From Nanobdellati archaeon (lineage in GTDB: Archaea; B1Sed10-29; JAGVWA01): 63,527 bases of DNA. This document shows positions 1 through 63,527 of this stretch, piece after piece. Both the position numbers and the translations under genes were made by a program. The stretch spans positions 1-63,527 of the forward strand of contig JAGVWA010000005.1 of the NCBI GenBank assembly GCA_018304505.1. Direction: 5' to 3'. The notes under the pieces were generated by a model. It saw only the letters and a list, made by a program, of their open reading frames with translations, was not told where the DNA came from and did no database searches. The first letter of the stretch is position 1; the number at the start of each line of letters is the position of its first letter.

Positions 1-50
1 CTACACGAATTCAATTATGGAGTGCAGACTGGGTTGCTCTCATCATGATT

Positions 51-299
51 TTAATGGTCTAGAGCCCCAATTGCGGAATCGTTTCTAAAAAGCGTTACTG
101 GATTCCATACAGATGACCAGCCTTCACCATTCCTGGTTTTTCTATCCCACTCATCTCCGCGAAGCCGGTACTCTCTACCCCCCCTCAATAAGTGTATGTG
201 GCCGTCTTCACCTGTAAAAACAGGTGGATTGCGACGTGTACTTCCGTTTCGTTCAATGCTATCTCTGCTCACTAATGTTGATTCTGCTGCTTCCCACAT
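51..299 (-). CDS. Small orphan protein, Met-Trp-start family (MW-1)
   Basis: 82-aa ORF MWEAAES...; GGTGA SD and TTTTTATA box upstream; no recognisable domain. Confidence 0.65.
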   Translation of the reverse strand: MWEAAESTLVSRDSIERNGSTRRNPPVFTGEDGHIHLLRGGREYRLRGDEWDRKTRNGEGWSSVWNPVTLFRNDSAIGALDH

Positions 300-351
300 A
301 AAAACTCACCAATAAATTTCTGTCAAAAGAAGTATAAAAACTTTACGTGGC

Positions 352-447
352 TTACACGGGCTCATGATGAACGTGGCCGATGCTCAATTCCTTTAATTGG
401 TCCGCGTGTACTTCGCTAGGCGCGTCAAGCATCGTGTCTTGCGCATT
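352..447 (-). other. aspS: Out-of-frame C-terminal tail of AspRS (NAQDTMLDAPSEVHADQLKELSI...)
   Basis: Alternative frame from 447 to stop at 352 reads like the bacterial AspRS C-terminus (xxAPSEVxxxQLKELxI). Confidence 0.8.
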
Positions 448-1675
448 CCTCGCGCGCCATCAACGCCACAAGCCTGTCTAGTCCGAAGGCGATGCCGCCA
501 TGCGGCGGAGCCCCGTGCTTAAGCGCACTGAGCAGGAAACCGAACTTCTCTTCAGCCTCTTTTTTAGACAAACCCAGGGTTTCCAACACCGACAACTGCA
601 ACTCTGGATCGTGAATCCTGATAGATCCTCCGCCGACCTCCCAGCCATTCAAAACCAAGTCGTAGGCCTTGGATCCCACCAGCTTTGGATTCTTGAAATC
701 AGTAGACGTGGGCATCGTAAACGGATGATGTGCTGCTTTCCACTTCTTGTCTTCATCTGAAAATTCGAACATCGGAAAGTCAGTTACCCAAAGGAACTTG
801 AATTCCTCTGGAGACTTTCTCAGGTCCGGCTTGTCAGTCTTGTATTTTTCGAAAGCTTCCCGATATGTCATCTTCTCAAATGGGATTTTCACATCAACGC
901 CGAGGCACTCCTTGAATAAGTGCTTCATTAGCCGCTCGTTCAATTCAATCAGGTCTTGTTGTTCCACAAAGCTCATTTCAAGATCAATTTGCGTGAATTC
1001 AGGCTGCCTGTCAGACCTTAAGTCCTCATCCCTGAAGCAGCGCACGATTTGGAAGTACTTGTCGTATCCTGAGATCATGAGCAGCTGCTTGAACAACTGC
1101 GGAGATTGGGGTAAAGCGTAGAACTTTTTCTTGTTCACGCGGCTCGGCACAAGGTAATCCCTGGCGCCTTCTGGCGTGGACTTGGCAAGAAAAGGCGTTT
1201 CGATTTCCAGGAAGCCTTCCTTGTCAAGGAAATCACGAGCTGCTTTTGTGACTTTGTGGCGCAGCTTTAGGTTGTTCTGCATCCTGGGTCGACGTAGGTC
1301 GATGTAGCGGTACTTCATCCTGTTTTCTTCTGTCGACTCAATTTTCTCATCCAATGAAATCGGCAGCTCTGAGGCCTTGTTTAACAATTCGATTTTCTCT
1401 GCCGAGACTTCGATGTCGCCCGTGTCAAGCTTGGGGTTGCCTTTGGGTTTCACCTTTACCACACCCGGGACTTTGATAACCGACTCCTTAGTTAGGTCTC
1501 TGACGCTATCTAGCAAATTCTGGGGAACGAAAACCTGCGTAGTGCCGTACCTGTCCCTGAGGTCGATGAAGGCCATCTTTGACTGAATTCTGATTGAGTC
1601 GAGCCATCCGCACAAGATGACATGTTCACCTTGGTTCTCCTTCCTGAGCTCGTTGCAAGTATGAGTGCGCATCAT
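425..1675 (-). CDS. aspS: Aspartyl-tRNA synthetase, bacterial type, no GAD insertion; frameshifted near C-terminus
   Basis: MRTHTCNEL start, OB-fold, motif 1 EIETPFL-STPEGARDYLVPSR, motif 2 FRDEDLRSDRQPEFTQIDLE, motif 3 PPHGGIAFGLDRL. Confidence 0.93.
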   Translation of the reverse strand: MMRTHTCNELRKENQGEHVILCGWLDSIRIQSKMAFIDLRDRYGTTQVFVPQNLLDSVRDLTKESVIKVPGVVKVKPKGNPKLDTGDIEVSAEKIELLNKASELPISLDEKIESTEENRMKYRYIDLRRPRMQNNLKLRHKVTKAARDFLDKEGFLEIETPFLAKSTPEGARDYLVPSRVNKKKFYALPQSPQLFKQLLMISGYDKYFQIVRCFRDEDLRSDRQPEFTQIDLEMSFVEQQDLIELNERLMKHLFKECLGVDVKIPFEKMTYREAFEKYKTDKPDLRKSPEEFKFLWVTDFPMFEFSDEDKKWKAAHHPFTMPTSTDFKNPKLVGSKAYDLVLNGWEVGGGSIRIHDPELQLSVLETLGLSKKEAEEKFGFLLSALKHGAPPHGGIAFGLDRLVALMAREECARHDA

Positions 1676-1732
1676 AATACTCGCTATGCTTATGCCATTT
1701 TGGTGTTTTAAAGCCTATCTATGATTCCCGCG

Positions 1733-1755
1733 GATTGCAAAATCTATAAATACTA
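1733..1755 (+). promoter_or_regulatory. BRE/TATA promoter upstream of MW-2
   Basis: GATTGCAAAATCTATAAATACT. Confidence 0.6.
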
Positions 1756-1785
1756 CAGTTGCGCAATTATATTGGGGTGATTTGG

Positions 1786-2127
1786 GTGTGGGATAAGGTT
1801 CCACAAACTATCGAGCAAGTCAACGAAAATAAAACACGCACAGTGGAAACGCTTTTTGCTAACACATACCTGCTTGACGACGGCACCGTGCTGCAGGAAC
1901 ACTTCGATGACATGCATGACGGCAATGGCTTCATGAGCGGACCATACCGGCTTACTGGAGGCACGCTAAACACAAATGAGGATGCCCAACGGCTCATAAG
2001 CCGAGCCATAACTTTGAAGGCAGAAGAACTCCAGCGGCTCGAGTCCAAAATCGACTCGCTGCAGAATGAAAGTTCCGGCATTCAAGACACCTTAACAAGG
2101 TTAGGGGACTTCGGAGAAACGCAATAA
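1786..2127 (+). CDS. Small orphan protein, Met-Trp-start family (MW-2, MWDK subfamily)
   Basis: GTG-TGG start at 1786 after GGGGTGA SD; 113 aa; paralogous to 2839..3189; C-terminal coiled coil. Confidence 0.75.
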   Translation: MWDKVPQTIEQVNENKTRTVETLFANTYLLDDGTVLQEHFDDMHDGNGFMSGPYRLTGGTLNTNEDAQRLISRAITLKAEELQRLESKIDSLQNESSGIQDTLTRLGDFGETQ

Positions 2128-2174
2128 ACCAGCGTTGGTTTAAACCCACGGGTGTTGCAAAATCGATAAATACT
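2126..2174 (+). promoter_or_regulatory. Extended promoter element AAACC-N5-TGGTTTAAAC-N8-GTTGCAAAATCGATA plus TATA
   Basis: Same motif and spacing recur at 34248..34294. Confidence 0.6.
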
Positions 2175-2197
2175 AAGTCGGACATAAATGAAAGCAC

Positions 2198-2770
2198 ATG
2201 GCGAAATGTCAATTCTTCATCAAGAATGGCGTACAGGACGTGGGCTACAGGCTATTTATAATGCAAAAGATCCTGAACTCAACCCTAACAGGCGGAACAG
2301 CAATCAATACGCCTGATGGCCGGGTAAAAGTTCTGCTAGAAGGCGAACGCGAGGAGATAGAACAGCTGATCAAAGAATTAGAACAAGAGCACCCAGAATT
2401 AGCCAAAAATCCAACACGGACTTCAGCGGAATACAATCCCCTCCTACACGTGCCGGACATCATGCGCTCATCGCAAGCACTTCAACTTGGTCAGTTCCAA
2501 AAGAGCGTAGAATACCTTGCCAAGTCAACCCAGTCAACAAACCAAAAACTAGACCACCTCACAGAAACAACAAACCAAAAACTAGACCACCTCACAAAAA
2601 CAACAGAAACAACAAACCAAAAACTAGACCACCTCACAAAAACAACAGAAACAACAAACCAAAAACTAGACCAGCTACCAAAGGAGATCGCCAAGGAACT
2701 CTCTGGAAAATTCGACGCCTTGCCCCTAGCCATTGCAAAGGCCATCAAGGAAGAAAACGCGTTGGTTTAG
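2198..2770 (+). CDS. Acylphosphatase-like domain fused to a repetitive coiled coil
   Basis: GVQDVGYR and NxxDGRV acylphosphatase motifs; C-terminal TTNQKLDHLT repeats. Confidence 0.8.
   Translation: MAKCQFFIKNGVQDVGYRLFIMQKILNSTLTGGTAINTPDGRVKVLLEGEREEIEQLIKELEQEHPELAKNPTRTSAEYNPLLHVPDIMRSSQALQLGQFQKSVEYLAKSTQSTNQKLDHLTETTNQKLDHLTKTTETTNQKLDHLTKTTETTNQKLDQLPKEIAKELSGKFDALPLAIAKAIKEENALV
2535..2674 (+). repeat. In-frame tandem repeat (33, 42 and 42 bp units plus a partial unit)
   Basis: CAACAAACCAAAAACTAGACCA starts at 2535, 2568, 2610, 2652. Confidence 0.95.
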
Positions 2771-2838
2771 ACACGGCAATTGTCGCGAAAATCATTATAA
2801 GCAACAACTACACAACAATGTGCAGGGGGTGAAAACTT

Positions 2839-3189
2839 ATGTGGGATAAAATACCACTAACAGCCAACAGGGCTGTTGAAATGCAGCAAACATCACAAGG
2901 CAGGCTACCCGGCGATGGGTTCAGATACCTTATGCCAGACGGAAGTGTGCTAGAGCAACACGTCGAGGACGCGTCATTGACAAGCTGGGACGAACGGCTC
3001 TTTGTAGCCTCAGGAACATTACACACCGACGAGGGTGCAGCGGCAATAAAAGGAAGAGCGCTACAAGCAGCCAAAGAAGTGCTTGCAATAGAAGAATCAA
3101 CCCTAGCGAATGAACGCGCCGCGATATCAAGCACCGAGGCAAGGATTTCAGAAACGCGTGACATGCTAGCGAAACTAAGCGATCTGTAG
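2839..3189 (+). CDS. Small orphan protein, Met-Trp-start family (MW-3, MWDK subfamily)
   Basis: 116 aa; GGGGGTGA SD; shares MWDKxP, YLxxDGxVL and GTLxTxE with MW-2. Confidence 0.78.
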   Translation: MWDKIPLTANRAVEMQQTSQGRLPGDGFRYLMPDGSVLEQHVEDASLTSWDERLFVASGTLHTDEGAAAIKGRALQAAKEVLAIEESTLANERAAISSTEARISETRDMLAKLSDL

Positions 3190-3257
3190 GACAGCTAACT
3201 CCTTGGCAGGAGAATCGCCCGCAAAGCTTAAATATGAATTAAGTATGTAAAGTATGT

Positions 3258-3545
3258 ATGAAGTATGCATCGGGTGTTGTAATGGCTGGCACAGCGGTAA
3301 TCGGGGAACGGGGACAAGTGACGATCCCCAAAAACATTAGAGACCACCTTGGCCTAAAACCACATGACCCCCTCACTATAGAAATGGAAAATGACAAGGT
3401 AGTTATTGAAAAACCCATAAGCAAAAAAGAAACTGAACGGCTAATCAAGGAATACTACTCGGAGCACTACGATTTTGAAAAGAAAGTGGCCAAGGAATGG
3501 GCCCACGTAAGTAAAGAAGCAGATGCGATGCTCGATGAATATTAA
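3258..3545 (+). CDS. mazE: AbrB/MazE/SpoVT-family antitoxin
   Basis: IGERGQVTIPKNIRDHLGL swapped-hairpin motif; overlaps downstream toxin. Confidence 0.85.
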   Translation: MKYASGVVMAGTAVIGERGQVTIPKNIRDHLGLKPHDPLTIEMENDKVVIEKPISKKETERLIKEYYSEHYDFEKKVAKEWAHVSKEADAMLDEY

Positions 3546-3882
3546 AAGGGGTGACATTTATCTAGCTAGCCTAGAACCGGTTCTTGGTTCAGAACAAGGA
3601 AAAACAAGGCCATGCCTCATAGTACAAAACGATGTGTCAAACAAATACAGCCCCACCACCATAATTGCTCCATTGACCTCTTCTCTGCCTCGCAAGGAGT
3701 ACCCCACATTGGCTATTGTCACCCATGAAGAATCGGGCTTAGAAAAAACAAGCGCTGTACTATGCTCTCAGATCAGAACAATTTCCATGGAAGATCGGAT
3801 AATAAAAAAACTGGGCGCCCTAAAACCAGGAGCGATGAGACGGGTTGATGAAGCACTTCGAATCAGCCTGCAATTAAACTGA
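3535..3882 (+). CDS. mazF: MazF/PemK-family endoribonuclease toxin
   Basis: KRGDIYLASLEPVLGSEQGKTRPCLIVQND, SQIRTIS. Confidence 0.93.
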   Translation: MNIKRGDIYLASLEPVLGSEQGKTRPCLIVQNDVSNKYSPTTIIAPLTSSLPRKEYPTLAIVTHEESGLEKTSAVLCSQIRTISMEDRIIKKLGALKPGAMRRVDEALRISLQLN

Positions 3883-3926
3883 TTTTTCAAGAAACCTTAT
3901 ATATCCAGACGGTTTTAGTGAAAAAC

Positions 3927-4337
3927 ATGGCAGCAAAGAAAGCGCCAAAGGCGCGATTTGACACAATGAAGGTAGGCCACTACTCATTCGTGGCAGGCAT
4001 CGCCATTGCCGTGACTGCCGGAATCATCAACCAATTCCTGGGCGCAGGCCAAGTAAGCCTTGTGACACTTGCGCTGGTTTTGCTCGGGGTCATTGTCGGC
4101 TTCCTGAACATACAGACAAAAGAACGCGAACCATTTTTGATCGCGGCCATTGCGCTAGGCACTGGCAGCATCGCGACATACGCCCTTGATCCATTGAACC
4201 TGATCAGCATTGGCATCGGCAGCATCGGAATCGGCGCGCTGTTCATAGGCATGGTGGGCAACATCAGCATTTTCGTTGCCCCGGCAGCAATAATAGTGGC
4301 GATAAAAACCATTTGGGACTTGGGCAGCACGCGCTGA
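3927..4337 (+). CDS. Hypothetical membrane protein (about 4 TM)
   Basis: Hydrophobic segments, upstream TATA box, T-rich stretch after stop. Confidence 0.75.
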   Translation: MAAKKAPKARFDTMKVGHYSFVAGIAIAVTAGIINQFLGAGQVSLVTLALVLLGVIVGFLNIQTKEREPFLIAAIALGTGSIATYALDPLNLISIGIGSIGIGALFIGMVGNISIFVAPAAIIVAIKTIWDLGSTR

Positions 4338-4378
4338 ATCAATTCCCTGCTATCTTTTTTCAACAAATCCTAAACAGT

Positions 4379-4627
4379 CTAAACAGCGTCATCGCTCTCT
4401 GCTACCTGTGATGCGCGACTGGCCTCAAGGTCATGCAGCCTGCCAAGGTCATCAAGATCGCGCCCAGTAACCTGCACAACGTGATTGTCAGTGACCTGGA
4501 AAGCACAGTCGCCGTCTTTGCTAATGACATACTCAATACCGCCAATTGTGCGGGTCTGGCCCTCCGCAAGCTGCTTCCTGAACACGCGTTCTGCTTCAGT
4601 TCTTTCAAATGTATGCACGGCCCACAT
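4379..4627 (-). CDS. Small orphan protein, Met-Trp-start family (MW-4)
   Basis: 82 aa MWAVHTF...; strong GGAGGTGA SD. Confidence 0.72.
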   Translation of the reverse strand: MWAVHTFERTEAERVFRKQLAEGQTRTIGGIEYVISKDGDCAFQVTDNHVVQVTGRDLDDLGRLHDLEASRASQVAESDDAV

Positions 4628-4658
4628 TCACCACTCACCTCCAATTTCTGCAGATGCA

Positions 4659-4904
4659 TCACTCAACCCACATGGTGTCAAGATTATGGCCATTGATCCT
4701 CTCAAGGTTGTCCCACAATCCATTGAGCCCCCTGATTTGCCTGCGGGCCATGTCCTGTTCCGCGTCAGAACCACCTGCAGCGTCTTTCCTGAGTACTTCC
4801 AAGGTCCTGTTGAACTCCGCACGGGCACCCGGAACATTCCGACCACGATGCAAGTGCCTGATTTTCTCAAGCGACGAAGTCCACGCTTCTGATTGCATCC
4901 ACAT
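4659..4904 (-). CDS. Small orphan protein, Met-Trp-start family (MW-5)
   Basis: 81 aa from internal ATG-TGG (MWMQSEA...), ends in MWVE; co-oriented with MW-4 and MW-6. Confidence 0.62.
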   Translation of the reverse strand: MWMQSEAWTSSLEKIRHLHRGRNVPGARAEFNRTLEVLRKDAAGGSDAEQDMARRQIRGLNGLWDNLERINGHNLDTMWVE

Positions 4905-5015
4905 GCCCAAAATTCTGGCGGGCATTCAATAAATAACTATGCCCGGCAATCCGCGACAACGCACTGTGCGCCCCAACTGCGGCTGTGTAATCGGTATTCA
5001 GAACACTGATAAAAT

Positions 5016-5291
5016 TTACTTATCCCCGTTGAGGATATCAAGCACCTCGACCTTCAAGCGCTCGCCCTCGTCAAATGTCTGCGAGTAATCCATGATGTAC
5101 TGTGCATCATCTAAGACGAGCCTCAGCAAGCCGCGCCTGTCGCTTTCAAACGTTGCACACTGCGACATTTCAAGCCCAATTCTGGCGCTCAGTAATGAAT
5201 CTTTCAAAAAACCGTCATTGCCGGCCCTAAGCCATGCTGTCACCTTCTCGGCGTCATCCAATGCCTTAAACGCGCCATCATAGCTCCACAT
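5016..5291 (-). CDS. Small orphan protein, Met-Trp-start family (MW-6)
   Basis: 91 aa from ATG-TGG (MWSYDGA...); GAGGT SD, CTTTATAT box upstream. Confidence 0.68.
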   Translation of the reverse strand: MWSYDGAFKALDDAEKVTAWLRAGNDGFLKDSLLSARIGLEMSQCATFESDRRGLLRLVLDDAQYIMDYSQTFDEGERLKVEVLDILNGDK

Positions 5292-5566
5292 GCAGACCTC
5301 AAGAATTGCAGCGTTTGCAAATATAAAGCTAAGCCCCGCATCGGGGGGCACAGCAAGCCTTTATATTAAAGTTGCGACCACAAGCAATACGAAAAGTGGT
5401 ACAGGGGCTAATAAGCACGGGGAGCACAAACCTTTAAATACCCCAAAAACGCGAAATTTAGTGCTCAAGACGAGCATTCTCAAAAAACAATTTCAGGCGA
5501 GCCCTCAAGGGTGATGACCTCCAGAAAACCAATCCAAATTTTTCACGAAAAAAAGTGAAGCAAAAC

Positions 5567-6106
5567 ATGGCAGAACAGGCACAAACAGAATTCAGAGGCG
5601 TTGTTAGGCTAGCAACGAAAACAGTCAACGGCAGCCTCAGCTTGCCAATGGCGCTGCAACAAATCAAAGGCGTTGGAAACCCACTAGCAAACGCGTTATC
5701 AAAACACGCCGCGGTCACGTTCAAGATTTCCCCGAAGGAAAAAGTCGGCAACCTCTCAGACGCACAACTCGAACAGCTGGAAGGCCTTGTCAACGACCCA
5801 AGAAAAGCCGATCTCCCAATCTGGTTCCTGAACAGACAAAGGGCATACGACACAGGCAAGGACGAGCATAAGGTTATGGCCGAACTCGATTTCCAAAAGC
5901 AACTCGACATACAGTTTCACAAGACCATCAGGACATACCGCGGAGTCAGACACATGTTCGGCCTTACATCCAGAGGACAACGAACCAGAACCAGCGGCAG
6001 GAAGGGCACAACTGTCGGGGTGCAGAGAAAGAAGGAACAGCCCGCAAAGAAAAAAGCAGGACCTGCAAGCAGCGGCCCGGCAAAGGGTGGCGGAAAGAAA
6101 AAATAG
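5567..6106 (+). CDS. rps13: 30S ribosomal protein uS13
   Basis: ALQQIKGVG, YRGVRHMFGLTSRGQRTRT; first gene of the alpha operon. Confidence 0.95.
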   Translation: MAEQAQTEFRGVVRLATKTVNGSLSLPMALQQIKGVGNPLANALSKHAAVTFKISPKEKVGNLSDAQLEQLEGLVNDPRKADLPIWFLNRQRAYDTGKDEHKVMAELDFQKQLDIQFHKTIRTYRGVRHMFGLTSRGQRTRTSGRKGTTVGVQRKKEQPAKKKAGPASSGPAKGGGKKK

Positions 6107-6115
6107 AGTGATTGA

Positions 6116-6739
6116 ATGGGCGACCCAAGACGACTGAGGAAAAAGTACACCACCCCGGGACATCCCTGGGAGAAGCAGAGAATAGAAACTGAAAACAAAC
6201 TTAAACAAGATTATGGACTAAAGAACAAAAAGGAGATCTGGAAAGCCGAAACCGCAGTACGGAAGTACAGGCACCTTGCGCGAGGACTTGTCGGTATCAC
6301 GAGCGGAGATAGACAAGCAAAAGAAACAGTCCTAATAAATAAACTGAAAAAGACCGGCCTACTACCCCAAGACGGAAGCATCGATGACGTCCTGTCACTG
6401 AAATCAGAGGACCTGCTCGAACGCCGACTTCAGACGCTGGTGCTGAAGCAGGGCCTCGCGACAACAACCGACCAATCACGCCAGTTTATAACGCACGGCC
6501 ACATCGCACTAGACGGCAGGAAAGTAACCTCGCCAAGCATGATAATCAAGGTTGAGGAAACTGGAAAACTCGGGTGGTACGGCAAACCAATAGAATTCCA
6601 TAGAAAGGAAACCACCGTGCCGACAGAGGGCTCAAAAACAATCAGGCGAATCGACAAAGAAACCCAAAAGGCGGGAATCGAACTAGAAAAAACGGCAGCA
6701 GAAGAAATTCTTGCCGAAGCCAATGAAACAGCAGAGTGA
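6116..6739 (+). CDS. rps4: 30S ribosomal protein uS4
   Basis: [34 protein letters not shown]. Confidence 0.97.
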
Positions 6740-6744
6740 TAATA

Positions 6745-7134
6745 ATGGCAGACGGACAATGGGGCATAGCACACATATATTCAACAAAGAACAACACCAT
6801 CATCACACTTACAGACCTGACAGGCTCTGAAACAATAGCCAAGAGTTCAGGGGGCATGGTCGAAGACTCACAAAGAAAAGAAGGATCGCCAACCGCCGCC
6901 CTAAAAGCAGCACAAAGAGTTGCCACGACCGCATTGACGAAGGGCATCACAGGGGTACACATCCTCGTAAGGGCCCGCGGTGCACAGTACTCAAAAATCC
7001 CCGGCTCCGGGGCACAGGCAGCCATAAGGGCACTGTCAAGAACCCCACTACGGATCGGACGAATAGAAGACGCCACGCCAATACCGCACGGAATGATGCG
7101 AAAGAAAGGCGGAAAACGAGGCAGGAGAGTCTAA
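6745..7134 (+). CDS. rps11: 30S ribosomal protein uS11
   Basis: [41 protein letters not shown]. Confidence 0.97.
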
Positions 7135-7160
7135 GGTCTAAGCATTTTACCGAGGTAATC

Positions 7161-7772
7161 ATGATGAAAATAAAATATTCAAAAAAAGGCGATGACAAAA
7201 TCGAGTTCACGCTCGAAGACACCAGTGTCGCGTACGCAAACGCGCTGCGAAGGACGCTGATGAACGACGTGCCTGTAATGGCCGCCAAAGATGTGGACAT
7301 TTACGAAAACACGAGCAGCATGTTCGACGAATTCATCGCCCACCGCATAGGGTTAATACCATTAACAACAGACCTGAAAACATACAAGGCCCGCGAATCG
7401 CAGGCAGAGGCGCTTGACAGCAAGAACTCGGTGCTGCTGACGCTGGACGCAAAAGGGCCAAAAATGGTCTACTCCGGCGACATGAAAACAAAAGACAAAA
7501 ACGTCGACGTTGTAGAGAAAAAAATCCCAATAATCAAACTCGGCAAGGATCAAAAGCTAAGGCTCGAGGCGCACGCAGTCCTGGGCTTTGGAAGAGACCA
7601 CGCGAAGTGGCAGCCTTGCCTGGCAACGTACACAGAAACCGAGACAGGCAAAACCAAGAAATACAATTTCATGATAGAATCATTCGGAAACCTCACAACC
7701 AAAGACCTGATGAAACAAGCGAGAACAATAATAGAAGACAAGGCAACCGCCCTCGAACAACAGCTCAAGTAA
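7161..7772 (+). CDS. rpoD: RNA polymerase subunit D (Rpo3), without Fe-S insert
   Basis: YANALRRTLM, ENTSSMFDEFIAHRIGLIPL, GRDHAKWQP. Confidence 0.95.
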   Translation: MMKIKYSKKGDDKIEFTLEDTSVAYANALRRTLMNDVPVMAAKDVDIYENTSSMFDEFIAHRIGLIPLTTDLKTYKARESQAEALDSKNSVLLTLDAKGPKMVYSGDMKTKDKNVDVVEKKIPIIKLGKDQKLRLEAHAVLGFGRDHAKWQPCLATYTETETGKTKKYNFMIESFGNLTTKDLMKQARTIIEDKATALEQQLK

Positions 7773-7786
7773 ATATTAGTGCTAAC

Positions 7787-7871
7787 GCGGGGGTGCCTGA
7801 GTCAGGAAAAAGGGCACGGTTGAGGGCCGTGTGGCTAAGTGCCTACGAGGGTTCAAATCCCTTCCTCCGCA
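7787..7871 (+). tRNA. tRNA-Leu(GAG)
   Basis: GCGGGGG/CCTCCGC acceptor stem, CACGG-TTGAGGG-CCGTG anticodon arm, long variable arm, GGTTCAAATCC T arm; usual position after rpoD. Confidence 0.93.
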
Positions 7872-7976
7872 TCAGCCTTTTGCTGACGCAAAAGCTTGGG
7901 GAAAACGATGGGCCAGATCGCAAGCGATCGGGCTGCATTAAACCACACTTACTAAAAAAACATAAAACCAAAAAAG

Positions 7977-8327
7977 ATGAAACAAATGCGAGAAAAGACA
8001 AATCCACAACTGGAAAAAGCAATAACTGAGCTAGAAAAAACAAAAAAGCCGATCTGGAGAGCCGTGGCTAAGAAACTCAAAAGCCCCACAAGAAACCGGG
8101 CAGCAGTCAACCTCTCAAAAATCGACAGGCACACCAAGGAAAACGACGTTGTCATAATCCCAGGCAAGCTCCTCAGCGACGGCGATTTAAAACATAAGGT
8201 AGCCATCGGCGCATTCAACGCGTCAAAAAAAGCCATTGAAAAAGTGATGCAACAAGGCAGCACGTACATGCCGCTCCTTGACATGGTGGAAAAAACGCCA
8301 AAAGGCAGAATCATGATAATGCAGTAA
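7977..8327 (+). CDS. rpl18e: 50S ribosomal protein eL18
   Basis: TNPQL, RNRAAVNLSKIDR, VIIPGKLL. Confidence 0.95.
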   Translation: MKQMREKTNPQLEKAITELEKTKKPIWRAVAKKLKSPTRNRAAVNLSKIDRHTKENDVVIIPGKLLSDGDLKHKVAIGAFNASKKAIEKVMQQGSTYMPLLDMVEKTPKGRIMIMQ

Positions 8328-8339
8328 ACAATTTAGTGA

Positions 8340-8756
8340 GTGAAGCACATGATATACGACGGAGAAAACGCAATACTAGGCAGGCTCGCGACCAGGGTCG
8401 CAAAACAAGCCCTCAACGGCGAGTTCGTAGAAATAATTAACGCTGAAAAAATCGTCATCACAGGAAGCACAAAAACCACAATAGCAGAATACAAGGAACG
8501 CAGGGGCCGCAGGGACATCGCAAAACCCGTAAAGAGCCCAAAGACCCCGAGAAGGCCGGACATTATGGTACGAAGGGCCATCAGGGGCATGCTCCCATGG
8601 CAATCGCAAAGGGGAAAGGACGCGTACAAGCGCATAAAAGTATACATGGGGAATTTCGATAGCAAGGAAGGCGAGAAGATCGCACAGGCAAGGCAAGGCC
8701 AAAAAACAACCCAAGTACTCGAGGTATGCAAATCACTAGGATGGAGCGGACTATAA
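8340..8756 (+). CDS. rpl13: 50S ribosomal protein uL13
   Basis: ILGRLATRVAK, INAEKIVITG, RRAIRGMLP. Confidence 0.96.
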   Translation: MKHMIYDGENAILGRLATRVAKQALNGEFVEIINAEKIVITGSTKTTIAEYKERRGRRDIAKPVKSPKTPRRPDIMVRRAIRGMLPWQSQRGKDAYKRIKVYMGNFDSKEGEKIAQARQGQKTTQVLEVCKSLGWSGL

Positions 8757-9178
8757 TGGCAAAACAAACAGTAGTACAAACCAGCGGAAAAAAGAAAACC
8801 GCCGTGGCAAGACTAACATTGAAACCAGGAGTCGGCGACATAAAAATCAACGGCGTCCCATTGCAGCAACTTACGCCAAAAGCTGCACAGACAATCATCA
8901 ACGAACCGATAGTCATAGCCAAAGACATCCTAGGAGAAGACTTTGCAAAACAAATCGACGTGCAAATCAACACCAACGGCGGCGGAACAATGGGCCAGTC
9001 ATTCGCAGCGAGAACCGCCCTGGGAGCCGCACTCACAGAATATTCACAAAACGACGACTTAAAAAAGACATACAACGCCTACGACAGGACACTGCTGCAC
9101 AGCGACACAAGGGTCAAGGAATCAAAGAAATTCCTAAGAAAAGGCGCAAGAGCAAAACCAACCAAGTCATACCGATGA
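8756..9178 (+). CDS. rps9: 30S ribosomal protein uS9
   Basis: SGKKKTAVAR, GGGTMGQ, GARAKPTKSYR. Confidence 0.96.
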   Translation: MAKQTVVQTSGKKKTAVARLTLKPGVGDIKINGVPLQQLTPKAAQTIINEPIVIAKDILGEDFAKQIDVQINTNGGGTMGQSFAARTALGAALTEYSQNDDLKKTYNAYDRTLLHSDTRVKESKKFLRKGARAKPTKSYR

Positions 9179-9200
9179 TTAAAAAAGGTGATACTGAAAA

Positions 9201-9401
9201 ATGATGATACCAATAAGGTGTTTTTCATGTGGCAAACCCGTTGGTCACTTATGGGAAGACTACGAAAAGGAAACCAAGAAAGGCACGAAAACCGACACCA
9301 TTTTCAAAAAAATGGGCCTTGACAGATACTGCTGCAGAAGAATGCTGCTCTCACACAGAGACTATATTGACCAAGTGATTGCATACGATGTAAAATCATA
9401 A
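9201..9401 (+). CDS. rpoN: RNA polymerase subunit N (Rpo10)
   Basis: MMIPIRCFSCGK...RYCCRRMLLSH. Confidence 0.97.
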   Translation: MMIPIRCFSCGKPVGHLWEDYEKETKKGTKTDTIFKKMGLDRYCCRRMLLSHRDYIDQVIAYDVKS

Positions 9402-9417
9402 GCAAGCGCGAGGGAAC

Positions 9418-9525
9418 GGGGCCATAGGGTAGACTGGTCCATCCCTCCAGCTCGGGGCGTGCTTTCTTCGCAAGGGGATTGCTCAGGAAGAGCTGGCAAC
9501 CCGAGTTCAAATCTCGGTGGCCCCA
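9418..9525 (+). tRNA. tRNA-Pro with a 33-nt intron (9458..9490); anticodon most simply GGG
   Basis: GGGGCCA/TGGCCCC acceptor stem, Pro-type D arm, CCAGC/GCTGG anticodon stem interrupted at 37/38, CCGAG-TTCAAAT-CTCGG T arm; usual position after rpoN. Confidence 0.88.
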
Positions 9526-9541
9526 GTATTGGTGGTAAATT

Positions 9542-10723
9542 TTGGAATACAAAATCAAACTTGAAACAATCAAGAACTCGAAAAACCAAGACACGATAAA
9601 GGCAACCTTCTACAGAAAAAAATCCAGGGCATGGGCTGCCGCGCCATCAGGAACCAGCGCCGGAAAACACGAAGCCGTGTCAATGCCAAAACCGCCGCAT
9701 TCACTTATAAAAAACGCCAACCGGCACCTCCACACCCTGGAAGGCATTGAATCTCAACAGGAATTCGACAGCACCTTAAGGCGGATTGACGGCACAAACA
9801 ACTTCTCCAACCTAGGCGCCTCGGTTTCCATTGCACTGTCACTGGCCTACGCCAAATTCAGTTCAGCGATAAAAAACAAAGAGCTGTTCCAAACCAGCAA
9901 GCGCCCAAGAATTCCGTGGCAACTGGGCCTGCTCATCGCCGGCGGAACTCATGGAAAACAAAGCATTGACATCCAGGAAATCCTCGCACTCCCAAAAACA
10001 AAAGACCCTATAGACTCCATACAGGCAAACCAACAACTATATGCAATCACACAACAGGCGATCAAAAAACGCGTGCCAGGATACAAACCCAGGCTCGACC
10101 TGGAAGGCGGGTACCTCGTAAACACGACAAACGAAAACGCCCTAGAGATTGCGCAGGAAGCGATCGACAAGTACATGGAAAACCACAACACTAAGATCCA
10201 CTTGGGCGTAGACGTGGCCGCAAGCGAACTGTGGAACGAGCGCACAAAAAAATACAAATATGCACACCAAAGCCTCACAACAATAGAACAGCTGCAATAC
10301 ATCCATGACCTGCAAAAGCAGCACAAGCTGTACTACATCGAAGACCCATTCAATGAAGAGGACTTCACAACGCATGCCAAGCTGACGAAAAGCATAGGCG
10401 CAAAGGCCATGGTGTGCGGAGACGACTTAACAACAACAAACACCGAAAGATTAAAAAAGGCCATAAAAGCAAAATCAATAAACGCAATCATAATCAAGCC
10501 AAACCAAATCGGCACGGTAACGCAGGCCCACGAGGCTGTTGAACTTGCCAAGAAACACAAAATCACGCCAGTGATGAGCCACAGGAGCGGAGAAACACGA
10601 GACCCGATAATTGCGCAGCTCTGCGTGGCGTGGGACATCCCAATAATCAAAATCAGCAACAAAGGCCCGACAAGGGAAGCAAAGCTGAACGAACTAAATC
10701 ACATAGCGAAAAAAATTAAATAA
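9542..10723 (+). CDS. eno: Enolase (divergent)
   Basis: APSGTSAGKHEA, GVDVAASE, IEDPF, GDDL, IKPNQIGT, SHRSGET. Confidence 0.9.
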   Translation: MEYKIKLETIKNSKNQDTIKATFYRKKSRAWAAAPSGTSAGKHEAVSMPKPPHSLIKNANRHLHTLEGIESQQEFDSTLRRIDGTNNFSNLGASVSIALSLAYAKFSSAIKNKELFQTSKRPRIPWQLGLLIAGGTHGKQSIDIQEILALPKTKDPIDSIQANQQLYAITQQAIKKRVPGYKPRLDLEGGYLVNTTNENALEIAQEAIDKYMENHNTKIHLGVDVAASELWNERTKKYKYAHQSLTTIEQLQYIHDLQKQHKLYYIEDPFNEEDFTTHAKLTKSIGAKAMVCGDDLTTTNTERLKKAIKAKSINAIIIKPNQIGTVTQAHEAVELAKKHKITPVMSHRSGETRDPIIAQLCVAWDIPIIKISNKGPTREAKLNELNHIAKKIK

Positions 10724-10767
10724 CCCCATTAAATTTTCTTGGGGGGTAAAAACAGGTGACATAAGAC

Positions 10768-11676
10768 ATGGACGAAAAGACGACAGAGGAGAAAACAGAA
10801 ACAACGAAGACAGAAGTAAAGAAAACTGAAACGAAGAAAAACAAAAAAACAGAAACATCAGATGCAAAGAAAAAAGAACCGGAAGAAACAACAGAAGATG
10901 CCCCTGAGACTGAAGAAGCCAAACCAAAAAGGCACATTGAAACAAGAGAAAGAGAAGCCTCTCAGAGCACAGGAACCAAACTAGTGCCACTGGAGAAATA
11001 CTTAGAAGCAGGCGCACACATCGGATCCAGATTCAGAAGCGGCCACATGAAACGCTTTATCTACAAGTACAGGCCTGATGGCCTCTGCATCCTAGACACA
11101 AACCAGTTGGATGAAAGAATCAATGTTGCAGCACAATTTCTGAGCAAATTCGAACCGCAGGAAATACTAATTGTAGCAGGAAGAATCTACGCGCAAAAAC
11201 CGGCGAAGATGCTCGCGGAAACGATAGGCGCAAAGTACATAATCAAGAGGTTCACCCCCGGCACGCTCACAAATCCCGGGAATGAAAACTTCATAGAGCC
11301 AAAAGTGCTGCTCGTCGCAGACGCGCCAATAGACCGGCAGGCCATCAAGGAAGCAACCCACGCACGCGTACCAGTAATCGCACTCTGCGACACCTCAAAC
11401 CTGCTCACAAACATTGACTTGGCAATGCCCAGCAACAACAAGGGCAAGAAAGCAATTGCACTGATATACTGGCTGCTCGCAAGGGAGTACCTGAAAAACA
11501 GGGGCCTAATAAAGAGCGACGCTGACTTCACGACAACGCCAGACGACTTCGAATCAAAAACAGAAATGAAAGAAAAGAAAGAGCCTGCAGGTGGAAGATT
11601 CGCCAGCTTCCGAGGACGTGGAAGACCAGGCCCTAGCAGGGGGCCTCAGCGTAGCGGGCCGAGGCAGGCATACTAA
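10768..11676 (+). CDS. rps2: 30S ribosomal protein uS2 with charged N-terminal extension and RG-rich tail
   Basis: YLEAGAHIG, RFTPGTLTNP, QAIKEA, PSNNKGKKAIALIYWLLARE. Confidence 0.96.
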   Translation: MDEKTTEEKTETTKTEVKKTETKKNKKTETSDAKKKEPEETTEDAPETEEAKPKRHIETREREASQSTGTKLVPLEKYLEAGAHIGSRFRSGHMKRFIYKYRPDGLCILDTNQLDERINVAAQFLSKFEPQEILIVAGRIYAQKPAKMLAETIGAKYIIKRFTPGTLTNPGNENFIEPKVLLVADAPIDRQAIKEATHARVPVIALCDTSNLLTNIDLAMPSNNKGKKAIALIYWLLAREYLKNRGLIKSDADFTTTPDDFESKTEMKEKKEPAGGRFASFRGRGRPGPSRGPQRSGPRQAY

Positions 11677-11737
11677 CCCCAAAGGCCCCGCCCTTCATTT
11701 ACCAACGTATAAATAGCCCAATCATCCAAAAGAGAAC

Positions 11738-12769
11738 ATGGCACAGCAATCCACTGGGCTAGACCCAATAGAGATCGTCCTGAATGAAAAGGTAGAAACA
11801 GACGAAACGTGGCTGGATCAGGTAGACTTAGTGCACAACGCCATACCTGAAATAAACTACCAGCACATCAGGACAAGCACTAACTTTCTTGGCAAGCACC
11901 TCGACCTGCCGCTAATGATTTCAGCTGTTACTGGAGGCATTAGGAATTCTCAGGCAATCCACCAGGATCTGGCAGAGGTCGCAGAAAAAAAGGGCATCGC
12001 CTACGGCCTGGGTTCACAAAGAACAATGATTGAATCAGTTGAGGACAAACACAACTTTGACGTGCGCCACAAGGCTCCAAAGACAATGGTGCTTGGAAAC
12101 CTAGGGCTGCTACAGATAAAGAAGCACACCATAGAAGACATCAAAAAGGCCATTGAGCCCCTGAAACTCGACGGCCTCTGCATTCACTTAAATCCGGCAC
12201 ATGAAATAATCAGAAACAAGGGCAACACCGATTTCTCCGATTCCCTAAGAACGCTAGACGGCTTCATCAAGCGAATCGGAATCCCTGTAATTGTTAAGGA
12301 AGTCGGCAACGGCATAAACAAGGACGTGGCATACAAGCTCAGGAAAATCGGCGCCAAGGGCATCGATGTTGGGGGCAAGGGTGGAACAAGCTGGACCATC
12401 ATAAACCGGCTCATGAAAAACGATAAAAAAGCATCTATATTCGACTCATGGGGCATACCAACAGCCGCCTCAATCCTAGAAGTCAAAAAGGAAAAACTCC
12501 CGGTTATTGCGACAGGCGGAATCCGCACCGGCCTTGACGTGGCAAAAGCAATAGCCCTCGGCGCAGACATCTGTGGAATCGCACTACCGATACTGAAAAT
12601 ATACAAGCGCAGGGGCAAAACCGGCGTTGAAGAATACCTAGACAGAATCGAAGAAGAACTCAAACAGGTCATGTTCCTCACAGGGTCAAGGTCAATAAAC
12701 GACTTGCGCAACACCGATTACATACTCTATGGAAAACTCAGGGAATGGCAAATACAGCGAGGCTTATAG
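11738..12769 (+). CDS. fni: Type 2 (FMN-dependent) IPP isomerase homolog
   Basis: MISAVTGG, GSQR, IHLN, KEVGNG, GGKGGTSW, ATGGIR; N-terminal RKxxH motif missing. Confidence 0.85.
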   Translation: MAQQSTGLDPIEIVLNEKVETDETWLDQVDLVHNAIPEINYQHIRTSTNFLGKHLDLPLMISAVTGGIRNSQAIHQDLAEVAEKKGIAYGLGSQRTMIESVEDKHNFDVRHKAPKTMVLGNLGLLQIKKHTIEDIKKAIEPLKLDGLCIHLNPAHEIIRNKGNTDFSDSLRTLDGFIKRIGIPVIVKEVGNGINKDVAYKLRKIGAKGIDVGGKGGTSWTIINRLMKNDKKASIFDSWGIPTAASILEVKKEKLPVIATGGIRTGLDVAKAIALGADICGIALPILKIYKRRGKTGVEEYLDRIEEELKQVMFLTGSRSINDLRNTDYILYGKLREWQIQRGL

Positions 12770-12771
12770 GC

Positions 12772-13983
12772 ATGACAAACTACAAACCCACAATTCTAAA
12801 GCACGCGCTAAAGAACGCAGTAGAGCATGATGGGAAAGCACAGCAGGGAGCTGTAATAAACAAGGTCATCGGCGAGCACCCTGAGGCAAAAAGCGACATG
12901 GCGAACCTCGGAAAACAAACAGCAGAGGTCGTGAACGAAATCAATGCAATGACACAAGATCATCAGAAAGCCGAGTTACTGAGCCTGTGGCCCAACGCGC
13001 TGGAGAAGAAACCCGAACCAGAAAGGCAACTAAAGCCCCTGCCAGGGAACACAAGCCACGTCGTGGTGAGGTTCGCGCCAAACCCAAACGGGCCGCTGAC
13101 ACTTGGTGGCTCGCGCGTGCTGATTCTGAATGATGAGTACGCAAAGAAATACAACGGCACACTTCATTTAAGATTCGACGACACAGACCCACAGAACAAA
13201 AAACCACTGCCTGAAGCCTATACCTGGATACAGGAAGAAGCAAAATGGCTCGGCTGCAACGTTTCAAAAGTATACATTGCGTCAGACCACATGGAAGACT
13301 ACTACAAGATAGCCGAGCAGCTGCTCGAAAAAGGCGACATGTACATATGCACATGCCCCGCAGAAGAATTCAGCGAATTGAAAAACAACGGCAAGGCGTG
13401 CCCCTGTAGGCCTAATTCGATAGCCGCCAACAAGGCGCTTTGGAAACAAATGCACTCAGGCGAGGCTAAAAAGGGCGCGGCGGTGGCGAGGATAAAGACA
13501 GACATAAAGCTGAAAAACAACGCACTGCGCGACTGGCCAGCGTTCAGGATCGCGACAGAGCCGCACCCGCGCACGGGAACTAAGTACCGCGTGTGGCCAA
13601 TGCTTGATTTTGCAGGCGCAGTGCTCGACAAAATGAACGGGATTACACACATCATCAGGGGCAAGGACTTAATGAGCAGCACAGACCGGCAGACTATAAT
13701 GTACAAAATGCTTGGCTGGGCGTATCCTGAAACCATGTACGTCGGCCGCGTGGCGATTCACGAGTTCGGCAGGCTCAGTACAAGCGAAATCAAGCAGGGC
13801 ATTGCTGACGGCCGATTTACAGGCTGGGACGATCCCCGGCTGCCAACGCTGCAAGCACTCATCAAAGCTGGAGAAATAAAACCAGAAGCCCTAAGGGAAT
13901 TCTGGCTCGAATTCGGCATCAGCGAACGCGACATAAGTGCAGACCTGCAGATCCTGGAATCGATAAACAGGAAGCTGACCTAA
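12772..13983 (+). CDS. gltX: Glutamyl-tRNA synthetase, archaeal type, catalytic core only (about 403 aa)
   Basis: VRFAPNPNGPLTLG, RFDDTDP, CxC zinc region, VWPMLDF, THIIRGKD, LSTS, GWDDPRLPTL; stops after INRKLT. Confidence 0.9.
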   Translation: MTNYKPTILKHALKNAVEHDGKAQQGAVINKVIGEHPEAKSDMANLGKQTAEVVNEINAMTQDHQKAELLSLWPNALEKKPEPERQLKPLPGNTSHVVVRFAPNPNGPLTLGGSRVLILNDEYAKKYNGTLHLRFDDTDPQNKKPLPEAYTWIQEEAKWLGCNVSKVYIASDHMEDYYKIAEQLLEKGDMYICTCPAEEFSELKNNGKACPCRPNSIAANKALWKQMHSGEAKKGAAVARIKTDIKLKNNALRDWPAFRIATEPHPRTGTKYRVWPMLDFAGAVLDKMNGITHIIRGKDLMSSTDRQTIMYKMLGWAYPETMYVGRVAIHEFGRLSTSEIKQGIADGRFTGWDDPRLPTLQALIKAGEIKPEALREFWLEFGISERDISADLQILESINRKLT

Positions 13984-14156
13984 ATACCATCAAGCTTGTT
14001 GAGTAATTCCCCAACTTCACGATATGCAGCCGTGTCAACGGGGTTTCCCCAAAGGATCTCAAGATGTGTTCGCTGGACCTGATCCTGTAAAGCCCCCCGG
14101 ACATCTTCCGCAACGCGTTTTGCCTCCGTAAACTGCTGTTTATTCCCGTTCCACAC
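13980..14156 (-). CDS. Small orphan protein, Met-Trp-start family (MW-7)
   Basis: GTG-TGG start after GGGGGTGA SD; 58 aa MWNGNKQ...; stop overlaps the gltX stop. Confidence 0.62.
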   Translation of the reverse strand: MWNGNKQQFTEAKRVAEDVRGALQDQVQRTHLEILWGNPVDTAAYREVGELLNKLDGI

Positions 14157-14333
14157 AAATGTCACCCCCAAAAACATTAGGCAGCGCATCTATAAAAAAC
14201 TGGCGCATGTGTTGGAACAAAAGCTTTAAATACCCCAAAAAATGCAATAAAACAGACTAATTTTCACGAAATCCGATGAAATTAGCGAGCTCTCGTAACG
14301 GGGGCAGTGACCATAATTAAGGAGGAATCAAGA

Positions 14334-14678
14334 ATGGCAGAAGGATTAGCTGAACAAGCATTTCAAGCTATTGAAAAAGCGCGGGATTCAGGCAAAATCA
14401 AACGCGGGGTCAACGAGGCAACCAAGGCCCTTGAACGCGGAACGGCAAAACTGATAGTGGTCGCAGATGACACACAACCGCCGGAAATCATTGCACACTT
14501 GCCCCTGCTCAGCAAGGAAAAAAACACACCTTTCGTTAACGTGCCTACAAAAAAGGAACTCGGCAGCGCAGCAGGCATCGGCGTGCCCACAAGTGCAGTC
14601 GCAATAATTGACGAAGGGCAGGCAAAAGACCTGATCAAGGAAATCGCGAGCAAACAAGGCGAAAAAGAAAAGGCATAA
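14334..14678 (+). CDS. rpl7ae: 50S ribosomal protein eL8 (L7Ae)
   Basis: GKIKRGVNEATKALERG, ELGSAAGIGV. Confidence 0.97.
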   Translation: MAEGLAEQAFQAIEKARDSGKIKRGVNEATKALERGTAKLIVVADDTQPPEIIAHLPLLSKEKNTPFVNVPTKKELGSAAGIGVPTSAVAIIDEGQAKDLIKEIASKQGEKEKA

Positions 14679-14691
14679 ATCGTGATAATAA

Positions 14692-14997
14692 ATGGCAAAG
14701 AAGCAGGATACACCGAAGGCACCGCAGAAGGAACAGCAAAAACAAAAATATCAGCCAACAGAACGGCAAAGCGCTCCAAGGGACGAAGGGCGCGCTGACG
14801 CAGTTCAGGCGCAGGTAATGGAAATAATAGGCAAAACCGGCGTCAGGGGAGAGATAATGCAAGTCTTGGCCAAGGTGCTAGAGGGCAAGGACAGGGGCCG
14901 AATTATGAGACGAAACGTAAAAGGACCAATAAAATCAAACGACATCCTCCTCCTTCGAGACACGGAAACCGAAGCCAAGCCAATCAGAGGACGCTAA
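14692..14997 (+). CDS. rps28e: 30S ribosomal protein eS28 with N-terminal extension
   Basis: IIGKTGVRGEIMQV, RNVKGPI, LRDTETEA. Confidence 0.95.
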   Translation: MAKKQDTPKAPQKEQQKQKYQPTERQSAPRDEGRADAVQAQVMEIIGKTGVRGEIMQVLAKVLEGKDRGRIMRRNVKGPIKSNDILLLRDTETEAKPIRGR

Positions 14998-15012
14998 ACA
15001 AAGTGATGACCA

Positions 15013-15183
15013 ATGAAATGTTCATTCTGCAAAACAGAGATCCCCCCTGGAACGGGAAAGATATACTCAAGCAAAGCTGAAAAGCGCATGCACTTCTGCT
15101 CTGGAAAATGCGAAAAGAGCCACAACATGGGCCGAAACCCCCGGAAACTCAAGTGGATCACAAAGAACCCAAAGACAAAATAA
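15013..15183 (+). CDS. rpl24e: 50S ribosomal protein eL24 (56 aa, below ORF-track cutoff)
   Basis: Hand translation MKCSFCKTEIPPGTGKIY...HFCSGKCEK...RNPRKLKWIT. Confidence 0.95.
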   Translation: MKCSFCKTEIPPGTGKIYSSKAEKRMHFCSGKCEKSHNMGRNPRKLKWITKNPKTK

Positions 15184-15211
15184 ATGACAATCAAATGTAA
15201 ATGATGATCAA

Positions 15212-15682
15212 ATGGCCATGGAACGAACCATCATAATCTTAAAACCAGATGCCGTAACGCGACAGGTCTGCGGCGAAATAATAGCAAGGTTCGAGAAACG
15301 CGGCCTCAAAATCGCCGGGCTCAAAATGCTAAAGCTCACCGACGAGACATTGAACATACATTACGCACACCATGTAACCAAACCGTTCTTTCCCAGATTG
15401 AGTAAATTCATGAAAAGCGCACCCGTAATCGCAGTCGTGCTAGAGGGCAACGACTCTGTCAACCAGGTCAGAAAGATGTGCGGAGCAACATACCCCCTAG
15501 AAGCAGCGGTAGGAACCATACGCGGCGACTACGGCATGAGCATGAACAACCTCATTCACGCTTCAGATTCAACAGAAGCAGCAGAAGCTGAAATCAAACG
15601 GTTCTTCAAACCAGAAGAACTCTTCAACTACACCGCAGCAAATTATGAGTGGGTGTACGCAGAAGAAGAACGAAAAGCCTAA
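15212..15682 (+). CDS. ndk: Nucleoside diphosphate kinase
   Basis: ERTIIILKPDAV, GTIRGDYG, NLIHASDS. Confidence 0.97.
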   Translation: MAMERTIIILKPDAVTRQVCGEIIARFEKRGLKIAGLKMLKLTDETLNIHYAHHVTKPFFPRLSKFMKSAPVIAVVLEGNDSVNQVRKMCGATYPLEAAVGTIRGDYGMSMNNLIHASDSTEAAEAEIKRFFKPEELFNYTAANYEWVYAEEERKA

Positions 15683-15814
15683 AAAGCAATCGAAAATAGT
15701 CCTCGGGCCTCCTAAAATCGGAGTAAGCACGCCCCAAATTAGGTGCGCGACAACTGAGGCAGCAACACAGGGACTATTTTTCAAACGAAGCCAAAACAGA
15801 AACGGGCGATAAGA

Positions 15815-17557
15815 ATGACGACACGATCACCAATAATCTCAGTACTAGGTCACGTAGACCATGGCAAAACCACAGTACTTGATCACCTGCGTGGCTCAGG
15901 CATCGCAGCAAAGGAAGCAGGCCTAATAACGCAACACGTCGGCGCGAGCTTCATGCCCAAAGAAGTCATAGAGCAAAAAGCCGGAACCCTCTTGAAGAAG
16001 TACGGCTTCACACTCGAAATACCAGGGCTGCTGTTCATAGACACGCCGGGGCACGAAGCCTTCATCACACTAAGAAAACGAGGGGGATCAATAGCCGACC
16101 TCGCGATACTGGTAATCGACATAAACCAAGGCATACAGCCCCAAACCATTGAGAGCATCGAAATCCTCAAGAGCTACAAAACGCCGTTCATCATTGCCGC
16201 AAACAAAATCGACAAAATCCACGGCTGGCAAACACAAAAAAACGCAGCGTTCACAGACACGATCAAAAAACAAAGTGCTCAGGTGCAACAGATGCTCGAG
16301 GAAAAGGTATACGAAATCGTTGCAAAGCTCGGCGCACTCGGATTCAATTCAGAGCGCTTCGACCGGGTAAAGAGCCTCACAAACGAAATCCTCATAGTGC
16401 CGATAAGCGCAAAAACCGGCGAAGGCTTTCCGGAACTCACGATGTTCATTACGGGCCTGTCGCAGAAATTCATGCTACAAAAACTAAACATCCACATCAA
16501 CAAGCCAGCAAAAGGAACGGTGCTCGAGGTAAAGGAACTTCAAGGCCTTGGAAAAACAATTGACGCGATAATATACGAGGGCACGATAAAGCAGGGCGAC
16601 AAAATCGCTGTAATGAACGACGACTACGAAGTCCTGATAACAAAAGTACGCGCGCTCCTTGAACCTGCACCCCTGGAAGAGATCAGGGACACATCAAAAA
16701 AATTCAAAAGCGTGCCACGGGTCATCGCAGCTGCAGGCCTAAAAATCAGCGCCCCAAACCTCGAAAAAGTACTAAGCGGGTCGCCGCTACAGGTAGTCGA
16801 GGATGAAGAGGAAGCCATACACGACCTGACAAGGGAAATCGAGGAAATCAAGATAAAAACCGACCGCGAGGGGGCTATAATAAAAGCCGACGCGCTCGGG
16901 TCACTCGAAGCCCTAGTCACCATACTACGGGCAAAGAACCTCGAAATAAAGCGGGCAGATATTGGCCCAGTAACAAAGCAGGACGTGTTCGAGGCCGAGG
17001 CTATAAAAAAACAGAACCGATACCTTGGCGTAATATTCGCCTTTAACGTCAAAACACCGGAAGACATAAAAACAGAGGCAAAGAACAAGAATATACCCCT
17101 CTTCGAGTCAAACGTCATATACCACCTCGAGGAGAGTTATGAAAAGTGGGCAGAGCAAGAAAGAGACACAGAGAAACAGGAACAACTCCAGCACTACATC
17201 TTTCCAGCTGAACTCCGAGTGATTCCCGGTTTCATATTCAGGGCAACAAAACCGGCAGTGGTCGGCGTTGAAGTCAAAAGAGGCATAATCAAATCCAAGT
17301 ACCCCCTAATGAATGAAGAAGGAAAAGAGGTCGGGGTAATCCAGAGCATCCAGGAAAAAAGCAGATCAATAGACAAGGCCGAAGCAGGACAGCAAGTCGC
17401 GATATCGATACAAGGCGCCACTGTAGGGCGCAACCTGTTCGAGAGTGACATCCTTTACACGGCCATCCCGCTAAACCAAATATACGAACTACTAGGCAAA
17501 ATAAACGAAAAAGAGCTACTGATGACAATCAGGCAAATCAAGGAGGGTAACCGATGA
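15815..17557 (+). CDS. infB: Translation initiation factor aIF5B (IF-2)
   Basis: RSPIISVLGHVDHGKTT, DTPGHEAF, NKID, KADALGSLEAL. Confidence 0.97.
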   Translation: MTTRSPIISVLGHVDHGKTTVLDHLRGSGIAAKEAGLITQHVGASFMPKEVIEQKAGTLLKKYGFTLEIPGLLFIDTPGHEAFITLRKRGGSIADLAILVIDINQGIQPQTIESIEILKSYKTPFIIAANKIDKIHGWQTQKNAAFTDTIKKQSAQVQQMLEEKVYEIVAKLGALGFNSERFDRVKSLTNEILIVPISAKTGEGFPELTMFITGLSQKFMLQKLNIHINKPAKGTVLEVKELQGLGKTIDAIIYEGTIKQGDKIAVMNDDYEVLITKVRALLEPAPLEEIRDTSKKFKSVPRVIAAAGLKISAPNLEKVLSGSPLQVVEDEEEAIHDLTREIEEIKIKTDREGAIIKADALGSLEALVTILRAKNLEIKRADIGPVTKQDVFEAEAIKKQNRYLGVIFAFNVKTPEDIKTEAKNKNIPLFESNVIYHLEESYEKWAEQERDTEKQEQLQHYIFPAELRVIPGFIFRATKPAVVGVEVKRGIIKSKYPLMNEEGKEVGVIQSIQEKSRSIDKAEAGQQVAISIQGATVGRNLFESDILYTAIPLNQIYELLGKINEKELLMTIRQIKEGNR

Positions 17558-17991
17558 AACTAGTAATCTCAACCCCAAAAGACGGAAAAAGTTACCAAAT
17601 CGAGATAGACAATCAAAAGGCAAGGCCCTTACTAGGCACGAAAATTGGTAACGAGGTAGAAGGCAGCCCCCTCGGCTTAACCGGTTACACACTACAGGTA
17701 ACTGGAGGCACAGACAAAGACGGATTCCCAATGAGAAAAGACCTACACGGAACCGAACGAAAGCGCCTCCTGCTAACAAAAGGAACCGGCCTCAAAAAAG
17801 CAAAACATGGAGAACGCAGAAAGAAAACAATAAGAGGAAACATCATAGCAGAGGACCTAGCACAAATAAACCTAAAGGTGCTACAGGCAGGCCAGAAAGA
17901 AATACCCGAACTACTAGGGTTGACACCAGCAGAAGAAGCAAAACCAGAACAGGCAGAAACAAAGACCCAAGAAACGCAAGCAGGAGCATAA
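17554..17991 (+). CDS. rps6e: 30S ribosomal protein eS6
   Basis: LQVTGGTDKDGFPMR, GERRKKTIRGN. Confidence 0.96.
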   Translation: MKLVISTPKDGKSYQIEIDNQKARPLLGTKIGNEVEGSPLGLTGYTLQVTGGTDKDGFPMRKDLHGTERKRLLLTKGTGLKKAKHGERRKKTIRGNIIAEDLAQINLKVLQAGQKEIPELLGLTPAEEAKPEQAETKTQETQAGA

Positions 17992-17994
17992 ATA

Positions 17995-19179
17995 ATGAAA
18001 GAAGCAACGCAAGCCGAAGTCAACATCGGCGTCGTGGGCCACGTAGACCATGGCAAAACAAGCCTCACTAAGGCCCTGACTGGAGAATGGGCAGACAGGC
18101 ACAGCGAAGAAATCAAGAGAGGCATCACCATACGCCTAGGTTACGCAGACGCGACAATATACAAATACGACGACAAAAACGAGCCTTACGGCACACAAGA
18201 AACCAACAAGTCAGGAAAAAACGGCACCCTCGTAAGGAAAGTGAGCTTCGTAGACTGCCCTGGACATGAATCGCTAATGAGCGCCATGATTTCGGGCTCT
18301 GCACTAATGGACGGCGCACTGCTGGTCATTGCGGCAAATGAGCAATGCCCACAGGAGCAAACAAAAGAGCACCTCCGTGTACTGGAACTCATAGGCCTCA
18401 AGAACATAGTGATTGTCCAAAACAAAATCGACCTGGTGACAAAGGAACAGGCCCTAAGTAATTACAAGCAAATACAAGACTTCGTTAAAAACACGATCGC
18501 AGAAAACGCACCCATAATTCCGATAGCAGCGCACTACAACCTGAACATCGGCCCGCTGCTAGAGGCAATCGAAAGCACAATCAAGACGCCAACACGAAAG
18601 GCATCAAATGACCTGAAAATGCTAATAGCGAGATCGTTCGACATCAACAAACCCGGAATTCACAAAATCGACGACATAAACGGCGGCGTCATTGGAGGCT
18701 CAATAATATCAGGCAAACTCGCTGTAGGTGATGAGATAGAAATCGTGCCCGGGATAAACAACAAACCCCTCAGGACAAAGGTAATGAGCCTCTCAGTCAA
18801 AGGCGGCCAACTCAAGGAAGCAGTGAATGGCGGCCTCGTCGGCGTAGGAACCCTCCTGGACCCTGCAATGACAAAAGGCGACAGGCTCATAGGCAGCGTC
18901 CTAGGATACCCCGAAAAAACACCACCCGTAAAAGCCCTCCTGGAATTGGAAACCACGCTCATAAACAGGGAGCCAAAAGTCGACCCAATAAAACCCCAAG
19001 AACTACTAGTGCTCAACGTTGGCACATCGACAACAGTAGGCACATCAACAAGCATAGCAGGAAACAAAATCAAGATACTGCTCAAAAAACCAGTCTCAAT
19101 AAACAATGGCGACAGAACCGCCATATCCCGAAGGATAAATGGAAAATGGACCTTAATAGGAATAGGAACACAAGCATGA
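17995..19179 (+). CDS. eif2g: Translation initiation factor aIF2 gamma
   Basis: QAEVNIGVVGHVDHGKT, HSEEIKRGITIRLGYAD, DCPGHE, QTKEHL. Confidence 0.97.
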   Translation: MKEATQAEVNIGVVGHVDHGKTSLTKALTGEWADRHSEEIKRGITIRLGYADATIYKYDDKNEPYGTQETNKSGKNGTLVRKVSFVDCPGHESLMSAMISGSALMDGALLVIAANEQCPQEQTKEHLRVLELIGLKNIVIVQNKIDLVTKEQALSNYKQIQDFVKNTIAENAPIIPIAAHYNLNIGPLLEAIESTIKTPTRKASNDLKMLIARSFDINKPGIHKIDDINGGVIGGSIISGKLAVGDEIEIVPGINNKPLRTKVMSLSVKGGQLKEAVNGGLVGVGTLLDPAMTKGDRLIGSVLGYPEKTPPVKALLELETTLINREPKVDPIKPQELLVLNVGTSTTVGTSTSIAGNKIKILLKKPVSINNGDRTAISRRINGKWTLIGIGTQA

Positions 19180-19532
19180 TAATACTACTAGACACAAACA
19201 TACTGGCAGCAATACACCAATTCAACATAGACATAATCACAAAAATCCAAGAAACGGAACCGGGAGCGCAGATACAAACAATCAGAAGCGTCATCAACGA
19301 ACTAAAAAACCTGAATGACAAACAGGCCGCGAAACTCGCGCTCGCCATCATAAAACAAAAAAAGATACCCGTGATCGAAAGCGAAGGAAGCGCAGACACA
19401 GAGCTAGTAAGAATCGCAAAGGAAAAAAACGCAGCAATTGCAACTAACGACAAAGACCTCAAGAAAAAAGCAAAACAACAGGGCATCCCTGTTTACGGGA
19501 TGAGGAAAAAACAAACCATACAACCGATATAA
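19176..19532 (+). CDS. PIN-domain protein (Fcf1/Utp24-like)
   Basis: ILLDTNIL, ADTELV, IATNDKDL; conserved position between eif2g and rpoE. Confidence 0.88.
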   Translation: MIILLDTNILAAIHQFNIDIITKIQETEPGAQIQTIRSVINELKNLNDKQAAKLALAIIKQKKIPVIESEGSADTELVRIAKEKNAAIATNDKDLKKKAKQQGIPVYGMRKKQTIQPI

Positions 19533-19639
19533 AAGCGACAAGAAACCGAAACAAAACATAAATGACAACGACAACATTAACAATCCAAGAAAAAGAATCC
19601 AAGAATTGCATTAAAAGACATGCCGGAGGCGAATAAACA

Positions 19640-20239
19640 ATGTATAATCTGGTAACCATAAAAGACACAATTAGAATACCACCAAACCTCTTTTCGAGCA
19701 ACATCGAAGAGTCCGTGCTATCCGCACTCAGACACCAATACGAGAACAGGCTCGACAAGAAACTCGGAGTCGTCATTACGGTGACGAACCCGAAAAACAT
19801 AAGCGACGGAAAAATAATACTAGGCGACGGCGCAAGTTATCACGACGTCGAATTTGACCTCGTAACATTCAAACCAGAACTCCACGAAGTCATACACGCA
19901 AAGGTCACAGACCTGCAAGAATTTGGGCCGTTCATACGCTTCGGCCCAATAGAAGGACTCGTTCACGTGTCTCAGGTAACAGACGACTTCATGAGCATGA
20001 ACCAACAAACAGGCGCGCTCTCAGGAAAGGAATCCAAAAGGGTTCTCAAGGTCGGGGACGAGGTATACGCGCGCGTCATTGCAGTGTCACTAAAAGACAA
20101 CGCGAGCGAGTCAAAGATCAACCTGACAATGAGACAAGCAGGACTAGGAAACCCTGAATGGGCAAAGCTCGCGGAAAAGAAAAAGGAAGCCAAAACGCAG
20201 GAACCAAAAGCGCCAAAAAAAGGGGCTAAAAAGAAGTGA
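19640..20239 (+). CDS. rpoE: RNA polymerase subunit E' (Rpo7)
   Basis: KDTIRIPP, GDGASYH, GPIEGLVHVSQV, LTMRQAGLG. Confidence 0.96.
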   Translation: MYNLVTIKDTIRIPPNLFSSNIEESVLSALRHQYENRLDKKLGVVITVTNPKNISDGKIILGDGASYHDVEFDLVTFKPELHEVIHAKVTDLQEFGPFIRFGPIEGLVHVSQVTDDFMSMNQQTGALSGKESKRVLKVGDEVYARVIAVSLKDNASESKINLTMRQAGLGNPEWAKLAEKKKEAKTQEPKAPKKGAKKK

Positions 20240-20245
20240 TGAAAA

Positions 20246-20437
20246 ATGGCAGAAAAAGCATGTAAGAACTGCAGGCTCCTGGTTTCAGAGGGTGACATAT
20301 GCCCACTGTGCAAGGAGTCAAACCTGACAAAGAGCTGGAAAGGTTACGTTATCGTAATGAATCCAGAAAAATCAGAGATTGCACAAAAACTAGAGATCAA
20401 AGTACCAGGCAAATACGCAATACGGATAACAAAATAA
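20246..20437 (+). CDS. spt4: Transcription elongation factor Spt4 (RpoE'')
   Basis: KACKNC...CPLC, WKGYVIVMNPEKSEIA, PGKYAI. Confidence 0.96.
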   Translation: MAEKACKNCRLLVSEGDICPLCKESNLTKSWKGYVIVMNPEKSEIAQKLEIKVPGKYAIRITK

Positions 20438-20454
20438 ACAAAAGGGTGAAATAA

Positions 20455-20787
20455 GTGAAAATCGAAATCATAAACGAGAAAAACAACCCTCTGCTTCACC
20501 GCAAGGAAATTCACGCGACAATAAAGGACTACAAAAAAACCCCAACAAGAAAGGAGATTATTGAATCAGTGACAGCGCAACTGAAAGCAAAGCAAGAACA
20601 AGTAGCTGTAGACCCAATACAGCAGGCCTACGGAAAAAACGAAGCAAGGGCGTACATAAAGATCTACGAAAACGAAGAAAAACGAAAAGCCATTGAAAAG
20701 GCGTACAAACTTAAACGGGTTGCAGAGGAAAAACCAGCAGAATCTCCGGCAGAAAAACCAAAGGAAACACAAGAAAAAACCGAATGA
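20455..20787 (+). CDS. rps24e: 30S ribosomal protein eS24
   Basis: EKNNPLLHRKEI, TPTRKEI, AYIKIY. Confidence 0.93.
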   Translation: MKIEIINEKNNPLLHRKEIHATIKDYKKTPTRKEIIESVTAQLKAKQEQVAVDPIQQAYGKNEARAYIKIYENEEKRKAIEKAYKLKRVAEEKPAESPAEKPKETQEKTE

Positions 20788-20806
20788 CACGATGAGGTGA
20801 AACAAA

Positions 20807-20980
20807 ATGGGAAAGAAACCACAGAAAGAGAAAGCGCCAAAACCACAAATCGGCAAGCACTACCAAGAAGGCAAAAAGAAGGACTCAACTTGCCCTAAAT
20901 GCGGAGAAGGAAACTTCCTTGCAGAACACCATGATAGGTTGCACTGCGGCAAATGCGGATACACTAGGTGGAAAAAATAA
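20807..20980 (+). CDS. rps27ae: 30S ribosomal protein eS31 (S27ae, 57 aa, below ORF-track cutoff)
   Basis: Hand translation ...[25 protein letters not shown]. Confidence 0.94.
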
Positions 20981-21516
20981 TGTCCGCTGTGGCGTCTACG
21001 CTCATCCTGTATGCAGCAATGCTCATCGTCACATACATTAGCATAGGCAGACCCAAGTCAATCAAAGAAGCCCTGTCAAGGGTCGGCTTTAAAGACACAA
21101 ACATAGAAAAACAAATCGCGCTCGCCATCTACTATCTTGTTATCATGTTCATCGCGACCTTCGCAATTGAAGGCGCGCTTCATTATCTCGGTTTTGCAGA
21201 AGACCTCAGCATCGTGCCAAGGACCCTGCTGAAACAAAACCCACTCGATTTGCTCATCTTGGCAATGGCAGCTGGCTTTGTCGAAGAAATCTTTTTCAGG
21301 GGATACCTCCAGAGACAAACAAACATCATCTTTGCAAGCTTCATGTTCGCCCTTGCCCACCTTGGTTTTGGAAGCATCAGCGAAGTCATAGGTGTGTTCG
21401 TCCTGGGCATCATACTTGGCATAGAATACAAAAAATCAGGATCTCTCTTTGCCCCCGTACTCTCGCACTACCTGTACGACTTCATTGTTTTAACAGCAAT
21501 ATTCGGGATAGGATAG
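20980..21516 (+). CDS. CPBP/Abi (CAAX protease-like) intramembrane metalloprotease
   Basis: EEIFFRG, FALAH, HYLYD motifs with TM helices. Confidence 0.88.
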   Translation: MSAVASTLILYAAMLIVTYISIGRPKSIKEALSRVGFKDTNIEKQIALAIYYLVIMFIATFAIEGALHYLGFAEDLSIVPRTLLKQNPLDLLILAMAAGFVEEIFFRGYLQRQTNIIFASFMFALAHLGFGSISEVIGVFVLGIILGIEYKKSGSLFAPVLSHYLYDFIVLTAIFGIG

Positions 21517-21518
21517 TA

Positions 21519-22463
21519 ATGACCACCCTGGGAATTGAATGCACAGCCCATACATTCGGAATCGGCATAATCAAAGACAACAAGATCATTGCCAACGAAT
21601 TCGATATGTACAAGCCGGAAAAAGGGGGAATTGTTCCGGCAGACGCGGCGCAACACCACCGCAGCGTTGCGCAACAGGTTCTTGAAAACGCATTGCAGAA
21701 AGCCAACATTTCAATTAAAGACATCGACCAAATTGCACTGTCAACTGGGCCCGGTTTGCCGCCATGCCTCGTGGCAGGAATGGAATTCGCAAAATCATTA
21801 AGCAAGCCAATAATTCCAGTCAATCATTGCATAGCCCACATAGAAATCGGCAAGCAAACCCTCAAGTTCAAGGACCCCCTTATAGTTTACAGTTCCGGAG
21901 CAAATACGCAGATCATTGCACAGCAAGGCAACAGATACGCGATCTTCGGGGAATGCATTGACATCGGCATTGGAAACGCGATAGACAAGTTCGCGCGCTC
22001 AATAGGTTTGCCAATGCCTGGTGGACCAAAAATCGAGCAGCTGGCTTTACTTGGTAAGAAGTACATCGATTTGCCTTACACTGTCAAGGGCATGGACCTC
22101 GTGTTCTCGGGCCTCGTCACCGCTGCCAGCAAAAAGGCAAAAACCGAGAAGCTGGAAGACATGGCCTACAGTTTCCAGGAAACCATATTCGCAATGCTTA
22201 CCGAGGTTACAGAACGCGCCCTGGCGCATACTAAGAAAACCGAAGTCCTGCTAACTGGAGGGGTTGCCAAAAACCGCAGGCTGCAAACCATGCTGAGCGA
22301 AATGGCAAAACTCCACAACGCACAATTCGGCGTGCCGCAAGACGAGTACCTGGGGGACAACGGCGCCATGATCTCCCTCGTCGGGTCGCTATCAAAAAAC
22401 CCACAAAAAGACATTGACATAAACCCAAATTGGCGCACTGACCAGGTTGAACTTACGTGGTAA
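21519..22463 (+). CDS. kae1: tRNA t6A synthase Kae1
   Basis: LGIECTAHT, HCIAHIE, SGANTQ, IGNAIDKFAR, DNGAMI. Confidence 0.95.
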   Translation: MTTLGIECTAHTFGIGIIKDNKIIANEFDMYKPEKGGIVPADAAQHHRSVAQQVLENALQKANISIKDIDQIALSTGPGLPPCLVAGMEFAKSLSKPIIPVNHCIAHIEIGKQTLKFKDPLIVYSSGANTQIIAQQGNRYAIFGECIDIGIGNAIDKFARSIGLPMPGGPKIEQLALLGKKYIDLPYTVKGMDLVFSGLVTAASKKAKTEKLEDMAYSFQETIFAMLTEVTERALAHTKKTEVLLTGGVAKNRRLQTMLSEMAKLHNAQFGVPQDEYLGDNGAMISLVGSLSKNPQKDIDINPNWRTDQVELTW

Positions 22464-22525
22464 GGCCCAGGGAAGACAAAGCTTTAAAGAACAAACTCCT
22501 CAAAATACAAAACGGTGATAAAACA

Positions 22526-23650
22526 ATGGAAGAAGCAATTAAAATGTTCGACGCATACGGACCCGCAAAAATCGTAGAAGTATACAACCCCCGCGTGGGC
22601 ATGCGAGGCATCCTCGTAATAGACTCTACTGCACTGGGCCCGGGCAAGGGTGGCATCAGAATGACGCCGACAGTCGACAAGGAAGAGGTCTTTCGTTTAG
22701 CGAGGACAATGACGCTAAAAAACGCCATGGCAGACTTGCCATTCGGAGGCGCAAAGTCAGGAATCATAGCCAACCCACACGACTTTTCAAACGAAAAAAA
22801 ACAGGAAATCGTGGCAGCGTTCGCCAAGGCACTACGGAACCTCTCGCCGTCCGAATACATCGCCGCTCCAGACATCAGCATGGCAGAAGAAGAAATGCGC
22901 ACATACGCAACCGCAAACGGAGACCTAAAATCATGCACAGGCAAGCCCGCAGATCTCGGAGGAATCCCGCACGAGCTCGGCAGCACAGGCTTTGGAGTTT
23001 ATCACGCAGCAAAGGTAGCGCTCGCCCACTATGGAATGGACATTTCAAAGACAACGTTCGCAGTAGAGGGCTTCGGCAATGTAGGCACCTTTGTCGTGAA
23101 ATACATTACTGAAAACGGTGGCAACGTCATCGCAGTCTCAGACAGCAAAGGCACGATCATAAACAGCAACGGCTTTGACTATGAGAAACTAATGAAAACC
23201 AAGCAGGAACAAAGAACCGTCACAGCATATGGCGAAGGTGAAGTCAAGCCACCACACGAAATCCTAAACGTGCAAGCAGACGTCCTAATAACAGCAGCTG
23301 TTCCTGATTTAATAAAACACACCGATGTGCCAAACATAAAATTCAAACTCATTGTCGAGGGTTCAAACATCGCGATGAAACATGACGTTGAAGAGGCTCT
23401 GGTAAAAAAAGGCGTGCACATCATTCCCGATTTTGTCGCAAATGCAGGGGGTGTCATTTCAAGCTACGTCGAACACATAGGCGGAACCCCAGAGCAGATG
23501 TTCAAACTCGTGGAAGACAAGATCATCAACAACACAAAACTTGTTTTTGAGCAGATGAAAAAAACAAAAACAGAGTGTGCAAGGTGCACAGCGACCGACA
23601 TCGCGCTAGCCCGCGTGAAGGAAAAATGTGACATCTGCTTAATTGAATAA
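22526..23650 (+). CDS. gdhA: Glu/Leu/Phe/Val dehydrogenase
   Basis: GPGKGGIR, GGAKSGI, APD, VEGFGNVG, DFVANAGGV. Confidence 0.9.
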   Translation: MEEAIKMFDAYGPAKIVEVYNPRVGMRGILVIDSTALGPGKGGIRMTPTVDKEEVFRLARTMTLKNAMADLPFGGAKSGIIANPHDFSNEKKQEIVAAFAKALRNLSPSEYIAAPDISMAEEEMRTYATANGDLKSCTGKPADLGGIPHELGSTGFGVYHAAKVALAHYGMDISKTTFAVEGFGNVGTFVVKYITENGGNVIAVSDSKGTIINSNGFDYEKLMKTKQEQRTVTAYGEGEVKPPHEILNVQADVLITAAVPDLIKHTDVPNIKFKLIVEGSNIAMKHDVEEALVKKGVHIIPDFVANAGGVISSYVEHIGGTPEQMFKLVEDKIINNTKLVFEQMKKTKTECARCTATDIALARVKEKCDICLIE

Positions 23651-23665
23651 CCGAACTGAGAAAAA

Positions 23666-23938
23666 ATGACGCTAAAAATAATCCACAACAGGCCCGGCTG
23701 TATCGGATGCGCAGCCTGCGCAGCAATCAAACCCGAATTCTGGGCAATGGAGTCTGACGGGAAATCACATCTTGTAGACTCTGACAAAATCAAGAACCAA
23801 GACAACCCACAGGGAGATGACTGGGAAGAACTTGAAATTGATCAACACGAACTAGACGATAATATGATGGCCGCGGAAGTATGCCCTGTAAATGTTATAC
23901 ACATCAGAGATGAGGACCGAAACGAAGACTTGATCTAA
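23666..23938 (+). CDS. Single-cluster ferredoxin
   Basis: CIGCAAC...CPVNVI. Confidence 0.9.
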   Translation: MTLKIIHNRPGCIGCAACAAIKPEFWAMESDGKSHLVDSDKIKNQDNPQGDDWEELEIDQHELDDNMMAAEVCPVNVIHIRDEDRNEDLI

Positions 23939-23969
23939 AAACCGCTCGAATACTCTTTACTAACTCCGC

Positions 23970-24176
23970 TCACTCAGTTTTATTCCGGAAATCTTCGAAT
24001 TCAAACTCCCCCTCGTCATCTTCATCAATATCTCCAAATTCTTTATCCCACGAATCAATATCCTCTAAGTCTTCAAGGCTAATACCATTGGCGTCAAGCC
24101 AAGTAAGAGAATCGGCGATCTGCTTCACTAACGCGCGCTTTTCTTTAATACTCAATTCCGTTTCATGAGTCCACAT
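23970..24176 (-). CDS. Small highly acidic orphan protein, Met-Trp-start family (MW-8)
   Basis: ATG-TGG at 24176 after GGGGGA; 68 aa with D/E-rich C-terminus. Confidence 0.62.
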   Translation of the reverse strand: MWTHETELSIKEKRALVKQIADSLTWLDANGISLEDLEDIDSWDKEFGDIDEDDEGEFEFEDFRNKTE

Positions 24177-24266
24177 ACCAATAATTCCCCCGTGCACAAA
24201 TAGAGTGCCCAAACCATATATTACTATGTGCGCAGCCTTTTATAGTCCCGCTGATTTTTGTAAACA

Positions 24267-24989
24267 ATGGCAAAACAAAAAGCTGTCACGCACATTAAAA
24301 ATCACGAGCGGCAAGGCGTAATCGCAAGGTATATTCGAAGCGCCAGCTTCGGATTCAATGATGGTTTAGTCTCTACGATTGTCTTTTTGGCGGGCATCAC
24401 AGGGGCAATCAAAAGCGGCCCCTTGATCTTATTTGTTGGCATTATCGCAGCGTTTGGGGCAGCCACATCAATGTTCCTAGGCGAATACATATCCACAAAG
24501 AGCCAACAGGAAACTTACCTTGCAGAGAAGAAACGCGAATCGCGTGAGGTCGAGGAAATGCCTGAAGAAGAGCGCGCGGAAATACGAAGCATCTACTCAA
24601 AAATGGGCTACAGCGGGAAAAAACTCGAAGACATAGTAAAAACGATAACAAGCGACAAGAAACTCTGGATCGACACCATGATGAAATACGAACTTGGGTT
24701 AACGTACGAAAGCGGCGCGCCGTGGAGAAAAGCAAGCGTGATGTTCGTAGTATTCATGATCGGCGCACTCATCCCCTTGACGCCCTTCGCGCTCATGCCA
24801 CCAATAACCGCGCTCGAAATTTCTATATCACTGTCGCTAATAATTGCGTTCATTGTCGGCGCAGCCAAAACCAGGGTAACAATGAAGAACCCGCTAACGT
24901 CAGGCTTAGAACTGTCCGCCATCGCCGGAATCGGCATCATAATAACATACTACATTGGCAGTGTTGTATCACAGCTAATCTCAATATAG
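24267..24989 (+). CDS. VIT1/CCC1-family iron/manganese transporter
   Basis: FGFNDGLVS, SMFLGEYIS, E-rich cytosolic metal-binding loop. Confidence 0.92.
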   Translation: MAKQKAVTHIKNHERQGVIARYIRSASFGFNDGLVSTIVFLAGITGAIKSGPLILFVGIIAAFGAATSMFLGEYISTKSQQETYLAEKKRESREVEEMPEEERAEIRSIYSKMGYSGKKLEDIVKTITSDKKLWIDTMMKYELGLTYESGAPWRKASVMFVVFMIGALIPLTPFALMPPITALEISISLSLIIAFIVGAAKTRVTMKNPLTSGLELSAIAGIGIIITYYIGSVVSQLISI

Positions 24990-25007
24990 TGGAGGAGATA
25001 AGAAATT

Positions 25008-26474
25008 ATGAAAACTTACGGAATACTCATAGACGGAAAATGGCAACCATCCTCAAGTGGAAAAACATTCGACTCAATCAACCCGAGCAGTGAAAAATCC
25101 ATCGGCAAGTTCCAGCAAGGCAACGAAAAAGATGTCGACAGGGCAGTCGCTGCAGCCAAGAAGGCATACGAATCATGGCGCTTGATGCCACCGACAGAAC
25201 GCGCAGACATACTGCTCGAAGCCGCACTCATCTTGCAACGAGACAAAACGCACTACGGCGAACTCGTTTCAATTGAAATGGGAAAACAACTCAAGGAAGG
25301 CCTTTCTGATGTGCAGGAAGCAATCGACACGTTCAAGTATTTCCACGGCGAAGGCAGGAGAATGTTCGGCCACACCACAACCAGTGAACTGCAAAACAAA
25401 GCAGCATACACAATAAGGATTCCAATAGGGGTCTGTGGACTCATTACGCCGTGGAACTTTCCAGTAGCGATTCCATCGTGGAAGCTCGGCCCAGCGCTGG
25501 TTTGCGGCAACACAGTAGTATTCAAACCAAGCAGCGACACCCCCCTCAATGCAATCGAACTAGTAAAAGTACTCGAAAAAGCAGGAATCCCAAAAGGCGT
25601 CATCAACCTCGTCACTGGCCCAGGGAGTACGGTAGGCAAGCGCCTCGTTGAGCATCCCGATGTGCGCATGATTAGTTTCACGGGCAGCAAGGCAACCGGG
25701 GAATGGATCACAAAAAACGCAGGCGTGAAAAAAATAGGTCTAGAGTTAGGAAGCAAGAACCCGATCATTGTAATGGATGACGCCAATCTTGATTTGGCAG
25801 TTGAAGGCACAGTATGGGCCGCCTTTGGGACAACCGGCCAAAGATGCACCGCCGCAAGCCGAGTAATAGTACACAAGAAAATCCAAAAAGCGTTCGAGAA
25901 AAAACTCGTCGCAGCTGCACAAAAACTAAAAATCGGGAATGCCCTGACCCATGAAATCGGGCCCCTTGTAAACAAGCGTGCGCAAGACAAGGTACAGAAC
26001 TACGTAGACATAGGAAAGAAACAAAAAGCCAAGCTGTTGTGTGGAGGCAAGCGCGGCCATGGGTTGTTTTATCCGCCGACAATCTTCACAGAAGTTACAC
26101 CGAAAATGACGATTGCGCAAGAAGAAATCTTCGGCCCGGTGACTGCAATCATGCCAGTAAATAACTTAACAGAAGCAATCAAGGTCGCGAACAGCGTCGA
26201 CTACGGTTTGTCTAGTTCAATTTTCACGCAAGACATCAACAACGCCATGACAGCAATTAGGGATCTGGATTTTGGCATCACCTACATTAACAGCTCGACA
26301 ATCGGCTCTGAGGTACACTTGCCCTTCGGCGGCACAAAAGGCACAGGCAATGGAACCCGGGAAGCTGGCTGGGCTGGCGTCGAAGAGTTCAGCGAAAACA
26401 AGACCGTGTACATTGACTATTCCGGAAAGTTGCAGAAGGCGCAGATGAAAGACTCCGGCCCGCGAAAAAAATAA
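25008..26474 (+). CDS. NAD(P)-dependent aldehyde dehydrogenase
   Basis: ITPWNFP, FTGS, ELGSKNP, GQRCTA, EEIFGPV. Confidence 0.95.
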   Translation: MKTYGILIDGKWQPSSSGKTFDSINPSSEKSIGKFQQGNEKDVDRAVAAAKKAYESWRLMPPTERADILLEAALILQRDKTHYGELVSIEMGKQLKEGLSDVQEAIDTFKYFHGEGRRMFGHTTTSELQNKAAYTIRIPIGVCGLITPWNFPVAIPSWKLGPALVCGNTVVFKPSSDTPLNAIELVKVLEKAGIPKGVINLVTGPGSTVGKRLVEHPDVRMISFTGSKATGEWITKNAGVKKIGLELGSKNPIIVMDDANLDLAVEGTVWAAFGTTGQRCTAASRVIVHKKIQKAFEKKLVAAAQKLKIGNALTHEIGPLVNKRAQDKVQNYVDIGKKQKAKLLCGGKRGHGLFYPPTIFTEVTPKMTIAQEEIFGPVTAIMPVNNLTEAIKVANSVDYGLSSSIFTQDINNAMTAIRDLDFGITYINSSTIGSEVHLPFGGTKGTGNGTREAGWAGVEEFSENKTVYIDYSGKLQKAQMKDSGPRKK

Positions 26475-26476
26475 TT

Positions 26477-26665
26477 CTAACCAAACAGCAACACTGCAAT
26501 ACCAAAAAGAAAAACCGCCATCGCCAAGCGCCACATCCTAATGTGCTGAAAGGCCTCGACGTCCTGGAACTTTTTCTCCAACCTCAGGATTAACTGCCAG
26601 TAGTACAACGTAGCGCCAAGGCCCGTAACAATCAATATCCATGCAAGCGGATCAACCAAACCCAT
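26477..26665 (-). CDS. Small two-TM membrane protein
   Basis: Two hydrophobic helices; fills the gap between ALDH and EndoIV. Confidence 0.6.
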   Translation of the reverse strand: MGLVDPLAWILIVTGLGATLYYWQLILRLEKKFQDVEAFQHIRMWRLAMAVFLFGIAVLLFG

Positions 26666-26718
26666 GATCCAAACAAGGAACCGCAGGTATATAAATCTTC
26701 AACCCCATAATAAGGCCG

Positions 26719-27552
26719 ATGAAAGAACTGCTCTTCGGCACAGCCGGAATCCCATTTTCCACAGAACCCAGAAACACCGTTAATGGCGTCATTACAGCCA
26801 GAAAACTTGGCCTTGGATGCATGGAACTCGAGTTTGTCAGGAACGTCAACGTGTCAAAGGAAGCCGCGCCAGAAGTGAAACAGGCTGCGAAGGAAAACAA
26901 AATCGAGCTATCGTGCCACTGTTCATACTACATTAACCTCGCAGCTATAGAAAAAGAAAAGCGTGGCGCGTCCAGGTCACGATTAGTTCAAGCAGCCACG
27001 CGCCTCGATGAATCAGGCGGAACGCGCGGAGCTGTGTTCCATCCTGGGTTCTACATGAAACGCGACGCGCCAACAGTGTACCCAATAGTGCTAGAACAGA
27101 TGAAAAAAGCACGTAAGGAACTTGATGACAAAGGCCACAACGTAACACTTCGGCCTGAGACATCCGGCAAACTCGCTGGCTGGGGCACACTAAAAGAAAC
27201 CCTTCGCGTTTGCAACGAAGTCGAGAATACCCTGCCATGCATTGACATATCACACTTGCACGCGATAACGCAGGGCGGCTACAACAAAAAAACAGAATTC
27301 GAAGACCTCTTTAACGATGTCGAGAAAGAGCTAGGAAAACAGGCACTGAGGGACATGCACTTCCACGCGCAAGGCATTGAGTATACAGAGCGCGGCGAAC
27401 GGAATCACTTGCCAATAGACGAAAGCGACTTCAACTACAGGGACTTCCTGCTCGTACTAAAGGAATACAAGATCGCTGGCACCGTGATTTGCGAAGCCCC
27501 TGACCCGGAAGCAGACGTGCTGAAGATGCACAAGATCTATCAGAAGTTATGA
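26719..27552 (+). CDS. nfo: Endonuclease IV / AP endonuclease family 2 (TIM barrel)
   Basis: ELEFV, HCSYYINL, VFHPGF, RPETSGK, CIDISHLHA, HFHAQGI. Confidence 0.88.
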   Translation: MKELLFGTAGIPFSTEPRNTVNGVITARKLGLGCMELEFVRNVNVSKEAAPEVKQAAKENKIELSCHCSYYINLAAIEKEKRGASRSRLVQAATRLDESGGTRGAVFHPGFYMKRDAPTVYPIVLEQMKKARKELDDKGHNVTLRPETSGKLAGWGTLKETLRVCNEVENTLPCIDISHLHAITQGGYNKKTEFEDLFNDVEKELGKQALRDMHFHAQGIEYTERGERNHLPIDESDFNYRDFLLVLKEYKIAGTVICEAPDPEADVLKMHKIYQKL

Positions 27553-27617
27553 CTGTTTTTCTCGGAAACCACTCACCACAATGTTTTTAAACAAACTTAC
27601 ACACAAATAAAATCATA

Positions 27618-30254
27618 ATGATAAGCTTCCAAGAGAAAGCTTACTCTGATTCTGAAATCTACAGTGAGCTTAATCCAATAGTTAGCAAGTGGTTCAAAAA
27701 CAAGTTCGGTAGCTTCAGCCCGCCGCAAACATACGCTATAATGAACATTCACAAGCGCGAAAACACGCTCGTGTCAGCGCCAACTGGGAGTGGCAAGACG
27801 TTATCTGCCTTTACAAGCATCTTGAACGAACTCATAACCATAAGCGAAAAGAAGAAGCTTGAAGACAAGATTTATTGTATCTACATTAGCCCATTAAAGG
27901 CACTGTCCAATGACATACACCGCAACCTGGAAGAGCCACTGCGCGAGATGCAAGAACGTGAAGGCCGGGACTTCGGCATACGCGTCTCAGTAAGAACTGG
28001 CGACACCACAACAAGCGAAAGACAAAAAATGGCAAGGGCGCCGCCTCACATACTCATAACAACGCCAGAATCGCTAGCCATAATACTCGCCTCGCCAAAG
28101 TTCAAGGAATCAGTAAAGGACGTAAAATGGGTAATCACAGACGAAATCCACAGCCTCGCAGAGAACAAGCGAGGCACGCACCACGCACTCACAATAGAGC
28201 GCCTTCAAAACCACGCTGGAGAATTCACTCGCATAGGGCTGAGTGCTACCGTTTCACCGCTAGAGAAAATCGCCGAGTTCCTAGTTGGCTACGACACTGA
28301 CGGCAAGCCACGGGACTGTAAAGTAGTCGACGTGCAGTTCATCAAAAACCTAGACCTAAAAGTCTTGAGCCCTGTTCCGGATATAATGCGAAGCGACTAC
28401 GAGACTATCCAAAATGAGACTTACAAACTAATCGACCAATTGATTCAGGCGCACAACACAACCCTAGTTTTCACAAACACGCGCAGCGCCACCGAAAGAG
28501 TAGTCCATCATCTAAAAGACAAGTTTCCAAAAAACTACATAGAACAAGGAGACAACAACACAGGTTACACCATCGGGGCACACCATTCCTCGCTCAGCCG
28601 AGAACACAGGCTCGACTTAGAAAAACGATTGAAGGAAGGGAAGCTGAAGGCTGTGGTTTGCAGCACATCGCTTGAACTCGGGATCGATATCGGAGACATA
28701 GACCTCGTCATTTTATTGGGATCACCAAGATCAATAGCCCGCGCACTACAACGAGTCGGCAGATCTGGACATCAGTTGCGCAGCACGATAAAGGGACGCT
28801 TCATAGTCCTCAACCGTGATGATTTAGTAGAATGTTCAGTAATACTGAAGAACGCGATGGACCACCACATCGACGAAATCCACATCCCAGAAAACGCCTT
28901 GGACGTACTGGCCCAGCAAATCTACGGCACCGCAATACAAGAATCAACACACATCGACACAATATACAGCACGGTAAAACGCGCATACCCGTACAGGAAC
29001 CTAGACAAGCAGGAGTTCAACAACGTAATCAAGTACCTGCAAGGTAACTATCACGGGCTTGAACACAGGCACGTATACGGAAAAATATGGTACGACGAAG
29101 AAACAGGACTGGTTGGCAAACGGGGAAAACTCGCAAGATTAATATACATGACCAACATTGGCACAATCCCGGACGAGTCATTCATTACTGTAAAAATCGG
29201 AGACCAAGCCATCGGAGCAGTTGATGAAGAGTTCTTGAATCGGCTCAAAAGCGGGGACATCTTCGTAATCGGGGGGAACACATACAAGTACAAATTCGCG
29301 CGGGGAATGACAATGCAGGTAGAAGCCGCGCCAGGAAAACGACCTACTGTGCCATCATGGTTTTCCGAAATGCTGCCACTTTCATTCGAGTTAGGAATGA
29401 GCATTCAAAGGCTGAGAAGGCTGCTGGAAGAAAAATTCAAGGCAGGGCAATCGAAAACATCCGTGATAAATTGGCTTAAGGAATTCCTGTACGCTGACGA
29501 CAAAGCCGCGAATTCGATTTACGAATATTTTCTCGAGCAATACAAGTACTCCATAATACCGCATGACAAAAGAATCGTGATTGAAGAAACCAGAATCGAT
29601 GACCGAAAATACGTGGCAGTACATACGACTTACGGCAGACGAACAAACGATGCACTGTCCAGGGCCGTGGCGTTCATGATCGGCAAGCTCAAAATAATCA
29701 ATGTTGGCATCAACTTATCAGACAACGGATTCGTCTTGGAATACAAAGGGCAAGCAAGCTGGGTCAAAGAAGCACTAGAGAGCTTCAGGGATCCTGATTC
29801 ATTGGACAAGTTTCTGCTCGCAGCTGTTGACAAAACTGAAGTGCTTAAACGAAGATTTAGGCACTGCGCCGGCCGGGCGCTCATGATTCTACGGACGTAC
29901 AAAGGCCAACGCAAGACTGCTGGAAGGCAACAAGTCAGTGCACAGATTCTCCTAAATGCAGCAAAGCAAATCGGCCCAGATTTCCCGGTGCTGAAAGAAG
30001 CGCGCCGCGAAGTAATGGAAGACCTAATGGACGTCGAACATGCGAAACTCATCTTGAACGAAATCAATAAGGGCAGCATCAAAATCAAGGAAACACAAAC
30101 CGTACTTCCGAGCCCATTCGCGCTCAACATGGTAATGCAAGGATACTCAGACATACTCAAAATGGAAGAAAAAGTAGAGTTTTTAAGAAGAATGCACGAG
30201 CAAGTACTAGTAAAGATCGCATTGAAGGAAAAACGCGGAGGCATTACAGCATGA
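27618..30254 (+). CDS. lhr: Lhr-family ATP-dependent helicase
   Basis: APTGSGKT, YISPLKALSNDI, TTPES, DEIH, HHSSLS, LELGID, QRVGRSGH, GTIPD. Confidence 0.95.
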   Translation: MISFQEKAYSDSEIYSELNPIVSKWFKNKFGSFSPPQTYAIMNIHKRENTLVSAPTGSGKTLSAFTSILNELITISEKKKLEDKIYCIYISPLKALSNDIHRNLEEPLREMQEREGRDFGIRVSVRTGDTTTSERQKMARAPPHILITTPESLAIILASPKFKESVKDVKWVITDEIHSLAENKRGTHHALTIERLQNHAGEFTRIGLSATVSPLEKIAEFLVGYDTDGKPRDCKVVDVQFIKNLDLKVLSPVPDIMRSDYETIQNETYKLIDQLIQAHNTTLVFTNTRSATERVVHHLKDKFPKNYIEQGDNNTGYTIGAHHSSLSREHRLDLEKRLKEGKLKAVVCSTSLELGIDIGDIDLVILLGSPRSIARALQRVGRSGHQLRSTIKGRFIVLNRDDLVECSVILKNAMDHHIDEIHIPENALDVLAQQIYGTAIQESTHIDTIYSTVKRAYPYRNLDKQEFNNVIKYLQGNYHGLEHRHVYGKIWYDEETGLVGKRGKLARLIYMTNIGTIPDESFITVKIGDQAIGAVDEEFLNRLKSGDIFVIGGNTYKYKFARGMTMQVEAAPGKRPTVPSWFSEMLPLSFELGMSIQRLRRLLEEKFKAGQSKTSVINWLKEFLYADDKAANSIYEYFLEQYKYSIIPHDKRIVIEETRIDDRKYVAVHTTYGRRTNDALSRAVAFMIGKLKIINVGINLSDNGFVLEYKGQASWVKEALESFRDPDSLDKFLLAAVDKTEVLKRRFRHCAGRALMILRTYKGQRKTAGRQQVSAQILLNAAKQIGPDFPVLKEARREVMEDLMDVEHAKLILNEINKGSIKIKETQTVLPSPFALNMVMQGYSDILKMEEKVEFLRRMHEQVLVKIALKEKRGGITA

Positions 30255-30877
30255 GACCTGAACTGGAATTCTTTTCAACAGTCGGAAAACTCAAAGACGT
30301 AGTCAGAACAGGCTGGCAGATTTACCAAATCAAAGACCCAGAAAAAGTCACGTGCCATTCGCATAGACTTGCGCTCATGAGTTACTACTACGCCAAAAAA
30401 CTGGGCTTAGATGAAAATAAGGCAATGAAAATCGCTATAATACATGACATTCCAGAAGCTCTTGCAGGTGATGTACCAATAAACTTGGAAAAAAAACCAA
30501 AAGAATACCCCCATAAAGGAGTCACCACCGAACAAAAACACGAAAAAGAAGTAGATGCACTAGAGAACATGATTTCACACTTGCCACAAGAAGACGCCCA
30601 GGACATCCGGGAAACTTGGGAAGAATACACATACAAAAAATCGCCAGAGGCAAAACTAGTAAAAGAGCTCGACAAACTAGAACTTGCATTGCAGGCCCTT
30701 GATTACGCGCGGGAAAAACGTGGGCCTTATGAACTAGACGAATTTTTGGGGCAGGGCATGAAATCAAGAATAACAATCCCCGAACTCGCAGAACTTTTTA
30801 ACGAAATACAACAAGAGTACAAAAAAGTGAAGGCTAATGGAAACTTTCAAACTTTCCTCGAAGATGGAAATAGTTGA
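30251..30877 (+). CDS. HD-domain hydrolase (YfbR/HDDC2-like 5'-deoxynucleotidase)
   Basis: LKDVVRTGW, HSHR, IHDIPEALAGD, ELDKLE. Confidence 0.88.
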   Translation: MRPELEFFSTVGKLKDVVRTGWQIYQIKDPEKVTCHSHRLALMSYYYAKKLGLDENKAMKIAIIHDIPEALAGDVPINLEKKPKEYPHKGVTTEQKHEKEVDALENMISHLPQEDAQDIRETWEEYTYKKSPEAKLVKELDKLELALQALDYAREKRGPYELDEFLGQGMKSRITIPELAELFNEIQQEYKKVKANGNFQTFLEDGNS

Positions 30878-31568
30878 CCTCGCGCTCTACCTACCAAAAC
30901 ACAAAGCGCTAGTGATCGGAGACATTCACTTAGGATACGAAGACGCGCTTGCAGCGCAAGGAATAATGCTCCCAAAGACACAATACAAAAGAACCATTGG
31001 AAGAGCTGAACGCGTTTTCAAAACGCTTGGCAATGAAAAAAAACAAGTCGAAGAAATAATTCTCAACGGGGACATAAAGCACGAATTCGGCAGGATCAGT
31101 GAACAGGAATGGCAAGACGCGCTCAACTTCCTGGCTTTCCTTGAAAAGCACTGCAGCAAGCTCACCATTATCAAGGGCAACCACGACAAGATCATAGAAC
31201 CGATAGCAACAAAGCGTGGCCACACTGTTGAAACGCAGCGTGCGCTTGACGATGTGTTGGTGTGCCACGGCGACGTGGTCCCAGTTAATGCGCAAGCGTT
31301 TAAGACAATCGTTATTGGCGACGCGCACCCCGCTGTAACCATTAGTGATGGCATTGCGAGCGAAAAAGAGAAGTGCTTCCTCGTTGGGAAATACGGAAAA
31401 TCAGACTTGATTTGCATGCCCTCATTTAACGTGATGACAGAAGGCACAGACGTTTTAGAAGAGAAATTCCGATCCCCATTTTTGCAGCAAGATCTTGGAG
31501 AATTTGAGGTTTACGTTGCCAGCGAAGAAGAAACGATGCACTTTGGCAAGGTCAAGGGCCTTTTCTGA
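30837..31568 (+). CDS. Metallophosphoesterase (Lhr-associated MPE type)
   Basis: GDIHLG, LNGDIKH, GNHD, HGD, GDAHPA, MPSFN. Confidence 0.9.
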   Translation: METFKLSSKMEIVDLALYLPKHKALVIGDIHLGYEDALAAQGIMLPKTQYKRTIGRAERVFKTLGNEKKQVEEIILNGDIKHEFGRISEQEWQDALNFLAFLEKHCSKLTIIKGNHDKIIEPIATKRGHTVETQRALDDVLVCHGDVVPVNAQAFKTIVIGDAHPAVTISDGIASEKEKCFLVGKYGKSDLICMPSFNVMTEGTDVLEEKFRSPFLQQDLGEFEVYVASEEETMHFGKVKGLF

Positions 31569-31791
31569 CCGGCTTCTTGCGCTGAGCTCTTAGTGCAGCC
31601 TCTGCCCTTAATGCAGCATCTGCCCTTTGCGCGAGCCCCGTTACCACACGCCGTTGAATTGCCGCGACCTTCGCTTTCTTTGCCCGGTCCATGAGTCCCT
31701 GTATGACCCGTTCTGCGGCGGCCTCTTCAGCCCCCGGTTTAGCCCTACGCCATAGCTTCCAGCGTCCCTTTGCAGCAGCTTCTTTTACCAT
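31552..31791 (-). CDS. Small basic Ala/Arg/Lys-rich hypothetical protein
   Basis: 79-aa ORF co-oriented downstream of the MW trio; TTTTTATATT box upstream. Confidence 0.55.
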   Translation of the reverse strand: MVKEAAAKGRWKLWRRAKPGAEEAAAERVIQGLMDRAKKAKVAAIQRRVVTGLAQRADAALRAEAALRAQRKKPVRKGP

Positions 31792-31821
31792 ATTGTATTT
31801 AGGAATCCGGAATATAAAAAC

Positions 31822-32148
31822 TTAGACTTCTTCCAAATTCCTAACGTGCTGCATTGCTCTTTGGGCTTGCTGCATTGAATACCGGAATGATGAAGCTTCA
31901 CGTGCAAAGAACTGCTCAGCTTCCCTAACGCCAACGGCTCTGTGATCTCCAGAGTGCGCAGTTATGGTTCCTGCTCGTCCTTCTGAAAACTGCATGAAAA
32001 CCTTGTCTGGCGTGCTGACGTATTTCACGTACCCGCTAGGGGTTTTGTAGAACACAGACTCGTCAATGTGCTGCCTGCCCATCTCAGTCAATAACTGCAT
32101 GTAATCTTGCCGGCTTTCTTGCCAGCTTGCTTCTTCAATCTGCCACAT
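31822..32148 (-). CDS. Small orphan protein, Met-Trp-start family (MW-9)
   Basis: 108 aa MWQIEEA...; GGAGGTGG SD; start abuts the upstream stop (TGA-ATG). Confidence 0.75.
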   Translation of the reverse strand: MWQIEEASWQESRQDYMQLLTEMGRQHIDESVFYKTPSGYVKYVSTPDKVFMQFSEGRAGTITAHSGDHRAVGVREAEQFFAREASSFRYSMQQAQRAMQHVRNLEEV

Positions 32149-32454
32149 TCAACCACCTCCATGAAAAATAATCTGATCTATAGAAGACTCAAATTCTTTC
32201 TTAGCATTAGCAATTGCCTGCTCGCTACTTTTTATAGTCCTATTAATAGCCTCATTACCAACAATACAGGCTGTCCTCAATTTATCACCATCTTCACCAA
32301 TGGCAACTGTGTATTCTGTTAGACTACTACAGTTCTCCACTATCACATCTTCCCCCATATCAAAAACGCTAGTGTCCAATATTCTTGTCCCAACCATATC
32401 CCTGGTTCTTTCCTGTGCATCCCGATTATATCCCAAATTGAAAATTTCCCACAT
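32149..32454 (-). CDS. Small orphan protein, Met-Trp-start family (MW-10)
   Basis: 101 aa MWEIFNL...; GGGGGCGA SD; 2 nt from the upstream stop. Confidence 0.75.
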   Translation of the reverse strand: MWEIFNLGYNRDAQERTRDMVGTRILDTSVFDMGEDVIVENCSSLTEYTVAIGEDGDKLRTACIVGNEAINRTIKSSEQAIANAKKEFESSIDQIIFHGGG

Positions 32455-32456
32455 TA

Positions 32457-32807
32457 TTATTCGCCCCCTAATTCGGCTAGGGCACGTGATCGCACTTCCA
32501 GCGCATCAGTCTCCCTAATCCGTAAGTCTGCGATTTCTACCCTAAGATTTTCTTTGTATGCTGTTACATCATTCGCTCCTGTAATGAGTATTGTTACCGG
32601 TGTTTCCGACACCCGGCGTGGGTCTATTGTCCTGTAATGGACAGCATGATTGCCATTATTGAAAAACGTTCCCATTCCGTTACCTAGATTGACTCCATCG
32701 CCTTTTTCAACTATCTCACGAACTTGTGGAGGTAGCAATTCGTCATATTTCCCCCCCCTCTCCACAGACCATCTATCTGGTGATACATCATATTGCGGCA
32801 TCCACAT
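32457..32807 (-). CDS. Small orphan protein, Met-Trp-start family (MW-11)
   Basis: 116 aa MWMPQYD...; AGGAGG SD. Confidence 0.75.
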   Translation of the reverse strand: MWMPQYDVSPDRWSVERGGKYDELLPPQVREIVEKGDGVNLGNGMGTFFNNGNHAVHYRTIDPRRVSETPVTILITGANDVTAYKENLRVEIADLRIRETDALEVRSRALAELGGE

Positions 32808-32830
32808 TCCCCATCATCCTCCTTTTACTG

Positions 32831-32866
32831 CATTATAGTAGTGTTTACTACTAAACTATAGTGTTT
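32831..32866. promoter_or_regulatory. Operator-like palindrome and direct repeat in the divergent promoter
   Basis: TAGTAGT-GTTT-ACTACTA (32836-32853), outer CATTATAG/CTATAGTG, TAGTGTTT repeated at 32839 and 32859. Confidence 0.55.
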
Positions 32867-32938
32867 TAACTAATTTAAGATTGCGTTTTAATTTTTTATG
32901 ATATAGTTTTAAAAATGTGGCTTGCGTATCTACAGGTA

Positions 32939-33778
32939 ATGGCACTGAGAGATTCGCAGATACCACAAATCGTGGAGTTCGTAAAGCAGGAACCGTGCAC
33001 AATACAAGACATTTCCAAGCGCATCAAGAAGAGTTGGGTCACCACGGACAGTTACGTTAAGGAAATCGCAGACAGGACAGGCCTTATCGCTGTAAAGACA
33101 TTCCGCCAGGGCACCCGCGGCGCGCTGAAGCTTGTCTACTATGTAAACGTTGAAGCGGTGCTAAGCGACACGCTGAAAGATGACCTGTACAACCAGATCA
33201 AAACCAAAAGACGGAAAAGCGATTTCGACTTCATGGACATCTACCAATTCGTTCAAAAAAATGGAAAGCGGAGTTTCGTGGACCAGCAGGAAGAAAACAG
33301 CGCCCATGTCCGCAAGCAACTTGTTCCATTATTCCGGAAGACAAAACACAACCTGTACTGCTTTTCAGGCAACCTGTCATTCCTCAACGTAAAGGCTGGA
33401 AAAACAAGGGTGCTTGATGTGTTTGAAGAGTTGCTCAAAAGAAAAGTAAGGATACACATTCTCTGCCGCGTCAATATTGCGTCTCTGAACAACATTTCCA
33501 AGTTGAATAGCTTGATGAAGAGATACCCTGACTTGATTGAAATAAAACACGCATATCAGCCCTTACGGGGCTTTGTTGCAGACGATGACATTGCGCGCTT
33601 TACTGACGAGGAGCAACTGAAGGACTACAAGCCTGACGAATTAAACAGGAACACGCGCATCATTTACGAAATCACTGACATGGAGTGGGTTTCATGGCTG
33701 CAGAAAGTGTTCTGGAACCTCTACAGGGGATCGATGGACTACACGCAAAGGTTAAAAGAACTTGAGGGTATAATGTAA
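32939..33778 (+). CDS. Transcriptional regulator, winged HTH plus TrmB-like effector domain
   Basis: N-terminal HTH (CTIQDISKRIKKSWVTT); C-terminal YCFSGNLSFL...KVRIHIL...RGFVADD pattern. Confidence 0.65.
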   Translation: MALRDSQIPQIVEFVKQEPCTIQDISKRIKKSWVTTDSYVKEIADRTGLIAVKTFRQGTRGALKLVYYVNVEAVLSDTLKDDLYNQIKTKRRKSDFDFMDIYQFVQKNGKRSFVDQQEENSAHVRKQLVPLFRKTKHNLYCFSGNLSFLNVKAGKTRVLDVFEELLKRKVRIHILCRVNIASLNNISKLNSLMKRYPDLIEIKHAYQPLRGFVADDDIARFTDEEQLKDYKPDELNRNTRIIYEITDMEWVSWLQKVFWNLYRGSMDYTQRLKELEGIM

Positions 33779-33781
33779 ACC

Positions 33782-34249
33782 ATGTATCCCAAAGTTGGGG
33801 GTAAGGCGCCAGAATTTACATTGAAAAACCAAGACCACAAACCCGCGTTTTTGAAGGACTTTGCCGGAAAATGGCTCGTGCTCTACTTCTATCCAAAGGA
33901 CAACACTAGCGGCTGCACAGCCGAGGCGATTGATTTCACCAATGAGCTGACGAAAATCAATAGCATTGGAGCCAATGTACTTGGGGTCTCCCCAGATTCA
34001 GAGGATTCGCACTGCAAGTTCAGGGACAGGCACAGTCTTAAAGTGACGCTGCTTAGCGATCCTGACAAAACAGTTCTGGAAAAGTACGGCGTGTGGCAAG
34101 AGAAATCAATGTACGGCAGGAAATACATGGGCGTCGTCAGGACAACGTTTCTCATTGATCCGCAGGGCAAAGTTGCTCATGTTTGGGAAAAGGTCAAGGT
34201 TCCGGGGCATGTGCAGGACGTAATTGACACGCTAGCCAAACTAAAGTAA
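33782..34249 (+). CDS. bcp: Peroxiredoxin Bcp/PrxQ
   Basis: LYFYPKDNTSGCTAEA, GVVRTTFLID. Confidence 0.95.
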   Translation: MYPKVGGKAPEFTLKNQDHKPAFLKDFAGKWLVLYFYPKDNTSGCTAEAIDFTNELTKINSIGANVLGVSPDSEDSHCKFRDRHSLKVTLLSDPDKTVLEKYGVWQEKSMYGRKYMGVVRTTFLIDPQGKVAHVWEKVKVPGHVQDVIDTLAKLK

Positions 34250-34294
34250 ACCGACCCTGGTTTAAACTCGCGACGGTTGCAAAATCGATATATA
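34248..34294 (+). promoter_or_regulatory. Second copy of the extended promoter element
   Basis: AAACC-gaccc-TGGTTTAAAC-N8-GTTGCAAAATCGATA-TATA. Confidence 0.6.
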
Positions 34295-34316
34295 TTTCAA
34301 ACGTTGCAATCTAGGC

Positions 34317-35168
34317 ATGCGCTGGCTTATCATATTGATTCTGGCAAACCTCGCCTTAGTGTACCTGTACTTACCAGATGCAGCACAGCAGCAAAACAAA
34401 CCCGAACTCTGTAGTGTAAGACTGCAAGACCAAGTAAGTGAAGTAAACGGCACACTGGCCGTTGAATTCATCAACGTGGGCCAGGGGGATTCCACCATAA
34501 TAAAATCGGGGGATGAAACGATGCTCGTAGATTGCGGCCCAAAAGGCGCTTCAGAGAGCGTGCTAAAAACGCTAGCTGAAAATAACATTTCAAGACTACA
34601 AAAATTACTAATGACCCACTCCGACGCAGACCATATCGGAGCATGCAAAGGCATACTCACAAAAACCCGCGTTGATAAAATTATCATCAATGGTGTGAAG
34701 GGGGATACAAAGACATACACGGAGCTCGAGAAAGAACTCAAGTACAGGAACATCAAGGTTGCAGAGCTGTGCGCTATTGACAGCATTGGAGAATCGCAAT
34801 ACCAAATCCTGAACACTGGAAGAGGAAAAAAGAAACACAACGACAACTCAATCGTAATGCTGCTGAAACACGGCCTGACACAATTTCTCTTTATGGCGGA
34901 CTGCGATGGAGACTGCGAAAAACAACTGCCCGCTACAGACATTGACGTGCTAAAAGTTGGTCACCACTGCGGCGCAAGAAGTTCATCCACTGAATTTTTA
35001 GAAAAAACCACCCCCACGATAGCTGTAATCCATGTCGGGAAAAACGGCTATGGTTTCCCGTCCGGCGAGTGCCTTGACCGGCTAAACAAAGCCGATGCGG
35101 AGATTCACAGGACGGACAAGAATGGAAATATAATCGTGACAAGCAACGGCATCAGTATTGAGACTTAA
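34317..35168 (+). CDS. ComEC/Rec2-type MBL-fold hydrolase with N-terminal anchor
   Basis: FINVGQGDS, LVDCG, THSDADHIG, NDNSIV, KVGHH. Confidence 0.9.
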   Translation: MRWLIILILANLALVYLYLPDAAQQQNKPELCSVRLQDQVSEVNGTLAVEFINVGQGDSTIIKSGDETMLVDCGPKGASESVLKTLAENNISRLQKLLMTHSDADHIGACKGILTKTRVDKIIINGVKGDTKTYTELEKELKYRNIKVAELCAIDSIGESQYQILNTGRGKKKHNDNSIVMLLKHGLTQFLFMADCDGDCEKQLPATDIDVLKVGHHCGARSSSTEFLEKTTPTIAVIHVGKNGYGFPSGECLDRLNKADAEIHRTDKNGNIIVTSNGISIET

Positions 35169-35412
35169 CCTTAAATACAATGGCAGAGGAAGATTAACTG
35201 TGTGGTCTGAAAAAGACAAGAAAGATGGTGAGCAGAAAAAAGACGAGAAGACCACTGACACAAAACCACTCGAAATAAAACCCGACGAAAAAAGCTCCTC
35301 AGCAGAAACTGTTACAGAAGCAAGCAAGCACCATGGGTCAGAACTCCTGACATTCATGTTGGTGGCGATTCTAATCATGATACTATTCGACATGCTAATG
35401 AGAAGTATCTAG
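35158..35412 (+). CDS. Charged protein with C-terminal TM anchor (possible GTG-TGG start at 35200)
   Basis: K/E/D-rich segment then LLTFMLVAILIMILFDML; start uncertain. Confidence 0.6.
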   Translation: MRLNLKYNGRGRLTVWSEKDKKDGEQKKDEKTTDTKPLEIKPDEKSSSAETVTEASKHHGSELLTFMLVAILIMILFDMLMRSI

Positions 35413-35523
35413 ATTTTCCTCAACTGTGCAAGCATCGCTTTTTTCCATATATAAAGCTTTCGATATTCTTCGAAACCGAATGCGTGAATAAACCTTAAAT
35501 TCAAGCGTCTCCTTTTCAAGGTA

Positions 35524-36144
35524 ATGTTCAAAGACCGCGTAGAAGCCGGAAGGATACTTGCTGACAAATTGTCAAAATACAAAGGCAACAAAGACGTTGT
35601 AATCCTGGGCATACCGCGAGGAGGCATCATCACGGCAAAAGAAGTCGCCAACGTGCTAGAAGCGCCGCTTGATGTTGTTGTCATAAAGAAAATCGGCTTC
35701 CCTGGCAACGAAGAATTTGCTCTTGGCGCAGCAAGCAAGGACGACTACTACATCGACGAGTCAATCCACAGCAGCTACGGCGTCCCAGACAGCTACATTG
35801 AGAAAGAATCCAAAATCAAGCAGCTGGAGGCCAAGGAACGATATGAAACACTTCGGGGCGCCAAGAAACCAGAGCCCCTGCAAGGAAAAATCGTGATCAT
35901 TATCGACGACGGCGTTGCTACGGGATCTACTATGATCATGGCTGCCCGCGTTATCAAAAAGCAGAAGCCCCAAAAGGTAATTATCGCCGTGCCTGTTGGC
36001 CCACCAGAAACAATCCAACGGCTAAACCAAGAAGCTAATGAAGTGATTTGCCTTGATACCCCACAGGGTTTCATGGCCATCGGGCAATTCTACATGAACT
36101 TTGAACAAACCACGGACGAGGAAGCAAAACAGTTACTGGAATGA
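35524..36144 (+). CDS. Type I phosphoribosyltransferase-like protein
   Basis: MFKDRVEAG, GIPRGG, IIDDGVATGST. Confidence 0.92.
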   Translation: MFKDRVEAGRILADKLSKYKGNKDVVILGIPRGGIITAKEVANVLEAPLDVVVIKKIGFPGNEEFALGAASKDDYYIDESIHSSYGVPDSYIEKESKIKQLEAKERYETLRGAKKPEPLQGKIVIIIDDGVATGSTMIMAARVIKKQKPQKVIIAVPVGPPETIQRLNQEANEVICLDTPQGFMAIGQFYMNFEQTTDEEAKQLLE

Positions 36145-36154
36145 GGACACTTAT

Positions 36155-36964
36155 ATGAAATACCTAACAACGGAATCTGTAAAGCACTTGAAAATCAAGT
36201 CAGTCAAGGTCGACATGACTCATTTTCCAGAGGGCGAACTGTACTTGCGCATCAAGGAAGATCCCCGGGGAAAAGCTGTAACGATAATTAGCAACATAAC
36301 AAAGGACAACTTGCTTGAGTTGCTGCTGCTTGTCGACGCTGCAAAACACGCAGGCGCAAAAATCAAAAGGCTCATTATTCCATACATGAGCTACGCGCGG
36401 CAAGATCGGATCTACACTTCAGGGGAACCGATATCAGGCGGCGTGATTTGCACAGTGCTGAAGAATCTGAAGATTCCCGTAACGATTTATGACATTCATT
36501 CAGAGGCACTGAAGAGATATCTAAAGTTCAAGCCAGAATCAGTGCTTCCGTTGCTAGCGAAAAAACTCCAACGGAAGAAGTTCCTTGTCGTTACACCTGA
36601 CGTTGGCGGAAGGGGGCGCGCTGAACGCATTGCCAACTTACTAAGATTGCCATTGTCTGTGATAAAGAAAACCAGGCGCGGGCAAAACATCTCCATGCAA
36701 TTCAGCAAGGACGTTTCTGGCAGGGACATTCTGCTCGTCGAGGACATGATTAGCACAGGCACTACCTTAATTAAGGCATCACGCTTGCTGAAACAGCACG
36801 GCGCGCGAGACATCTACTGCATTAGCGCGCACGGTTTGTTTGTTGGAAATGCGCGAGAGAAACTGAAAACTGCACCTGTGAAGAAAATCATTGTGAGCAA
36901 CAGCTTGCCGAACAAAAAATCGGCGCAGATAGAGGTTGTCGATATATCAAGCTACTTGCGCTGA
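36155..36964 (+). CDS. prs: Ribose-phosphate pyrophosphokinase
   Basis: FPEGELY, YMSYARQD, PDVGG, VEDMISTGTT. Confidence 0.92.
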   Translation: MKYLTTESVKHLKIKSVKVDMTHFPEGELYLRIKEDPRGKAVTIISNITKDNLLELLLLVDAAKHAGAKIKRLIIPYMSYARQDRIYTSGEPISGGVICTVLKNLKIPVTIYDIHSEALKRYLKFKPESVLPLLAKKLQRKKFLVVTPDVGGRGRAERIANLLRLPLSVIKKTRRGQNISMQFSKDVSGRDILLVEDMISTGTTLIKASRLLKQHGARDIYCISAHGLFVGNAREKLKTAPVKKIIVSNSLPNKKSAQIEVVDISSYLR

Positions 36965-37278
36965 TGATCGCTTTTCCAGAACAAGTTGCACCAGCACTCA
37001 CCACGCTCCCGCCACGTCTTCTGAACCTGGAAGTTGCACGGGCACAGTAACTTGATGTCTTCTTCCATGTCGCCTGTCTTGACGCGGCACGGGCAGTACT
37101 TAAGGCCGTGGTTCTTTTCATTATCCAGTACGCCTTTGGCGAGCTGATGAACAACTGGAACGTTCGGGTTTAGAATAAATGGTTTTGCCCCCTCGCCAAG
37201 TTGCTGCCTGTCAACATATTCTTCCCAAACATGAACAAGGCCATCGATTTCCTTTTCAGTTACTTGCCCATTGCCCAT
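36952..37278 (-). CDS. Ferredoxin:thioredoxin reductase catalytic (beta) subunit-like protein
   Basis: YCPCR...CPC...ECWCNLF six-Cys signature. Confidence 0.92.
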   Translation of the reverse strand: MGNGQVTEKEIDGLVHVWEEYVDRQQLGEGAKPFILNPNVPVVHQLAKGVLDNEKNHGLKYCPCRVKTGDMEEDIKLLCPCNFQVQKTWRERGECWCNLFWKSDHQRK

Positions 37279-37547
37279 GCTTCCAAATCCTCATAACTGG
37301 TCTCGCCGACAAGGGCCTTGCCTGTATCGAGATTAATGAAGGTCGGCGTAGGCAAGCCTTCTTCCCCGTACTCCTTCTTTATCGCTTCGCGGTACTGCTT
37401 CATCGTCTCCACATTTTCCGGGTGGTGCCACACCTCAAGCCTCTGGATTTCCATGTCTTGGTGCTCTTTTTCCAGTCTGTCTACAAGAGGAAACATTACA
37501 TGGCAGTGGTTGCACTCTTGCCCAAGGAAGAAAATTATTTTCGTCAT
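37260..37547 (-). CDS. Thioredoxin/glutaredoxin-like protein (CNHC)
   Basis: ECNHCHVM, LEVWH, LPTPTF cis-Pro loop. Confidence 0.85.
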   Translation of the reverse strand: MTKIIFFLGQECNHCHVMFPLVDRLEKEHQDMEIQRLEVWHHPENVETMKQYREAIKKEYGEEGLPTPTFINLDTGKALVGETSYEDLEAWAMGK

Positions 37548-37810
37548 AGTCCTATCACCATTTTTAGTTCTTGTTCATTTATTTCAACGTAAGCGTCAAT
37601 AGAGCCGCAAGTGGGGCACTCTTCTGGAGGTTCCATTCCAATGTGCATGTCATTACAAACTGTGCAGCGCCAGAGCTTCATTACACCTAGATTAGCGATG
37701 GCTGTTGCTACGTCTTCTTTCGTCGCAGCTATGAAGCCTTCTGGTGCATTTCTCCCGTAATGTATGCTTCCATTCTCGTTTTTGAACAGCGTTTTAACCA
37801 TTGAAATCAC
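37544..37810 (-). CDS. Rubredoxin-like domain protein
   Basis: WRCTVCN...PPEECPTCG. Confidence 0.85.
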   Translation of the reverse strand: MISMVKTLFKNENGSIHYGRNAPEGFIAATKEDVATAIANLGVMKLWRCTVCNDMHIGMEPPEECPTCGSIDAYVEINEQELKMVIGL

Positions 37811-37816
37811 CTTACC

Positions 37817-38410
37817 TCATGACCCTTCAACTATTATTGTGCCCTTGTTGCCCACCTGCTTGTGGTCGTGGTACTGCCACGTGCCGACTTCATTGAAAGT
37901 AAATGAATATGACTCACCCGGAGAAATGTCCCCGCATGCATCGAATATCATTGAGGTGTCGCCGCCTGAGAAGCACTTTTGTATTCCCGAGCCGGGATAG
38001 GCGTTGTGGACGGGATGAACTTCAGACGCGGGCCAAATGCCTCTTGAGCCCGTGTTAGTAAACGTGACGGTGTCCCCCTTTTTGACAGTCAACACCCCTG
38101 GAGAAAAACCACTGTTGCTCATGTCGATGTTGTGCGTTTGTGGGCCCATCATCGTGCCCTCCATTGCGTCACCCATCGCATCAGTCGCACCTTCCATTGC
38201 ACCCTCTATCATTGGGTCTTCCATAGCTTCGCCTGTGCCTTCCATCATGCCGTCATCTATAGTGTCTTCAACTATCATTTCCGGCGCGTCCTCAAAACCG
38301 GGAGCTGGAACAGCCTGTGATGTCGTTGCGGGCGCAGTTTCACCACCAACGCAAGCGCTAAGCAATACAATAAAAATCAGCAATGTTCCTATTCCAACTT
38401 TCCTGAACAT
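37817..38410 (-). CDS. Lipoprotein with plastocyanin/cupredoxin-like domain
   Basis: Lipobox LLSAC; GFSPGVLTVKKGDTVTF, GTWQYHDH, GTIIV. Confidence 0.82.
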   Translation of the reverse strand: MFRKVGIGTLLIFIVLLSACVGGETAPATTSQAVPAPGFEDAPEMIVEDTIDDGMMEGTGEAMEDPMIEGAMEGATDAMGDAMEGTMMGPQTHNIDMSNSGFSPGVLTVKKGDTVTFTNTGSRGIWPASEVHPVHNAYPGSGIQKCFSGGDTSMIFDACGDISPGESYSFTFNEVGTWQYHDHKQVGNKGTIIVEGS

Positions 38411-38411
38411 T

Positions 38412-39275
38412 TTATCCTGTCACCTCAACCTTTCCTGAAGCTTTGGCCCTGTCAGTCGCCGGCCAGTAACCTGTATAAATAAATGTCTTGTTGGCAGTGA
38501 ACTCCACAGTCCTTGTCTTGTTCGCAGAGCCGTGTCTGTATTTTACTGTGTCCCAGTAGCCGCTCTTTACATCAAGGCCGCCGAAATAAATTTCATCATC
38601 GTTAAAATGAAAGTTGATCCTGACAGTGTCTCCCGTTGTTACATTGATCGTGCCGGGCTCCACTGAATTGTCGTCTATCATCACGTCAAACTGCATTACC
38701 CCGTCGGGCATCGCGGTTCCAGTTTCGTTTGAAGCCATTGCTTCTTCCGCTGCGGTATCCCTTTGCGGCGCCTCAATTTCTACTGGTTCTGCCACGATGT
38801 TCAAGGCACTGAATGGCACGTTTAGGATGCTATCATCAACCAACACTGGCACGTCATCTCCTGGGAATTCATAAACATCGTGCTCGCCAGCATCAACGTG
38901 CAACATGGCGTGTAATACTGGCGTTGCTTTTGCTTCATCAATATTCACTATAACGTTTGCATTGTCTCCCTTCTCAACATGCGTTTGCCCAATAACTTCA
39001 CCAGGGCCCCCGCCCGCCTTGTCCGCGTGGATCACGATAAAACCAGATTGCGCTGCCCTCGCCATTCCGATTGTGACCGTGCCTGAAACAACGTTCTGGT
39101 TATCCACTGTTACACCTGGCGTGATTTCTTCCATCACCTCAACGGCATCTGCAACGGTGCCTGCTGATTTTTCCTCCATCGCATCGGCGGGAATTTGGTC
39201 CCCTGTAGATACAGGTTGAACACAACCCGCCACTACGGCAATTAATGCCAATAAGATAACTATTGCCTTGCTCAT
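38412..39275 (-). CDS. Lipoprotein, two beta-rich domains (second cupredoxin-like)
   Basis: Lipobox VVAGC; FIVIHAD...HAMLHVD; PGTINVTTGDTVRI. Confidence 0.75.
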   Translation of the reverse strand: MSKAIVILLALIAVVAGCVQPVSTGDQIPADAMEEKSAGTVADAVEVMEEITPGVTVDNQNVVSGTVTIGMARAAQSGFIVIHADKAGGGPGEVIGQTHVEKGDNANVIVNIDEAKATPVLHAMLHVDAGEHDVYEFPGDDVPVLVDDSILNVPFSALNIVAEPVEIEAPQRDTAAEEAMASNETGTAMPDGVMQFDVMIDDNSVEPGTINVTTGDTVRINFHFNDDEIYFGGLDVKSGYWDTVKYRHGSANKTRTVEFTANKTFIYTGYWPATDRAKASGKVEVTG

Positions 39276-39338
39276 TGAATCATCTTGTTATTGAAAATGA
39301 CGTGCAACTATTTAAAGTTGCCCCATCTATATTATAGT

Positions 39339-39524
39339 ATGGAGAAAAGATCGCTGCACAAATACACCCTCGAGCCAAAGGAAACAAAATTGGAAACGCA
39401 TCAAACGAAGTACTACATGGTCGACTCCAAAACATTCGTGCTGATGATGCTCGGCGTCATCGCAATTTCGGTGATCTTCATTTTCGGAATCATTGCAGTG
39501 TTCTCTCCGCAAGTGCTCTCGTAA
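39339..39524 (+). CDS. Small single-TM protein
   Basis: C-terminal hydrophobic helix; TTTAAA box upstream. Confidence 0.5.
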   Translation: MEKRSLHKYTLEPKETKLETHQTKYYMVDSKTFVLMMLGVIAISVIFIFGIIAVFSPQVLS

Positions 39525-39549
39525 TTTATTTTCACGCTGGTGATTTTTC

Positions 39550-40197
39550 ATGAAAAAATTCATAAAGATCCTCGACACCTTGGAGGATAACCAAGACACG
39601 ACAATGCTGGGCAAGATGCAGAAAAAACATGACGCATTCAAGATCCTCATTGCTACAATGCTGTCCGCCAGAACGCGGGATGAGCAATCGGAACCGGCAG
39701 CAGAGAGGCTCTTCGCTGTTTATGACACGCCCATGAAGATTGCTAACGCGCCCCTTCCTAAGTTGGAGGTGCTTGTCAAGTCCACTGGTTTTTACAAGGA
39801 AAAAGCCAAGAGGATCAGGATGGCCAGCCAACAAATACTGGATCGCCATTACGGCGAGGTGCCAGACAACATGACAGACCTCGTTGCGCTTGAAGGCGTT
39901 GGTCGCAAGACAGCGGGCTGCGTCATGGTCTATGCATTTGGAAAGCACGCGATTCCTGTTGACACGCATGTGCACCGGATTTCGAATCGCCTTGGAGTCG
40001 TGAGTACCAAAACGCCTGAGCAAACCGAGATGGCACTTGAGAAAATCACGCCAAAAAACTGGTGGCTGCGCGTCAACGAACTCCTAGTGAGGCACGGCAA
40101 GACAATCTGTTTTCCGCGCAACCCGAATTGCCCAGCGTGCCCTGTAAAAAAGTACTGCGACTACTACGGTGACGTGTACAAGCCAGCGCACAAGTAG
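39550..40197 (+). CDS. nth: Endonuclease III
   Basis: LIATMLSART, HhH LEGVGRKTA, PVDTHVHR, Cx6Cx2Cx5C Fe-S motif. Confidence 0.96.
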   Translation: MKKFIKILDTLEDNQDTTMLGKMQKKHDAFKILIATMLSARTRDEQSEPAAERLFAVYDTPMKIANAPLPKLEVLVKSTGFYKEKAKRIRMASQQILDRHYGEVPDNMTDLVALEGVGRKTAGCVMVYAFGKHAIPVDTHVHRISNRLGVVSTKTPEQTEMALEKITPKNWWLRVNELLVRHGKTICFPRNPNCPACPVKKYCDYYGDVYKPAHK

Positions 40198-40234
40198 CTA
40201 TAGTTACATATACTAGATGCGCTTTTTTTAATTT

Positions 40235-41137
40235 ATGTTCGGGATGGAACGATGGAAAGACTCGCTTGACATGATACAACGGACAATCCAACTTGCATCT
40301 ACAAACCGCGAGATATTGAAACCGACGATAGCAGAGGCCAAGGTTTTCCTTGCAGCAATCGGCATCCCTTTGCTATTGATTCCACTATCGATTTTAGTTC
40401 CAGCGCTCGGCGTGCTGATGATACTCTCATGGATTCTCTCCCTGCTCTTCCTCATCCTGGTTTTCCCGTTCATCAAGACCTATTACAGGGCAGCACAAAC
40501 GTGGATTGTTTACAAGACCTTCAAAGGCGAGGCCTGCAGTTATCGCGATGGGCTTGACCGGGCAGACATAAACAAGGGCGACATAATAGGCCTCACTATA
40601 CTAGAGAAAGTCGCCAGCATGATGGCCGCCAGGATAAGGGGGGGCCAGAGAAAGGGCGCGGGAGTTATGACATTGATACTGAACATCATTCTCTCGCTGA
40701 TTGCGCGCGGCATTGAAGAAGCCTGGGACCTTGTAGGCAACTACCTCTTGCCAAGCTCGATAATACAGGAAAAAAACTTCATCGAGTCAGCCAAGGAGTT
40801 GGGGAACTTGAAGAACAACGTGCCTGCAGGCCTTGTAGGCATTTTCGGGATTGAGTTTGTCGGCAGCCTCATCATGAGCTTTGTGAACTTAGGTCTTGTC
40901 TTATTCGTCATCCTGTCATTTTTCATCGCAGCCACCACTGGCTTCTGGCCCATCTTCCTTTTCGCGCTAATAATACTTGTTGTGGGCAACGTCGCAGGGG
41001 GCATGATAATAAGCATGGTCAAGACCATCTACTTTACAGTGTTCTTCATGGCAATCACAATGCCTAACGAGATACCCAAGCAATACAAGGAAAGCCTCAC
41101 TTCATACCTGAAAGGCGGAACAACGGGAAAGCCTTAA
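40235..41137 (+). CDS. Hypothetical multi-pass membrane protein
   Basis: Several TM segments; no catalytic motif recognised. Confidence 0.75.
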   Translation: MFGMERWKDSLDMIQRTIQLASTNREILKPTIAEAKVFLAAIGIPLLLIPLSILVPALGVLMILSWILSLLFLILVFPFIKTYYRAAQTWIVYKTFKGEACSYRDGLDRADINKGDIIGLTILEKVASMMAARIRGGQRKGAGVMTLILNIILSLIARGIEEAWDLVGNYLLPSSIIQEKNFIESAKELGNLKNNVPAGLVGIFGIEFVGSLIMSFVNLGLVLFVILSFFIAATTGFWPIFLFALIILVVGNVAGGMIISMVKTIYFTVFFMAITMPNEIPKQYKESLTSYLKGGTTGKP

Positions 41138-41164
41138 TAAGTTAAAAGGGCCCTATTTGCTTAC

Positions 41165-41869
41165 ATGAAAGACACAACGGTACTGCGCAAGAAAAGCGGC
41201 GTAACAGGATTCGACGAATTGATCGAAGGCGGCTTTCCAGAAAACTCCGTTATCCTGCTGTCGGGCACTTGCGGCACAGGAAAAACTATTTTCGGCTTGC
41301 AATACTTAATTAACGGAACTGAAAACGGCGAACGTGGACTGTACTTGAGCCTCGAGGAACCCGAATCGCGCATAATCCGTGATGCAGAACTGTTTGGCTG
41401 GGACATGGACACCATGACAAAAGATAAAGGCTTATTGATTAAAAGATCTGAAATCGAAGACTGGCAAAACTTTGTAGCAGAGCTTGAAGACATCATAAAA
41501 AGCAACAAGATAACCCGCATTGTTGTTGACTCGATTTCCTTGCTGGCAACGTACTTCAGGGACAAGTACGACGCGCGCAGAAACGTCTTTGAACTTATAG
41601 AGCTGCTAAAAAGCCTAAACACTACTGCAATCCTGATTTCTGAAGTTGACGAGGAACACCTCGGACTGTCCAACCAGGGCATTGCCGAATTCATTACCGA
41701 CGGCGTTGTAGTACTATATTATTGGAAGCAGCGCGACCACTACCTGCGCGGCATTTCAGTGAGGAAAATGCGAAGCACAGACCACAGCCAGCGCATTCAC
41801 CCGCTGAAAATCAAAAAATCAAAAGGCGTACAAGTATTTCCGGGCGAAGAACTCTTTGGCGAAGCCTGA
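41165..41869 (+). CDS. KaiC/RAD55-like RecA-superfamily ATPase
   Basis: TGFDELIEGG, GTCGTGKT, VVDSIS, DGVV, RKMRSTDH. Confidence 0.93.
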   Translation: MKDTTVLRKKSGVTGFDELIEGGFPENSVILLSGTCGTGKTIFGLQYLINGTENGERGLYLSLEEPESRIIRDAELFGWDMDTMTKDKGLLIKRSEIEDWQNFVAELEDIIKSNKITRIVVDSISLLATYFRDKYDARRNVFELIELLKSLNTTAILISEVDEEHLGLSNQGIAEFITDGVVVLYYWKQRDHYLRGISVRKMRSTDHSQRIHPLKIKKSKGVQVFPGEELFGEA

Positions 41870-41954
41870 AAAACAATCCATGAATAAGCCAAAAATCAAC
41901 GTACTTGCCAAAAATCAACATATCTATTTATTCTCTTAGAACATTGAGTAATGC

Positions 41955-44360
41955 ATGAAGCGCGGCCAGGTTGCACTCGAATACCTAATCATTATTGGCG
42001 TTGTTCTAGCATTCCTTATCCCTATTGTACAACAGTCATTCACGACAACAAAGGCCACTATCCGGCTAGAAAAAACACAATCAAGCTTGCAGGGCCTCGA
42101 GGACGCCATCAACAGCGTTTACGTTTCAGGCCCAGGCAACAAGAAAACAGTCAAGGTGTACATTCCAGAATCGACAATATCCTCGAATGTGGCAAACAAC
42201 ACAATAATCTTGACAGTCAATGAACTTGGCGCAGAGTCTGACATCCTTCTAATAACCAAGACACTGCTCACCGGAAACCTGCCTCAAGAGCCAGGGGAAT
42301 ACAAGATCACTGTAGAGGCACTAGAAAACGGCACGGTCGCGCTCAATTACGTGTCCAGCTTACAGATTTCACCAGAGTACGCAGAAATAACAGTGCTGCC
42401 ACTGATACCTAAAATATACAACTTCTTGCTATACAACCCCTCAGCAGACCAAAGGGCAATCACTAACGTTACAATAACAGGCGAGATAGCTCCATTAGTG
42501 CAAGTCATTTCATTCCCGGAAACAATCGCGCCCGGGGCAACAGAGACCCTGACAATAGAAGTGCTTGCCCCAATAACCGCACCGCCCGGGCAATACAGCG
42601 GAGAGGTTTACGTGACCGGCAACCCGGACTCATTAATGGCCAACATTGCCATAATCGTGCTGCAGACCATCGGCAACATCAGCTTGCAAACCACCGACCC
42701 ATTAAGACAACCAAAATCTAATTTTACACAGGGCGAACTATTGGCGTACAACGTAAACGTGCTAGACCAAACAGGCCAGCCCATGCTTACAAACCAGATC
42801 GACGTGGAAATCCTGGATCCTGCCGGAACCTTAATGTACACAGTGCAAAACGAGACAATTGTCTACGGCGTTTACGAGAACTCTTACTTGATCAGTCAAA
42901 CAGGAACCCCGGGGTACTGGAGTATAACAGCAATAGCCCACGACGCAAACAGCAACATGCAAGCCATGCAAACGTTCTATGTAAACCCAGCAGGCAGCTC
43001 CAACGCGACACTCACATGCAACGACATGTATCCCTATCAAGCACTCGACTTCATGGGCAACGACTTACTAGCTGCAGTTCAAGTATCAGATGACAACCGC
43101 GCACTAATCGACCGCGTTCGTAAAGAGTACACTGGGCTCGAAATTGATCACCCTAACAACTATTTCGCATACTTTGGGGTATCAACTTCATTACAACCGC
43201 AAATGGGCGCAATCGATGCCGACATTTACACCGTCCTAGAGCCACAGATATTCAACAACCTCAGCTACTATGATTTAGTCATTCTGGAAAACCCGGGATT
43301 GTTCGACAGTGAACGGATTCAGGTTGAAAATTTCGTCGCCATGGGCGGCACTATAATAATGTCATCGTACCTCTTGCAAGCAAATATGGCCCCTGTACTT
43401 GGCATTGATTACGACGGCACTGGCGCTCAGACAGCCAGCGTGCTTGAGGTAATGCAGCCAGACCAGTACTTCAACTTCACTGTCGGCTCTACGTACACTG
43501 CAATGAGGGTCGCCAAGGTCACGGACACTTACATCCCTTCTAATGGGACCCTTGATGCACAGAACTTCCGGCAAATCGCCAGATCGCAATCAGGAAACGA
43601 CAACCTCATTGCACGTTGGAACTACGGCAACGGCACGGTGTATTACTTTTCCGAATTCGGCAACCCCGGCGCAGAGTTCAGGGAAAAAACCAAAAACGGC
43701 ATACTGAACATCCTAGGAAAGCTGTACAACAACGGCAAGACCAGGAACATGCAGGCCATGTTTGCCTCTCAAAACCAGGATTTGCTCGTAAACCTAACGC
43801 TCAGAGTAGAGCACCTTGAATCAAACGCGGGCGTTTCACTAAATGCACAGGTTGTCAACAAGACCGCGTCATGCGTATTACCCGGATCAACAACAGAAAC
43901 CACAGCACAGTGCACCCTTGCAGGATTGACTAGCCAAGACCTCGCGAACCTCAAACTGAATTTGTCATTCCCAACGACCATAGCAACAAAACAGTCTGCA
44001 CAAGTTGACAAAGTTTACATTACGGCGTGCAGCCAGCCCCTACTTTTACAAAATTCAGACATACAAAGCATCGGCATAAGCACCAACAGCGACACTTACG
44101 CAGTTGGAGGAACCGTGTTCTACAGCCTGTGGACCCTTGACGAAAATGAAGACCTTGATGATGGCAACCCGATACTCATTGAATTCAAAGACCCCGTGGG
44201 GGTTATTGCGCATAGTAAAATCGTCAACACGACCAACGGCCAATATTCAAGCTCATTCACACTGCCGATAACAGCCCATGTTGGAAAATGGGAAATTAAA
44301 GCCACAACATACAACAACCAGGAAGTGCTAATCGCACAAAGGAAATTCAACGTCAAGTAG
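41955..44360 (+). CDS. Large class III signal peptide (pilin-like) surface protein with Ig/MG2-like domains
   Basis: MKRG/QVALEYLIIIGVVL; two similar DPxG...GxWxIxA beta-sandwich repeats. Confidence 0.82.
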   Translation: MKRGQVALEYLIIIGVVLAFLIPIVQQSFTTTKATIRLEKTQSSLQGLEDAINSVYVSGPGNKKTVKVYIPESTISSNVANNTIILTVNELGAESDILLITKTLLTGNLPQEPGEYKITVEALENGTVALNYVSSLQISPEYAEITVLPLIPKIYNFLLYNPSADQRAITNVTITGEIAPLVQVISFPETIAPGATETLTIEVLAPITAPPGQYSGEVYVTGNPDSLMANIAIIVLQTIGNISLQTTDPLRQPKSNFTQGELLAYNVNVLDQTGQPMLTNQIDVEILDPAGTLMYTVQNETIVYGVYENSYLISQTGTPGYWSITAIAHDANSNMQAMQTFYVNPAGSSNATLTCNDMYPYQALDFMGNDLLAAVQVSDDNRALIDRVRKEYTGLEIDHPNNYFAYFGVSTSLQPQMGAIDADIYTVLEPQIFNNLSYYDLVILENPGLFDSERIQVENFVAMGGTIIMSSYLLQANMAPVLGIDYDGTGAQTASVLEVMQPDQYFNFTVGSTYTAMRVAKVTDTYIPSNGTLDAQNFRQIARSQSGNDNLIARWNYGNGTVYYFSEFGNPGAEFREKTKNGILNILGKLYNNGKTRNMQAMFASQNQDLLVNLTLRVEHLESNAGVSLNAQVVNKTASCVLPGSTTETTAQCTLAGLTSQDLANLKLNLSFPTTIATKQSAQVDKVYITACSQPLLLQNSDIQSIGISTNSDTYAVGGTVFYSLWTLDENEDLDDGNPILIEFKDPVGVIAHSKIVNTTNGQYSSSFTLPITAHVGKWEIKATTYNNQEVLIAQRKFNVK

Positions 44361-44371
44361 AAGTGCTAAAA

Positions 44372-44806
44372 ATGCGTGCCATTAAAGGACAGGCAAGCGT
44401 GGAGATACTAGTAATAATCTCACTGTTATCCCTGATTTTCCTACTAATGACAAACCACGGGATACAAATGAAAAACGAGGTTCAACAAACCCGAAACCTA
44501 ATCACGTTTGAAAAGAAGTGCATTGTTTTAAGTGAAATCATCACGAGTCTCATGAACGCGCAGGAAAACACCAGCCTCATTACCGTAATGACAGGCCACA
44601 CTGACATATATCCCAATGGCGAATCGAAAATTGGGGATGAAGAGTGCAATGTGCCAGGAGTATTCAATGCAACGTACACCCTGCTAGAAGGAAGCCACGC
44701 CAAATTCCAAAAGTCGAACGACAAAATCATCATTAGCGTGCTAAACGCTGGCCAGGAAGACATCGGCCTTGGTGATGGCATTGAGAGAGGATACCATGAA
44801 ATCTAA
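44372..44806 (+). CDS. Minor pilin-like protein
   Basis: IKG/QASVEILVII class III signal. Confidence 0.8.
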   Translation: MRAIKGQASVEILVIISLLSLIFLLMTNHGIQMKNEVQQTRNLITFEKKCIVLSEIITSLMNAQENTSLITVMTGHTDIYPNGESKIGDEECNVPGVFNATYTLLEGSHAKFQKSNDKIIISVLNAGQEDIGLGDGIERGYHEI

Positions 44807-45281
44807 AGGGCAGGCCCTGTCAGTAGAACTCACAGCCACGAGTTTAATATTCATTTTTCTGCTATCAGCAATCTACGTTTCGTGGAACAATACAGCCCTG
44901 TCGCTGGACGAACGGTACCTTGAAACCAAGTTCCTGTCAATATCAAACCAGGTTGCTGAACAGCTCATCAGCAATCAGGGACTCCCCACTGATTGGCAAG
45001 ACAATCCAGAAAACGCAACCCTCATCGGCTTGAACAAGAACTTTCAAGAAATCTCAAGAGAAAAACTCCTCGCGCTCATAGCGTTTGCAAACAATGACTA
45101 CCCGGCTACAAAGGAATTGCTGAATACGCAAGGCTTCGACTACATTCTCACTGTTAGGCGCCAGGGCGCAATAATCGCACAGGCAGGGCGACCAGCGGGC
45201 CATGACATCATCGTTACAAGGAGGACCATAATATATGAAAACGCGACCGCGACACTCGATGTCGGGATACACTCATCGTAA
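44796..45281 (+). CDS. Minor pilin-like protein
   Basis: KSKG/QALSVEL class III signal; GLPTDW motif. Confidence 0.8.
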   Translation: MKSKGQALSVELTATSLIFIFLLSAIYVSWNNTALSLDERYLETKFLSISNQVAEQLISNQGLPTDWQDNPENATLIGLNKNFQEISREKLLALIAFANNDYPATKELLNTQGFDYILTVRRQGAIIAQAGRPAGHDIIVTRRTIIYENATATLDVGIHSS

Positions 45282-45708
45282 AACAAGGGGGTTCGTGCTG
45301 TCCCTGGACGTGCTCCTAGCCTTCATTATAGTACTGACTATACTCTCATCCACCAATCAGATGATGCAAGATAGCGACCTCACCAAAACGCGTGAGGCCG
45401 TCGCCATGTCAAACAAGGCCAACGATGCAATGTCCATACTGCTGAAAAAAGGCACCCTCGAGACATTAAACCAGGGGATGCTTAATCAGGAGCTTCAAGG
45501 CATAATGGACAGCTCAGACAACTGGAGACTAATCATTTCACAGCACCAGCCCCCTAACTTCGAGGCGTCCTTCAGGCTTGAAACTGGACAGGCCACCACC
45601 CCACCATCAACATCCGCATCAGCAACAAGAACGTTCATCATCACGACAAACACGACAGACACGTACTACACCGCCCAGTTACGGGTATGGAAAACGGAGA
45701 TACAATGA
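45259..45708 (+). CDS. Minor pilin-like protein
   Basis: KTRG/FVLSLDVLLAFII class III signal. Confidence 0.78.
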   Translation: MSGYTHRKTRGFVLSLDVLLAFIIVLTILSSTNQMMQDSDLTKTREAVAMSNKANDAMSILLKKGTLETLNQGMLNQELQGIMDSSDNWRLIISQHQPPNFEASFRLETGQATTPPSTSASATRTFIITTNTTDTYYTAQLRVWKTEIQ

Positions 45709-46502
45709 AACGCGGCGTGCTTTATTCACTGTCATTGGCCATAATCGGCACCATCCTAATTAGCCTCGCAGCCACGTCCAATGGGCTCACCACAAACAAA
45801 AGCCACGCCAGTGAACTGCTACAGAAAATAAACCAGGAACACGCCAACATACAACTTGACTTCGAAACCATGCTCAAGAACAATTACTATCACAGCATCA
45901 CGAATCGAAACAACCTCCTAACAATAGAAGAGGAATTCAACTCCAGGTCAATGCCAAGCCAAAATTTACGAAACCGGCTGGATGCTTACAACAGCTTCCT
46001 GCAAACCACATCACAGGTGAACACGTCAATCGACACAACAACCATGACGAGCCCCGCAACATTCCAAATAGCGCCATACGGAATGATGTATACACGCAAT
46101 AGTTCATCAACGAAAATAAAAAACATCGAAAACATATCCGCGATATGGCTGGGAATCAACTTCGACAACAACACTGTAACTGGAATCGAAAACTCGACAA
46201 ACCCGGGCAGCATGGCCTTTACCCTAACAGTGGCCGAAAAATATAACGTCATAGCGGAACTGAACTTCAACATAGACCCAGACATGAACAACAACATCAC
46301 GATAAACCTCAACAACGGCTACGTTAGGATATACATAAAAACAATGGAACTAGAAATCACAGACTTAAAACCAGGAACCAGGACGCTGATTCAGCTCACC
46401 CCAACGTTGTTTCAGGGAATAATTATAAAGTCAGAAGCCGTGACAAACGCACAACACGAGAACATAAACATGTCCACAGTGCTCTGGACTGAAATCACCT
46501 GA
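45705..46502 (+). CDS. Minor pilin-like protein
   Basis: MKRG/VLYSLSLAII class III signal. Confidence 0.75.
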   Translation: MKRGVLYSLSLAIIGTILISLAATSNGLTTNKSHASELLQKINQEHANIQLDFETMLKNNYYHSITNRNNLLTIEEEFNSRSMPSQNLRNRLDAYNSFLQTTSQVNTSIDTTTMTSPATFQIAPYGMMYTRNSSSTKIKNIENISAIWLGINFDNNTVTGIENSTNPGSMAFTLTVAEKYNVIAELNFNIDPDMNNNITINLNNGYVRIYIKTMELEITDLKPGTRTLIQLTPTLFQGIIIKSEAVTNAQHENINMSTVLWTEIT

Positions 46503-46512
46503 GTGAATTAAA

Positions 46513-47370
46513 ATGAAGGACAACCTCATCGAAGAAATACTACACAAGATCGGCATCGGGAAGGCCACAAAAAAGGAAACTGAGCAGCTTACGCTTGTTT
46601 ATGGACTCCCGACAAAAATAATGAGGCAGAGAAAAAAACTCAGAATGTCGCGGCGTGAACTCGCCAACAAGATCGGCACACTAGAAAGCGTAATAAGGGG
46701 GCTGGAGGAAGCACGTATAATCCCCGAAAAAGACGCAGTCCTAGACCTAGAAAAAGCCCTGGGAATTCCGCTCTACACCGAACACAAGCACGTCATACAG
46801 AAAATGAAAAGGCACCATGCGAAAGTCCAAAAGAAAATCCTAACCACCAAATACATGGACAAGCTCGAAACCAAGTTCTTTCCCAAAATCCGGGAAAAAT
46901 ACAAGGAAAAAGCCCGCCGGGCAAACACCCGTACCAAGACAGAGCCAACCAAAAAAACTGAAAAGAAAAAAACCCCAGCAAGAAAGGGCACAGCAAAACG
47001 GGCCAAACCGAAATCCCTGGCAGTCAAAAAAACTACACGCAAAAAACGAGTGCCTCACGCGCCCGCACCGAAACAGAACGCAGACATACAAAAGAAGCTC
47101 ATAAAAGGCATTCATGACACACTCGACATGCTGGCTGAACGCAACGCCGCAACTTCTTTAAAAAACGTGGCTTCTGCACTCGATGTCACTCAACAAGAAG
47201 TGATAGAAGAAATTGGGAACGTCATAACGCAAGATGACTTTAAAATGCCAAAAGGAACCAGCATCCTAATCGAAGGACCCATAGAATCACAAAAAGAAAC
47301 CTTCACACAAGAAATCATACAACACCACCTAGCCCGTAATAAACCGATTTTTGTCAGGCGAAGAACGTGA
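46513..47370 (+). CDS. XRE/MBF1-like HTH, Lys-rich linker and start of a degenerate KaiC-like domain (fragment 1)
   Basis: RQRKKLRMSRRELANKIGTLESVIRGLEE; SILIEGPIESQKET pseudo-Walker A; frame breaks at about 47352. Confidence 0.7.
   Translation: MKDNLIEEILHKIGIGKATKKETEQLTLVYGLPTKIMRQRKKLRMSRRELANKIGTLESVIRGLEEARIIPEKDAVLDLEKALGIPLYTEHKHVIQKMKRHHAKVQKKILTTKYMDKLETKFFPKIREKYKEKARRANTRTKTEPTKKTEKKKTPARKGTAKRAKPKSLAVKKTTRKKRVPHAPAPKQNADIQKKLIKGIHDTLDMLAERNAATSLKNVASALDVTQQEVIEEIGNVITQDDFKMPKGTSILIEGPIESQKETFTQEIIQHHLARNKPIFVRRRT
47236..47334 (+). repeat. 99-bp block identical to 47951..48049
   Basis: GACTTTAAAATGCC...CACCACCTAGCC compared directly. Confidence 0.92.
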
Positions 47371-48109
47371 TGAAGCAGTCCGATTCATTAGCGCGAACAT
47401 CGACAAAATGAAAAGGAAAAACACAACGTCAATATTTTTGCTCCATTCCTCGATCGTTGACTCCAGACAACTAGCGTCAATAGAAACGCTTTTCGACGCA
47501 GTCATAACTTTCGAAACAAAACAGAATACGCGCGGCGAAGTCGAAAGCTACTACAAAATCAAAAGATTCAAAGGCCTAAACATCAAACCCCAACTGAAAA
47601 AATACAAGCCGCGGATTCTGCAAAAACAGACCGAACAAAAAATGCAGGAAACACCGCACGAAAATATTGTAACCCCCCCCAAACCGATTCAGAAAGCACG
47701 AGAAAAAGCGCCTCCACTAGAGATCCCCATACAAAGTTACACGTCCGGGGGAATACCAAAAGACATACCAAACGGCCTACAATCAGTTGATGACCAAGTC
47801 AGGGAAATACGCCAAGAAATCAGGGAAGAAAAACTCGTCGGCAACATAGACAAACTCCTCTCCGTCCTATCCCAAAAATCAGAAATCAACCTCAGCAAGA
47901 GCACGGAACAGGAGATCGTTGAGGAAATCGGAAACCTGATAACGCAAGACGACTTTAAAATGCCAAAAGGAACCAGCATCCTAATCGAAGGACCCATAGA
48001 ATCACAAAAAGAAACCTTCACACAAGAAATCATACAACACCACCTAGCCAAACCGAAACGTACAACATCAAAGACAACGGTCTCGTGCTGGCCCCCGCAG
48101 GCGAGATAA
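47351..48109 (+). pseudogene. Fragment 2 of the frameshifted tandem KaiC-like gene (end of copy 1, start of copy 2)
   Basis: SIETLFDAVITF...YKIKRFKG then a second EGPIESQKET; frame breaks again at about 48052; may be an assembly artefact. Confidence 0.65.
47529..47612 (+). repeat. 84-bp block identical to 48365..48448
   Basis: CGCGCGGCGAAGTCG...TACAAGCCGC compared directly. Confidence 0.92.
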
Positions 48110-48822
48110 ACGAAACTAACCTGACAATATCAGAGCAAGTCTCTGAAGACCCTGTGCTCTTAGTGGCGAACGTTCTCAACGTCTTGCTCCCTAAGTACAA
48201 CATAGAGGAAATAACAAAATTCACGTCCTACAACTTAAGCAAGCTAAAAAAGTCCGCGATAACTTCCATCTTCACCCTAGATGACGAAATAACTTCGGTA
48301 GGCGAAAAGAGCGCACTCGAGACCTTGTTTGATGCGATCATCAGCTTCGAAACAAAACAAAATGCGCGCGGCGAAGTCGAAAGCTACTACAAAATCAAAA
48401 GATTCAAAGGCCTAAACATCAAACCCCAACTGAAAAAATACAAGCCGCAAACCCATATGGCCAAGACTAAAAAGGACGCCGAAAAACCACTAGAAGCCCC
48501 TTTAGTTGTTGAGGGCCTCGCGCCAGAATCAGCATCGATATCCCCAACACTCATGATGAAACTTCCGGCAAAAATCAGGAAAGAACCAGAAGAAAAAAAG
48601 CAATACCCGCAGGAAGTAGAAACAATTAAAATAACAACCGGGTTAGACCAACTATACCAGGTTATCCGAGACAAAAAGACAATCAGGATAGACGCCGCAG
48701 CAAAGGCACTGCAAGTTGATGAGGGCACGATCGAAACCTGGGCAAACATACTGGAAAAGCAAAACCTCGTCAAAATAAGGTACCCATCGTTTGGGAAAAC
48801 TATAATAAGCGTGATAAGATGA
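48055..48822 (+). pseudogene. Fragment 3: end of KaiC-like copy 2 plus C-terminal winged helix
   Basis: ALETLFDAIISF; TGLDQLYQVIRDKKTIRIDAAAKALQV...WANILEKQNLVKIRYP. Confidence 0.65.
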
Positions 48823-50378
48823 CTGTAATAGATGCATATGAAATACAAGATGGTGAACTAAAAAGCCGCGTAGAGATAACAGAAAACGAGGACTTCGTAA
48901 AACGATACAATCTATCGGCCCTCCGGATCGACATCGGAACCAGGGCCCTGCTTGACGAAATTAAGGGAGAACTCATCTCTACCGTAACGTTGCAATCCGT
49001 AGAAATAATAGATCCAAACAAGCTGCAGGAAATCAAAAACAAATTCTATGACCAAATAGTCGCAATGCTGCAGCGAAAGGTCCCGGGCCTTCCAGAAAAA
49101 GAAACGTCCCTCCTTGTACGCTTCTTGCTCAATGAAATGCTCGGCCTCGGAGAACTGGAACTCCTACTGAAAGATGACTACCTCGAAGACATCGCCATAA
49201 ATACCTCCACAGAGCCCGTCTGGGCATACCACAGAAAACACGGCTGGCTCAAGACCAACATTGTGGTGCCTACTGAAGAGGACATCAAAAACTATGCAGG
49301 CATAATCGCTAGACGAGTAGGCAGGCAGATCACGAACCTCAACCCCTTGTTAGATGCTCATTTAGTGACACAGGAAAGGGCCAACGCCGTCCTTAACCCT
49401 ATTTCGAGCAAGGGCAACCTAATCACCATTAGGAAGTTCGCAAAGGAACCATGGACAATAACAGACTTCATTAACAACCGTACGCTGAATTCAGAAGTAG
49501 CAGCACTCCTATGGCAGGCAATCCAATACGAACTCAACATACTCGTCAGTGGAGGCACGGGCTCTGGAAAGACGTCAATGCTCAGCGTACTGTTGCCATT
49601 CATTCAGCCAAACCAACGCATCGTTTCAATTGAAGACACACGCGAAATCCAGCTGCCAAAATTCCTGTTCTGGTCGCCACTAACGACAAGGCCACCGAAT
49701 ATTGACAAGCGCGGCGAGATCACGATGCTTGACTTAATGATCAACTCCCTTAGAATGCGGCCAGACAGGATCGTTGTTGGAGAAATAAGAAGAGAACGGG
49801 AAGCAGAAACACTGTTCGAGGCCATGCATACTGGCCACGCGGTATACGCCACACTGCACGCAGACACCATAGACCAAACAATAAATCGGCTGAAGAACCC
49901 ACCAATCAATATACACCCCTCGCTCCTTGGTGCCATCGACCTAAACCTTGTCATGTTCAGGGACAGGCGAAGCGGCATACGCAGACTGCTACAACTCGGC
50001 ACTTACAACGTTTCTGAAAGAACCGACGTATCACAAGTGAGGGCCAATGTGCTGTACAAATGGAATCCAACAGACGATGCACTTGAACCCACAATAAAAG
50101 CAAAATCAACAGCCATACAAAACAAAATCAGGACATATACAAGCCTGACAGAACAAGAGCTTAACGACGACCTAGCGCAAAAACAGGCGATCCTCAACTG
50201 GCTAGTGAAAAACAACACGCGAAAAGTGGATGACATTGGAAGGCTAATAGCGGAGTATTATCTGGACCCCTCCGTAATCGAAACAGCTGCAAACAAAAAT
50301 AAGCCCCCTGAAGAGCTCTTGACACAAACTGGCAGAGTGGAGACTGGAGAAAAGCCCATGGGAGCGAAGAAGAAATGA
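48819..50378 (+). CDS. Type IV pilus / secretion ATPase (VirB11/CpaF/ArlI family)
   Basis: LEDIAIN, TIRKF, SGGTGSGKT, IEDTREI, SLRMRPDRIVVGEIR, TGHAVYATLHAD. Confidence 0.95.
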   Translation: MTVIDAYEIQDGELKSRVEITENEDFVKRYNLSALRIDIGTRALLDEIKGELISTVTLQSVEIIDPNKLQEIKNKFYDQIVAMLQRKVPGLPEKETSLLVRFLLNEMLGLGELELLLKDDYLEDIAINTSTEPVWAYHRKHGWLKTNIVVPTEEDIKNYAGIIARRVGRQITNLNPLLDAHLVTQERANAVLNPISSKGNLITIRKFAKEPWTITDFINNRTLNSEVAALLWQAIQYELNILVSGGTGSGKTSMLSVLLPFIQPNQRIVSIEDTREIQLPKFLFWSPLTTRPPNIDKRGEITMLDLMINSLRMRPDRIVVGEIRREREAETLFEAMHTGHAVYATLHADTIDQTINRLKNPPINIHPSLLGAIDLNLVMFRDRRSGIRRLLQLGTYNVSERTDVSQVRANVLYKWNPTDDALEPTIKAKSTAIQNKIRTYTSLTEQELNDDLAQKQAILNWLVKNNTRKVDDIGRLIAEYYLDPSVIETAANKNKPPEELLTQTGRVETGEKPMGAKKK

Positions 50379-51256
50379 TAATGATTCCATTCCTGCCGCT
50401 GCCATACAAGGTAACATTGGAACTCTCCAGGTTCCTGAGGCCAGCAGCGCAACGAATAGCATTTCTTTTTCCGGGCCTCGGAATGCAACTCAAACAAGCC
50501 GAGGTCGACATTCCAGCAACATCGTACCTGTCGATCGTTGTGTTCTCGTTCAGTGCCTTTAGCATTTTCTTTGCCGCTTTTTTTCTCCTGGTAGGATACT
50601 TCGCAGCATCACGCCAACTCTTACAACTGAGCCCACTGCTCGGTATAGGCATAGGCATTCTTGTGAGCCTCCAGCAGCTCGCATATCCCAAGATAATCAT
50701 TATACGCAAAGGACGCGGTGTTGACAGGAACTTAGTGTTTGCGCTGCGCAACCTGCTAATACAAATGAAGAGCGGCGTGCCCATGTTCGACGGCATCAAT
50801 GACATTGCAAAAGCAGACCACGGAGAACTATCAACAGAATTCGCCAAAGCTGTAAAAAAAATCGCTACTGGGGAACCCCCAGAAATGGTTTTTGAAGACC
50901 TAAGCAAAAACAACCCAAGTCCTTATTTGAGAAAGGTGCTGTGGCAACTATCAGACAGCCTCAAATCAGGCGGCGACATAACAACAACACTAGAGGAGAT
51001 AGTCGATAACCTGACAAAAGAACAATCAATACAAGTGAAAAAGTTTTCGTCTGTGCTAAACCCGATTATACTGATGTACATGATGATCGCCGTCATCGTC
51101 CCCTCCCTTGGAGTGAGCTTCCTTGTTGTGTTTTCCAGCTTTCCCGCCCTGAACATCACGGAATTCACGTTCACGGTACTCCTAGGCGTCATTACATTAA
51201 TTCAATTCATGTTCCTCGGTTCAGTGAGGTCGGCCACGCCGAAACTGTTAAGGTGA
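50375..51256 (+). CDS. T2SS-F/TadB-like pilus membrane platform protein
   Basis: T2SSF pattern (IQMKSGVP, GELSTEF, SLKSGGD) with TM helices. Confidence 0.9.
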   Translation: MIMIPFLPLPYKVTLELSRFLRPAAQRIAFLFPGLGMQLKQAEVDIPATSYLSIVVFSFSAFSIFFAAFFLLVGYFAASRQLLQLSPLLGIGIGILVSLQQLAYPKIIIIRKGRGVDRNLVFALRNLLIQMKSGVPMFDGINDIAKADHGELSTEFAKAVKKIATGEPPEMVFEDLSKNNPSPYLRKVLWQLSDSLKSGGDITTTLEEIVDNLTKEQSIQVKKFSSVLNPIILMYMMIAVIVPSLGVSFLVVFSSFPALNITEFTFTVLLGVITLIQFMFLGSVRSATPKLLR

Positions 51257-52230
51257 AACCAATGGATGTATTCGAAAAAATCGGGAGCATTTTCCCTGGA
51301 AAACTCAAGGACCTTTACGCCTTAAACCTCAAGCAGTCATACATCAAAAGCACCGCCGAAAAATACCTGGGAATCTCAATTGTGGGCAGCATTGGGCTCA
51401 CCGCAATCGTGACAGCATACCTCAGCCTGTTCAGCACACTAACGATTTACCACGCACTCGGCGCATTCCTTGTAATGAACGGCGTGTTCTACTTCAACCT
51501 CTCATTGTCAGTCGACAAGAAAACGCGCGACGTAAACACGTCTCTCCCGGACGCACTGCAGCTCATGGCAACCAACCTGCGGGCAGGCTTTACACCTGAC
51601 AAGGCCCTGTTCCTCAGCGCAAAAGAAGAATTTGGGCCACTGGAAGAAATCCTAAAGCAAGCTGGCAAAGAAATCTTGTCGGGGACAACAATGGAAGCGG
51701 CACTTAAAAATATGAACAACCAAGTAAGCTCTGAAAAGCTTGAAACGGTAACGCAACTAATAACGCAAGGCATCAAAGCAGGCGGAGAACTTTCAGAACT
51801 CCTAGACCATACAGCGATTGACATACAAGACGAAGCAATACGTGAAAAAGAACTCAAGGCAAGCATACTGCTCTACAGCATACTTATTTTTATTGCCATC
51901 GCGTTTGGAGGCCCATTCCTGTTTGGTGTCTCTTCATTACTGACACAAACACTAAAAGGCCTCCTAGGAACACCACAAGGGCCAGCAGTTATTTCCAATC
52001 TCCCTGTGAGCATGGGCGAGATAAAAATATCAGAGCAATTCATGCTCGACTTTTCAATAGCCGCCCTGCTGATAAGTTCAATATCAGGCAGCCTCATCAT
52101 TGGGCTTATACAAGGCGGCAAAGAAAAGCAGGGCCTGAAACTCCTCCCAATCATTTTGGCCATTTCCATGATAGTTTTCTATGGAACCCGCGTTTTACTA
52201 GCAGGCATGCTTAGCAATGTGTTTGCATAA
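51253..52230 (+). CDS. T2SS-F/TadC-like pilus membrane platform protein
   Basis: LPDALQLMATNLRAGFTP, EFGPL, GIKAGGEL. Confidence 0.92.
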   Translation: MKPMDVFEKIGSIFPGKLKDLYALNLKQSYIKSTAEKYLGISIVGSIGLTAIVTAYLSLFSTLTIYHALGAFLVMNGVFYFNLSLSVDKKTRDVNTSLPDALQLMATNLRAGFTPDKALFLSAKEEFGPLEEILKQAGKEILSGTTMEAALKNMNNQVSSEKLETVTQLITQGIKAGGELSELLDHTAIDIQDEAIREKELKASILLYSILIFIAIAFGGPFLFGVSSLLTQTLKGLLGTPQGPAVISNLPVSMGEIKISEQFMLDFSIAALLISSISGSLIIGLIQGGKEKQGLKLLPIILAISMIVFYGTRVLLAGMLSNVFA

Positions 52231-52309
52231 CTCGTTGCAAAACCCGTCTCCAGCACAAAAACTGGCAAACCTTTATAAATAGACCCTGAATGAGTAATAA
52301 CGTGAGTAT

Positions 52310-52762
52310 ATGAAGGGACAGAGTGCACTAGAGTACCTAACAACCTATGGCTGGGCAATAGGTATAATAGTGATTGTCGTAGCAGCAATGTTCGCACTAG
52401 GCATCCTGAACCCAAGCACCTACACCAGTGACTCTTGTGTCGGTTTCGGCAAGCTGCCTTACCAGGAACACAAGGTAGACACAGATGGCATACTGACGCT
52501 GGTGCTCAAAAACGGGGTCGGCAGAAGCATATCAATAACAACAATGACAGTTACGCCGCAAGGTGGAACAGAGCAAACAGTGTTTACTAGCAACACGACC
52601 GTAGCACCACTAGCAGACATAACACTGGTAGCAGAAACAGGCGCAACAGGCTGGACAGGCACTGCTGGCGAAGCATACCAAGGAACAGTATCCGTGCTCT
52701 ACGACACAGCATCAATAACGGCAAACAGGGAAAGCGGCAGTTGCACAGGCGCGCTAGAATAA
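52310..52762 (+). CDS. Major-type class III pilin
   Basis: MKG/QSALEYLTTYGWAI...LGILNP; own TATA box upstream. Confidence 0.9.
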   Translation: MKGQSALEYLTTYGWAIGIIVIVVAAMFALGILNPSTYTSDSCVGFGKLPYQEHKVDTDGILTLVLKNGVGRSISITTMTVTPQGGTEQTVFTSNTTVAPLADITLVAETGATGWTGTAGEAYQGTVSVLYDTASITANRESGSCTGALE

Positions 52763-52810
52763 ATCGCGCTTGTCAAACCAATTCTTTTTCTACTGCCTTT
52801 TTATTCACAA

Positions 52811-53425
52811 ATGGGTTTAATAAAAAGCAGTGAAACAAAAATGACGCAAGAAGAAGTACTACTCGTAGACGACTCAGACACGCCCATAGGCAGGATGGAA
52901 AAAATCCGCGCTCATGAGGAAGGACAACTGCACAGGGCCTTTTCAATCTTCATCTACAACGACAAAAACGAGATGCTGCTCCAGAGACGCGCGCACTCCA
53001 AGTACCACTCTCCGGGCTTATGGACAAACACCTGCTGCAGCCATCCACGGCCTCACGAGGACACAAAAGACGCGGCGCACAGAAAACTACAGCAAGAGAT
53101 GGGCTTTGACACAAAGCTACATGAAGTATTCTCATTCATTTACAAGGCCCCATTTGATAATGGCCTTACAGAACACGAATTTGACCATGTTTTCATGGGG
53201 CTCTACAACGAAAACCCTCAAATAAATCCAGAAGAGGCCTCGGAATACAAGTGGATTTCAATCCCGGACCTCAAGAGCGACATGAAACAAAACCCGCAAA
53301 ACTACACTGCATGGTTCAAAATCGCAATCGAAAGCCACCCCGAAACGCTTCTGGGAAAAAACCACGCAGAATCTGATTTTCAAGCATCATCCGAGAGCGG
53401 GAATAAAGAAATAATAGAGCTCTAG
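52811..53425 (+). CDS. idi: Type 1 (Nudix) isopentenyl-diphosphate isomerase
   Basis: AHEEGQLHRAFSIF, LLQRR, WTNTCCSHP, EHEFDHVF, NPEEA, TAWF. Confidence 0.95.
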   Translation: MGLIKSSETKMTQEEVLLVDDSDTPIGRMEKIRAHEEGQLHRAFSIFIYNDKNEMLLQRRAHSKYHSPGLWTNTCCSHPRPHEDTKDAAHRKLQQEMGFDTKLHEVFSFIYKAPFDNGLTEHEFDHVFMGLYNENPQINPEEASEYKWISIPDLKSDMKQNPQNYTAWFKIAIESHPETLLGKNHAESDFQASSESGNKEIIEL

Positions 53426-53989
53426 CCACGTCAACACAAAGCCTAGCAGCGTCCCAAGAGCAATCTGTGCACCAGTGTGTGCCTTCAATGCATAGCGCGC
53501 CCAGGCCACGAGTGCAACCACTGGCAAGAGCCACAAAGCTGCTAGACCAAAAACATGATACAACACCACTAAAGGTCCAGCTGTGCCGATCATGTGCACG
53601 CTCGATTTGTATTTCAAGTTAATCAGGAACATGAAAAAAGTGTTGACGAAGTAAATCAGCAACAGCGACGTTACGAGAAATGGCGCCTTCAGGTTCAACA
53701 GAAAAACGCCGCCAAGCAAGTAACTCAGGCCGCCGTAGGCGAAAATCCGATTTCTCTTTTTCTGGTCAAACACATGGAAATCCGGAATCCTGCCTAGCTT
53801 GAACTCGCGCCATATTACGAGCGCGGGGCCAACAAAACCAAAAACCAAATAAACAATGAAGTAAACCCACCAATCCGGCATCCCGTAGCCAAACAACAGC
53901 ACTGCTAGGAAGACATACAGGCTAACGAACAATGCGTTGAACGCCCACGAAATGAACCTCGCCAGGTTTTTGACCTTCATCATAGTCAT
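53387..53989 (-). CDS. PAP2-like integral membrane phosphatase
   Basis: KSSVH and WARYALKAHT motifs among TM helices. Confidence 0.72.
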   Translation of the reverse strand: MTMMKVKNLARFISWAFNALFVSLYVFLAVLLFGYGMPDWWVYFIVYLVFGFVGPALVIWREFKLGRIPDFHVFDQKKRNRIFAYGGLSYLLGGVFLLNLKAPFLVTSLLLIYFVNTFFMFLINLKYKSSVHMIGTAGPLVVLYHVFGLAALWLLPVVALVAWARYALKAHTGAQIALGTLLGFVLTWLELYYFFIPALG

Positions 53990-54034
53990 TAAGAGAATTA
54001 CATATTTAAAGCCTAAAGGGCACATACACCAAAG

Positions 54035-54928
54035 ATGGAAGATCTGCAATACTACATAGATGACCCGTTCACATTCTCGGGTAAACAAGACCTCTTTAGC
54101 GAAGCCAAAGTAGTTTTCTTTGGGGTTCCGCTGGACGTAACCGCGAGTTTCAAAAAGGGCACGCATCAAGGCCCCAACGCGATCCGCGAAGCAAGCAAGG
54201 AAATCGAGTCATATAATCAAATGACTGAACGCGATCCCGTCGAAGAAACCAAGATTCACGACCTGGGCAACCTGTGGATTACTCCAGGCAACCTAAAGGA
54301 AACACTAGATAGGATAAAAGGCTTCACAAGCAAACTACTAGCGAAAAACAAAATCCCGTTCATGCTCGGCGGAGAACACACCTCTTCACTGCCAGTCATC
54401 AAGGCACTGCACGAAAAACACCCTGACTTGGTTGTGGTGCACTTCGATGCGCACGCCGACCTCAAAGACGAGTACAAGGGCGACAAAACAATGCACGCGA
54501 GCTTTATGCGCCGCGTTCTGGAGTTTCTTCCAAAAGACCAACTTATGCAGATAGGTGTCCGATCCTTAGACACGGAAGAAAATGAATTCATTAAATCAAA
54601 TGACATAAACACATTTTTCATCGACGTGGCCAAGCAAACAGACCTCGACACGCTGCTAGATGAAGTAAAGCGCGATGTAGAGGGATTCACGCAAAACAAG
54701 CCAACATACATCACGTTCGACATCGACTGCCTAGATGCATCGATTGCGCCAGGAACAGGAACGCCAGAACCCAACGGTTTAACCTATAATCAAGCAGCAG
54801 GCTTGATAAAATCAATCAGGGGCAACGTTGTCGGGTGCGACATGATGGAAGTCTGCCGCGATAAAGAAATGCTGACGCCGACCGTCGCCACGAAACTCAT
54901 TTTCAAAATGCTCGAGCTGATAAAATGA
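54035..54928 (+). CDS. speB: Agmatinase
   Basis: GGEHT, FDAHADL, FDIDCLD, APGTGTPEPNG. Confidence 0.94.
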   Translation: MEDLQYYIDDPFTFSGKQDLFSEAKVVFFGVPLDVTASFKKGTHQGPNAIREASKEIESYNQMTERDPVEETKIHDLGNLWITPGNLKETLDRIKGFTSKLLAKNKIPFMLGGEHTSSLPVIKALHEKHPDLVVVHFDAHADLKDEYKGDKTMHASFMRRVLEFLPKDQLMQIGVRSLDTEENEFIKSNDINTFFIDVAKQTDLDTLLDEVKRDVEGFTQNKPTYITFDIDCLDASIAPGTGTPEPNGLTYNQAAGLIKSIRGNVVGCDMMEVCRDKEMLTPTVATKLIFKMLELIK

Positions 54929-55467
54929 TCACTGGCACGAAAGTCAACATGCGGCGTGTCGAAGAGCGCGACATCCCAACAGTGACGAACTGGCTCAACG
55001 ACCCAGGGTTTACTGGGCCGCATGCTGATTTTCCGACGCAGATTACGGAATTAGATTTGGCGAAACGCGTCTTGGGCCCTGTCAATGTCCTGGAGTGGAC
55101 CGACTACGTAATCGAAAACCAAAACCGCGAGGCTGTGGGCTGGGCATGCCATTACATCGACTCCTTGAATTTTAACTGGCACGAAATCGCATACGCAGTC
55201 CTGCCAAAGCACAGAAAACAGGGTTACGCGACAGAAGCGGCTCAGCTCTTAATTGATTATTTGTTCATGACAAAGGACATTCCCAGGATACAAGCGAAAA
55301 CCAACTCCACAAATGACTGGTCAATAAAGGTTTTGGAAAACGCTAACATGAAACGCGAAGGCGCACTAAGGAAAGCGATTTGGGTAAAGCCGGGCAAGTG
55401 GGCAGATGGCCTGATTTACGGAATTACCCGGGAAGACTGGGCAAAGCCACGACTTCTAAAAGCTTAA
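54925..55467 (+). CDS. RimJ/RimL-family GNAT acetyltransferase
   Basis: EIAYAV...RKQGYATEA, NDWSIKVLE. Confidence 0.9.
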   Translation: MITGTKVNMRRVEERDIPTVTNWLNDPGFTGPHADFPTQITELDLAKRVLGPVNVLEWTDYVIENQNREAVGWACHYIDSLNFNWHEIAYAVLPKHRKQGYATEAAQLLIDYLFMTKDIPRIQAKTNSTNDWSIKVLENANMKREGALRKAIWVKPGKWADGLIYGITREDWAKPRLLKA

Positions 55468-55780
55468 GAAATAAACCCGCAGGGGTTGCAAAAGCATTAA
55501 ATACATTGTTTACCATAAGCATATGCGAGTGCGCGTTGTCATCTATCCTGTCATGCTGATAACCGGCACGCTGCGGCACTAATTCACGAAGCTTATTGAT
55601 GATGTCCTGCTTCAAGCCGGGCTCGTCTTCATTGATAATGATTCCGGTAGTGGCGTGCGGCGTGAAAACATTCACTAGGCCATTTTTTATTTTTGATTCA
55701 GTTAAGTGCTTTTGAATCTCAGCCGTGATGTTAACAAGCTCAAGGTGCTCCGTTGTATACAATTTGATAGTTTGTGCCAT
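55424..55780 (-). pseudogene. yjbQ: YjbQ/UPF0047-family protein, truncated after NAHSH
   Basis: LVNIT, PHATTGIIINEDEPGL, HDRIDDNAHSH; the family LGTWQ-containing C-terminus is absent. Confidence 0.75.
55472..55503 (+). promoter_or_regulatory. Orphan promoter (TAAAC-N8-GTTGCAAAA plus TTAAATA) with no downstream + strand gene
   Basis: Matches the element at 2141..2174. Confidence 0.5.
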
Positions 55781-55838
55781 GCATTCATTTTGGAACTCGG
55801 GGTATTTAACAAATGCGCATCTTTGTTTAGTCGCTCTT

Positions 55839-56387
55839 TTAAATTTTCAAAAAGTTCTCGATGATTTCCTTGTGCCTTGATTCGGGGTGGAACAAGACGC
55901 CGTAAAACGTTTTTGTTTTGTGTTTTATCGCATGCACTGTTCCGGTGTCTGATTTCGCCAGAATTTTGAAATCGCTTGATGGTTTCACAACGCGCTTGTG
56001 AAACTGATAAACGCTCGCCCTCTCGTTGTCAAAAAGCACATCCTTGTCGCTTATGTTGATATACTCTATGCCAATTTCGGTTTTCTCAACAAATTCTGAG
56101 CCATATATCTTCGCGATGATCTGCATGCCAGCACAGATCCCTAGCACCGGTTTTTCAAAGTCTTTCAAGAAAGAGAACTTTTCAATGCCCCCTAAGTACT
56201 GAGTGTCTTTGAGGGCATTTCCACAAATTATTAATTTATCTGCTTTGATGGCATCGCTTTTTGTTAGTTGAGAGTAGTGCTTTGTAGTAAAATCTTTTTC
56301 AACATCTTTTTCGACTATATCTTCTATTGGTTTTACGAACTCCAATTCCGACAGCTTTTCTTCACAGGTGCTAATTATGAGAATCAT
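55839..56387 (-). CDS. Class I glutamine amidotransferase
   Basis: PVLGICAGMQ nucleophile elbow, GVLFHPE. Confidence 0.92.
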   Translation of the reverse strand: MILIISTCEEKLSELEFVKPIEDIVEKDVEKDFTTKHYSQLTKSDAIKADKLIICGNALKDTQYLGGIEKFSFLKDFEKPVLGICAGMQIIAKIYGSEFVEKTEIGIEYINISDKDVLFDNERASVYQFHKRVVKPSSDFKILAKSDTGTVHAIKHKTKTFYGVLFHPESRHKEIIENFLKI

Positions 56388-57067
56388 TTTTCCACCAACC
56401 CTGCACCTTCAATATCGTAAGTTCCTGACTTCCCTTTGAAGTTCTTTGTGGCTTTCTTTATCTCGATTTTTTTCCTGAAAAATGGGGCGTCTGTAACAAA
56501 TGTTTCTATCTCTCCCCCTTCACCCGCTGGATTTATGTGAAACTCTTCTTCCAGTCTTATAAGTTCCTTGACCGCTTCCGTGTCGAGCTTTCTTCCAAGC
56601 CATTCCCCATCTAATGGCGGGGCGAAAACCCCGCCAATGATTACTTCGAATTTGTTTTCCAGCAATTCCTGTAGTAATTTCTTCTGATCTTTCAGCCACA
56701 GTGGATTGAAGCACCATAAATCCAGCTCATGGCAAATTCGCTGTACGCGCGAGGCCTGGTATATTGATTCCACTGCCCCAGTGACGACACCTTCGATTCC
56801 ATACTGCTCTTTTGCAGTGTACATCGCAGCCTTTAGGTCTTGCAGTTCTCGTTCTTTTTCTCCCTTCGAGATCCATGTCAGCAGTGGAATTTCTATTGCT
56901 TGCGCTTGTAATTCTGTTAAGTGAATGTTCGGCGTGTGGAACATGTAGCTCTCTGGGTTCTGGGACACGACGCTTATGAGTACTGAAATTTTGTGCCCGT
57001 ATTGCTGTGCTTTGTACATTGCGTAAGTCGAGTCCTTGCCGCCACTGAAGAGCGCTGCGAGTTTCAT
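56384..57067 (-). CDS. dph6: Diphthine-ammonia ligase (Dph6, PP-loop)
   Basis: LFSGGKDS, SYMFH, TGAVES, GEGGEIET. Confidence 0.92.
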   Translation of the reverse strand: MKLAALFSGGKDSTYAMYKAQQYGHKISVLISVVSQNPESYMFHTPNIHLTELQAQAIEIPLLTWISKGEKERELQDLKAAMYTAKEQYGIEGVVTGAVESIYQASRVQRICHELDLWCFNPLWLKDQKKLLQELLENKFEVIIGGVFAPPLDGEWLGRKLDTEAVKELIRLEEEFHINPAGEGGEIETFVTDAPFFRKKIEIKKATKNFKGKSGTYDIEGAGLVEK

Positions 57068-57120
57068 GGTTAGATTCTGTGAAAGATCATTAATAAATCC
57101 TCTTGATGTTTCATTAAATC

Positions 57121-57792
57121 ATGTTCGGAAAATACCCTGGCCGGATCATCATTATCGGCCGATCATCAGATGATCTGCATGACATTATTGCCTATGGTTT
57201 GACGGGAAGAAGCCCTTCAAGTCAAGCGAGAGAACTTGAGCAGAAGGATAGTGATTTTTTTGTCAAGCCGACTTCAGACGCGATCAATGATGGGGATCCA
57301 GAATTACTGATTTACCCGTGCATTCTTTTTGGCGAAGGCGGGGTCGCTGTCAGTAACGGCAAGCAGACGACAACAGTTCGTGAATGCCTTTCAGAAATTG
57401 ATCCGATTAATGTTCTCAAAAAAGCGCACGGGCAATCGATGTACGAACACGACGAGCCGATTTACACGCCGAGAATTAGCGGTTGTATTACTAAAAGGGG
57501 CGCGGCGCTTGCTATTATTAAAAAAGCAAGCGATGGTTCAACCATAAGGGCGTATTATAACATTCCGCTAGCTACTGGCAAAGGAAAAATGATCTCAAGC
57601 TATAACGGAGAAAATACCGATCCTGTGCCGAGTTTTGAGGGAGAGCCAAGAAATATAATTATTGGCAAACAGAATCCTGAAGAACTTGCAAAACAAATTT
57701 ATAACGAATTGGGGGAATTCAAAATAGCTGTGGTTGCTTTATTTCAAAACATTAAAACCCGTGAAATTAAAACATTTATCAAACAAAGATAA
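57121..57792 (+). CDS. IMP cyclohydrolase-like (PurO/Ntn-hydrolase fold) protein
   Basis: YPGR, YGLTGRSxSSQAR, VSNGKQT, YEHD...TPRISG. Confidence 0.8.
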   Translation: MFGKYPGRIIIIGRSSDDLHDIIAYGLTGRSPSSQARELEQKDSDFFVKPTSDAINDGDPELLIYPCILFGEGGVAVSNGKQTTTVRECLSEIDPINVLKKAHGQSMYEHDEPIYTPRISGCITKRGAALAIIKKASDGSTIRAYYNIPLATGKGKMISSYNGENTDPVPSFEGEPRNIIIGKQNPEELAKQIYNELGEFKIAVVALFQNIKTREIKTFIKQR

Positions 57793-57836
57793 ATTTTGTC
57801 CTTTGCGCTAGATAAATGCAACTGGATACTCCAAAA

Positions 57837-58232
57837 TCAGTTGACGACGCTAACTAAACCATTAAAACCAGCGTCGTATGTCATTATATGAGTTATTCCG
57901 TGGTTTTCCATGAGCGCTATATTTGTGCAGTCTGTAAAACTTAGCTTCTTGTGTTTCTTGAAGAGTTTCCAAGATTTTTCAAACGTCTCAGAGTCTACAA
58001 ATATCATCTCAAGTTTATCTAGAATTTTTTGGCCAAAGGCCGTTATCTTCTCATGATTCTTAAAACGTCGAAATGCGAAAGTCACGGTCTCATCAAAAAT
58101 ATAGTCTGAAACAAAAACTGCGCCGAATTTACCGCCCAAGACCTCTTTCATTTTCTCATAAACTGTCGCGTGTGATTTCTCCTCCTTACTGAGATATGCG
58201 ATAAAGGCAGATGTGTCAATCAAAATAGACAT
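57837..58232 (-). CDS. vapC: VapC PIN-domain toxin
   Basis: ILIDTSAF, DET, LSFTDC, TYD. Confidence 0.92.
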   Translation of the reverse strand: MSILIDTSAFIAYLSKEEKSHATVYEKMKEVLGGKFGAVFVSDYIFDETVTFAFRRFKNHEKITAFGQKILDKLEMIFVDSETFEKSWKLFKKHKKLSFTDCTNIALMENHGITHIMTYDAGFNGLVSVVN

Positions 58233-58235
58233 TTT

Positions 58236-58478
58236 TCATCCCTCATAAAGGACTTTGTCTATCTCAGATATTGCGTCTGTAGAACCGATATGAAAATTTA
58301 TGGGCTTAAACTCAAGAAATTCTTTTGGATTCTTACGCGGTTTTTCTTCCTTCGCCCATTTTTCGAGCGCTCTGTTTACGGCGATTCCTAAACTAATCCC
58401 CAACTCAGCACTTCTTGCCTTGGCCATCATATACACACCCGTTTCTATTCCGCGAATGCACACTGTTGTACTTGTCAT
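58236..58478 (-). CDS. vapB: Putative VapB antitoxin (RHH-like)
   Basis: Small ORF immediately upstream of VapC; IRGI...AVNRALEKW. Confidence 0.75.
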   Translation of the reverse strand: MTSTTVCIRGIETGVYMMAKARSAELGISLGIAVNRALEKWAKEEKPRKNPKEFLEFKPINFHIGSTDAISEIDKVLYEG

Positions 58479-58534
58479 ACATGTTTTACATGTTTAACCT
58501 ATAAAAACTTTTTGGTATAAGAAAAAAAAGGGTT

Positions 58535-58666
58535 TTAAGCCGTCACTTGCATGACGTGCTTTGGAACAACTAGGTCTGTTGAGAGGAAGGCGAAGTGCTT
58601 TCTCTCGATCTTGAGGTTCCAGTCCAAGCCCCTGGCTTGCTCAATTAGGTCTTTTAGTCTCATCAT
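58535..58666 (-). CDS. 43-aa hypothetical peptide (below ORF-track cutoff)
   Basis: MMRLKDLIEQARGLDWNLKIERKHFAFLSTDLVVPKHVMQVTA; TATAAA and GGACGTGA upstream, poly-T after stop. Confidence 0.5.
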   Translation of the reverse strand: MMRLKDLIEQARGLDWNLKIERKHFAFLSTDLVVPKHVMQVTA

Positions 58667-58724
58667 TTTTGTTCACGTCCTGACCAATGTATGTTTATAG
58701 TGGTTTTGTAGTGATCATGGTGGC

Positions 58725-58765
58725 TGCATGACAAGCCCCCCTTGGCCGAGGGGGCTTGTTATGCA
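58725..58765. other. Strong 41-nt GC-rich hairpin
   Basis: TGCATGACAAGCCCC...GGGGCTTGTTATGCA. Confidence 0.75.
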
Positions 58766-59023
58766 TTAAACTACGAGCTCAAATAACGCAGGGGTTTTTG
58801 TGCTCAGTGCGAATTTTCTGGAGGAAACGGAGGTGACGTTCCTATCACTACTTACCGTACGTTTGTTTATATACCAAAACTAGTAAGCAACTTTCCGAGA
58901 ACTTCCCGGGTAACGGTTTTTGCTTTCCGAGAATTTAGGTACTCACTGAAATCACAAAGTACGAGCGCCCATGTTTGGAATTAAAACCGGAACTTGACTG
59001 CACTCAACACGAAGTAACGGGGT

Positions 59024-59311
59024 TCAGATTTCGTCAGGATCAACGAAATCGTCATCGAGATTTTTGGCTGCGCATTCAAAATCATGGCGCTGCAATCCAG
59101 CGTCGTCAATTCTTCCCGCGAGATAATGCACTAGCCCGTCTCTTCTAACTTCTCTTGCCCTGCCGATCATTGATTCCCTGCGGTCGATTTCCTTGTCAAT
59201 GTTATCCATCGCGGCACTGAGTAGTTTCCTTGCCAATTCCTGGTGGCCTGTTTCGGACAGTAGTTCTGCGGCCCCCATCACTGAATCTGCACAATCGCTG
59301 TTCATCCACAT
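59024..59311 (-). CDS. Small orphan protein, Met-Trp-start family (MW-12)
   Basis: 95 aa MWMNSDC...; GGAGGT SD; similar N-terminal helices to MW-13. Confidence 0.75.
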   Translation of the reverse strand: MWMNSDCADSVMGAAELLSETGHQELARKLLSAAMDNIDKEIDRRESMIGRAREVRRDGLVHYLAGRIDDAGLQRHDFECAAKNLDDDFVDPDEI

Positions 59312-59327
59312 AACAAAACCTCCAAAG

Positions 59328-59582
59328 TTACTTTTTTAATTGCTGAGCAAGTTCGTTTGACTGTGCAGCCAACTGCTCCTGCTGTTGCCAGCATTCTCCT
59401 GCTTTTGCCATGTCTCCCATGGCTTGTGCCAGTGTCTCATCTGTTATCAGGAGCGAGCGCTCTTCAACTATTTGCTCCAGGCCGCCCCAGAGTAATTCAT
59501 GCGCTTCGCTTTTTCCCCCAACTTTCCTGAGTTGTGCTGCTGTTTCTATTATCGCGTCTTTAAAATCATCAGTTATCCACAT
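59328..59582 (-). CDS. Small orphan protein, Met-Trp-start family (MW-13)
   Basis: 84 aa from ATG-TGG at 59582 after GGGGGATG. Confidence 0.72.
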   Translation of the reverse strand: MWITDDFKDAIIETAAQLRKVGGKSEAHELLWGGLEQIVEERSLLITDETLAQAMGDMAKAGECWQQQEQLAAQSNELAQQLKK

Positions 59583-59662
59583 GCGTTCATCCCCCATATG
59601 TATTGTTGCCATAACGTTTGGGCAATGAAGTATAAAAAACATCTGTATGCACCTTGGGTTGC

Positions 59663-60064
59663 CTATTCATCCCAGCTTACCGTGCCTGTTTTTGGTTTGG
59701 TTGGGTCTGTAGATGCGGTTGGGTGTGCCACGGGAATGGCTGGTTTTGAGGCCTCCCTTGTAGGCGCCTCAGGCACATGCTCCTCTGCAAGTGTTTTCGG
59801 TAATGTGTCAAGGTCCTCGAGCTCCTTGATGGCGAGTTTACCCAGGTTACGGAAGCGCTGTCTTTTGCTGTTCAATACTGCACCTTCGAGAAATCGCGAG
59901 GCTCCATAGACGTCAATTGTTGCTGTGTGCGCTACACCACGCTCTTGCTCAACTCCACCGAGGTGGTTCCAGGCCTGCTGCAGGTTTTGCCTTGCAACTG
60001 GCTCTACAAGCAGCATGGCACCCATTTTTCTCATCGCCACCTTGGCTTCCTCAACGCTCCACAT
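59663..60064 (-). CDS. Small orphan protein, Met-Trp-start family (MW-14)
   Basis: 133 aa MWSVEEA...; Pro/Thr-rich tail ending SWDE. Confidence 0.7.
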   Translation of the reverse strand: MWSVEEAKVAMRKMGAMLLVEPVARQNLQQAWNHLGGVEQERGVAHTATIDVYGASRFLEGAVLNSKRQRFRNLGKLAIKELEDLDTLPKTLAEEHVPEAPTREASKPAIPVAHPTASTDPTKPKTGTVSWDE

Positions 60065-60269
60065 ATTCATCAATGTTCCACATGTTCTTATCACACCATT
60101 ATGCCACTTCTATTTTCCGCGTCCTGCGCTCACACACGAACATATTTGCATTTTGGATGTATTTAAAGCTTCACACGAATTCACCAAGCCTGGTTTGAAC
60201 TGGTTTGAACAAGTTGCAACCAGCTAACGTTGCAAAATTGACTTAAATGCACTTCGCTATAACTATAAC

Positions 60270-60683
60270 ATGTACTACATCGACACGTGCGTTTACATGG
60301 ACCTGTGGCGAAAAGACGCCGATCCAAAAAGACAGGACGCAGCAAAGCAGTTTATTGAAAAATGCATCGATGACCAAAGCACGATCTATTACTCAGGCTT
60401 TGTGTTGAAAGAGCTGTGGTATAACCTTGAGCATGCTGATTTCGCCAACGCGCGCGCGTTGTTCAATACTATAAACTTTGAGAAGTTAATCGCCACAAAA
60501 CAAGACCGTACCAAAGGCATGATCCTCAGGTGGGACGCGAGCCCGGACTTGAGCTTTTTCGACTGCATGCACATTGTTCTGAGCAGAAACACCAAGTCAA
60601 TGCTTGTAACACAAGACAAGCCCCTGATAAGACATGCCAAGTGGAATAACTGCCGGGCATCCAAACCTGAGGGCTTGCTATAA
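60270..60683 (+). CDS. PIN-domain (VapC-like) protein
   Basis: YIDTCVY, KEL, FFDCMH, VTQDK. Confidence 0.85.
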   Translation: MYYIDTCVYMDLWRKDADPKRQDAAKQFIEKCIDDQSTIYYSGFVLKELWYNLEHADFANARALFNTINFEKLIATKQDRTKGMILRWDASPDLSFFDCMHIVLSRNTKSMLVTQDKPLIRHAKWNNCRASKPEGLL

Positions 60684-60935
60684 GCTGTTTATCTCATTAA
60701 GATCTATAGCCTGACTAGATAATTTTTTTCTCGTTTGCCTGATAATCTCAACAGAGTCTCGATTATCCCTTAGATTCATAGTCCCTATCGATGCTTCCCA
60801 GTCTTTCCATGACGCGCGGCGCAACGAATCCCTCACTGCGTCAGACCTGCTGGCGTAAATGCCCTTCTTTACGCCTCTGTCTAGCTGCTTTACCATCACA
60901 GTTGGCAGTCTAATCTGGATCGTCTGCATTACCAT
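60678..60935 (-). CDS. Ribbon-helix-helix (CopG/Arc/MetJ) protein, putative antitoxin
   Basis: IQIRLP...QLDRGVKKGIYASRSDAVRDSLR. Confidence 0.88.
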   Translation of the reverse strand: MVMQTIQIRLPTVMVKQLDRGVKKGIYASRSDAVRDSLRRASWKDWEASIGTMNLRDNRDSVEIIRQTRKKLSSQAIDLNEINSL

Positions 60936-61030
60936 GGTAATTGATATGCATTACGTTGTATTTAAGGGTTTGGCCTCCCGGGGCTACAAAAACCCAACAC
61001 TTTTTTAACACCGCAGCATGGAAATAATCC

Positions 61031-62143
61031 ATGCTAAGCAAAACGGCTAGGGACGAGCTAGAAAAACAGCACTACCGCATAGTCGGCGACCACAGCGCAG
61101 TAAAGACCTGCGGCTGGACCAAGAAGATGCTCAAGGGCGAAGGCGGCTGCTACAAACTAAAGTTCTACGGCATCATGAGTCACCAGTGCATGCAAATGAC
61201 TACATCAATCAGCTGCGCCAACCGCTGCACGTTCTGCTGGCGAGGCTACAAGGCCCCGGTTTCGAAAGAATGGAAGTGGCAAGTCAACGACCCTGAAATG
61301 ATTTTTGAGGAATCGAAAAAGGCGCACGAGAAACTCCTGCTTGGATACGGGGGCAACGCCAAGGTAACAAAAAGCATGTACACGCAGTCAAAGGACATAA
61401 AACACGTGGCTCTGTCCCTTACCGGGGAACCCATAATCTATCCGCGCATGAACGAGCTCATCGGCATGTTCAACCGCGATGGAATATCAACGTTCCTTGT
61501 AACCAATGCACAGTACGCCGAGCAGATACGGGACTTGAAACCCATTACTCAATTATACATCAGCGTTGACGCGCCAAACAAAGAATTACTAAAACAAGTC
61601 GACGTGCCCTTGTTTCCTGACTACTGGGAGCGCCTAAACCAGAGCCTGGATTACATGCGCCAAAAAAAACAGAGGACATGTATACGATTGACGTGCATCA
61701 GGGGCATCAACATGGTAGAGCCAGAAAACTATGCCGCGCTGATTGAACGCGGGAACCCGGACTTCCTTGAGGTCAAGGCGTACATGTTCGTCGGCGCGTC
61801 GCGCGAAAGGCTGTCGATGGACAACATGCCAAGCCACGCAGATGTTCTCGCGTTTACAAAGCAGCTCACCAAATACCTGCCTGACTACGAAATCGTTTCA
61901 GAACACAAGCCGTCACGGGTGTTCATGCTGGCGAAAAAGAAGTTCAAGCGCAACGGCAAGTGGTTTACGTGGATCGACTTTCCAAAATACCACGAACTGG
62001 CATTGCAAGGCGACGATTTCACTACTGAGGATTACCTGAAGGTGACCCCAAAGACAGGCATCGACGACTCCGAAATAAAAGTTGACGAAAAGACTGAGGA
62101 ATTGGAGTTCTGGAAAGCGCAGGAAAATCAGGTAACGATCTAA
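61031..62143 (+). CDS. taw1: 4-demethylwyosine synthase Taw1/TYW1 (radical SAM)
   Basis: HSAVKTCGW, CYKLKFYGIMSHQC, CANRCTFCWR, ALSLTGEP, FLVTN, EVKAYM. Confidence 0.96.
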   Translation: MLSKTARDELEKQHYRIVGDHSAVKTCGWTKKMLKGEGGCYKLKFYGIMSHQCMQMTTSISCANRCTFCWRGYKAPVSKEWKWQVNDPEMIFEESKKAHEKLLLGYGGNAKVTKSMYTQSKDIKHVALSLTGEPIIYPRMNELIGMFNRDGISTFLVTNAQYAEQIRDLKPITQLYISVDAPNKELLKQVDVPLFPDYWERLNQSLDYMRQKKQRTCIRLTCIRGINMVEPENYAALIERGNPDFLEVKAYMFVGASRERLSMDNMPSHADVLAFTKQLTKYLPDYEIVSEHKPSRVFMLAKKKFKRNGKWFTWIDFPKYHELALQGDDFTTEDYLKVTPKTGIDDSEIKVDEKTEELEFWKAQENQVTI

Positions 62144-62195
62144 CCTAGCGCCAATACACAAAATCATTAAAAACACCAATAACATAAAGAACACC

Positions 62196-63527
62196 ATGGA
62201 GCATAGTTCCACAACCCGAGCAGCAAAGACCAAGAAGAAACCAACCCTAAACCAACAACAAGAAGCCGCACGCAGAGCAACACTAGCGAGACTACAAACG
62301 CTCCAAAAAAAAGCACATGCTAAAGAAATCAAGCTCGGCGCACTCAAAAGATTAGCGCTAGCCCGACGCATCAAACAACTGCAAAGAGAAAAGATAACGC
62401 TGCGAACTCTTGCACAAGCAGAAAAAGCCGAACCACGACTAGCCGCAGCAGCAAAGCCAACATCAAGACCAATGCCTAAGCCAAGAAAAATAAGGACTCC
62501 ACAAACAACAAGATCAAGAACAATCGCCCCCGTAGCCAAGCCAGCGCCAACAGCAACTAAACCTGCTGCAAGACCAACCAGTCCAATAGCAATAAAACCA
62601 AGACACCCACCCACAAGACTAACACGATTTTTCAGAGAACCAACACCCCCTACAGGGGGGGGTATAACGCCAAGCGCGGCAAGACCACAACTCCCCGGGG
62701 GAAGGGTTCCGCTGCGCCTCGACACGCGAGCAGAATTACGACTAGGACCATTAGAAAAAGCAGCTGAAAAGGAAAAAGCAGAAACCGCAAAGGCAATAAA
62801 AGAAAAACAAGAAGCAGAAAAAGCATTAGATGACCTACTCGCAAAAGCAGAAGTCGAACTAAAGCCAGAATACAAGCAGGCCCTCACAACAAAAGAAGTC
62901 ATGGACTTCGCACAACAACTCACAACAGACACTGCAAGGCAATACTTCGACGCAATCGCGCGACACGGAACAGAAAAACTCACCACCAAAGAATTCATGG
63001 ACTTCACCCAACAACTCCCACCAAACACTGCAGAACAATACTTCAACGCAATCGCGCGACACGGAACAGAAAAACTCACAACAAAAGAAGTCATGGACTT
63101 CGCCCAACAACTCACAACAGACACTGCAAGGCAATACTTCAACGCAATCGCGCGACACGGAACAGAAAAACTCACAACCAAAGAAGTTCTAACCACAGAA
63201 GTAGCAAAATTCGCACAACAACTAGACTACGGTGCAAGGTATTACTTCAACGCAATCGCGCGACACGGAACAGAAAAACTCACAACCAAAGAAATCATGG
63301 ACTTCACCCAACAACTCCCACCAAACACTACATGGCAATACTTCAACGCAATCGCAAAACACGGGGTGGAGCGACTAGTAAGCAAAGGATTTGTTACTGG
63401 CGTTGGTCGTGTTTTTGATGGCTTTGTGACGACAGAAGCCATGAGAAGCACATTTATGGATAATTTACTCACCATTGATGACAGGATTTCTGAACGAGTC
63501 ATGAGCCAAACCGAAAGCGCCAGCAGA
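62196..63527 (+). CDS. Partial large protein: basic/Pro-rich N-terminus plus 32-aa helical repeats (runs off the window)
   Basis: Open from ATG 62196 to the window end by hand translation; missed by the ORF track because no stop is present. Confidence 0.8.
   Translation, partial: MEHSSTTRAAKTKKKPTLNQQQEAARRATLARLQTLQKKAHAKEIKLGALKRLALARRIKQLQREKITLRTLAQAEKAEPRLAAAAKPTSRPMPKPRKIRTPQTTRSRTIAPVAKPAPTATKPAARPTSPIAIKPRHPPTRLTRFFREPTPPTGGGITPSAARPQLPGGRVPLRLDTRAELRLGPLEKAAEKEKAETAKAIKEKQEAEKALDDLLAKAEVELKPEYKQALTTKEVMDFAQQLTTDTARQYFDAIARHGTEKLTTKEFMDFTQQLPPNTAEQYFNAIARHGTEKLTTKEVMDFAQQLTTDTARQYFNAIARHGTEKLTTKEVLTTEVAKFAQQLDYGARYYFNAIARHGTEKLTTKEIMDFTQQLPPNTTWQYFNAIAKHGVERLVSKGFVTGVGRVFDGFVTTEAMRSTFMDNLLTIDDRISERVMSQTESASR
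62883..63374 (+). repeat. Five in-frame tandem units (96, 96, 96, 108, about 96 bp)
   Basis: Units start at 62883, 62979, 63075, 63171, 63279; LTTKEVMDFAQQLTTDTARQYFxAIARHGTEK. Confidence 0.95.

Follow-up and report, generated by a model that had tools for sequence, protein, structure and literature searches.

What does a Met-Trp start signify when it is common to small proteins that are mostly unrelated to one another? The question arises from a 63,527-nt stretch of DNA (the window) of a Woesearchaeota-like DPANN archaeon, in which 14 small ORFs begin with Met-Trp (MW). Members of this organism's group are thought to be mostly host-dependent.

The Met-Trp genes and their setting

All 14 ORFs translate as the first-pass annotation had given them, with ATG-TGG in 12 cases and GTG-TGG in two (1786 and 13980), and 12 were again placed on the minus strand. 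They occupy six loci in gaps between housekeeping operons, three of these loci being three-gene clusters. The clusters neighbour tRNA synthetase, ribosomal, redox and toxin-antitoxin genes, and toxin-antitoxin modules adjoin two of the six loci. Genes that stand first in an operon mostly have their own archaeal promoter with a TATA-like box.

Numbered by position, gene 1 (51..299, minus strand, 82 aa, MWEAAEST...) is monocistronic and lies downstream of a class II Asp/Asn/Lys-type tRNA synthetase gene. MW is its first start, with a TATA-like box at -41 and a GGTGA SD, and the exact protein is annotated on 6 contigs. Genes 2 (1786..2127, plus strand, 113 aa, GTG start, MWDKVPQT...) and 3 (2839..3189, plus strand, 116 aa, MWDKIPLT...) are paralogs. 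The former has the SD GGTGAT 4 nt upstream and is annotated by NCBI in its MW form; the latter has MW as its first start and the SD GGGGGTGA. The cluster 5291->4379 begins with gene 6 (5016..5291, minus strand, 91 aa), which has a GAGGT SD and a TATA-like box at -36; a longer GTG form would contain this promoter, and the NCBI annotation is the MW form. Gene 5 (4659..4904, minus strand, 81 aa) is the weakest member of the set, with no SD, ambiguous frame scores and annotation by few callers. Gene 4 (4379..4627, minus strand, 82 aa) comes last, with MW as first start and an 8-nt SD, GGAGGTGA, 7 nt upstream, and is annotated on 5 contigs. Gene 7 (13980..14156, minus strand, 58 aa, GTG start) has the SD GGGGGTGA and a TATA-like box at -40/-42, and is annotated on 6 contigs. 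The publicly annotated gene 8 (23970..24176, minus strand, 68 aa) encodes a very acidic protein (net -16) with a weak, sub-threshold likeness to the TIGR02574 addiction-module component family (E = 0.03).

In the operon 32807->31552, MW is the first start of the leading three genes. Gene 11 (32457..32807, minus strand, 116 aa) has an AGGAGG SD, gene 10 (32149..32454, minus strand, 101 aa) starts 2 nt past its stop, and the ATG of gene 9 (31822..32148, minus strand, 108 aa) directly follows the TGA of gene 10, within which its GGAGGTG SD lies. The same gene 9 protein is found on 12 contigs from several samples. The fourth gene (31552..31791, minus strand) encodes a basic (net +15), Ala/Arg-rich orphan of 79 aa that starts with MV, so MW starts are not universal in the accessory set. 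The cluster 60064->59024 is headed by gene 14 (59663..60064, minus strand, 133 aa), which has no SD of its own, a perfect TATA box (TTTAAATA) at -103 and an MW form annotated by NCBI. Its start is overlapped out of frame by an upstream ORF of 10 codons (60051..60083, minus strand, MWNIDEYVER and a stop), which arose when 19 nt at the gene 14 start were imperfectly duplicated in tandem (15/19 identical). Gene 13 (59328..59582, minus strand, 84 aa) has GGGGGATGA upstream and a TATA-like box at -56, and gene 12 (59024..59311, minus strand, 95 aa), the last, has MW as first start and a GGAGGT SD. For gene 13, an AF2 model (pLDDT 72) predicts three helices (5-21, 26-40 and 48-83) and leaves residues 1-4 non-helical. 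A 15th ATG-TGG ORF (32915-33778, plus strand) was rejected as a false start, as its Met9 is where about 120 homologs start.

In the seven ORFs where MW is the first start codon there is no alternative start to pick. For the other seven, which have upstream alternatives, the MW form is the protein deposited by NCBI for this contig, and all 14 MW forms are found in public annotation. The longer alternatives of at least 5016, 13980 and 59328 would enter or start at a TATA-like box. In about 10 of the 14, the Shine-Dalgarno sequences described by the first-pass annotation were recovered, either as SD-like matches 5-8 nt long or as a G-run, and most genes have a strong site. The ORFs score low for codon usage; coding-frame scoring ranks the claimed frame first in all except gene 7 (13/14), the coding strands are 59% purine, as in real genes, and only with these ORFs included is the genome almost free of gaps.

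The proteins are acidic and Lys-poor, as had been claimed from a hand count (K 4.1% and R 7.5%, against 8.8% and 4.3% in housekeeping proteins), with about 1.3% internal Trp (housekeeping proteins, 0.7%). Eleven of the 14 have a net-acidic N-terminus, and positions 3-8 are net acidic and free of Lys/Arg in all except the paralogs 2 and 3 and gene 7. Judged from sequence, all 14 ORFs encode genuine small proteins, acidic, soluble and lineage-restricted, that belong to the accessory genome of this archaeon. That they are real genes is supported by the TATA-like boxes, SDs, frame scores, purine-rich strands and public annotation, and by conservation through synonymous changes in genes 2 and 3.

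Tryptophan at the second codon

Starts were counted in the window as ATG or GTG followed by at least 55 open codons. TGG was the second codon in 13 of 149 such starts in gaps and in 7 of 1,007 within confident genes; without the two MW paralogs and the one false start, the latter count falls to about 4/1,004 (Fisher p = 2.6e-9). The excess supposed by the first-pass annotation also holds among SD-supported starts, where Trp-2 was found in 9 of 90 in the window and in 2 of 433 in relatives (p = 4e-6), a sample of 525 kb from 59 related archaeal loci (Woesearchaeota contigs) that does not show the bias. Given an internal Trp frequency of 1.3%, 14 MW starts among 14-25 small orphans correspond to a binomial p of at most 1e-20. 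ATGTGG itself is not over-represented overall, with 26 minus-strand copies against 17-21 expected; 11 of the 26 are MW starts, and the copies outside MW starts match expectation. Within the window, the MW start is absent from housekeeping genes, as had been stated, and from Pfam-bearing small genes as well. For the 63.5 kb of one genome covered here, it is confirmed that the Trp-2 pattern in these orphans lies far beyond chance.

Genes 2 and 3, the sole detectable paralog pair, are 33-35% identical (E = 1e-11), yet their first 8 residues are 6/8 identical compared with about 35% overall. Different codons are used at 19 of 35 identical residues; at the N-terminus the start codons differ (GTG/ATG), as do the K and T codons, synonymously. 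W2, which homologs had been expected to keep, is thus retained together with the whole MWDK-P-T N-terminus through synonymous changes. An exhaustive homolog search, which covered this pair, found no other homolog among 1.84 billion protein representatives. The MW proteins tested had no significant match in Pfam, NCBIfam, PADLOC, PHROGs, PDB, phage or plasmid collections. Besides this pair, no homology among the MW proteins was detectable, in line with the earlier description of them as mostly unrelated, so the common Trp-2 is not a by-product of recognisable recent duplication. The proposed split into beta plus coiled-coil and all-helical types is weakly supported, by low-confidence models; in both AF2 models, themselves of low confidence, residues 1-4 lie outside the first helix.

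Readings of the Met-Trp start

Our preferred, tentative reading is that the N-terminal Met-Trp would act as a protein-level handle, by which the fate of these accessory, lineage-specific small proteins is set. Bulky residues prevent cleavage by methionine aminopeptidase, and Met1 is therefore presumably retained ahead of Trp2. The selected N-terminus common to the set would then consist of Met1, Trp2 and a mostly net-acidic stretch free of Lys/Arg. As a handle, Met-Trp would be short, exposed and hydrophobic, and a single putative factor common to the set would recognise it and decide the fate of these proteins. To export we prefer a role in turnover control or N-terminal modification, comparable to Met-hydrophobic N-degrons or NatC-type substrates. 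No MW protein has the features of a known export route. These data agree with the earlier idea that residue 2 is what otherwise diverse proteins have in common.

Since Trp has a single codon, selection on the residue and on the codon are inseparable from sequence. A codon-level alternative, which we consider rather unlikely, holds that UGG as the codon right after the start influences translation. It would either serve as a throttle, by early NGG codons including UGG causing peptidyl-tRNA drop-off and low output as in E. coli, or as a sensor, in which the start site is blocked by a ribosome that waits at codon 2 for Trp-tRNA. The sensor would make the genes responsive to Trp supply in an organism that probably relies on a host for its amino acids. 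UGG stands at +2 in all 14 genes, together with unusually strong SDs, and the 10-codon upstream ORF also starts AUG-UGG, a feature that suits a translational device better than a protein tag, although the simple tandem duplication explains this ORF. The raised internal Trp content also favours this view, as does early NGG/UGG suppression in bacteria, documented according to PMC12204400 (its references 27-29) and shown in E. coli only. A generic NGG effect would, however, also use AGG, CGG and GGG and positions +3 to +5. In the MW genes no NGG codon other than UGG was seen at +2 to +5, and UGG alone at +2 alone argues against a generic early-codon effect. No common RNA structure of the MW genes was found (z-scores about 0), nor an attenuator-like one, and genes 2 and 3 keep their whole N-terminal peptide at the amino-acid level, beyond the codon. 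We infer that selection acts on the Trp residue rather than on UGG.

It is likewise somewhat improbable that all 14 belong to one old, fast-diverging paralog family, derived from a single small ancestral gene that was duplicated both in tandem and to dispersed sites, with W2 merely the best-conserved structural residue (e.g., a hydrophobic staple capping the first helix) and neither tag nor reader. The three tandem clusters, the one clear paralog pair and the similarities in size, charge, R>K composition and layout of regulatory signals are what such a family would show. Residues 3-22 have an in-register similarity above shuffles (z = 3.3, p = 0.0005), although this null ignores the helix-prone composition of the N-termini, and weak N-terminally anchored BLAST matches connect 59024 with 59328 (E = 3e-4) and 31822 with 59663 (E = 0.011) in a tiny local database. 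However, local-alignment z-scores between MW proteins (mean 0.28) are no better than those against unrelated small proteins (0.18), hhalign probabilities between them stay below 1%, and the models place residues 1-4 outside helices. A residue 2 that is the sole invariant site would, moreover, itself demand a special role.

Decidedly unlikely is an export or delivery signal, the role named first in the first-pass annotation, by which Met-Trp would guide effectors aimed at the host into a pathway of secretion or cell-to-cell transfer. The presumed host dependence of the group and a type IV pilus-like locus (48819-52762) speak for it, as does the resemblance of diverse, lineage-specific small proteins with only a short N-terminal motif to fungal Y/F/WxC effector candidates (PMC2886064). 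However, all 14 proteins lack signal peptides and hydrophobic segments (the highest Kyte-Doolittle mean over 15 residues is at most 1.04), which together with the net-acidic N-termini excludes the Sec, Tat and class III (pilin) routes. The suggested link to the pilus-like locus is not supported, as substrates of that locus require a hydrophobic segment within a class III signal peptide (0/14), and secretion-associated genes adjoin no MW cluster. We know of no archaeal secretion route that reads a two-residue N-terminus.

Finally, the low codon-usage scores of these orphans, the upstream alternatives for seven starts and the doubtful 4659-4904 could be taken to mean that no biological signal exists (shadow ORFs or non-coding gaps, a DNA-level ATGTGG site, chance or a selection artefact), which is very improbable in view of the Fisher, SD-supported and binomial statistics, the seven starts without any choice, the public annotation, the frame, purine and gap evidence, the conservation in genes 2 and 3 and the expected frequency of ATGTGG elsewhere. 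The ATGTGG cassette boundary once suggested was discarded, as information content revealed no shared DNA beyond the SD and ATGTGGR among MW starts, no repeats flanking the genes were found and two members use GTG.

Comparison with known systems

No known signal for sorting, stability or regulation corresponds to the Met-Trp pattern. Oomycete RXLR and Plasmodium PEXEL effector repertoires are each defined by a short N-terminal motif, as are the powdery-mildew Y/F/WxC effector candidates. In all of these (for Y/F/WxC, PMC2886064), as here, many lineage-specific, unrelated small orphans have only a few N-terminal residues in common, and the Y/F/WxC motif also includes an aromatic residue. Their motifs, however, are eukaryotic, tied to secretion and follow a cleavable Sec signal peptide, whereas Met-Trp forms residues 1-2 of signal-less, acidic, apparently cytoplasmic archaeal proteins. 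WXG100/ESX proteins are similar in being about 100 aa long, acidic, helical and tandem-encoded with a conserved Trp. Unlike theirs, the Trp here is residue 2 and not in a central hairpin turn, the proteins are archaeal and no type VII secretion genes accompany them; Pfam WXG100 matched none.

With regard to codon effects, the MW genes resemble E. coli genes in which early NGG/UGG codons cause peptidyl-tRNA drop-off and reduced expression (as PMC12204400 cites from its references 27-29) by having UGG directly after the start codon. The E. coli effect extends to all NGG codons from +2 to +5, whereas the MW set has UGG at +2 alone, in a defined archaeal gene class. In trpL and tnaC leader peptides, Trp codons serve as a translation-coupled sensor, as they might in the MW genes; there, a short leader ORF is combined with an RNA switch downstream or an arrest peptide, whereas the MW Trp codon lies in full-length genes with no RNA structure in common.

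Eukaryotic Met-hydrophobic N-degrons and NatC substrates carry a retained Met followed by Leu, Ile, Phe, Tyr or Trp, and this pair is read as a unit that sets half-life or modification. The MW proteins are alike in the bulky hydrophobic residue after a presumably retained Met, but use Trp exclusively, whereas the eukaryotic class admits any bulky hydrophobic residue. To our knowledge, neither the eukaryotic readers Ubr1 and NatC nor an N-end-rule-like pathway are known in DPANN archaea. As to a reader factor, the window's only N-acetyltransferase-like gene (54925-55467) is of the RimJ/RimL-type GNAT kind, which proves nothing, being a common housekeeping type.

The Met-Trp genes and the excess of tryptophan at residue 2

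The first-pass annotation had described 14 small orphan open reading frames (ORFs) starting with Met-Trp, here termed MW genes and numbered MW1 to MW14 by position (left coordinates 51, 1786, 2839, 4379, 4659, 5016, 13980, 23970, 31822, 32149, 32457, 59024, 59328 and 59663). Coordinates, strands and Met/Val-Trp starts were confirmed for all of them. The Met-Trp start is the first start codon of the ORF in seven cases, and for the other seven the public annotation carries the MW form. For MW6 (5016), MW7 (13980) and MW13 (59328), at least, the longer start alternative runs into or begins at a TATA-like box. Such a box, with at least six of eight consensus positions, was present in 8 of the 10 operon-first MW genes. 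It starts 36 to 56 nt upstream in seven operon-first members, with MW5 (-29), MW11 (about -62) and MW14 (-103) as exceptions, so that short leaders carrying the Shine-Dalgarno (SD) site remain. SD matches of 5 to 8 nt or G-runs were found in about ten MW genes, and the inner members of the operon running from 32807 to 31822 begin 0 to 2 nt past the preceding stop. The annotated frame is the top score of six in 13 of the 14 ORFs. MW coding strands contain 59% purine, similar to the 57% in real genes of the window, and the purine skew therefore flips in these gaps. The encoded proteins are low in Cys and high in Asp/Glu, unlike random or shadow ORFs, and the window is nearly gap-free once the MW ORFs are counted. 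The weakest of the 14 is MW5 (4659-4904).

The proposed over-representation of Trp at the second position was borne out. When every ATG/GTG site with 55 or more open codons behind it was counted, TGG was the second codon at 13 of 149 sites in the gaps between confident genes, compared to 7 of 1,007 inside confident genes (Fisher p = 2.6e-9); these seven include two MW paralogs and one false start. Outside MW starts, the hexamer ATGTGG occurs at expectation. Trp accounts for 0.7% of the housekeeping proteins in the window and 1.3% of the MW proteins if Trp at residue 2 (W2) is left out, and the occurrence of W2 in 14 of 14-25 small orphans corresponds to p ≤1e-20. No window gene with a recognisable domain has an MW start, and this includes the small minus-strand genes for thioredoxin-like, rubredoxin-like, cupredoxin, PIN, RHH and UPF0047 proteins. 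The Trp-2 enrichment is not a reading artefact. The comparison with related genomes, also proposed earlier, showed the bias to be specific to this lineage: among 59 related Woesearchaeota loci (525 kb, retrieved via a conserved 279-aa protein), TGG was second in 2 of 433 SD-supported long-ORF starts versus 9 of 90 in the window (p = 3.8e-6), and five further relative loci contained no such start.

Two additional starts were considered as a 15th member. The longest ORF of the 279-aa wHTH/PLD-like protein opens with ATG-TGG (32915-32938, plus strand), and the public annotation carries this 287-aa form. Since approximately 120 homologs begin at Met9 (32939), the MW start of 32915-33778 is spurious and the candidate was rejected. 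At 35200-35412 (plus strand), an alternative GTG-TGG start (VWSEKDKK..., 70 aa) is preferred by some gene callers over an 84-aa TTG form. The product is small and Lys-rich with a C-terminal membrane anchor, a protein type unlike the other MW proteins, and from its sequence this is a possible 15th MW start.

Known families, relatives and structure

No known family matched at the curated cut-offs, with Pfam searched for all 14 proteins, NCBIfam, PADLOC and PHROGs for 10 each, and PDB sequences for MW14 only. The best profile match was TIGR02574 to MW8 (E = 0.03; 14 bits versus a cut-off of 32). A HMMER search with the profile of MW2 and MW3 in 1.84 billion representatives returned only these two proteins. 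For the other 12, orphan status is defined by the profile libraries, by 90%-identity clusters, in which MW proteins were joined by the same organism only, and by tblastn, in which phages, plasmids and archaeal contigs of relatives (823 kb) gave no match. A viral origin was rejected, with neither phage nor PHROG matches and with two queries unmatched in IMG/VR. No type II antitoxin domain was found in the MW proteins and no cognate toxin gene for them; the neighbouring MazE/PemK and PIN-containing modules have their own partners beside them. Neither the WXG100 profile nor any Pfam family was matched at E ≤0.1 or ≤1. In WXG100/ESX proteins, a central W-x-G sits at the turn of a helical hairpin, whereas only MW13 has a WGG (residues 31-33), placed within helix 2 in a low-confidence model.

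The AF2 model of MW2 (pLDDT 63) is confident in the C-terminal helix alone, and that of MW13 reached a pLDDT of 72 with a pTM of 0.36. Residues 1-4 lie outside the first helix in both low-confidence models. A Foldseek search of PDB with the models had no hit below E = 6, and no fold was assigned.

Possible readings of the Met-Trp start

Trp2 is the one position kept amid an unrecognisably different rest and is therefore under selection, with or without common ancestry. We lean, tentatively, towards a handle at the protein level that is read by a common factor. Going by the specificity of MetAP, Met1 would be retained before the bulky Trp2, and the Met-Trp N-terminus could then be read by one common factor, leading to turnover or modification of the MW proteins. 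This outcome is favoured over export, since the MW genes are associated with neither an export feature nor export machinery. Met-hydrophobic N-degron and NatC-type substrates have a bulky hydrophobic residue after Met1, as do all 14 MW proteins with their Trp; as for N-acetyltransferase-like genes, the window holds only a generic RimJ/RimL-type GNAT. With regards to the level of selection, the paralogs MW2 (1786-2127) and MW3 (2839-3189) are informative. They align end to end (E = 1e-11), and 19 of the 35 residues identical between them (Met and Trp not counted) are encoded by different codons, a sign that selection acts on the protein. Their best-conserved segment is MWDK(V/I)P(Q/L)T, and as it was kept through a GTG/ATG start difference and synonymous changes, it points to the protein level.

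Control at the codon level, which could throttle translation or sense Trp, is an unlikely alternative. It would draw on the UGG at +2 in 14 of 14 genes, as genes with abortive translation carry an early NGG within +2 to +5. However, the effect described in E. coli is a generic early-codon one, whereas the MW genes use UGG at +2 exclusively and no other NGG at +2 to +5, and the conservation of the N-terminal peptide in MW2 and MW3 speaks against a codon signal as well. Attenuators with Trp leader peptides consist of a short leader ORF with one or more Trp codons and a conserved RNA switch; the MW ORFs differ from these in encoding 58-133 aa and in lacking a common fold at their start regions (z-scores of -1.4 to +2.2 for the 14). 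An Rfam search found one tRNA only.

A similarly low probability was given to a single old paralog family in which Trp is structural. Residues 3-22 show a weak in-register similarity (z = 3.3), accompanied by a few N-terminally anchored BLAST matches between MW proteins, which is compatible with very ancient shared ancestry or with a composition common to helix starts. However, no homology beyond MW2 and MW3 was detectable among the 14, as local-alignment z-scores between MW proteins were no better than those against unrelated small proteins and hhalign probabilities were below 1%.

We consider it improbable that Met-Trp acts as an export signal. Sec, Tat and class III (type IV pilin) substrates possess a positive N-region followed by a hydrophobic stretch of 10-20 residues, whereas all 14 MW proteins are without this arrangement: the 15-residue Kyte-Doolittle mean peaks at 0.01-1.04, the net charge of residues 1-12 is zero or negative in 13, and the N-termini are net acidic in 11. 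Without a hydrophobic segment and with acidic N-termini, Sec, Tat and pilin-type signals are excluded, and the pilus-type route suggested by the first-pass annotation is not supported, the class III signal being absent in each case. Very little weight is left for a DNA-level motif and for chance or non-coding ORFs taken together, given the promoters, SD sites, best frame in 13 of 14, purine-rich strand and synonymous conservation between MW2 and MW3; the cassette boundary put forward earlier fails, since information content is confined to the SD site and ATGTGGR and two members use GTG, and while gene cassettes and mobile promoter modules share a DNA repeat at their boundary, MW genes are without one and no repeat family maps to their ends.

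DPANN archaea have a large share of genes without known function, and their dealings with hosts are an open question. Here, one easily scored feature singles out a dark-matter class of small, acidic, orphan, accessory-genome proteins, and a single feature common to the whole class implies a common handling step, be it stability, modification, sorting or translational control. In this way, 'hypothetical proteins' turn into a regulon or substrate set that can be tested. Reading of the residue at the protein level would mean a minimal N-terminal code new to archaea; reading of the codon would mean a new kind of translational control, linked to Trp, in an organism that is likely auxotrophic. We would rate the MW signature as outside known kinds, on the sequence of one 63.5-kb window from one uncultivated organism, because literature searches found no earlier account of orphan genes marked by Trp at residue 2 and each of the closest systems differs in a defining respect (Met-hydrophobic N-degrons, Trp leader peptides, early-UGG drop-off and the eukaryotic effector sets that share a short motif at the N-terminus). 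More doubtful is the wider idea that the retained Met-Trp serves this DPANN lineage as a proteome-level address label for a large, fast-evolving set of orphan small proteins, with a dedicated reader routing them to conditional degradation, modification or host-cell transfer. If true, the marked set could exceed 100 genome-wide, provided that 14 per 63 kb holds, and would represent a code for sorting or stability made of two residues, without a described example in archaea or bacteria.

Source organism and genomic surroundings

The window has a GC content of 47% and encodes aIF5B-like and aIF2-gamma translation factors, a wyosine-synthesis radical-SAM enzyme, an Lhr helicase, ribosomal proteins, enolase and a type IV pilus-like ATPase locus. 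Judged by this gene content and by the 279-aa protein (32939-33778), whose best relatives in Woesearchaeota/Nanoarchaeota MAGs reach at most 61% identity, the source is a DPANN archaeon without close sequenced relatives. The DNA was assembled independently from several metagenomes, with copies 99.4-100% identical, and the contig recurs in SRR3989338, SRR2090155 and the ANAN16 ENA assemblies. Among these strain contigs, only six SNPs fall in MW genes, and misaligned repeats seem to have distorted the counts outside MW genes. On the right side, other assemblies stop at the repeat region as well, and their left extension adds only a ribosomal-protein operon with no MW genes. At this right end (62196-63527, plus strand, versus 61913-63196, minus strand), there are four or five tandem repeats of 96 nt; in other assemblies, which break there, a plus-strand gene of at least 458 aa is called, and the long minus-strand ORF 61913-63196 is probably a shadow.

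Three toxin-antitoxin-type modules flank MW clusters (3258-3882, 57837-58478 and 60270-60935), comprising MazE/PemK, a PIN with a small upstream partner, and a PIN beside a convergent RHH gene, and their presence identifies the gaps concerned as accessory islands. The operon with MW11, MW10 and MW9 has a fourth gene (31552-31791, minus strand), which encodes a strongly basic (net +15), Ala/Arg-rich orphan of 79 aa, a composition unusual for a genome rich in Lys; the three acidic MW proteins of the operon could have this orphan as a partner. The first 19 nt of MW14 are part of an imperfect tandem duplication (15/19 identical) at 60046-60083 (minus strand). The upstream copy opens a 10-codon ORF, MWNIDEYVER*, out of frame across the real start, and its SD-like site (GGTGTGAT) is better than that of the MW14 start. 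Downstream of MW12, the 357 nt at 58667-59023 contain no convincing ORF and a GC-rich hairpin (GACAAGCCCCCC...GGGGGCTTGT), with no match in the Rfam search.

A repeated module of approximately 48 nt is found at 2125-2172, 34247-34294 and 55456-55503 (also at about 1745-1765) and consists of a short hairpin (AAACCnnnnnTGGTTT) followed by GGTTGCAAAATCGATAAATA. Its sequence resembles a terminator joined to a strong BRE/TATA promoter, which would be reused before several plus-strand genes and MW2. The class II Asp/Asn/Lys-type tRNA synthetase at 425-1675 (minus strand), for which public callers use a 452-aa form versus the 416-aa ORF of this analysis, is matched best by proteins of which many come from bacterial MAGs (45-55% identity) and one from a Woesearchaeota MAG (58%), which hints at a bacterial-type enzyme or transfer. 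All relatives found in this genome-collection scan were distant (≤58% identity). In the pilus-like locus (47187-48448, plus strand), the adjacent genes 47351-48109 and 48085-48822 have segments of 148 nt and 135 nt with approximately 90% identity, indicating a recent tandem duplication. Finally, the acylphosphatase/coiled-coil gene at 2198-2770 (plus strand) contains tandem 33/42-nt repeats (2508-2689), and indels in these repeats between strain contigs result in products of 165, 176 or 190 aa.

Follow-up and report, generated by a model that had tools for sequence, protein, structure and literature searches.

A widespread TrmBL2-like regulator of Woesearchaeota and its putative direct-repeat operator, next to an orphan trio of Met-Trp genes

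The window analysed here, a stretch of 63,527 nucleotides from a groundwater Woesearchaeon (DPANN), contains a locus in which a regulator gene (32939..33778, plus strand, 279 amino acids) diverges from three small genes located on the minus strand, MW-9, MW-10 and MW-11. The best account of this locus, to which we assign a probability of about 0.62, is that of a TrmBL2-like protein controlling its own gene through phased direct-repeat boxes, the orphan trio being coupled to it by position only. The regulator would recognise an 11-bp box, aTAGTGTTTTA, several copies of which, in the same orientation and approximately two helical turns apart, lie just upstream of its own putative TATA element and would ensure self-regulation. 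The trio operon would fill a slot beside this regulator promoter module, in which unrelated genes are found in other Woesearchaeota. As the boxes span nearly all of the 131-bp gap, the bound regulator would most likely also limit (repress) transcription of the trio, a coupling that would stem from position and not from a dedicated MW regulon.

By homology, the regulator is a member of an unnamed family of putative transcription factors widespread in Woesearchaeota. Its 439 homologs, of ~279 amino acids, originate nearly all from Woesearchaeota/Nanoarchaeota, and 353 relatives are found in GTDB species genomes. A search of the literature on this family in DPANN returned nothing, and no Pfam model covers it. 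Since the homologs are ~279 amino acids long and begin with M-[AV]-L, the true start of the regulator is placed at 32939; a longer ORF from 32915, which also has an “MW” start, was rejected, as it lacks a Shine-Dalgarno (SD) sequence and overlaps a TATA-like run. With this start, the divergent gap measures 131 nt (32808-32938), in agreement with the sequence-only reading of this DNA.

The AlphaFold model of the regulator (pLDDT 88.8) comprises a winged helix-turn-helix domain (wHTH, residues 1-68), a helix (71-89) and a PLD-like α/β domain (110-278); two helices come after the PLD-like domain, and the chain ends at residue 279. Helix 3 spans residues 33-47 and is opened by residues 32-34. The presence in one chain of a winged HTH, a helix and a PLD-like C-terminal domain is the structural hallmark of TrmB proteins. 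The best PDB matches returned by Foldseek are indeed those of TrmBL2 (5bpd, 5bpi, 5bqt and 5box), aligned over the full length (269-294 columns) with E-values of 2e-10 to 6e-9 and a probability of 1.00, PLD-fold proteins coming next. The “TrmB-like” label that the protein had received earlier therefore holds for the fold, but not for sequence profiles: hmmscan reports no TrmB (PF01978) match at E≤1 and no significant match to PF11495, the TrmB profile retrieves a single, sub-threshold match among 29 family members (E 0.024), and hhalign of the family profile with a PF01978 protein from locus L001 yields a probability of 0.3%. PLDc_2 is matched by 4/29 members, with a best E-value of 0.0013, and NCBI labels one family member as a “cardiolipin synthase family protein”. 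Assignment to TrmB, PLD or Lrs14 by sequence profile was rejected, the matches being sub-threshold only. The regulator is, by predicted fold only, a TrmB-superfamily-like DNA-binding protein.

TrmBL2 (Pyrococcus furiosus PF0496, Thermococcus kodakarensis TK0471) shares with the regulator an extended winged helix, the helix and the PLD-like C-terminal domain; it is ~260 amino acids long versus 279, and neither protein possesses an additional sugar-binding domain. The identity between them is only 13-14% and the TM-score only 0.40, reflecting domains that are oriented differently, and TrmBL2 belongs to the Thermococcales whereas the regulator comes from a mesophilic DPANN archaeon. Residues 110-278 have the fold of single-domain proteins of the PLD superfamily (Nuc, NucT, Zucchini and the DUF1669 of FAM83), with Foldseek E-values of 2e-7 (Nuc) to 1e-5 and TM-scores of ~0.6 when normalised to the target length. 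The enzymes of this superfamily harbor the HxK(x)4D (HKD) motif, whereas the family alignment displays H204-x-[YF]-Q-P-L-R-G, in which neither the Lys expected at +2 nor the Asp expected at +7 is present. The C-terminal domain is probably non-catalytic and probably serves, like that of TrmB proteins, in dimerisation or as an effector domain. Residues F142, G144, S147, P208-L209-R210, D215, W250 and W253 are invariant in the family, and H204 is kept in at least 90% of its members; such conservation could accommodate a ligand pocket without showing one.

Four boxes on the plus strand occupy the gap, starting at 32838, 32858, 32880 and 32903, with spacings of 20, 22 and 23 nt. The second, ATAGTGTTTTA (32858..32868), is the consensus box: scored with a PWM derived from 44 boxes found in relatives, it reaches 20.75 bits and is the top site of the family motif in the 63.5-kb window, the next one reaching 15.0 bits. 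It is followed at 22 nt by a degenerate box, ATTGCGTTTTA (32880..32890, 9.8 bits), of which the GCGTTTTA variant is also found upstream of the regulator homolog in locus L033. The fourth and weak box, ATAGTTTTA (32903..32911), overlaps the TATA-like run and resembles the weak middle box of relatives, TTAGTTTTA. Such an arrangement departs from the usual one, in that 20 bp instead of 43-44 separate the two strict boxes and those proximal to the promoter are weak. The putative TATA element of the regulator, TTTTAAAAAT (32907..32916, plus strand), is located 23-32 nt before the ATG at 32939, a geometry that matches that of the homologs' TTTAAATA/TTTATATA element (TATA consensus GAAAnnTTTAnATA, ~25-35 nt before the ATG) and that suggests a leaderless or short-leader mRNA.

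Comparison of the 130 nt that precede the regulator gene with the rest of the locus, in 71 homologous loci, provides the main argument for autoregulation. Upstream of regulators of the S-W-[VIL]-T type, AGTGTTT[TAC]A is matched 43 times in 5.07 kb (8.5/kb) versus 0.039/kb elsewhere, an enrichment of ~220-fold; upstream of those of the N-W-R-T type, a sister clade, GTGTTGTA occurs at 6.5/kb versus 0.033/kb elsewhere in the loci. Cross-type matches number 0 and 1. The first box is found alone in 30 loci, all S-W-[VIL], and the second alone in 24 loci, all N-W-R, so that the box type fits the start of the recognition helix in 54/54 loci with a single box type. S-W-V versus N-W-R is essentially a single phylogenetic split in these sequences, and this co-variation counts as one event. 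A second trend, in which a helix Asp is replaced by Glu as TTTTA becomes TTTCA (9/23 versus 10/79 boxes), is only suggestive. The flanking A(-1) and A(+7) of the box are conserved too, and 15/16 pairs of strong boxes have a spacing of 43-44 bp, with positions near -90 and -47 from the ATG. The strict box is missing in 10/39 and 12/32 loci, many of which contain degenerate variants. Among the matches listed in a metagenome-wide scan for box pairs, tandem repeats and chance matches were found, and the regulator was present in 0/80 loci, an outcome that does not inform on the regulon.

A predicted cognate box in the regulator's own promoter, enriched there and changing in type with the DNA-reading residues of the adjacent gene product, points to autoregulation through the direct-repeat boxes. 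Could the boxes instead serve as promoter or architectural elements for the basal transcription machinery or for some other factor, in which case their position beside the regulator gene would not bear on what the regulator binds? They are AT-rich and adjoin TATA-like runs. Nevertheless, their type switches with the recognition-helix start of the neighbouring protein, and the ~200-fold enrichment seen here stands out from the ~0.04/kb measured over 230 kb of flanking sequence, where many other promoters are located, which makes this idea very unlikely.

The sequence-only reading had placed the operator in the gap and had identified it with a palindrome, TAGTAGT-GTTT-ACTACTA. The palindrome is present at 32836-32853, as its only copy in the window; its left arm and spacer are the outermost operator-type box, GTAGTGTTTAC (32838-32848, PWM 9.9 bits), and relatives do not share the right arm. 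The palindrome as a whole is missing in the closest relatives, the nearest of which (61% identity) retains the boxes. A 7-bp-arm inverted repeat arises in 7% of the shuffles of the gap, and the window holds 22 of them versus 18.5 expected. Other copies of the palindrome or of the box in the window are not above chance, and none lies near the other nine ORFs of the window that begin with Met-Trp. Inverted box pairs are confined to a few loci of the N-W-R clade. The palindrome would thus be the outermost box with a non-conserved complementary extension, and its role as operator is not sustained: the conserved sites are asymmetric, contrary to a TrmB-type palindromic operator. The direct repeat TAGTGTTT, noticed in the same reading, has fared better: it occurs twice (32839-32846 and 32859-32866), is conserved in relatives and belongs to the ~220-fold enriched motif. 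The gap would hold the regulator's operator, therefore, in the form of direct-repeat boxes.

Two groups of Thermococcales proteins offer contrasting precedents. TrmB and TrmBL1 (Tgr), which are sugar-responsive, share with the regulator the winged helix and the PLD-like effector-domain scaffold, and their operators are located near BRE/TATA elements, as is the putative operator of the present locus. Whether TrmBL1/Tgr represses or activates depends on where its site lies with respect to the TATA. The TrmB/TrmBL1 sites are palindromic (TGM TATCAC-N5-GTGATA), whereas the conserved sites of the regulator are predicted to be asymmetric direct-repeat boxes, 21 and 43-44 bp apart. In TrmB/TrmBL1, moreover, the sugar effector is bound by a supplementary domain at the C-terminus (PMC4877046). 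The regulator is devoid of this domain, and both its length and its best matches are of the TrmBL2 type.

TrmBL2 itself forms filaments and is a global repressor, with largely non-specific DNA binding (PMC4877046). By analogy, the regulator might be mainly a chromatin or nucleoid protein and not a classical site-specific regulator: starting from the phased boxes, it would spread along the DNA and silence genes that are adjacent or look foreign, such as the trio. The best structural match being this chromatin protein, the ~21-bp box period, which suits side-by-side oligomers, the near ubiquity of the family in the lineage, and the atypical codon usage and low GC of the trio all agree with such a role. 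TrmBL2 coats DNA, whereas the promoter of the regulator is predicted to contain a conserved direct-repeat site, and the sharp, clade-specific 11-bp box argues for specific recognition; moreover, ordinary housekeeping genes are found among the neighbours of the regulator. A mainly chromatin-type role is hence rather unlikely. An extension of it is more speculative still, and we lend it little credence: the regulator would be the DPANN counterpart of TrmBL2, spreading from the phased boxes of its own promoter to silence newly landed neighbours until titrated or modified. The slot beside it would then be a place where lineage-specific, foreign-looking genes are kept silent (the trio in this window, reverse transcriptases and other unrelated genes elsewhere), and the trio would be part of a set of 12 or more small Met-Trp proteins, specific to this genome, that share a function tied to their N-terminus.

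The trio comprises MW-9 (32457..32807, minus strand, 116 amino acids, MWMPQYD...), MW-10 (32149..32454, minus strand, 101 amino acids) and MW-11 (31822..32148, minus strand, 108 amino acids), in this order, all of which start with ATG-TGG (Met-Trp). As had been noted from the sequence, only 2 nt separate the MW-9 stop from the MW-10 start, and 0 nt the MW-10 stop from the MW-11 start (TGA-ATG). Each gene is preceded by an SD-like run: GGAGGA for MW-9 (32817-32822), GGGGGCG for MW-10, which coincides with the terminal Gly-Gly-Glu codons of MW-9, and GGAGGTGG for MW-11, which coincides with the terminal Gly-Gly-Gly codons of MW-10. With one strand, gaps of 2 and 0 nt and SDs inside the preceding ORFs, the trio is, as read from its layout, one translationally coupled operon. 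It resembles the prokaryotic coupled operons of small genes, in which 0-2 nt separate a stop from the following start and the end of one gene contains the SD of the next, and differs from them in that its products have no detectable family and all begin with Met-Trp. Immediately 3' of the MW-11 stop, a T-run, GTTTTTATATTC (31810..31821, minus strand), is probably an oligo-T terminator of the trio; alternatively, it could be a TATA-like element of the next small ORF (31791-31552).

As for the trio products, the sequence-only reading had proposed for each a β-rich N-terminal half and a C-terminal amphipathic helix. A C-terminal helix of ~30 residues is predicted in all three by Chou-Fasman profiles, which lends this proposal weak support; the helical hydrophobic moment is 0.40 in MW-10 and 0.49 in MW-11, but 0.14 in MW-9. 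The search for homologs combined a full HMMER run with two word-indexed searches. Among 5.8e9 proteins, the single relative of MW-9 is a 98%-identical variant, and this protein has no match in Pfam, NCBIfam, PHROG or PADLOC; MW-10 recovered only itself; the full HMMER search of MW-11 against 1.84e9 representatives returned itself and two marginal repeat proteins (E 1e-4), in which residues 57-87 align with the GRSGTVTAQSGDY repeats of two large proteins, a match that is probably spurious and was set aside. The phage and defence libraries gave no match. From these searches, the trio genes are lineage-specific orphans. Nine other small ORFs in the window also begin with Met-Trp, making 12 MW proteins in all, and apart from these two residues they display no mutual similarity (mean z 0.11, z>3 in 1/66 pairs).

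Might these ORFs not be genes at all, or the palindrome be an RNA hairpin in their leader? The lack of homologs, low codon scores (MW-9, 0.00 bits/codon versus 0.28±0.07 in long genes; MW-10, -0.09, with a GC of 0.386 and a GC3 of 0.31) and a single-sequence AlphaFold model of MW-9 that is unusable (pLDDT 40) would fit the former. Codon usage in the trio is indeed atypical. Against it, of the six reading frames the annotated one has the best score in each of the three ORFs, strong SDs stand at the right distance with stops and starts coupled, an SD is present at 10/26 minus-strand ATGTGG sites versus 6% of all ATGs, and six independent assemblies all preserve these ORFs intact; the assemblies are 99.7-100% identical, a range that carries no information on selection (dN/dS). 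The hairpin, with -8.5 kcal/mol and a z of +0.47, is no better than those of shuffled sequences. Both possibilities are highly improbable.

A candidate TATA for the trio, CTTAAATTAG (32870..32879, minus strand), immediately preceded by a BRE-like GCAAT, was read by comparison with the common ttGCAAAAtcgATAAATA promoters of the window, a weak indication. If it is correct, the TATA and the SD enclose both the consensus box and the palindrome. As the trio promoter and its TATA are guesses, any effect of the regulator on the trio, and its sign, are only putative; local co-regulation is plausible because the boxes fill the sole promoter space available.

What remains to be weighed is the claim that the regulator is a ligand-sensing TrmB-type protein dedicated to MW genes, bound to the palindrome and switched by a small molecule or by host contact. 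The divergent layout with its 131-bp gap and palindrome, the TrmB-superfamily fold, and the invariant C-terminal residues that could line a pocket are all compatible with it. The genomic neighbourhoods tell a different story. Of the 71 upstream neighbours of regulator homologs, 63 are divergently oriented; the 71 group into 46 unrelated clusters, none of them MW-like, and the 67 downstream neighbours into 63 clusters. No conserved partner gene is found on either side, and the neighbours include ordinary housekeeping genes and, elsewhere, reverse transcriptases. The putative operator accompanies the regulator gene irrespective of the gene that faces it. Such an absence of linkage to MW genes in relatives is what the sequence-only reading had itself set in advance as its refutation, and a trio without homologs leaves no room for a conserved partnership. 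Likewise, the term “ligand-controlled” is an unsupported extrapolation for a protein of short, TrmBL2-type architecture that lacks the sugar-binding domain of TrmB/TrmBL1. The palindrome being neither conserved nor beyond chance, and the other nine MW ORFs having no site nearby, a dedicated ligand switch, already weakened by the neighbourhoods, is quite unlikely. As judged from these comparisons, the regulator is not a dedicated MW switch.

To our knowledge, no transcription factor of the uncultured Woesearchaeota and other DPANN has been characterised. For the MW genes, the outcome is mostly negative: the regulator is not the general handle on when they are used that had been proposed, and at best it would report on this one trio. 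The TrmBL2-like autoregulator favoured here offers, on the other hand, a testable protein-DNA pair, made of a lineage-wide factor and an 11-bp box spaced by ~21 and 43-44 bp. It comes with a predicted natural specificity switch, S32/V34 with TTTTA versus N32/R34 with TTGTA, and this pair could give a foothold for predicting regulons across hundreds of metagenome-assembled genomes.

The gene at 32939-33778 (plus strand), divergent from the three minus-strand Met-Trp ORFs MW-9, MW-10 and MW-11, encodes a 279-residue regulator; nearly all its homologs belong to metagenome-assembled genomes of Woesearchaeota/Nanoarchaeota. These homologs are ~279 residues long and begin with M-[AV]-L, which bears out the start at 32939 assumed in the sequence-only reading; the pipeline-called 287-residue ORF from 32915 is too long. 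The regulator has no significant Pfam or NCBIfam match, only sub-threshold ones (TrmB, PLDc_2, Lrs14, DUF7342, DUF7931), and comparing its family with a genuine PF01978 protein, profile to profile, gave no match. The structure model, built on 29 homologs (pLDDT 88.8), runs from a winged HTH (1-68, helix 3 being residues 33-47) through a helix (71-89) into an alpha/beta domain (110-278). In the PDB, Foldseek places seven TrmBL2 chains on top, over the full length (E 2e-10 to 6e-9), followed by single-domain PLD folds (Nuc, FAM83, NucT, Zucchini); the family lacks HxK(x)4D, the PLD motif. "TrmB-like" is thus right for the predicted architecture, but not by profile. The resemblance is to TrmBL2, the short member, in which the sugar-binding domain added at the C-terminus of TrmB and TrmBL1 is missing. 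TrmBL2 serves both as a chromatin protein and as a global repressor, and is tetrameric, each tetramer covering about two turns (PMC4877046).

The 130 nt 5' of each regulator gene were read at 80 homolog loci from GTDB species genomes. The clade of the window displays a recurring box, aTAGTGTTTTA, with conserved flanks A(-1) and A(+7) (44 boxes). Of 16 pairs of strong boxes, 15 have a spacing of 43-44 bp, their members lying near positions -90 and -47 relative to the ATG, with a weaker TTAGTTTTA midway between them and a TATA-like TTTAAATA or TTTATATA ~25-35 nt 5' of the ATG. Box density reaches 8.5/kb 5' of the regulator gene, as compared to 0.039/kb across the other 233 kb of these loci. The sister clade exhibits GTGTTGTA boxes instead (6.5/kb versus 0.033/kb), in direct, occasionally inverted, pairs. 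Each type is kept across 40-60% protein divergence, in intergenic DNA that is otherwise unalignable. The box type tracks the opening turn of the recognition helix: all 30 loci with GTGTTT[TAC] only encode S32-W-[VIL]34 proteins and all 24 with GT(G)TTGT(A) only encode N32-W-R34 proteins, although this is effectively one phylogenetic split and counts as a single co-variation event. A change of helix Asp37 to Glu tends to accompany TTTTA to TTTCA, a second trend that is no more than suggestive. We conclude that the family has its sites in its own promoter, and from the distribution of the boxes we infer that it binds them. Several genomes harbor two paralogs (L018/L049, L008/L063, L033/L055, L028/L069), of S-W-V/L plus N-W-R type in three of these four pairs and S-W-V plus S-W-L in L018/L049. 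Two loci (L073, L072) possess further box pairs with 44-bp spacing farther upstream, hinting at small regulons.

The 131-nt gap of the window (32808-32938) contains four boxes, with starts spaced by 20, 22 and 23 nt: GTAGTGTTTAC at 32838, ATAGTGTTTTA (perfect consensus) at 32858, ATTGCGTTTTA at 32880 and ATAGTTTTA at 32903. TTTTAAAAAT lies at 32907-32916, 23-32 nt 5' of the regulator ATG. The consensus box is the top PWM site in the 63.5 kb (20.75 bits; next best, 15.0); the other matches in the window are weaker, at chance frequency, and none adjoins another MW gene. An operator had been proposed in this gap, and these conserved-type boxes place one there; the reported direct repeat, TAGTGTTT, indeed occurs at 32839 and 32859. 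The palindrome TAGTAGT-GTTT-ACTACTA, whose left arm and spacer make up the first box, is present at 32836-32853, its sole copy in the window, but is not the conserved site: it is absent from L091, the closest relative (61% identity), which carries TAGTGTAGTGTTTTA and CAGTGTTTTA 42 bp apart, and 7% of gap shuffles yield a 7-bp-arm inverted repeat. With 22 such repeats in the window against 18.5 expected, it is statistically unremarkable, and as RNA it folds no better than shuffled sequence.

The trio consists of MW-9 (32807-32457, 116 residues), MW-10 (32454-32149, 101 residues) and MW-11 (32148-31822, 108 residues), all on the minus strand; their ATG-TGG starts and tight spacing (2 and 0 nt) are as first described. 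MW-9 is preceded by an SD, GGAGGA, 9 nt 5' of its start. The SD of MW-10 (GGGGGCG, within 32455-32475) is made of the Gly codons closing MW-9 (...LGGE*), and that of MW-11 (GGAGGTGG, within 32149-32170) of those closing MW-10 (...HGGG*), so that the same bases encode Gly-Gly-Glu and Gly-Gly-Gly tails and the next gene's SD. This construction is a good argument that the operon is designed and coupled, with the T-run GTTTTTAT, right after the last stop, as its putative terminator. Among 5.8e9 proteins, MW-9 and MW-10 have no homolog beyond near-identical copies, and no trio protein matches a family in Pfam, NCBIfam, PHROG or PADLOC. With MW-11 as the query, full HMMER searching of 1.84e9 representatives returned two marginal repeat-protein matches only, residues 57-87 aligning with a repeated GRSGTVTAQSGDYTTTQVTEG unit in P0124 (1863 residues) and P0125 (690 residues) at E 1e-4, probably spuriously. 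In each ORF, the annotated frame scores best of six. MW-9, MW-10 and MW-11 reach 0.00, -0.09 and 0.10 bits/codon, values at or under the lowest codon score (0.10) among 33 long genes (mean 0.28+-0.07), and GC3 of MW-10 is 0.31 versus 0.54 in the latter. The three thus look like real orphan genes of atypical composition. A propensity profile, a crude check, retains the C-terminal helix ascribed to all three, with amphipathicity limited to MW-10 and MW-11; the AlphaFold model of MW-9 (pLDDT 40) is unusable.

Twelve SD-preceded small ORFs of the window (68-133 residues) start with Met-Trp (51-299, 2839-3189, 4379-5291, 23970-24176, 31822-32807, 59024-60064), including three minus-strand tandem trios (5291-4379, 32807-31822, 60064-59024). 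With Met-Trp removed, the twelve proteins do not resemble one another (mean z 0.11). An SD precedes 10 of 26 minus-strand ATGTGG sites versus 6% of all ATGs, and 80 other Woesearchaeota loci hold one MW start in 572 ORFs. Small Met-Trp ORFs are in excess in this genome. A further minus-strand ORF, 31552-31791 (79 residues, Ala/Arg-rich, net charge +15, GC 0.58), lies 30 nt 3' of the trio and is annotated as a gene by pipelines; it has no family match, presents TTTTTATATT 20-30 nt 5' of its ATG in a leaderless-type geometry, and overlaps the 3' end of a convergent metallophosphoesterase gene by 17 nt. Translation factors, a type IV pilus/archaellum-like cluster and an Lhr helicase give the window an archaeal gene content, and copies of the locus, 99.7-100% identical, turn up in several metagenome assemblies from groundwater and soil.

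Among relatives, 63 of 71 non-redundant upstream neighbours are divergent, typically ~100-117 bp off. The 71 form 46 clusters, among them radical-SAM enzymes, P-loop kinases, a reverse transcriptase and many singletons, and none resembles the trio or credibly starts with MW; downstream, 67 neighbours form 63 clusters. Since the flanking genes are unrelated, the promoter module goes with the regulator gene, whose neighbours are interchangeable; no linkage to MW genes is seen, and the protein is not an MW regulator. RVT_1 reverse-transcriptase genes lie divergent from or near the regulator homolog in L091 (95-1093) and L004 (1466-2284). In the window, a peroxiredoxin gene (AhpC-TSA, E 8e-41; 33782-34249, plus) starts 3 nt past the regulator stop and may be co-transcribed with it, a pairing not conserved in relatives. 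A second module, TGGTTT(A/G)AAC-N8-GTTGCAAAAT followed by a TATA-like run (2136-2163, 34258-34285, 60191-60238; weaker copies at 1734 and 2763), stands ~35-40 nt 5' of three unrelated plus-strand genes (starts 2198, 34317, 60270) and is probably another regulator's site.

The regulator would occupy phased boxes along one DNA face, probably as an oligomer, and would autoregulate, positively or negatively, because the boxes lie upstream of and overlap its own TATA. The trio promoter would lie within the same 131 bp, its best candidate TATA being CTTAAATTAG (32879-32870, minus), in which case TATA and SD would flank the consensus box as well as the palindrome. In archaeal regulators such as TrmBL1/Tgr, a site at this position is repressing, and by analogy local repression of the trio is plausible but unproven. 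Ligand-controlled MW expression is unsupported for a regulator of TrmBL2 type, its C-terminal domain, which is conserved, being the sole point in favour. The initial observation was real and its interpretation half right, its main inference, a ligand-responsive MW regulator acting through the palindrome, being wrong. The novelty lies in a factor family that spans the lineage, has so far gone unannotated, and combines a clearly delimited box with a naturally occurring switch in specificity.

Follow-up and report, generated by a model that had tools for sequence, protein, structure and literature searches.

The three small genes MW-14, MW-13 and MW-12, found in the 63,527-nt stretch of DNA analysed here (the window) from an uncultured Woesearchaeote (DPANN) of aquifer (groundwater) metagenomes, form an operon, and the Met-Trp (MW) start that they have in common looks like a selected signature of the accessory small proteins of this organism. 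Overlapping the first start codon of the operon is a micro-ORF that likewise begins with Met-Trp and that, by its sequence, arose as the upstream copy when 19 nt at the MW-14 start were duplicated in tandem, with the RBS kept. To these elements taken together, that is, an operon, a duplication-derived decoy micro-ORF and a Trp2 selected as N-terminal signature, we would give a little less than an even chance, the whole reading being drawn from the sequence data of one strain. The features on which it rests are collected in Table 1.

Table 1. Coordinates of the features discussed, as positions of the window
Feature	Position	Strand	Description
MW-14	59663..60064	-	First cistron, 133 aa (MWSVEEAK...), stop 59663; ORF read from sequence
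MW-13	59328..59582	-	84 aa, acidic pI 4.5, SD GGGGGA, stop 59328
MW-12	59024..59311	-	95 aa, acidic pI 4.5, SD GGAGG, stop 59024
Micro-ORF MWNIDEYVER*	60051..60083	-	ATG TGG AAC ATT GAT GAA TAT GTG GAG CGT TGA, read from sequence
SD-like GGTGTGAT	60090..60097	-	GTGA 7 nt ahead of ATG 60083
19-nt tandem repeat	60047..60087	-	2.2 copies; TRF: period 19, 81% matches, score 54
Divergent control region, MW operon / PIN2	60095..60269	.	Promoter parts inferred from archaeal TATA spacing
Non-coding spacer 3' of MW-12	58667..59023	-	357 nt; 16-bp GC-rich hairpin 58725-58765; two AATTCTCGGAAAG copies 58891-58936
43-aa ORF	58535..58666	-	In the gene calls of all public assemblies; without family match
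vapBC-like pair	57837..58478	-	80-aa partner 58236-58478 upstream, then PIN1 57837-58232 (D6/E48/D101/D120)
PIN2, solitary PIN-domain gene	60270..60683	+	Acidic set D5/E48/D98/D116; without co-directional antitoxin
RHH protein (CopG/NikR-N/ParD-like)	60678..60935	-	85 aa; RHH_1 confirmed by Pfam
Second MW trio	31822..32807	-	Tight operon; 116, 101 and 108 aa, all with strong SDs
MW protein, basic	32915..33778	+	287 aa; divergent from trio 31822-32807
Third MW trio	4379..5291	-	91, 81 and 82 aa
Two MWDK... paralogues	1786..3189	+	1786-2127 (GTG start) and 2839-3189 (ATG start); acylphosphatase gene between
MW gene	13980..14156	-	58 aa; GTG start, SD GGGGGTGA
MW gene	23970..24176	-	68 aa, very acidic pI 4.05
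MW gene	51..299	-	82 aa

Results and Discussion

The MW trio of the initial annotation is indeed read from the sequence, as three co-directional ATG-TGG starts on the minus strand, at 59311, 59582 and 60064. The operon runs in the order MW-14, MW-13, MW-12 and encodes small soluble proteins, with inter-ORF gaps of 80 and 16 nt, MW-12 starting 16 nt past the MW-13 stop. In all three ORFs the own frame scores highest of the six (0.23, 0.39 and 0.20 bits/codon, the last for MW-14), confident genes spanning 0.08-0.55 bits/codon, and the SDs of MW-12 and MW-13 pair at -10.5 and -10.5 kcal/mol with an anti-SD tail that is assumed to be generic archaeal and may not match the 16S of the organism itself. 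With such own-frame scores and strong SDs the trio ORFs look coding, and all three are called by public gene callers. These callers differ in their choice of start for MW-13, which has an in-frame alternative at ATG 59612 (94 aa), and for MW-14, which has in-frame alternatives at ATG 60070 and GTG 60094.

The accessory pocket that holds the trio lies between PurO and diphthamide synthase at one end and TYW1 at the other, all conserved housekeeping genes, and also carries the vapBC-like pair, the solitary PIN gene and the solitary RHH gene. In the divergent control region, putative TATA-like elements placed by archaeal TATA spacing are TTTAAATA on the minus strand (~60161-60168) and, on the PIN2 side, ACTTAAATG (~60241-60249); the region further contains a 10-nt tandem repeat, CTGGTTTGAA x2 (60190-60210), and GTTGCAA x2. 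Rfam gave no match to the spacer 58667-59023, the sole sub-threshold hit, eiav_FSE, being a chance match. No RNA runs carrying the locus were found.

The trio is limited to one lineage of uncultured groundwater Woesearchaeote. In a k-mer-seeded HMMER search of 5.8e9 proteins none of the three had a match outside the same strain, and an exhaustive phmmer search of 1.84e9 representatives with MW-12 yielded itself and one spurious match only. P0004 was rejected as a relative of MW-12 because this is a repeat protein whose score is inflated by five weak repeat matches. No MW protein, of the trio or elsewhere, had an above-threshold match in Pfam, PHROG, PADLOC or NCBIfam, PHROG matches appearing only at E >= 0.009, and the defence-system models of PADLOC matched none of nine MW proteins and the 43-aa ORF. 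Scans of IMG/VR with three MW proteins, MW-14 alone from the trio, were likewise without relative; since DPANN viruses are poorly sampled, these negatives are weak evidence against a viral origin.

Within the trio, the N-terminal alignment proposed for MW-12 and MW-13 stands in columns M1, W2, D6, D9, A15, L18, G22, A27, L30 and L31, but its final Ile lies at position 38 and not 35. The Smith-Waterman score of the two proteins is 57, against 26.9 +/- 5.1 for shuffles (p ~5e-4), and the in-register comparison gives p ~1e-4, or p = 0.013 with the MW left out; phmmer gives E = 0.013 against a database of 249 ORFs, and default BLASTP finds no match. MW-12 is predicted to consist of helices 5-20 and 24-71, joined by a turn, followed by helix 75-85, with pLDDT 84-90 over residues 10-40 of the hairpin. 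Together these values indicate that MW-12 and MW-13 are weak tandem paralogues with a predicted N-terminal alpha-hairpin in common. The model of MW-14, of low confidence overall (AF2, pLDDT 61), has three predicted helices and then a low-confidence Pro/Thr/Ala-rich tail from about residue 87, which is probably disordered. Both modelled members, MW-14 and MW-12, are predicted all-helical. In the A..L...G....A..LL columns of MW-12/MW-13 and in their predicted helix-turn-helix there is a likeness to one hairpin of the TPR type, and the top Foldseek matches are TPR units, all with E > 1; for the MW-12 model no match with E < 1 was obtained in PDB and BFVD. The resemblance is limited, however, to one hairpin where TPR proteins have a repeat array, and the Pfam match to DUF7273 (E 0.011) reaches 16 bits against a cut-off of 31.

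Beyond the trio, a Met-Trp start is found in ~15 of the ~33 window genes without a Pfam family, two of these with GTG, and in none of the conserved genes. Counted over mechanical ORFs, 11 of 203 start with MW in the window as against 12 of 1930 in the loci of other archaea (Fisher p = 2e-6). The MW genes, treated as a group in the initial annotation, are a real, strongly non-random class in this window. In relatives MW starts make up 0.5-0.9% of ORFs, and a 10-kb extension of the same contig has none among 15 genes. The mean SD energy of the MW genes is -9.8 kcal/mol versus -4.8 kcal/mol for the other genes tested, calculated with the assumed anti-SD tail. The weakest candidate is the middle gene of the third trio (4659-4904), which has no SD and is absent from public calls; its coding score, like that of 51-299, is negative. 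One of the 14 MW genes originally listed, 16279-16497, proved to be a spurious antisense ORF.

Common ancestry is not detectable between the subgroups of these genes. Profile-profile comparison (hhalign) among three MW subgroups gives probabilities of 0.2-3.4%, over all MW pairs the in-register N-terminal similarity does not exceed that of shuffles (p = 0.09), and ahead of the MW starts the SD is the only nucleotide conservation seen. An origin of the genes by frameshifted duplication was rejected, tblastx giving no out-of-frame similarity among MW genes. Trp2 is kept across groups without detectable common ancestry, and through a change from ATG to GTG between clear paralogues, which argues that it is under selection. 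The likeliest mechanism would be a protein-level determinant, in which the retained Met and a bulky residue affect stability, modification or partner recognition. We know of no archaeal mechanism that reads a Met-Trp N-terminus. In eukaryotes a bulky hydrophobic residue, which may be Trp, directly after the N-terminal Met is a recognised signal, and the MW proteins share this Met-bulky arrangement with Met-hydrophobic N-degrons and NatC-type substrates (PMC4050130). The readers of those signals, Ubr1/UBR and Ac/N-recognins, are however eukaryotic, with nothing equivalent known in archaea, and the comparison is one of analogy only. A more far-reaching proposal, that in this Woesearchaeote lineage NUG-UGG plus an unusually strong SD is a selected tag on a large class of otherwise unrelated small accessory proteins, amounting to some half of the genes without a family, is possible but on the unlikely side. 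The cell would read such a tag either in the protein, through the stability, modification or targeting of Met-bulky N-termini, or at the ribosome, by Trp-tRNA gating at codon 2.

The MW genes might instead be a single fast-diverging paralogous family, expanded in this lineage from one Met-Trp ancestor, with MW having no special role and surviving in that Met1 is obligatory and Trp the least mutable residue. Some relationships point this way: 1786-2127 and 2839-3189, both starting MWDK, are 33% identical by BLASTP (E 1e-12), MW-12 and MW-13 form a second related pair, MW-14 and the 31822 gene are 29% identical over their N-terminal 31 aa (E 0.005-0.008, in tiny databases), and 4379/23970 is an outlier of the in-register comparison. 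The three trios are moreover of like size, and the small members are all soluble and mostly acidic. We nevertheless consider descent from a single ancestor unlikely, given the profile-profile probabilities and the shuffled-level N-terminal similarity, lengths that range from 58 to 287 aa with one basic member, and related pairs that do not occupy matching trio positions. Retention of W2 in ~70% of the small ORFans, with the other positions randomised, implies selection on W2 itself.

We then turn to the start of the operon. As initially annotated, a 10-codon ATG-TGG micro-ORF overlaps the MW-14 start, the overlap being 14 nt and out of frame, and it has the better RBS: the assumed anti-SD tail pairs at -7.3 kcal/mol at 60083, compared with -4.5 at 60064, -3.3 at 60070 and -4.3 at 60094. 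No SD precedes 60064, whereas GGTGTGAT ahead of 60083 has the layout of housekeeping RBSs in the window, such as GGTGATAAAACA-ATG at 22526. If transcription started near 60088, this SD would lie outside the mRNA. The two units of the tandem repeat, ATGTGGAACATTGATGAAT and ATGTGGAGCGTTGAGGAAG, are identical at 15/19 positions and constitute a duplicated start region; the window holds nine tandems of such kind, versus 1.0 +/- 1.2 in Markov simulations. Since 19 is not divisible by 3, the upstream copy is out of frame. The units differ at 4/19 positions, and 5' codon strings of a similar type (MWx[IV][DE][DE]) are also present in MW-13 and 31822-32148, so that part of the resemblance between the units could be convergent. 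Ribosomes recruited at 60083 would translate ten residues and terminate 14 nt beyond the MW-14 AUG, so that the micro-ORF would be mainly a decoy start lowering MW-14 output, with backward reinitiation at most inefficient. A decoy start is most simply what the micro-ORF is.

The micro-ORF had been put forward as an independent hint that the MW codon pair has a translational role. This is not borne out, since its MW was inherited when the MW-14 start was copied out of frame in the 19-nt duplication found by TRF. In the MW class as a whole, UGG as codon 2 may still have a translational role. The underlying idea, that Trp-tRNA supply controls translation through UGG as codon 2 and that the micro-ORF is a leader controlling MW-14 initiation, does have points in its favour. 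The micro-ORF, overlapping the MW-14 start, is served by the best RBS; what is conserved could be an RNA element (NUG-UGG), kept as it is with both ATG and GTG; and the MW genes have unusually strong SDs in common. DPANN archaea generally lack amino-acid synthesis, and a Trp-dependent gate is therefore conceivable. We regard it as quite improbable all the same. The duplication accounts for the micro-ORF, whose peptide has one Trp, at codon 2, and no run of regulatory codons or stalling motif. A fold of 60135-60020 (-17.6 kcal/mol, z = -0.40 against shuffles) revealed no alternative RNA structure, the other MW genes listed have no equivalent uORF, no link of the micro-ORF to Trp metabolism and no evidence for a Trp-sensing leader emerged, and a literature search found no precedent. 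In the sequence collections the micro-ORF occurs in identical strain copies only. We infer that the micro-ORF is not a Trp sensor.

Known leader and coupling systems differ from this arrangement in similar respects. The trpL attenuator and TnaC also encode a short Trp-containing peptide upstream of another gene, but here there is a single Trp codon 2 without tandem Trp or stalling motif, no terminator/antiterminator structure, downstream genes that are not Trp genes, and an archaeal host. In overlapping uORF and coupling systems (Huber et al. 2019 and 2023, reviewed in PMC12548453) a short ORF with a good RBS likewise ends within the next start on the same mRNA. Efficient termination-reinitiation coupling is found in the range of -4 to +3 nt (PMC12548453), and the spacing here, from the micro-ORF stop at 60051-60053 to the MW-14 start at 60064, is -14 nt, which makes the overlap poor for coupling. 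This uORF differs also in its birth from an out-of-frame 19-nt duplication of the downstream gene's own start.

As to the neighbours, PIN genes do flank the trio on both sides, as first described (Pfam PIN, E 7.5e-17 for 57837-58232 and 3e-10 for 60270-60683), and both translations have the conserved acidic quartet D/E/D/D. The two modules assigned to them require some revision. In the vapBC, PIN1 is confirmed, but the 80-aa partner, which ends 4 nt upstream of PIN1, is an antitoxin by position alone, with no Pfam, NCBIfam or PDB match. In the PIN/RHH, both domains are confirmed, but PIN2 (+) and RHH (-) are convergent with a 6-nt 3' overlap and are therefore not an operon. MW genes do sit in accessory pockets that also hold TA genes, the vapBC-like pair and PIN2/RHH around the trio and MazEF (3258-3882) beside other MW genes; the suggested TA-MW adjacency, however, is not significant in the window (p ~0.07, a rough estimate), and would arise in any case were permissive sites simply common to accessory genes. 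It would reflect accessory genes co-accumulating in such sites.

That the trio might be part of the flanking TA/defence modules, one of the acidic proteins being, for example, the missing PIN2 antitoxin, is very improbable for the same lack of significance, for the absence of a PADLOC or TA family match to any trio protein, and for the MW clusters at 23970, 13980 and 31822-32807, which adjoin no toxin. In its favour, PIN2 has no co-directional antitoxin and a convergent RHH gene, the 175-nt divergent region with its tandem and repeated motifs is common to MW-14 and PIN2, and MW-12 and MW-13 are acidic and the MW-14 tail is predicted disordered, as is often so in antitoxins.

The idea that the MW genes are maintained as a variable repertoire is weakly supported. 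On the one hand there are no homologues, and the SNP density in the trio is ~5-fold above that of the flanks (11 SNPs in strain contigs, mostly nonsynonymous, versus 7 in 3-fold more flanking sequence), an excess that depends heavily on a single contig in which six changes cluster. On the other hand, the assembled contigs of four DNA runs contain no presence/absence joints across the island, and depth is flat. DGR-type mutagenesis was rejected, the clustered MW-13 SNPs not being adenine-specific, and contig breaks near 61016 are due to variant TYW1 sequence and not to the island. The closest relatives, with TYW1 at 70% identity in GTDB genomes and DPH6 at 61% in metagenomes, have no neighbours in common with this locus and are too distant for synteny comparison. 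No convincing flanking repeats were found as mobile-element boundaries; a 23-nt inverted pair (58481-58503 / 60258-60280) reaches just 74% complementarity, and its arms fall within two promoter regions that are AT-rich. There is no integrase among the Pfam-annotated genes of the window that would indicate an integron cassette array, and the 80- and 16-nt trio gaps share no imperfect palindromes resembling attC sites. The locus resembles genomic islets with type II TA (VapBC, MazEF) in having small lineage-specific genes beside PIN, RHH and MazEF between housekeeping operons, most of them oriented opposite to the core genes. It differs from such islets in lacking an integrase, a tRNA-adjacent att site, a flanking direct repeat or presence/absence polymorphism, in the convergent, non-operonic arrangement of its second PIN and RHH, and in a cargo with a common Met-Trp start, which is undescribed for such islets.

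The MW ORFs might also be non-functional, having arisen by chance or being in decay on a GT-rich strand with frequent ATGTGG (2.1% of minus-strand versus 0.65% of plus-strand ATGs). This is scarcely credible, for even with 16279-16497 spurious, no homologues, near-neutral pN/pS and an MW-14 start disrupted by duplication, they fill gaps between genes and are not antisense, have their own frame top of six and tight operon spacing (0-16 nt), reach SD <= -6.8 kcal/mol in 12/15 cases as against 14% of minus-strand ATGs at <= -6 kcal/mol, and lie where the local AT skew reverses, which makes the strand that encodes them A-rich, as is every coding strand here.

Conclusions

By itself the trio consists of ordinary unannotated small genes beside TA genes in a DPANN genome. 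Its micro-ORF shows clearly how a short out-of-frame tandem duplication can make a decoy uORF out of the start of the gene itself. The Met-Trp rule, if genome-wide, would define a simple class by sequence, implying common regulation, fate or origin, and would open a way into the "dark" small proteins, which account for much of DPANN genomes. Should NUG-UGG and its strong SD indeed be a selected tag, an archaeon would have an N-terminal code of two residues that extends across its proteome.

Results and Discussion

Every element of the initial annotation was found where it had been placed. The minus-strand ATG-TGG ORFs MW-12, MW-13 and MW-14, which begin at 59311 (95 aa), 59582 (84 aa) and 60064 (133 aa), constitute a lineage-specific small-protein operon within an accessory pocket. 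With a codon model trained on the window's confident genes (training range 0.08–0.55 bits/codon), the own frame of all three is the best of six (0.23, 0.39 and 0.20 bits/codon), and the AT skew switches locally such that the trio strand is A-rich, like all coding strands in the window. MW-12 and MW-13, separated by 16 nt from stop to start, each have an SD pairing energy of −10.5 kcal/mol (all pairing energies assume an archaeal anti-SD tail), and all three ORFs are called by independent public gene callers, which choose different starts for MW-13 (84 or 94 aa) and for MW-14 (133 or 135 aa). The window comes from the chromosome of an uncultured DPANN archaeon and includes ribosomal-protein operons, aIF2, SecY-type neighbours, a type IV pilus-like locus, PurO, diphthamide synthase and TYW1. 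The same sequence is present in several metagenome assemblies from aquifers and soil; judged by TYW1, the closest genomes are Woesearchaeota MAGs with no more than 70% identity (those closest by diphthamide synthase reach no more than 61%), and no neighbouring genes common to this locus and these nearest genomes were found.

The trio proteins are without relatives: searching 5.8 billion proteins gave matches from the same strain only. Exhaustive phmmer comparison of MW-12 with 1.84 billion representatives gave itself and one further match, rejected as chance with a repeat-inflated score; no family in Pfam, PHROG, PADLOC or NCBIfam scored above threshold for the trio, and MW-14, the trio protein scanned against IMG/VR, had no relative there. 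The proteins are soluble, with a pI of 4.5 (acidic) for MW-12 and MW-13 and 6.4 for MW-14. AF2 models MW-14 as three helices and a disordered tail (pLDDT 61), and MW-12 as long helices preceded by an N-terminal helix-turn-helix hairpin that is predicted with confidence (pLDDT 68.8; 84–90 at residues 10–40); Foldseek gave no match with E < 1, the best-ranked being single TPR-type hairpins. The N-terminal alignment of MW-12 with MW-13 seen at first reading is real but weak (29% identity over 41 aa; shuffle p ~5e-4, or 0.013 without MW; in-register p ~1e-4; phmmer E 0.013) and fits a tandem duplication of the hairpin-forming N-terminus.

Upstream of MW-14, the overlapping micro-ORF MWNIDEYVER* runs from 60083 to 60051 as first described, with GGTGTGAT just ahead of it at 60097–60090, and its start indeed has the better SD (−7.3 kcal/mol, vs −4.5 at 60064, −3.3 at 60070 and −4.3 at 60094), in the GTGA-7nt-ATG layout of the window's housekeeping RBSs. 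This start lies in a 19-nt tandem repeat (60047–60087; 2.2 copies, 81% matches by Tandem Repeats Finder), whose minus-strand units ATGTGGAACATTGATGAAT (60083–60065) and ATGTGGAGCGTTGAGGAAG (60064–60046) agree at 15 of 19 positions. The window has nine times as many tandems of such quality as Markov simulations, so that these reflect real duplication events, not chance. Since removal of the first unit would set the MW-14 ATG at ideal RBS distance, the simplest history suggested by the sequence is that 19 nt at the MW-14 start were duplicated, with the micro-ORF as upstream copy: this copy retained the RBS, lies out of frame (19 mod 3 = 1) and stops after 10 codons. This history has two caveats: the 5′ codons also resemble those of MW-13 (15/18 nt) and of 31822–32148, and the four differences between the units imply an old event with the MW-14 frame open throughout. 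The micro-ORF terminates 14 nt past the MW-14 AUG; termination–reinitiation coupling works efficiently only between −4 and +3 nt, and overlap reduces its efficiency faster than spacing (PMC12548453). As the MW-14 5′ region moreover showed no significant RNA structure (z = −0.4), we infer that the micro-ORF is a decoy start born of the duplication and mainly diverts ribosomes from MW-14. Contrary to the earlier idea that it hints at a translational role of the MW codon pair, the micro-ORF is no evidence for a codon-pair mechanism.

The trio was also proposed to lie between vapBC and PIN/RHH. PIN genes do stand on both sides; PIN2 and the RHH gene, convergent with a 6-nt overlap, are thus not a canonical pair, and the 80-aa gene upstream of PIN1 is an antitoxin by position only. 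Toxin–antitoxin (TA) loci adjoin MW genes (those starting Met-Trp) in three cases, MazEF, the vapBC-like pair and PIN2/RHH, with a roughly estimated chance probability of ~0.07 (~19% of genes being MW); four MW clusters are without a nearby toxin. The MazE/AbrB–MazF pair sits between two MW clusters, and its MazF ORF is uncalled in the public contigs examined. The PIN_9-domain gene overlapping the aIF2-gamma gene end appears to be a housekeeping operon member, not a TA module. Between MW-14 and PIN2, which are divergent, lie a perfect 10-nt tandem (CTGGTTTGAA x2) and then two GTTGCAA, 16 nt apart (60190–60235, +), which could serve as operators, for instance for the RHH protein. A perfect 9-nt tandem (TACATGTTT x2, 58478–58495) abuts the vapB-like start codon, and its ACATGT core reappears at the PIN2 start (60268–60275), so the two PIN loci may have a common operator motif. 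The 357-nt non-coding stretch 3′ of MW-12 (58667–59023, −) carries a 16-bp GC-rich hairpin (58725–58765), two copies of AATTCTCGGAAAG at a distance of 32 nt and, on the minus strand, an anti-SD-like CACCUCC/CCUCC pair; it has no Rfam match and its overall fold is not significant.

Assembled contigs of four DNA runs revealed no joints across the island and flat depth. Among strain-level contigs the trio has 11 SNPs, vs 7 in three-fold more flanking sequence; they are mostly nonsynonymous and cluster in the C-terminal third of MW-13 and at the MW-14 N-terminus (59334–59539 and 60013–60024), with none in MW-12. This excess is suggestive of relaxed or diversifying evolution but leans on one contig, which has six MW-13 SNPs within 47 nt. 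Elsewhere, two indels separate the window from a 76-kb public contig: a break near 441–450 at the Asp-tRNA synthetase 3′ end (ORF of 416 aa in the window, 452 aa in the contig) and a 9-nt one, AAAACAACA, within the acylphosphatase gene (2597–2605). In the plus-strand gene running off the window, a basic N-terminus precedes a 32-aa (96-nt) repeat present in at least 4.8 copies (LTTKEVMDFAQQL...YFNAIARHGTEK); contig depth over it is 40–130x vs ~11x elsewhere, so the repeat is multi-copy or common to other community members. On coding strands at 2000–31000 and 42000–54000 (+), A exceeds T very strongly (AT skew reaching 0.46 in 2-kb windows), making the coding strand recognisable from composition alone.

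Genes of the Met-Trp class and other features of the locus
Feature	Coordinates	Strand
MW gene	51-299	
MW gene, GTG start	1786-2127	+
MW gene, ATG start	2839-3189	+
MazE/AbrB-MazF pair	3258-3882	+
MazF ORF	3523-3882	
MW trio	4379-5291	
MW gene, strong SD	13980-14156	
PIN_9-domain gene	19176-19532	+
MW gene	23970-24176	
MW cluster including trio 31822-32807	31822-33778	
PIN1	57837-58232	-
vapB-like upstream partner of PIN1	58236-58478	
MW trio MW-12/MW-13/MW-14	59024-60064	-
PIN2	60270-60683	+
RHH gene	60678-60935	-
Repeat gene running off the window	62196-63527	+

The wider gene class bears a Met-Trp signature that is real and strongly non-random. ATGTGG occurs 32 times in the window, about chance (~31 expected from base composition, a rough estimate). 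Among mechanical first-ATG ORFs of at least 60 aa, MW starts number 11/203 in the window vs 6/650 and 6/1280 in other archaea's loci (Fisher p = 2e-6), the background over ~1900 ORFs of other archaea being 0.5–0.9%. The window's ATG-TGG ORFs of at least 40 aa number 14, which gave the trio its numbering; one, 16279–16497, was rejected as a spurious antisense ORF. A GTG/TTG start scan added 1786–2127 and 13980–14156, both with strong SDs. With precomputed Pfam annotation of public gene calls, MW starts (GTG in two cases) fall on about 15 of ~33 family-less genes and on no Pfam-bearing gene in the window; a further 10 kb of the contig holds none in 15 genes. Most MW genes occupy the strand opposite to that of the core genes. 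The class forms three tight trios plus singles, and its members have GGAGG, GGGGG or GGAGGTG SDs with a mean pairing of −9.8 kcal/mol vs −4.8 for the other genes tested, many of which have a GGTGAT-type site or a leaderless appearance. Two second-trio proteins (32149–32454 and 32457–32807, both −) end in ...FHGGG and ...ELGGE, recalling the C-terminal Gly-Gly of ubiquitin-like modifiers, probably by chance.

Similarity among MW proteins is detectable within pairs only: 1786/2839, clear paralogues of 113 and 116 aa that both begin MWDK and flank the acylphosphatase gene (33% identity, E 1e-12), MW-12/MW-13 and, marginally, MW-14/31822 and 4379/23970. Public gene calls start 1786–2127 at a GTG three codons upstream, within the SD. 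Profile–profile comparison of the three best-defined subgroups gave 0.2–3.4% probability, in-register N-terminal similarity over all MW pairs was not above shuffled (p = 0.09), and MW genes showed no common upstream DNA beyond the SD and no out-of-frame similarity.

In MW proteins, Met before the bulky residue would be retained, and NatC-type enzymes acetylate Met-bulky N-termini; we know of no archaeal counterpart of Met-bulky N-degron recognition. In eukaryotes, an N-terminal Met with a bulky hydrophobic residue after it, Trp included, is a recognised N-degron (PMC4050130). Position-2 Trp is kept in most small family-less genes while all else differs, and also through the ATG-to-GTG change between paralogues, which implies selection on this Trp or on UGG at +4 to +6, whether or not ancient ancestry is shared. 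What reads the signature may alternatively be a Trp-tRNA gate at codon 2; our preferred guess is a protein-level determinant.
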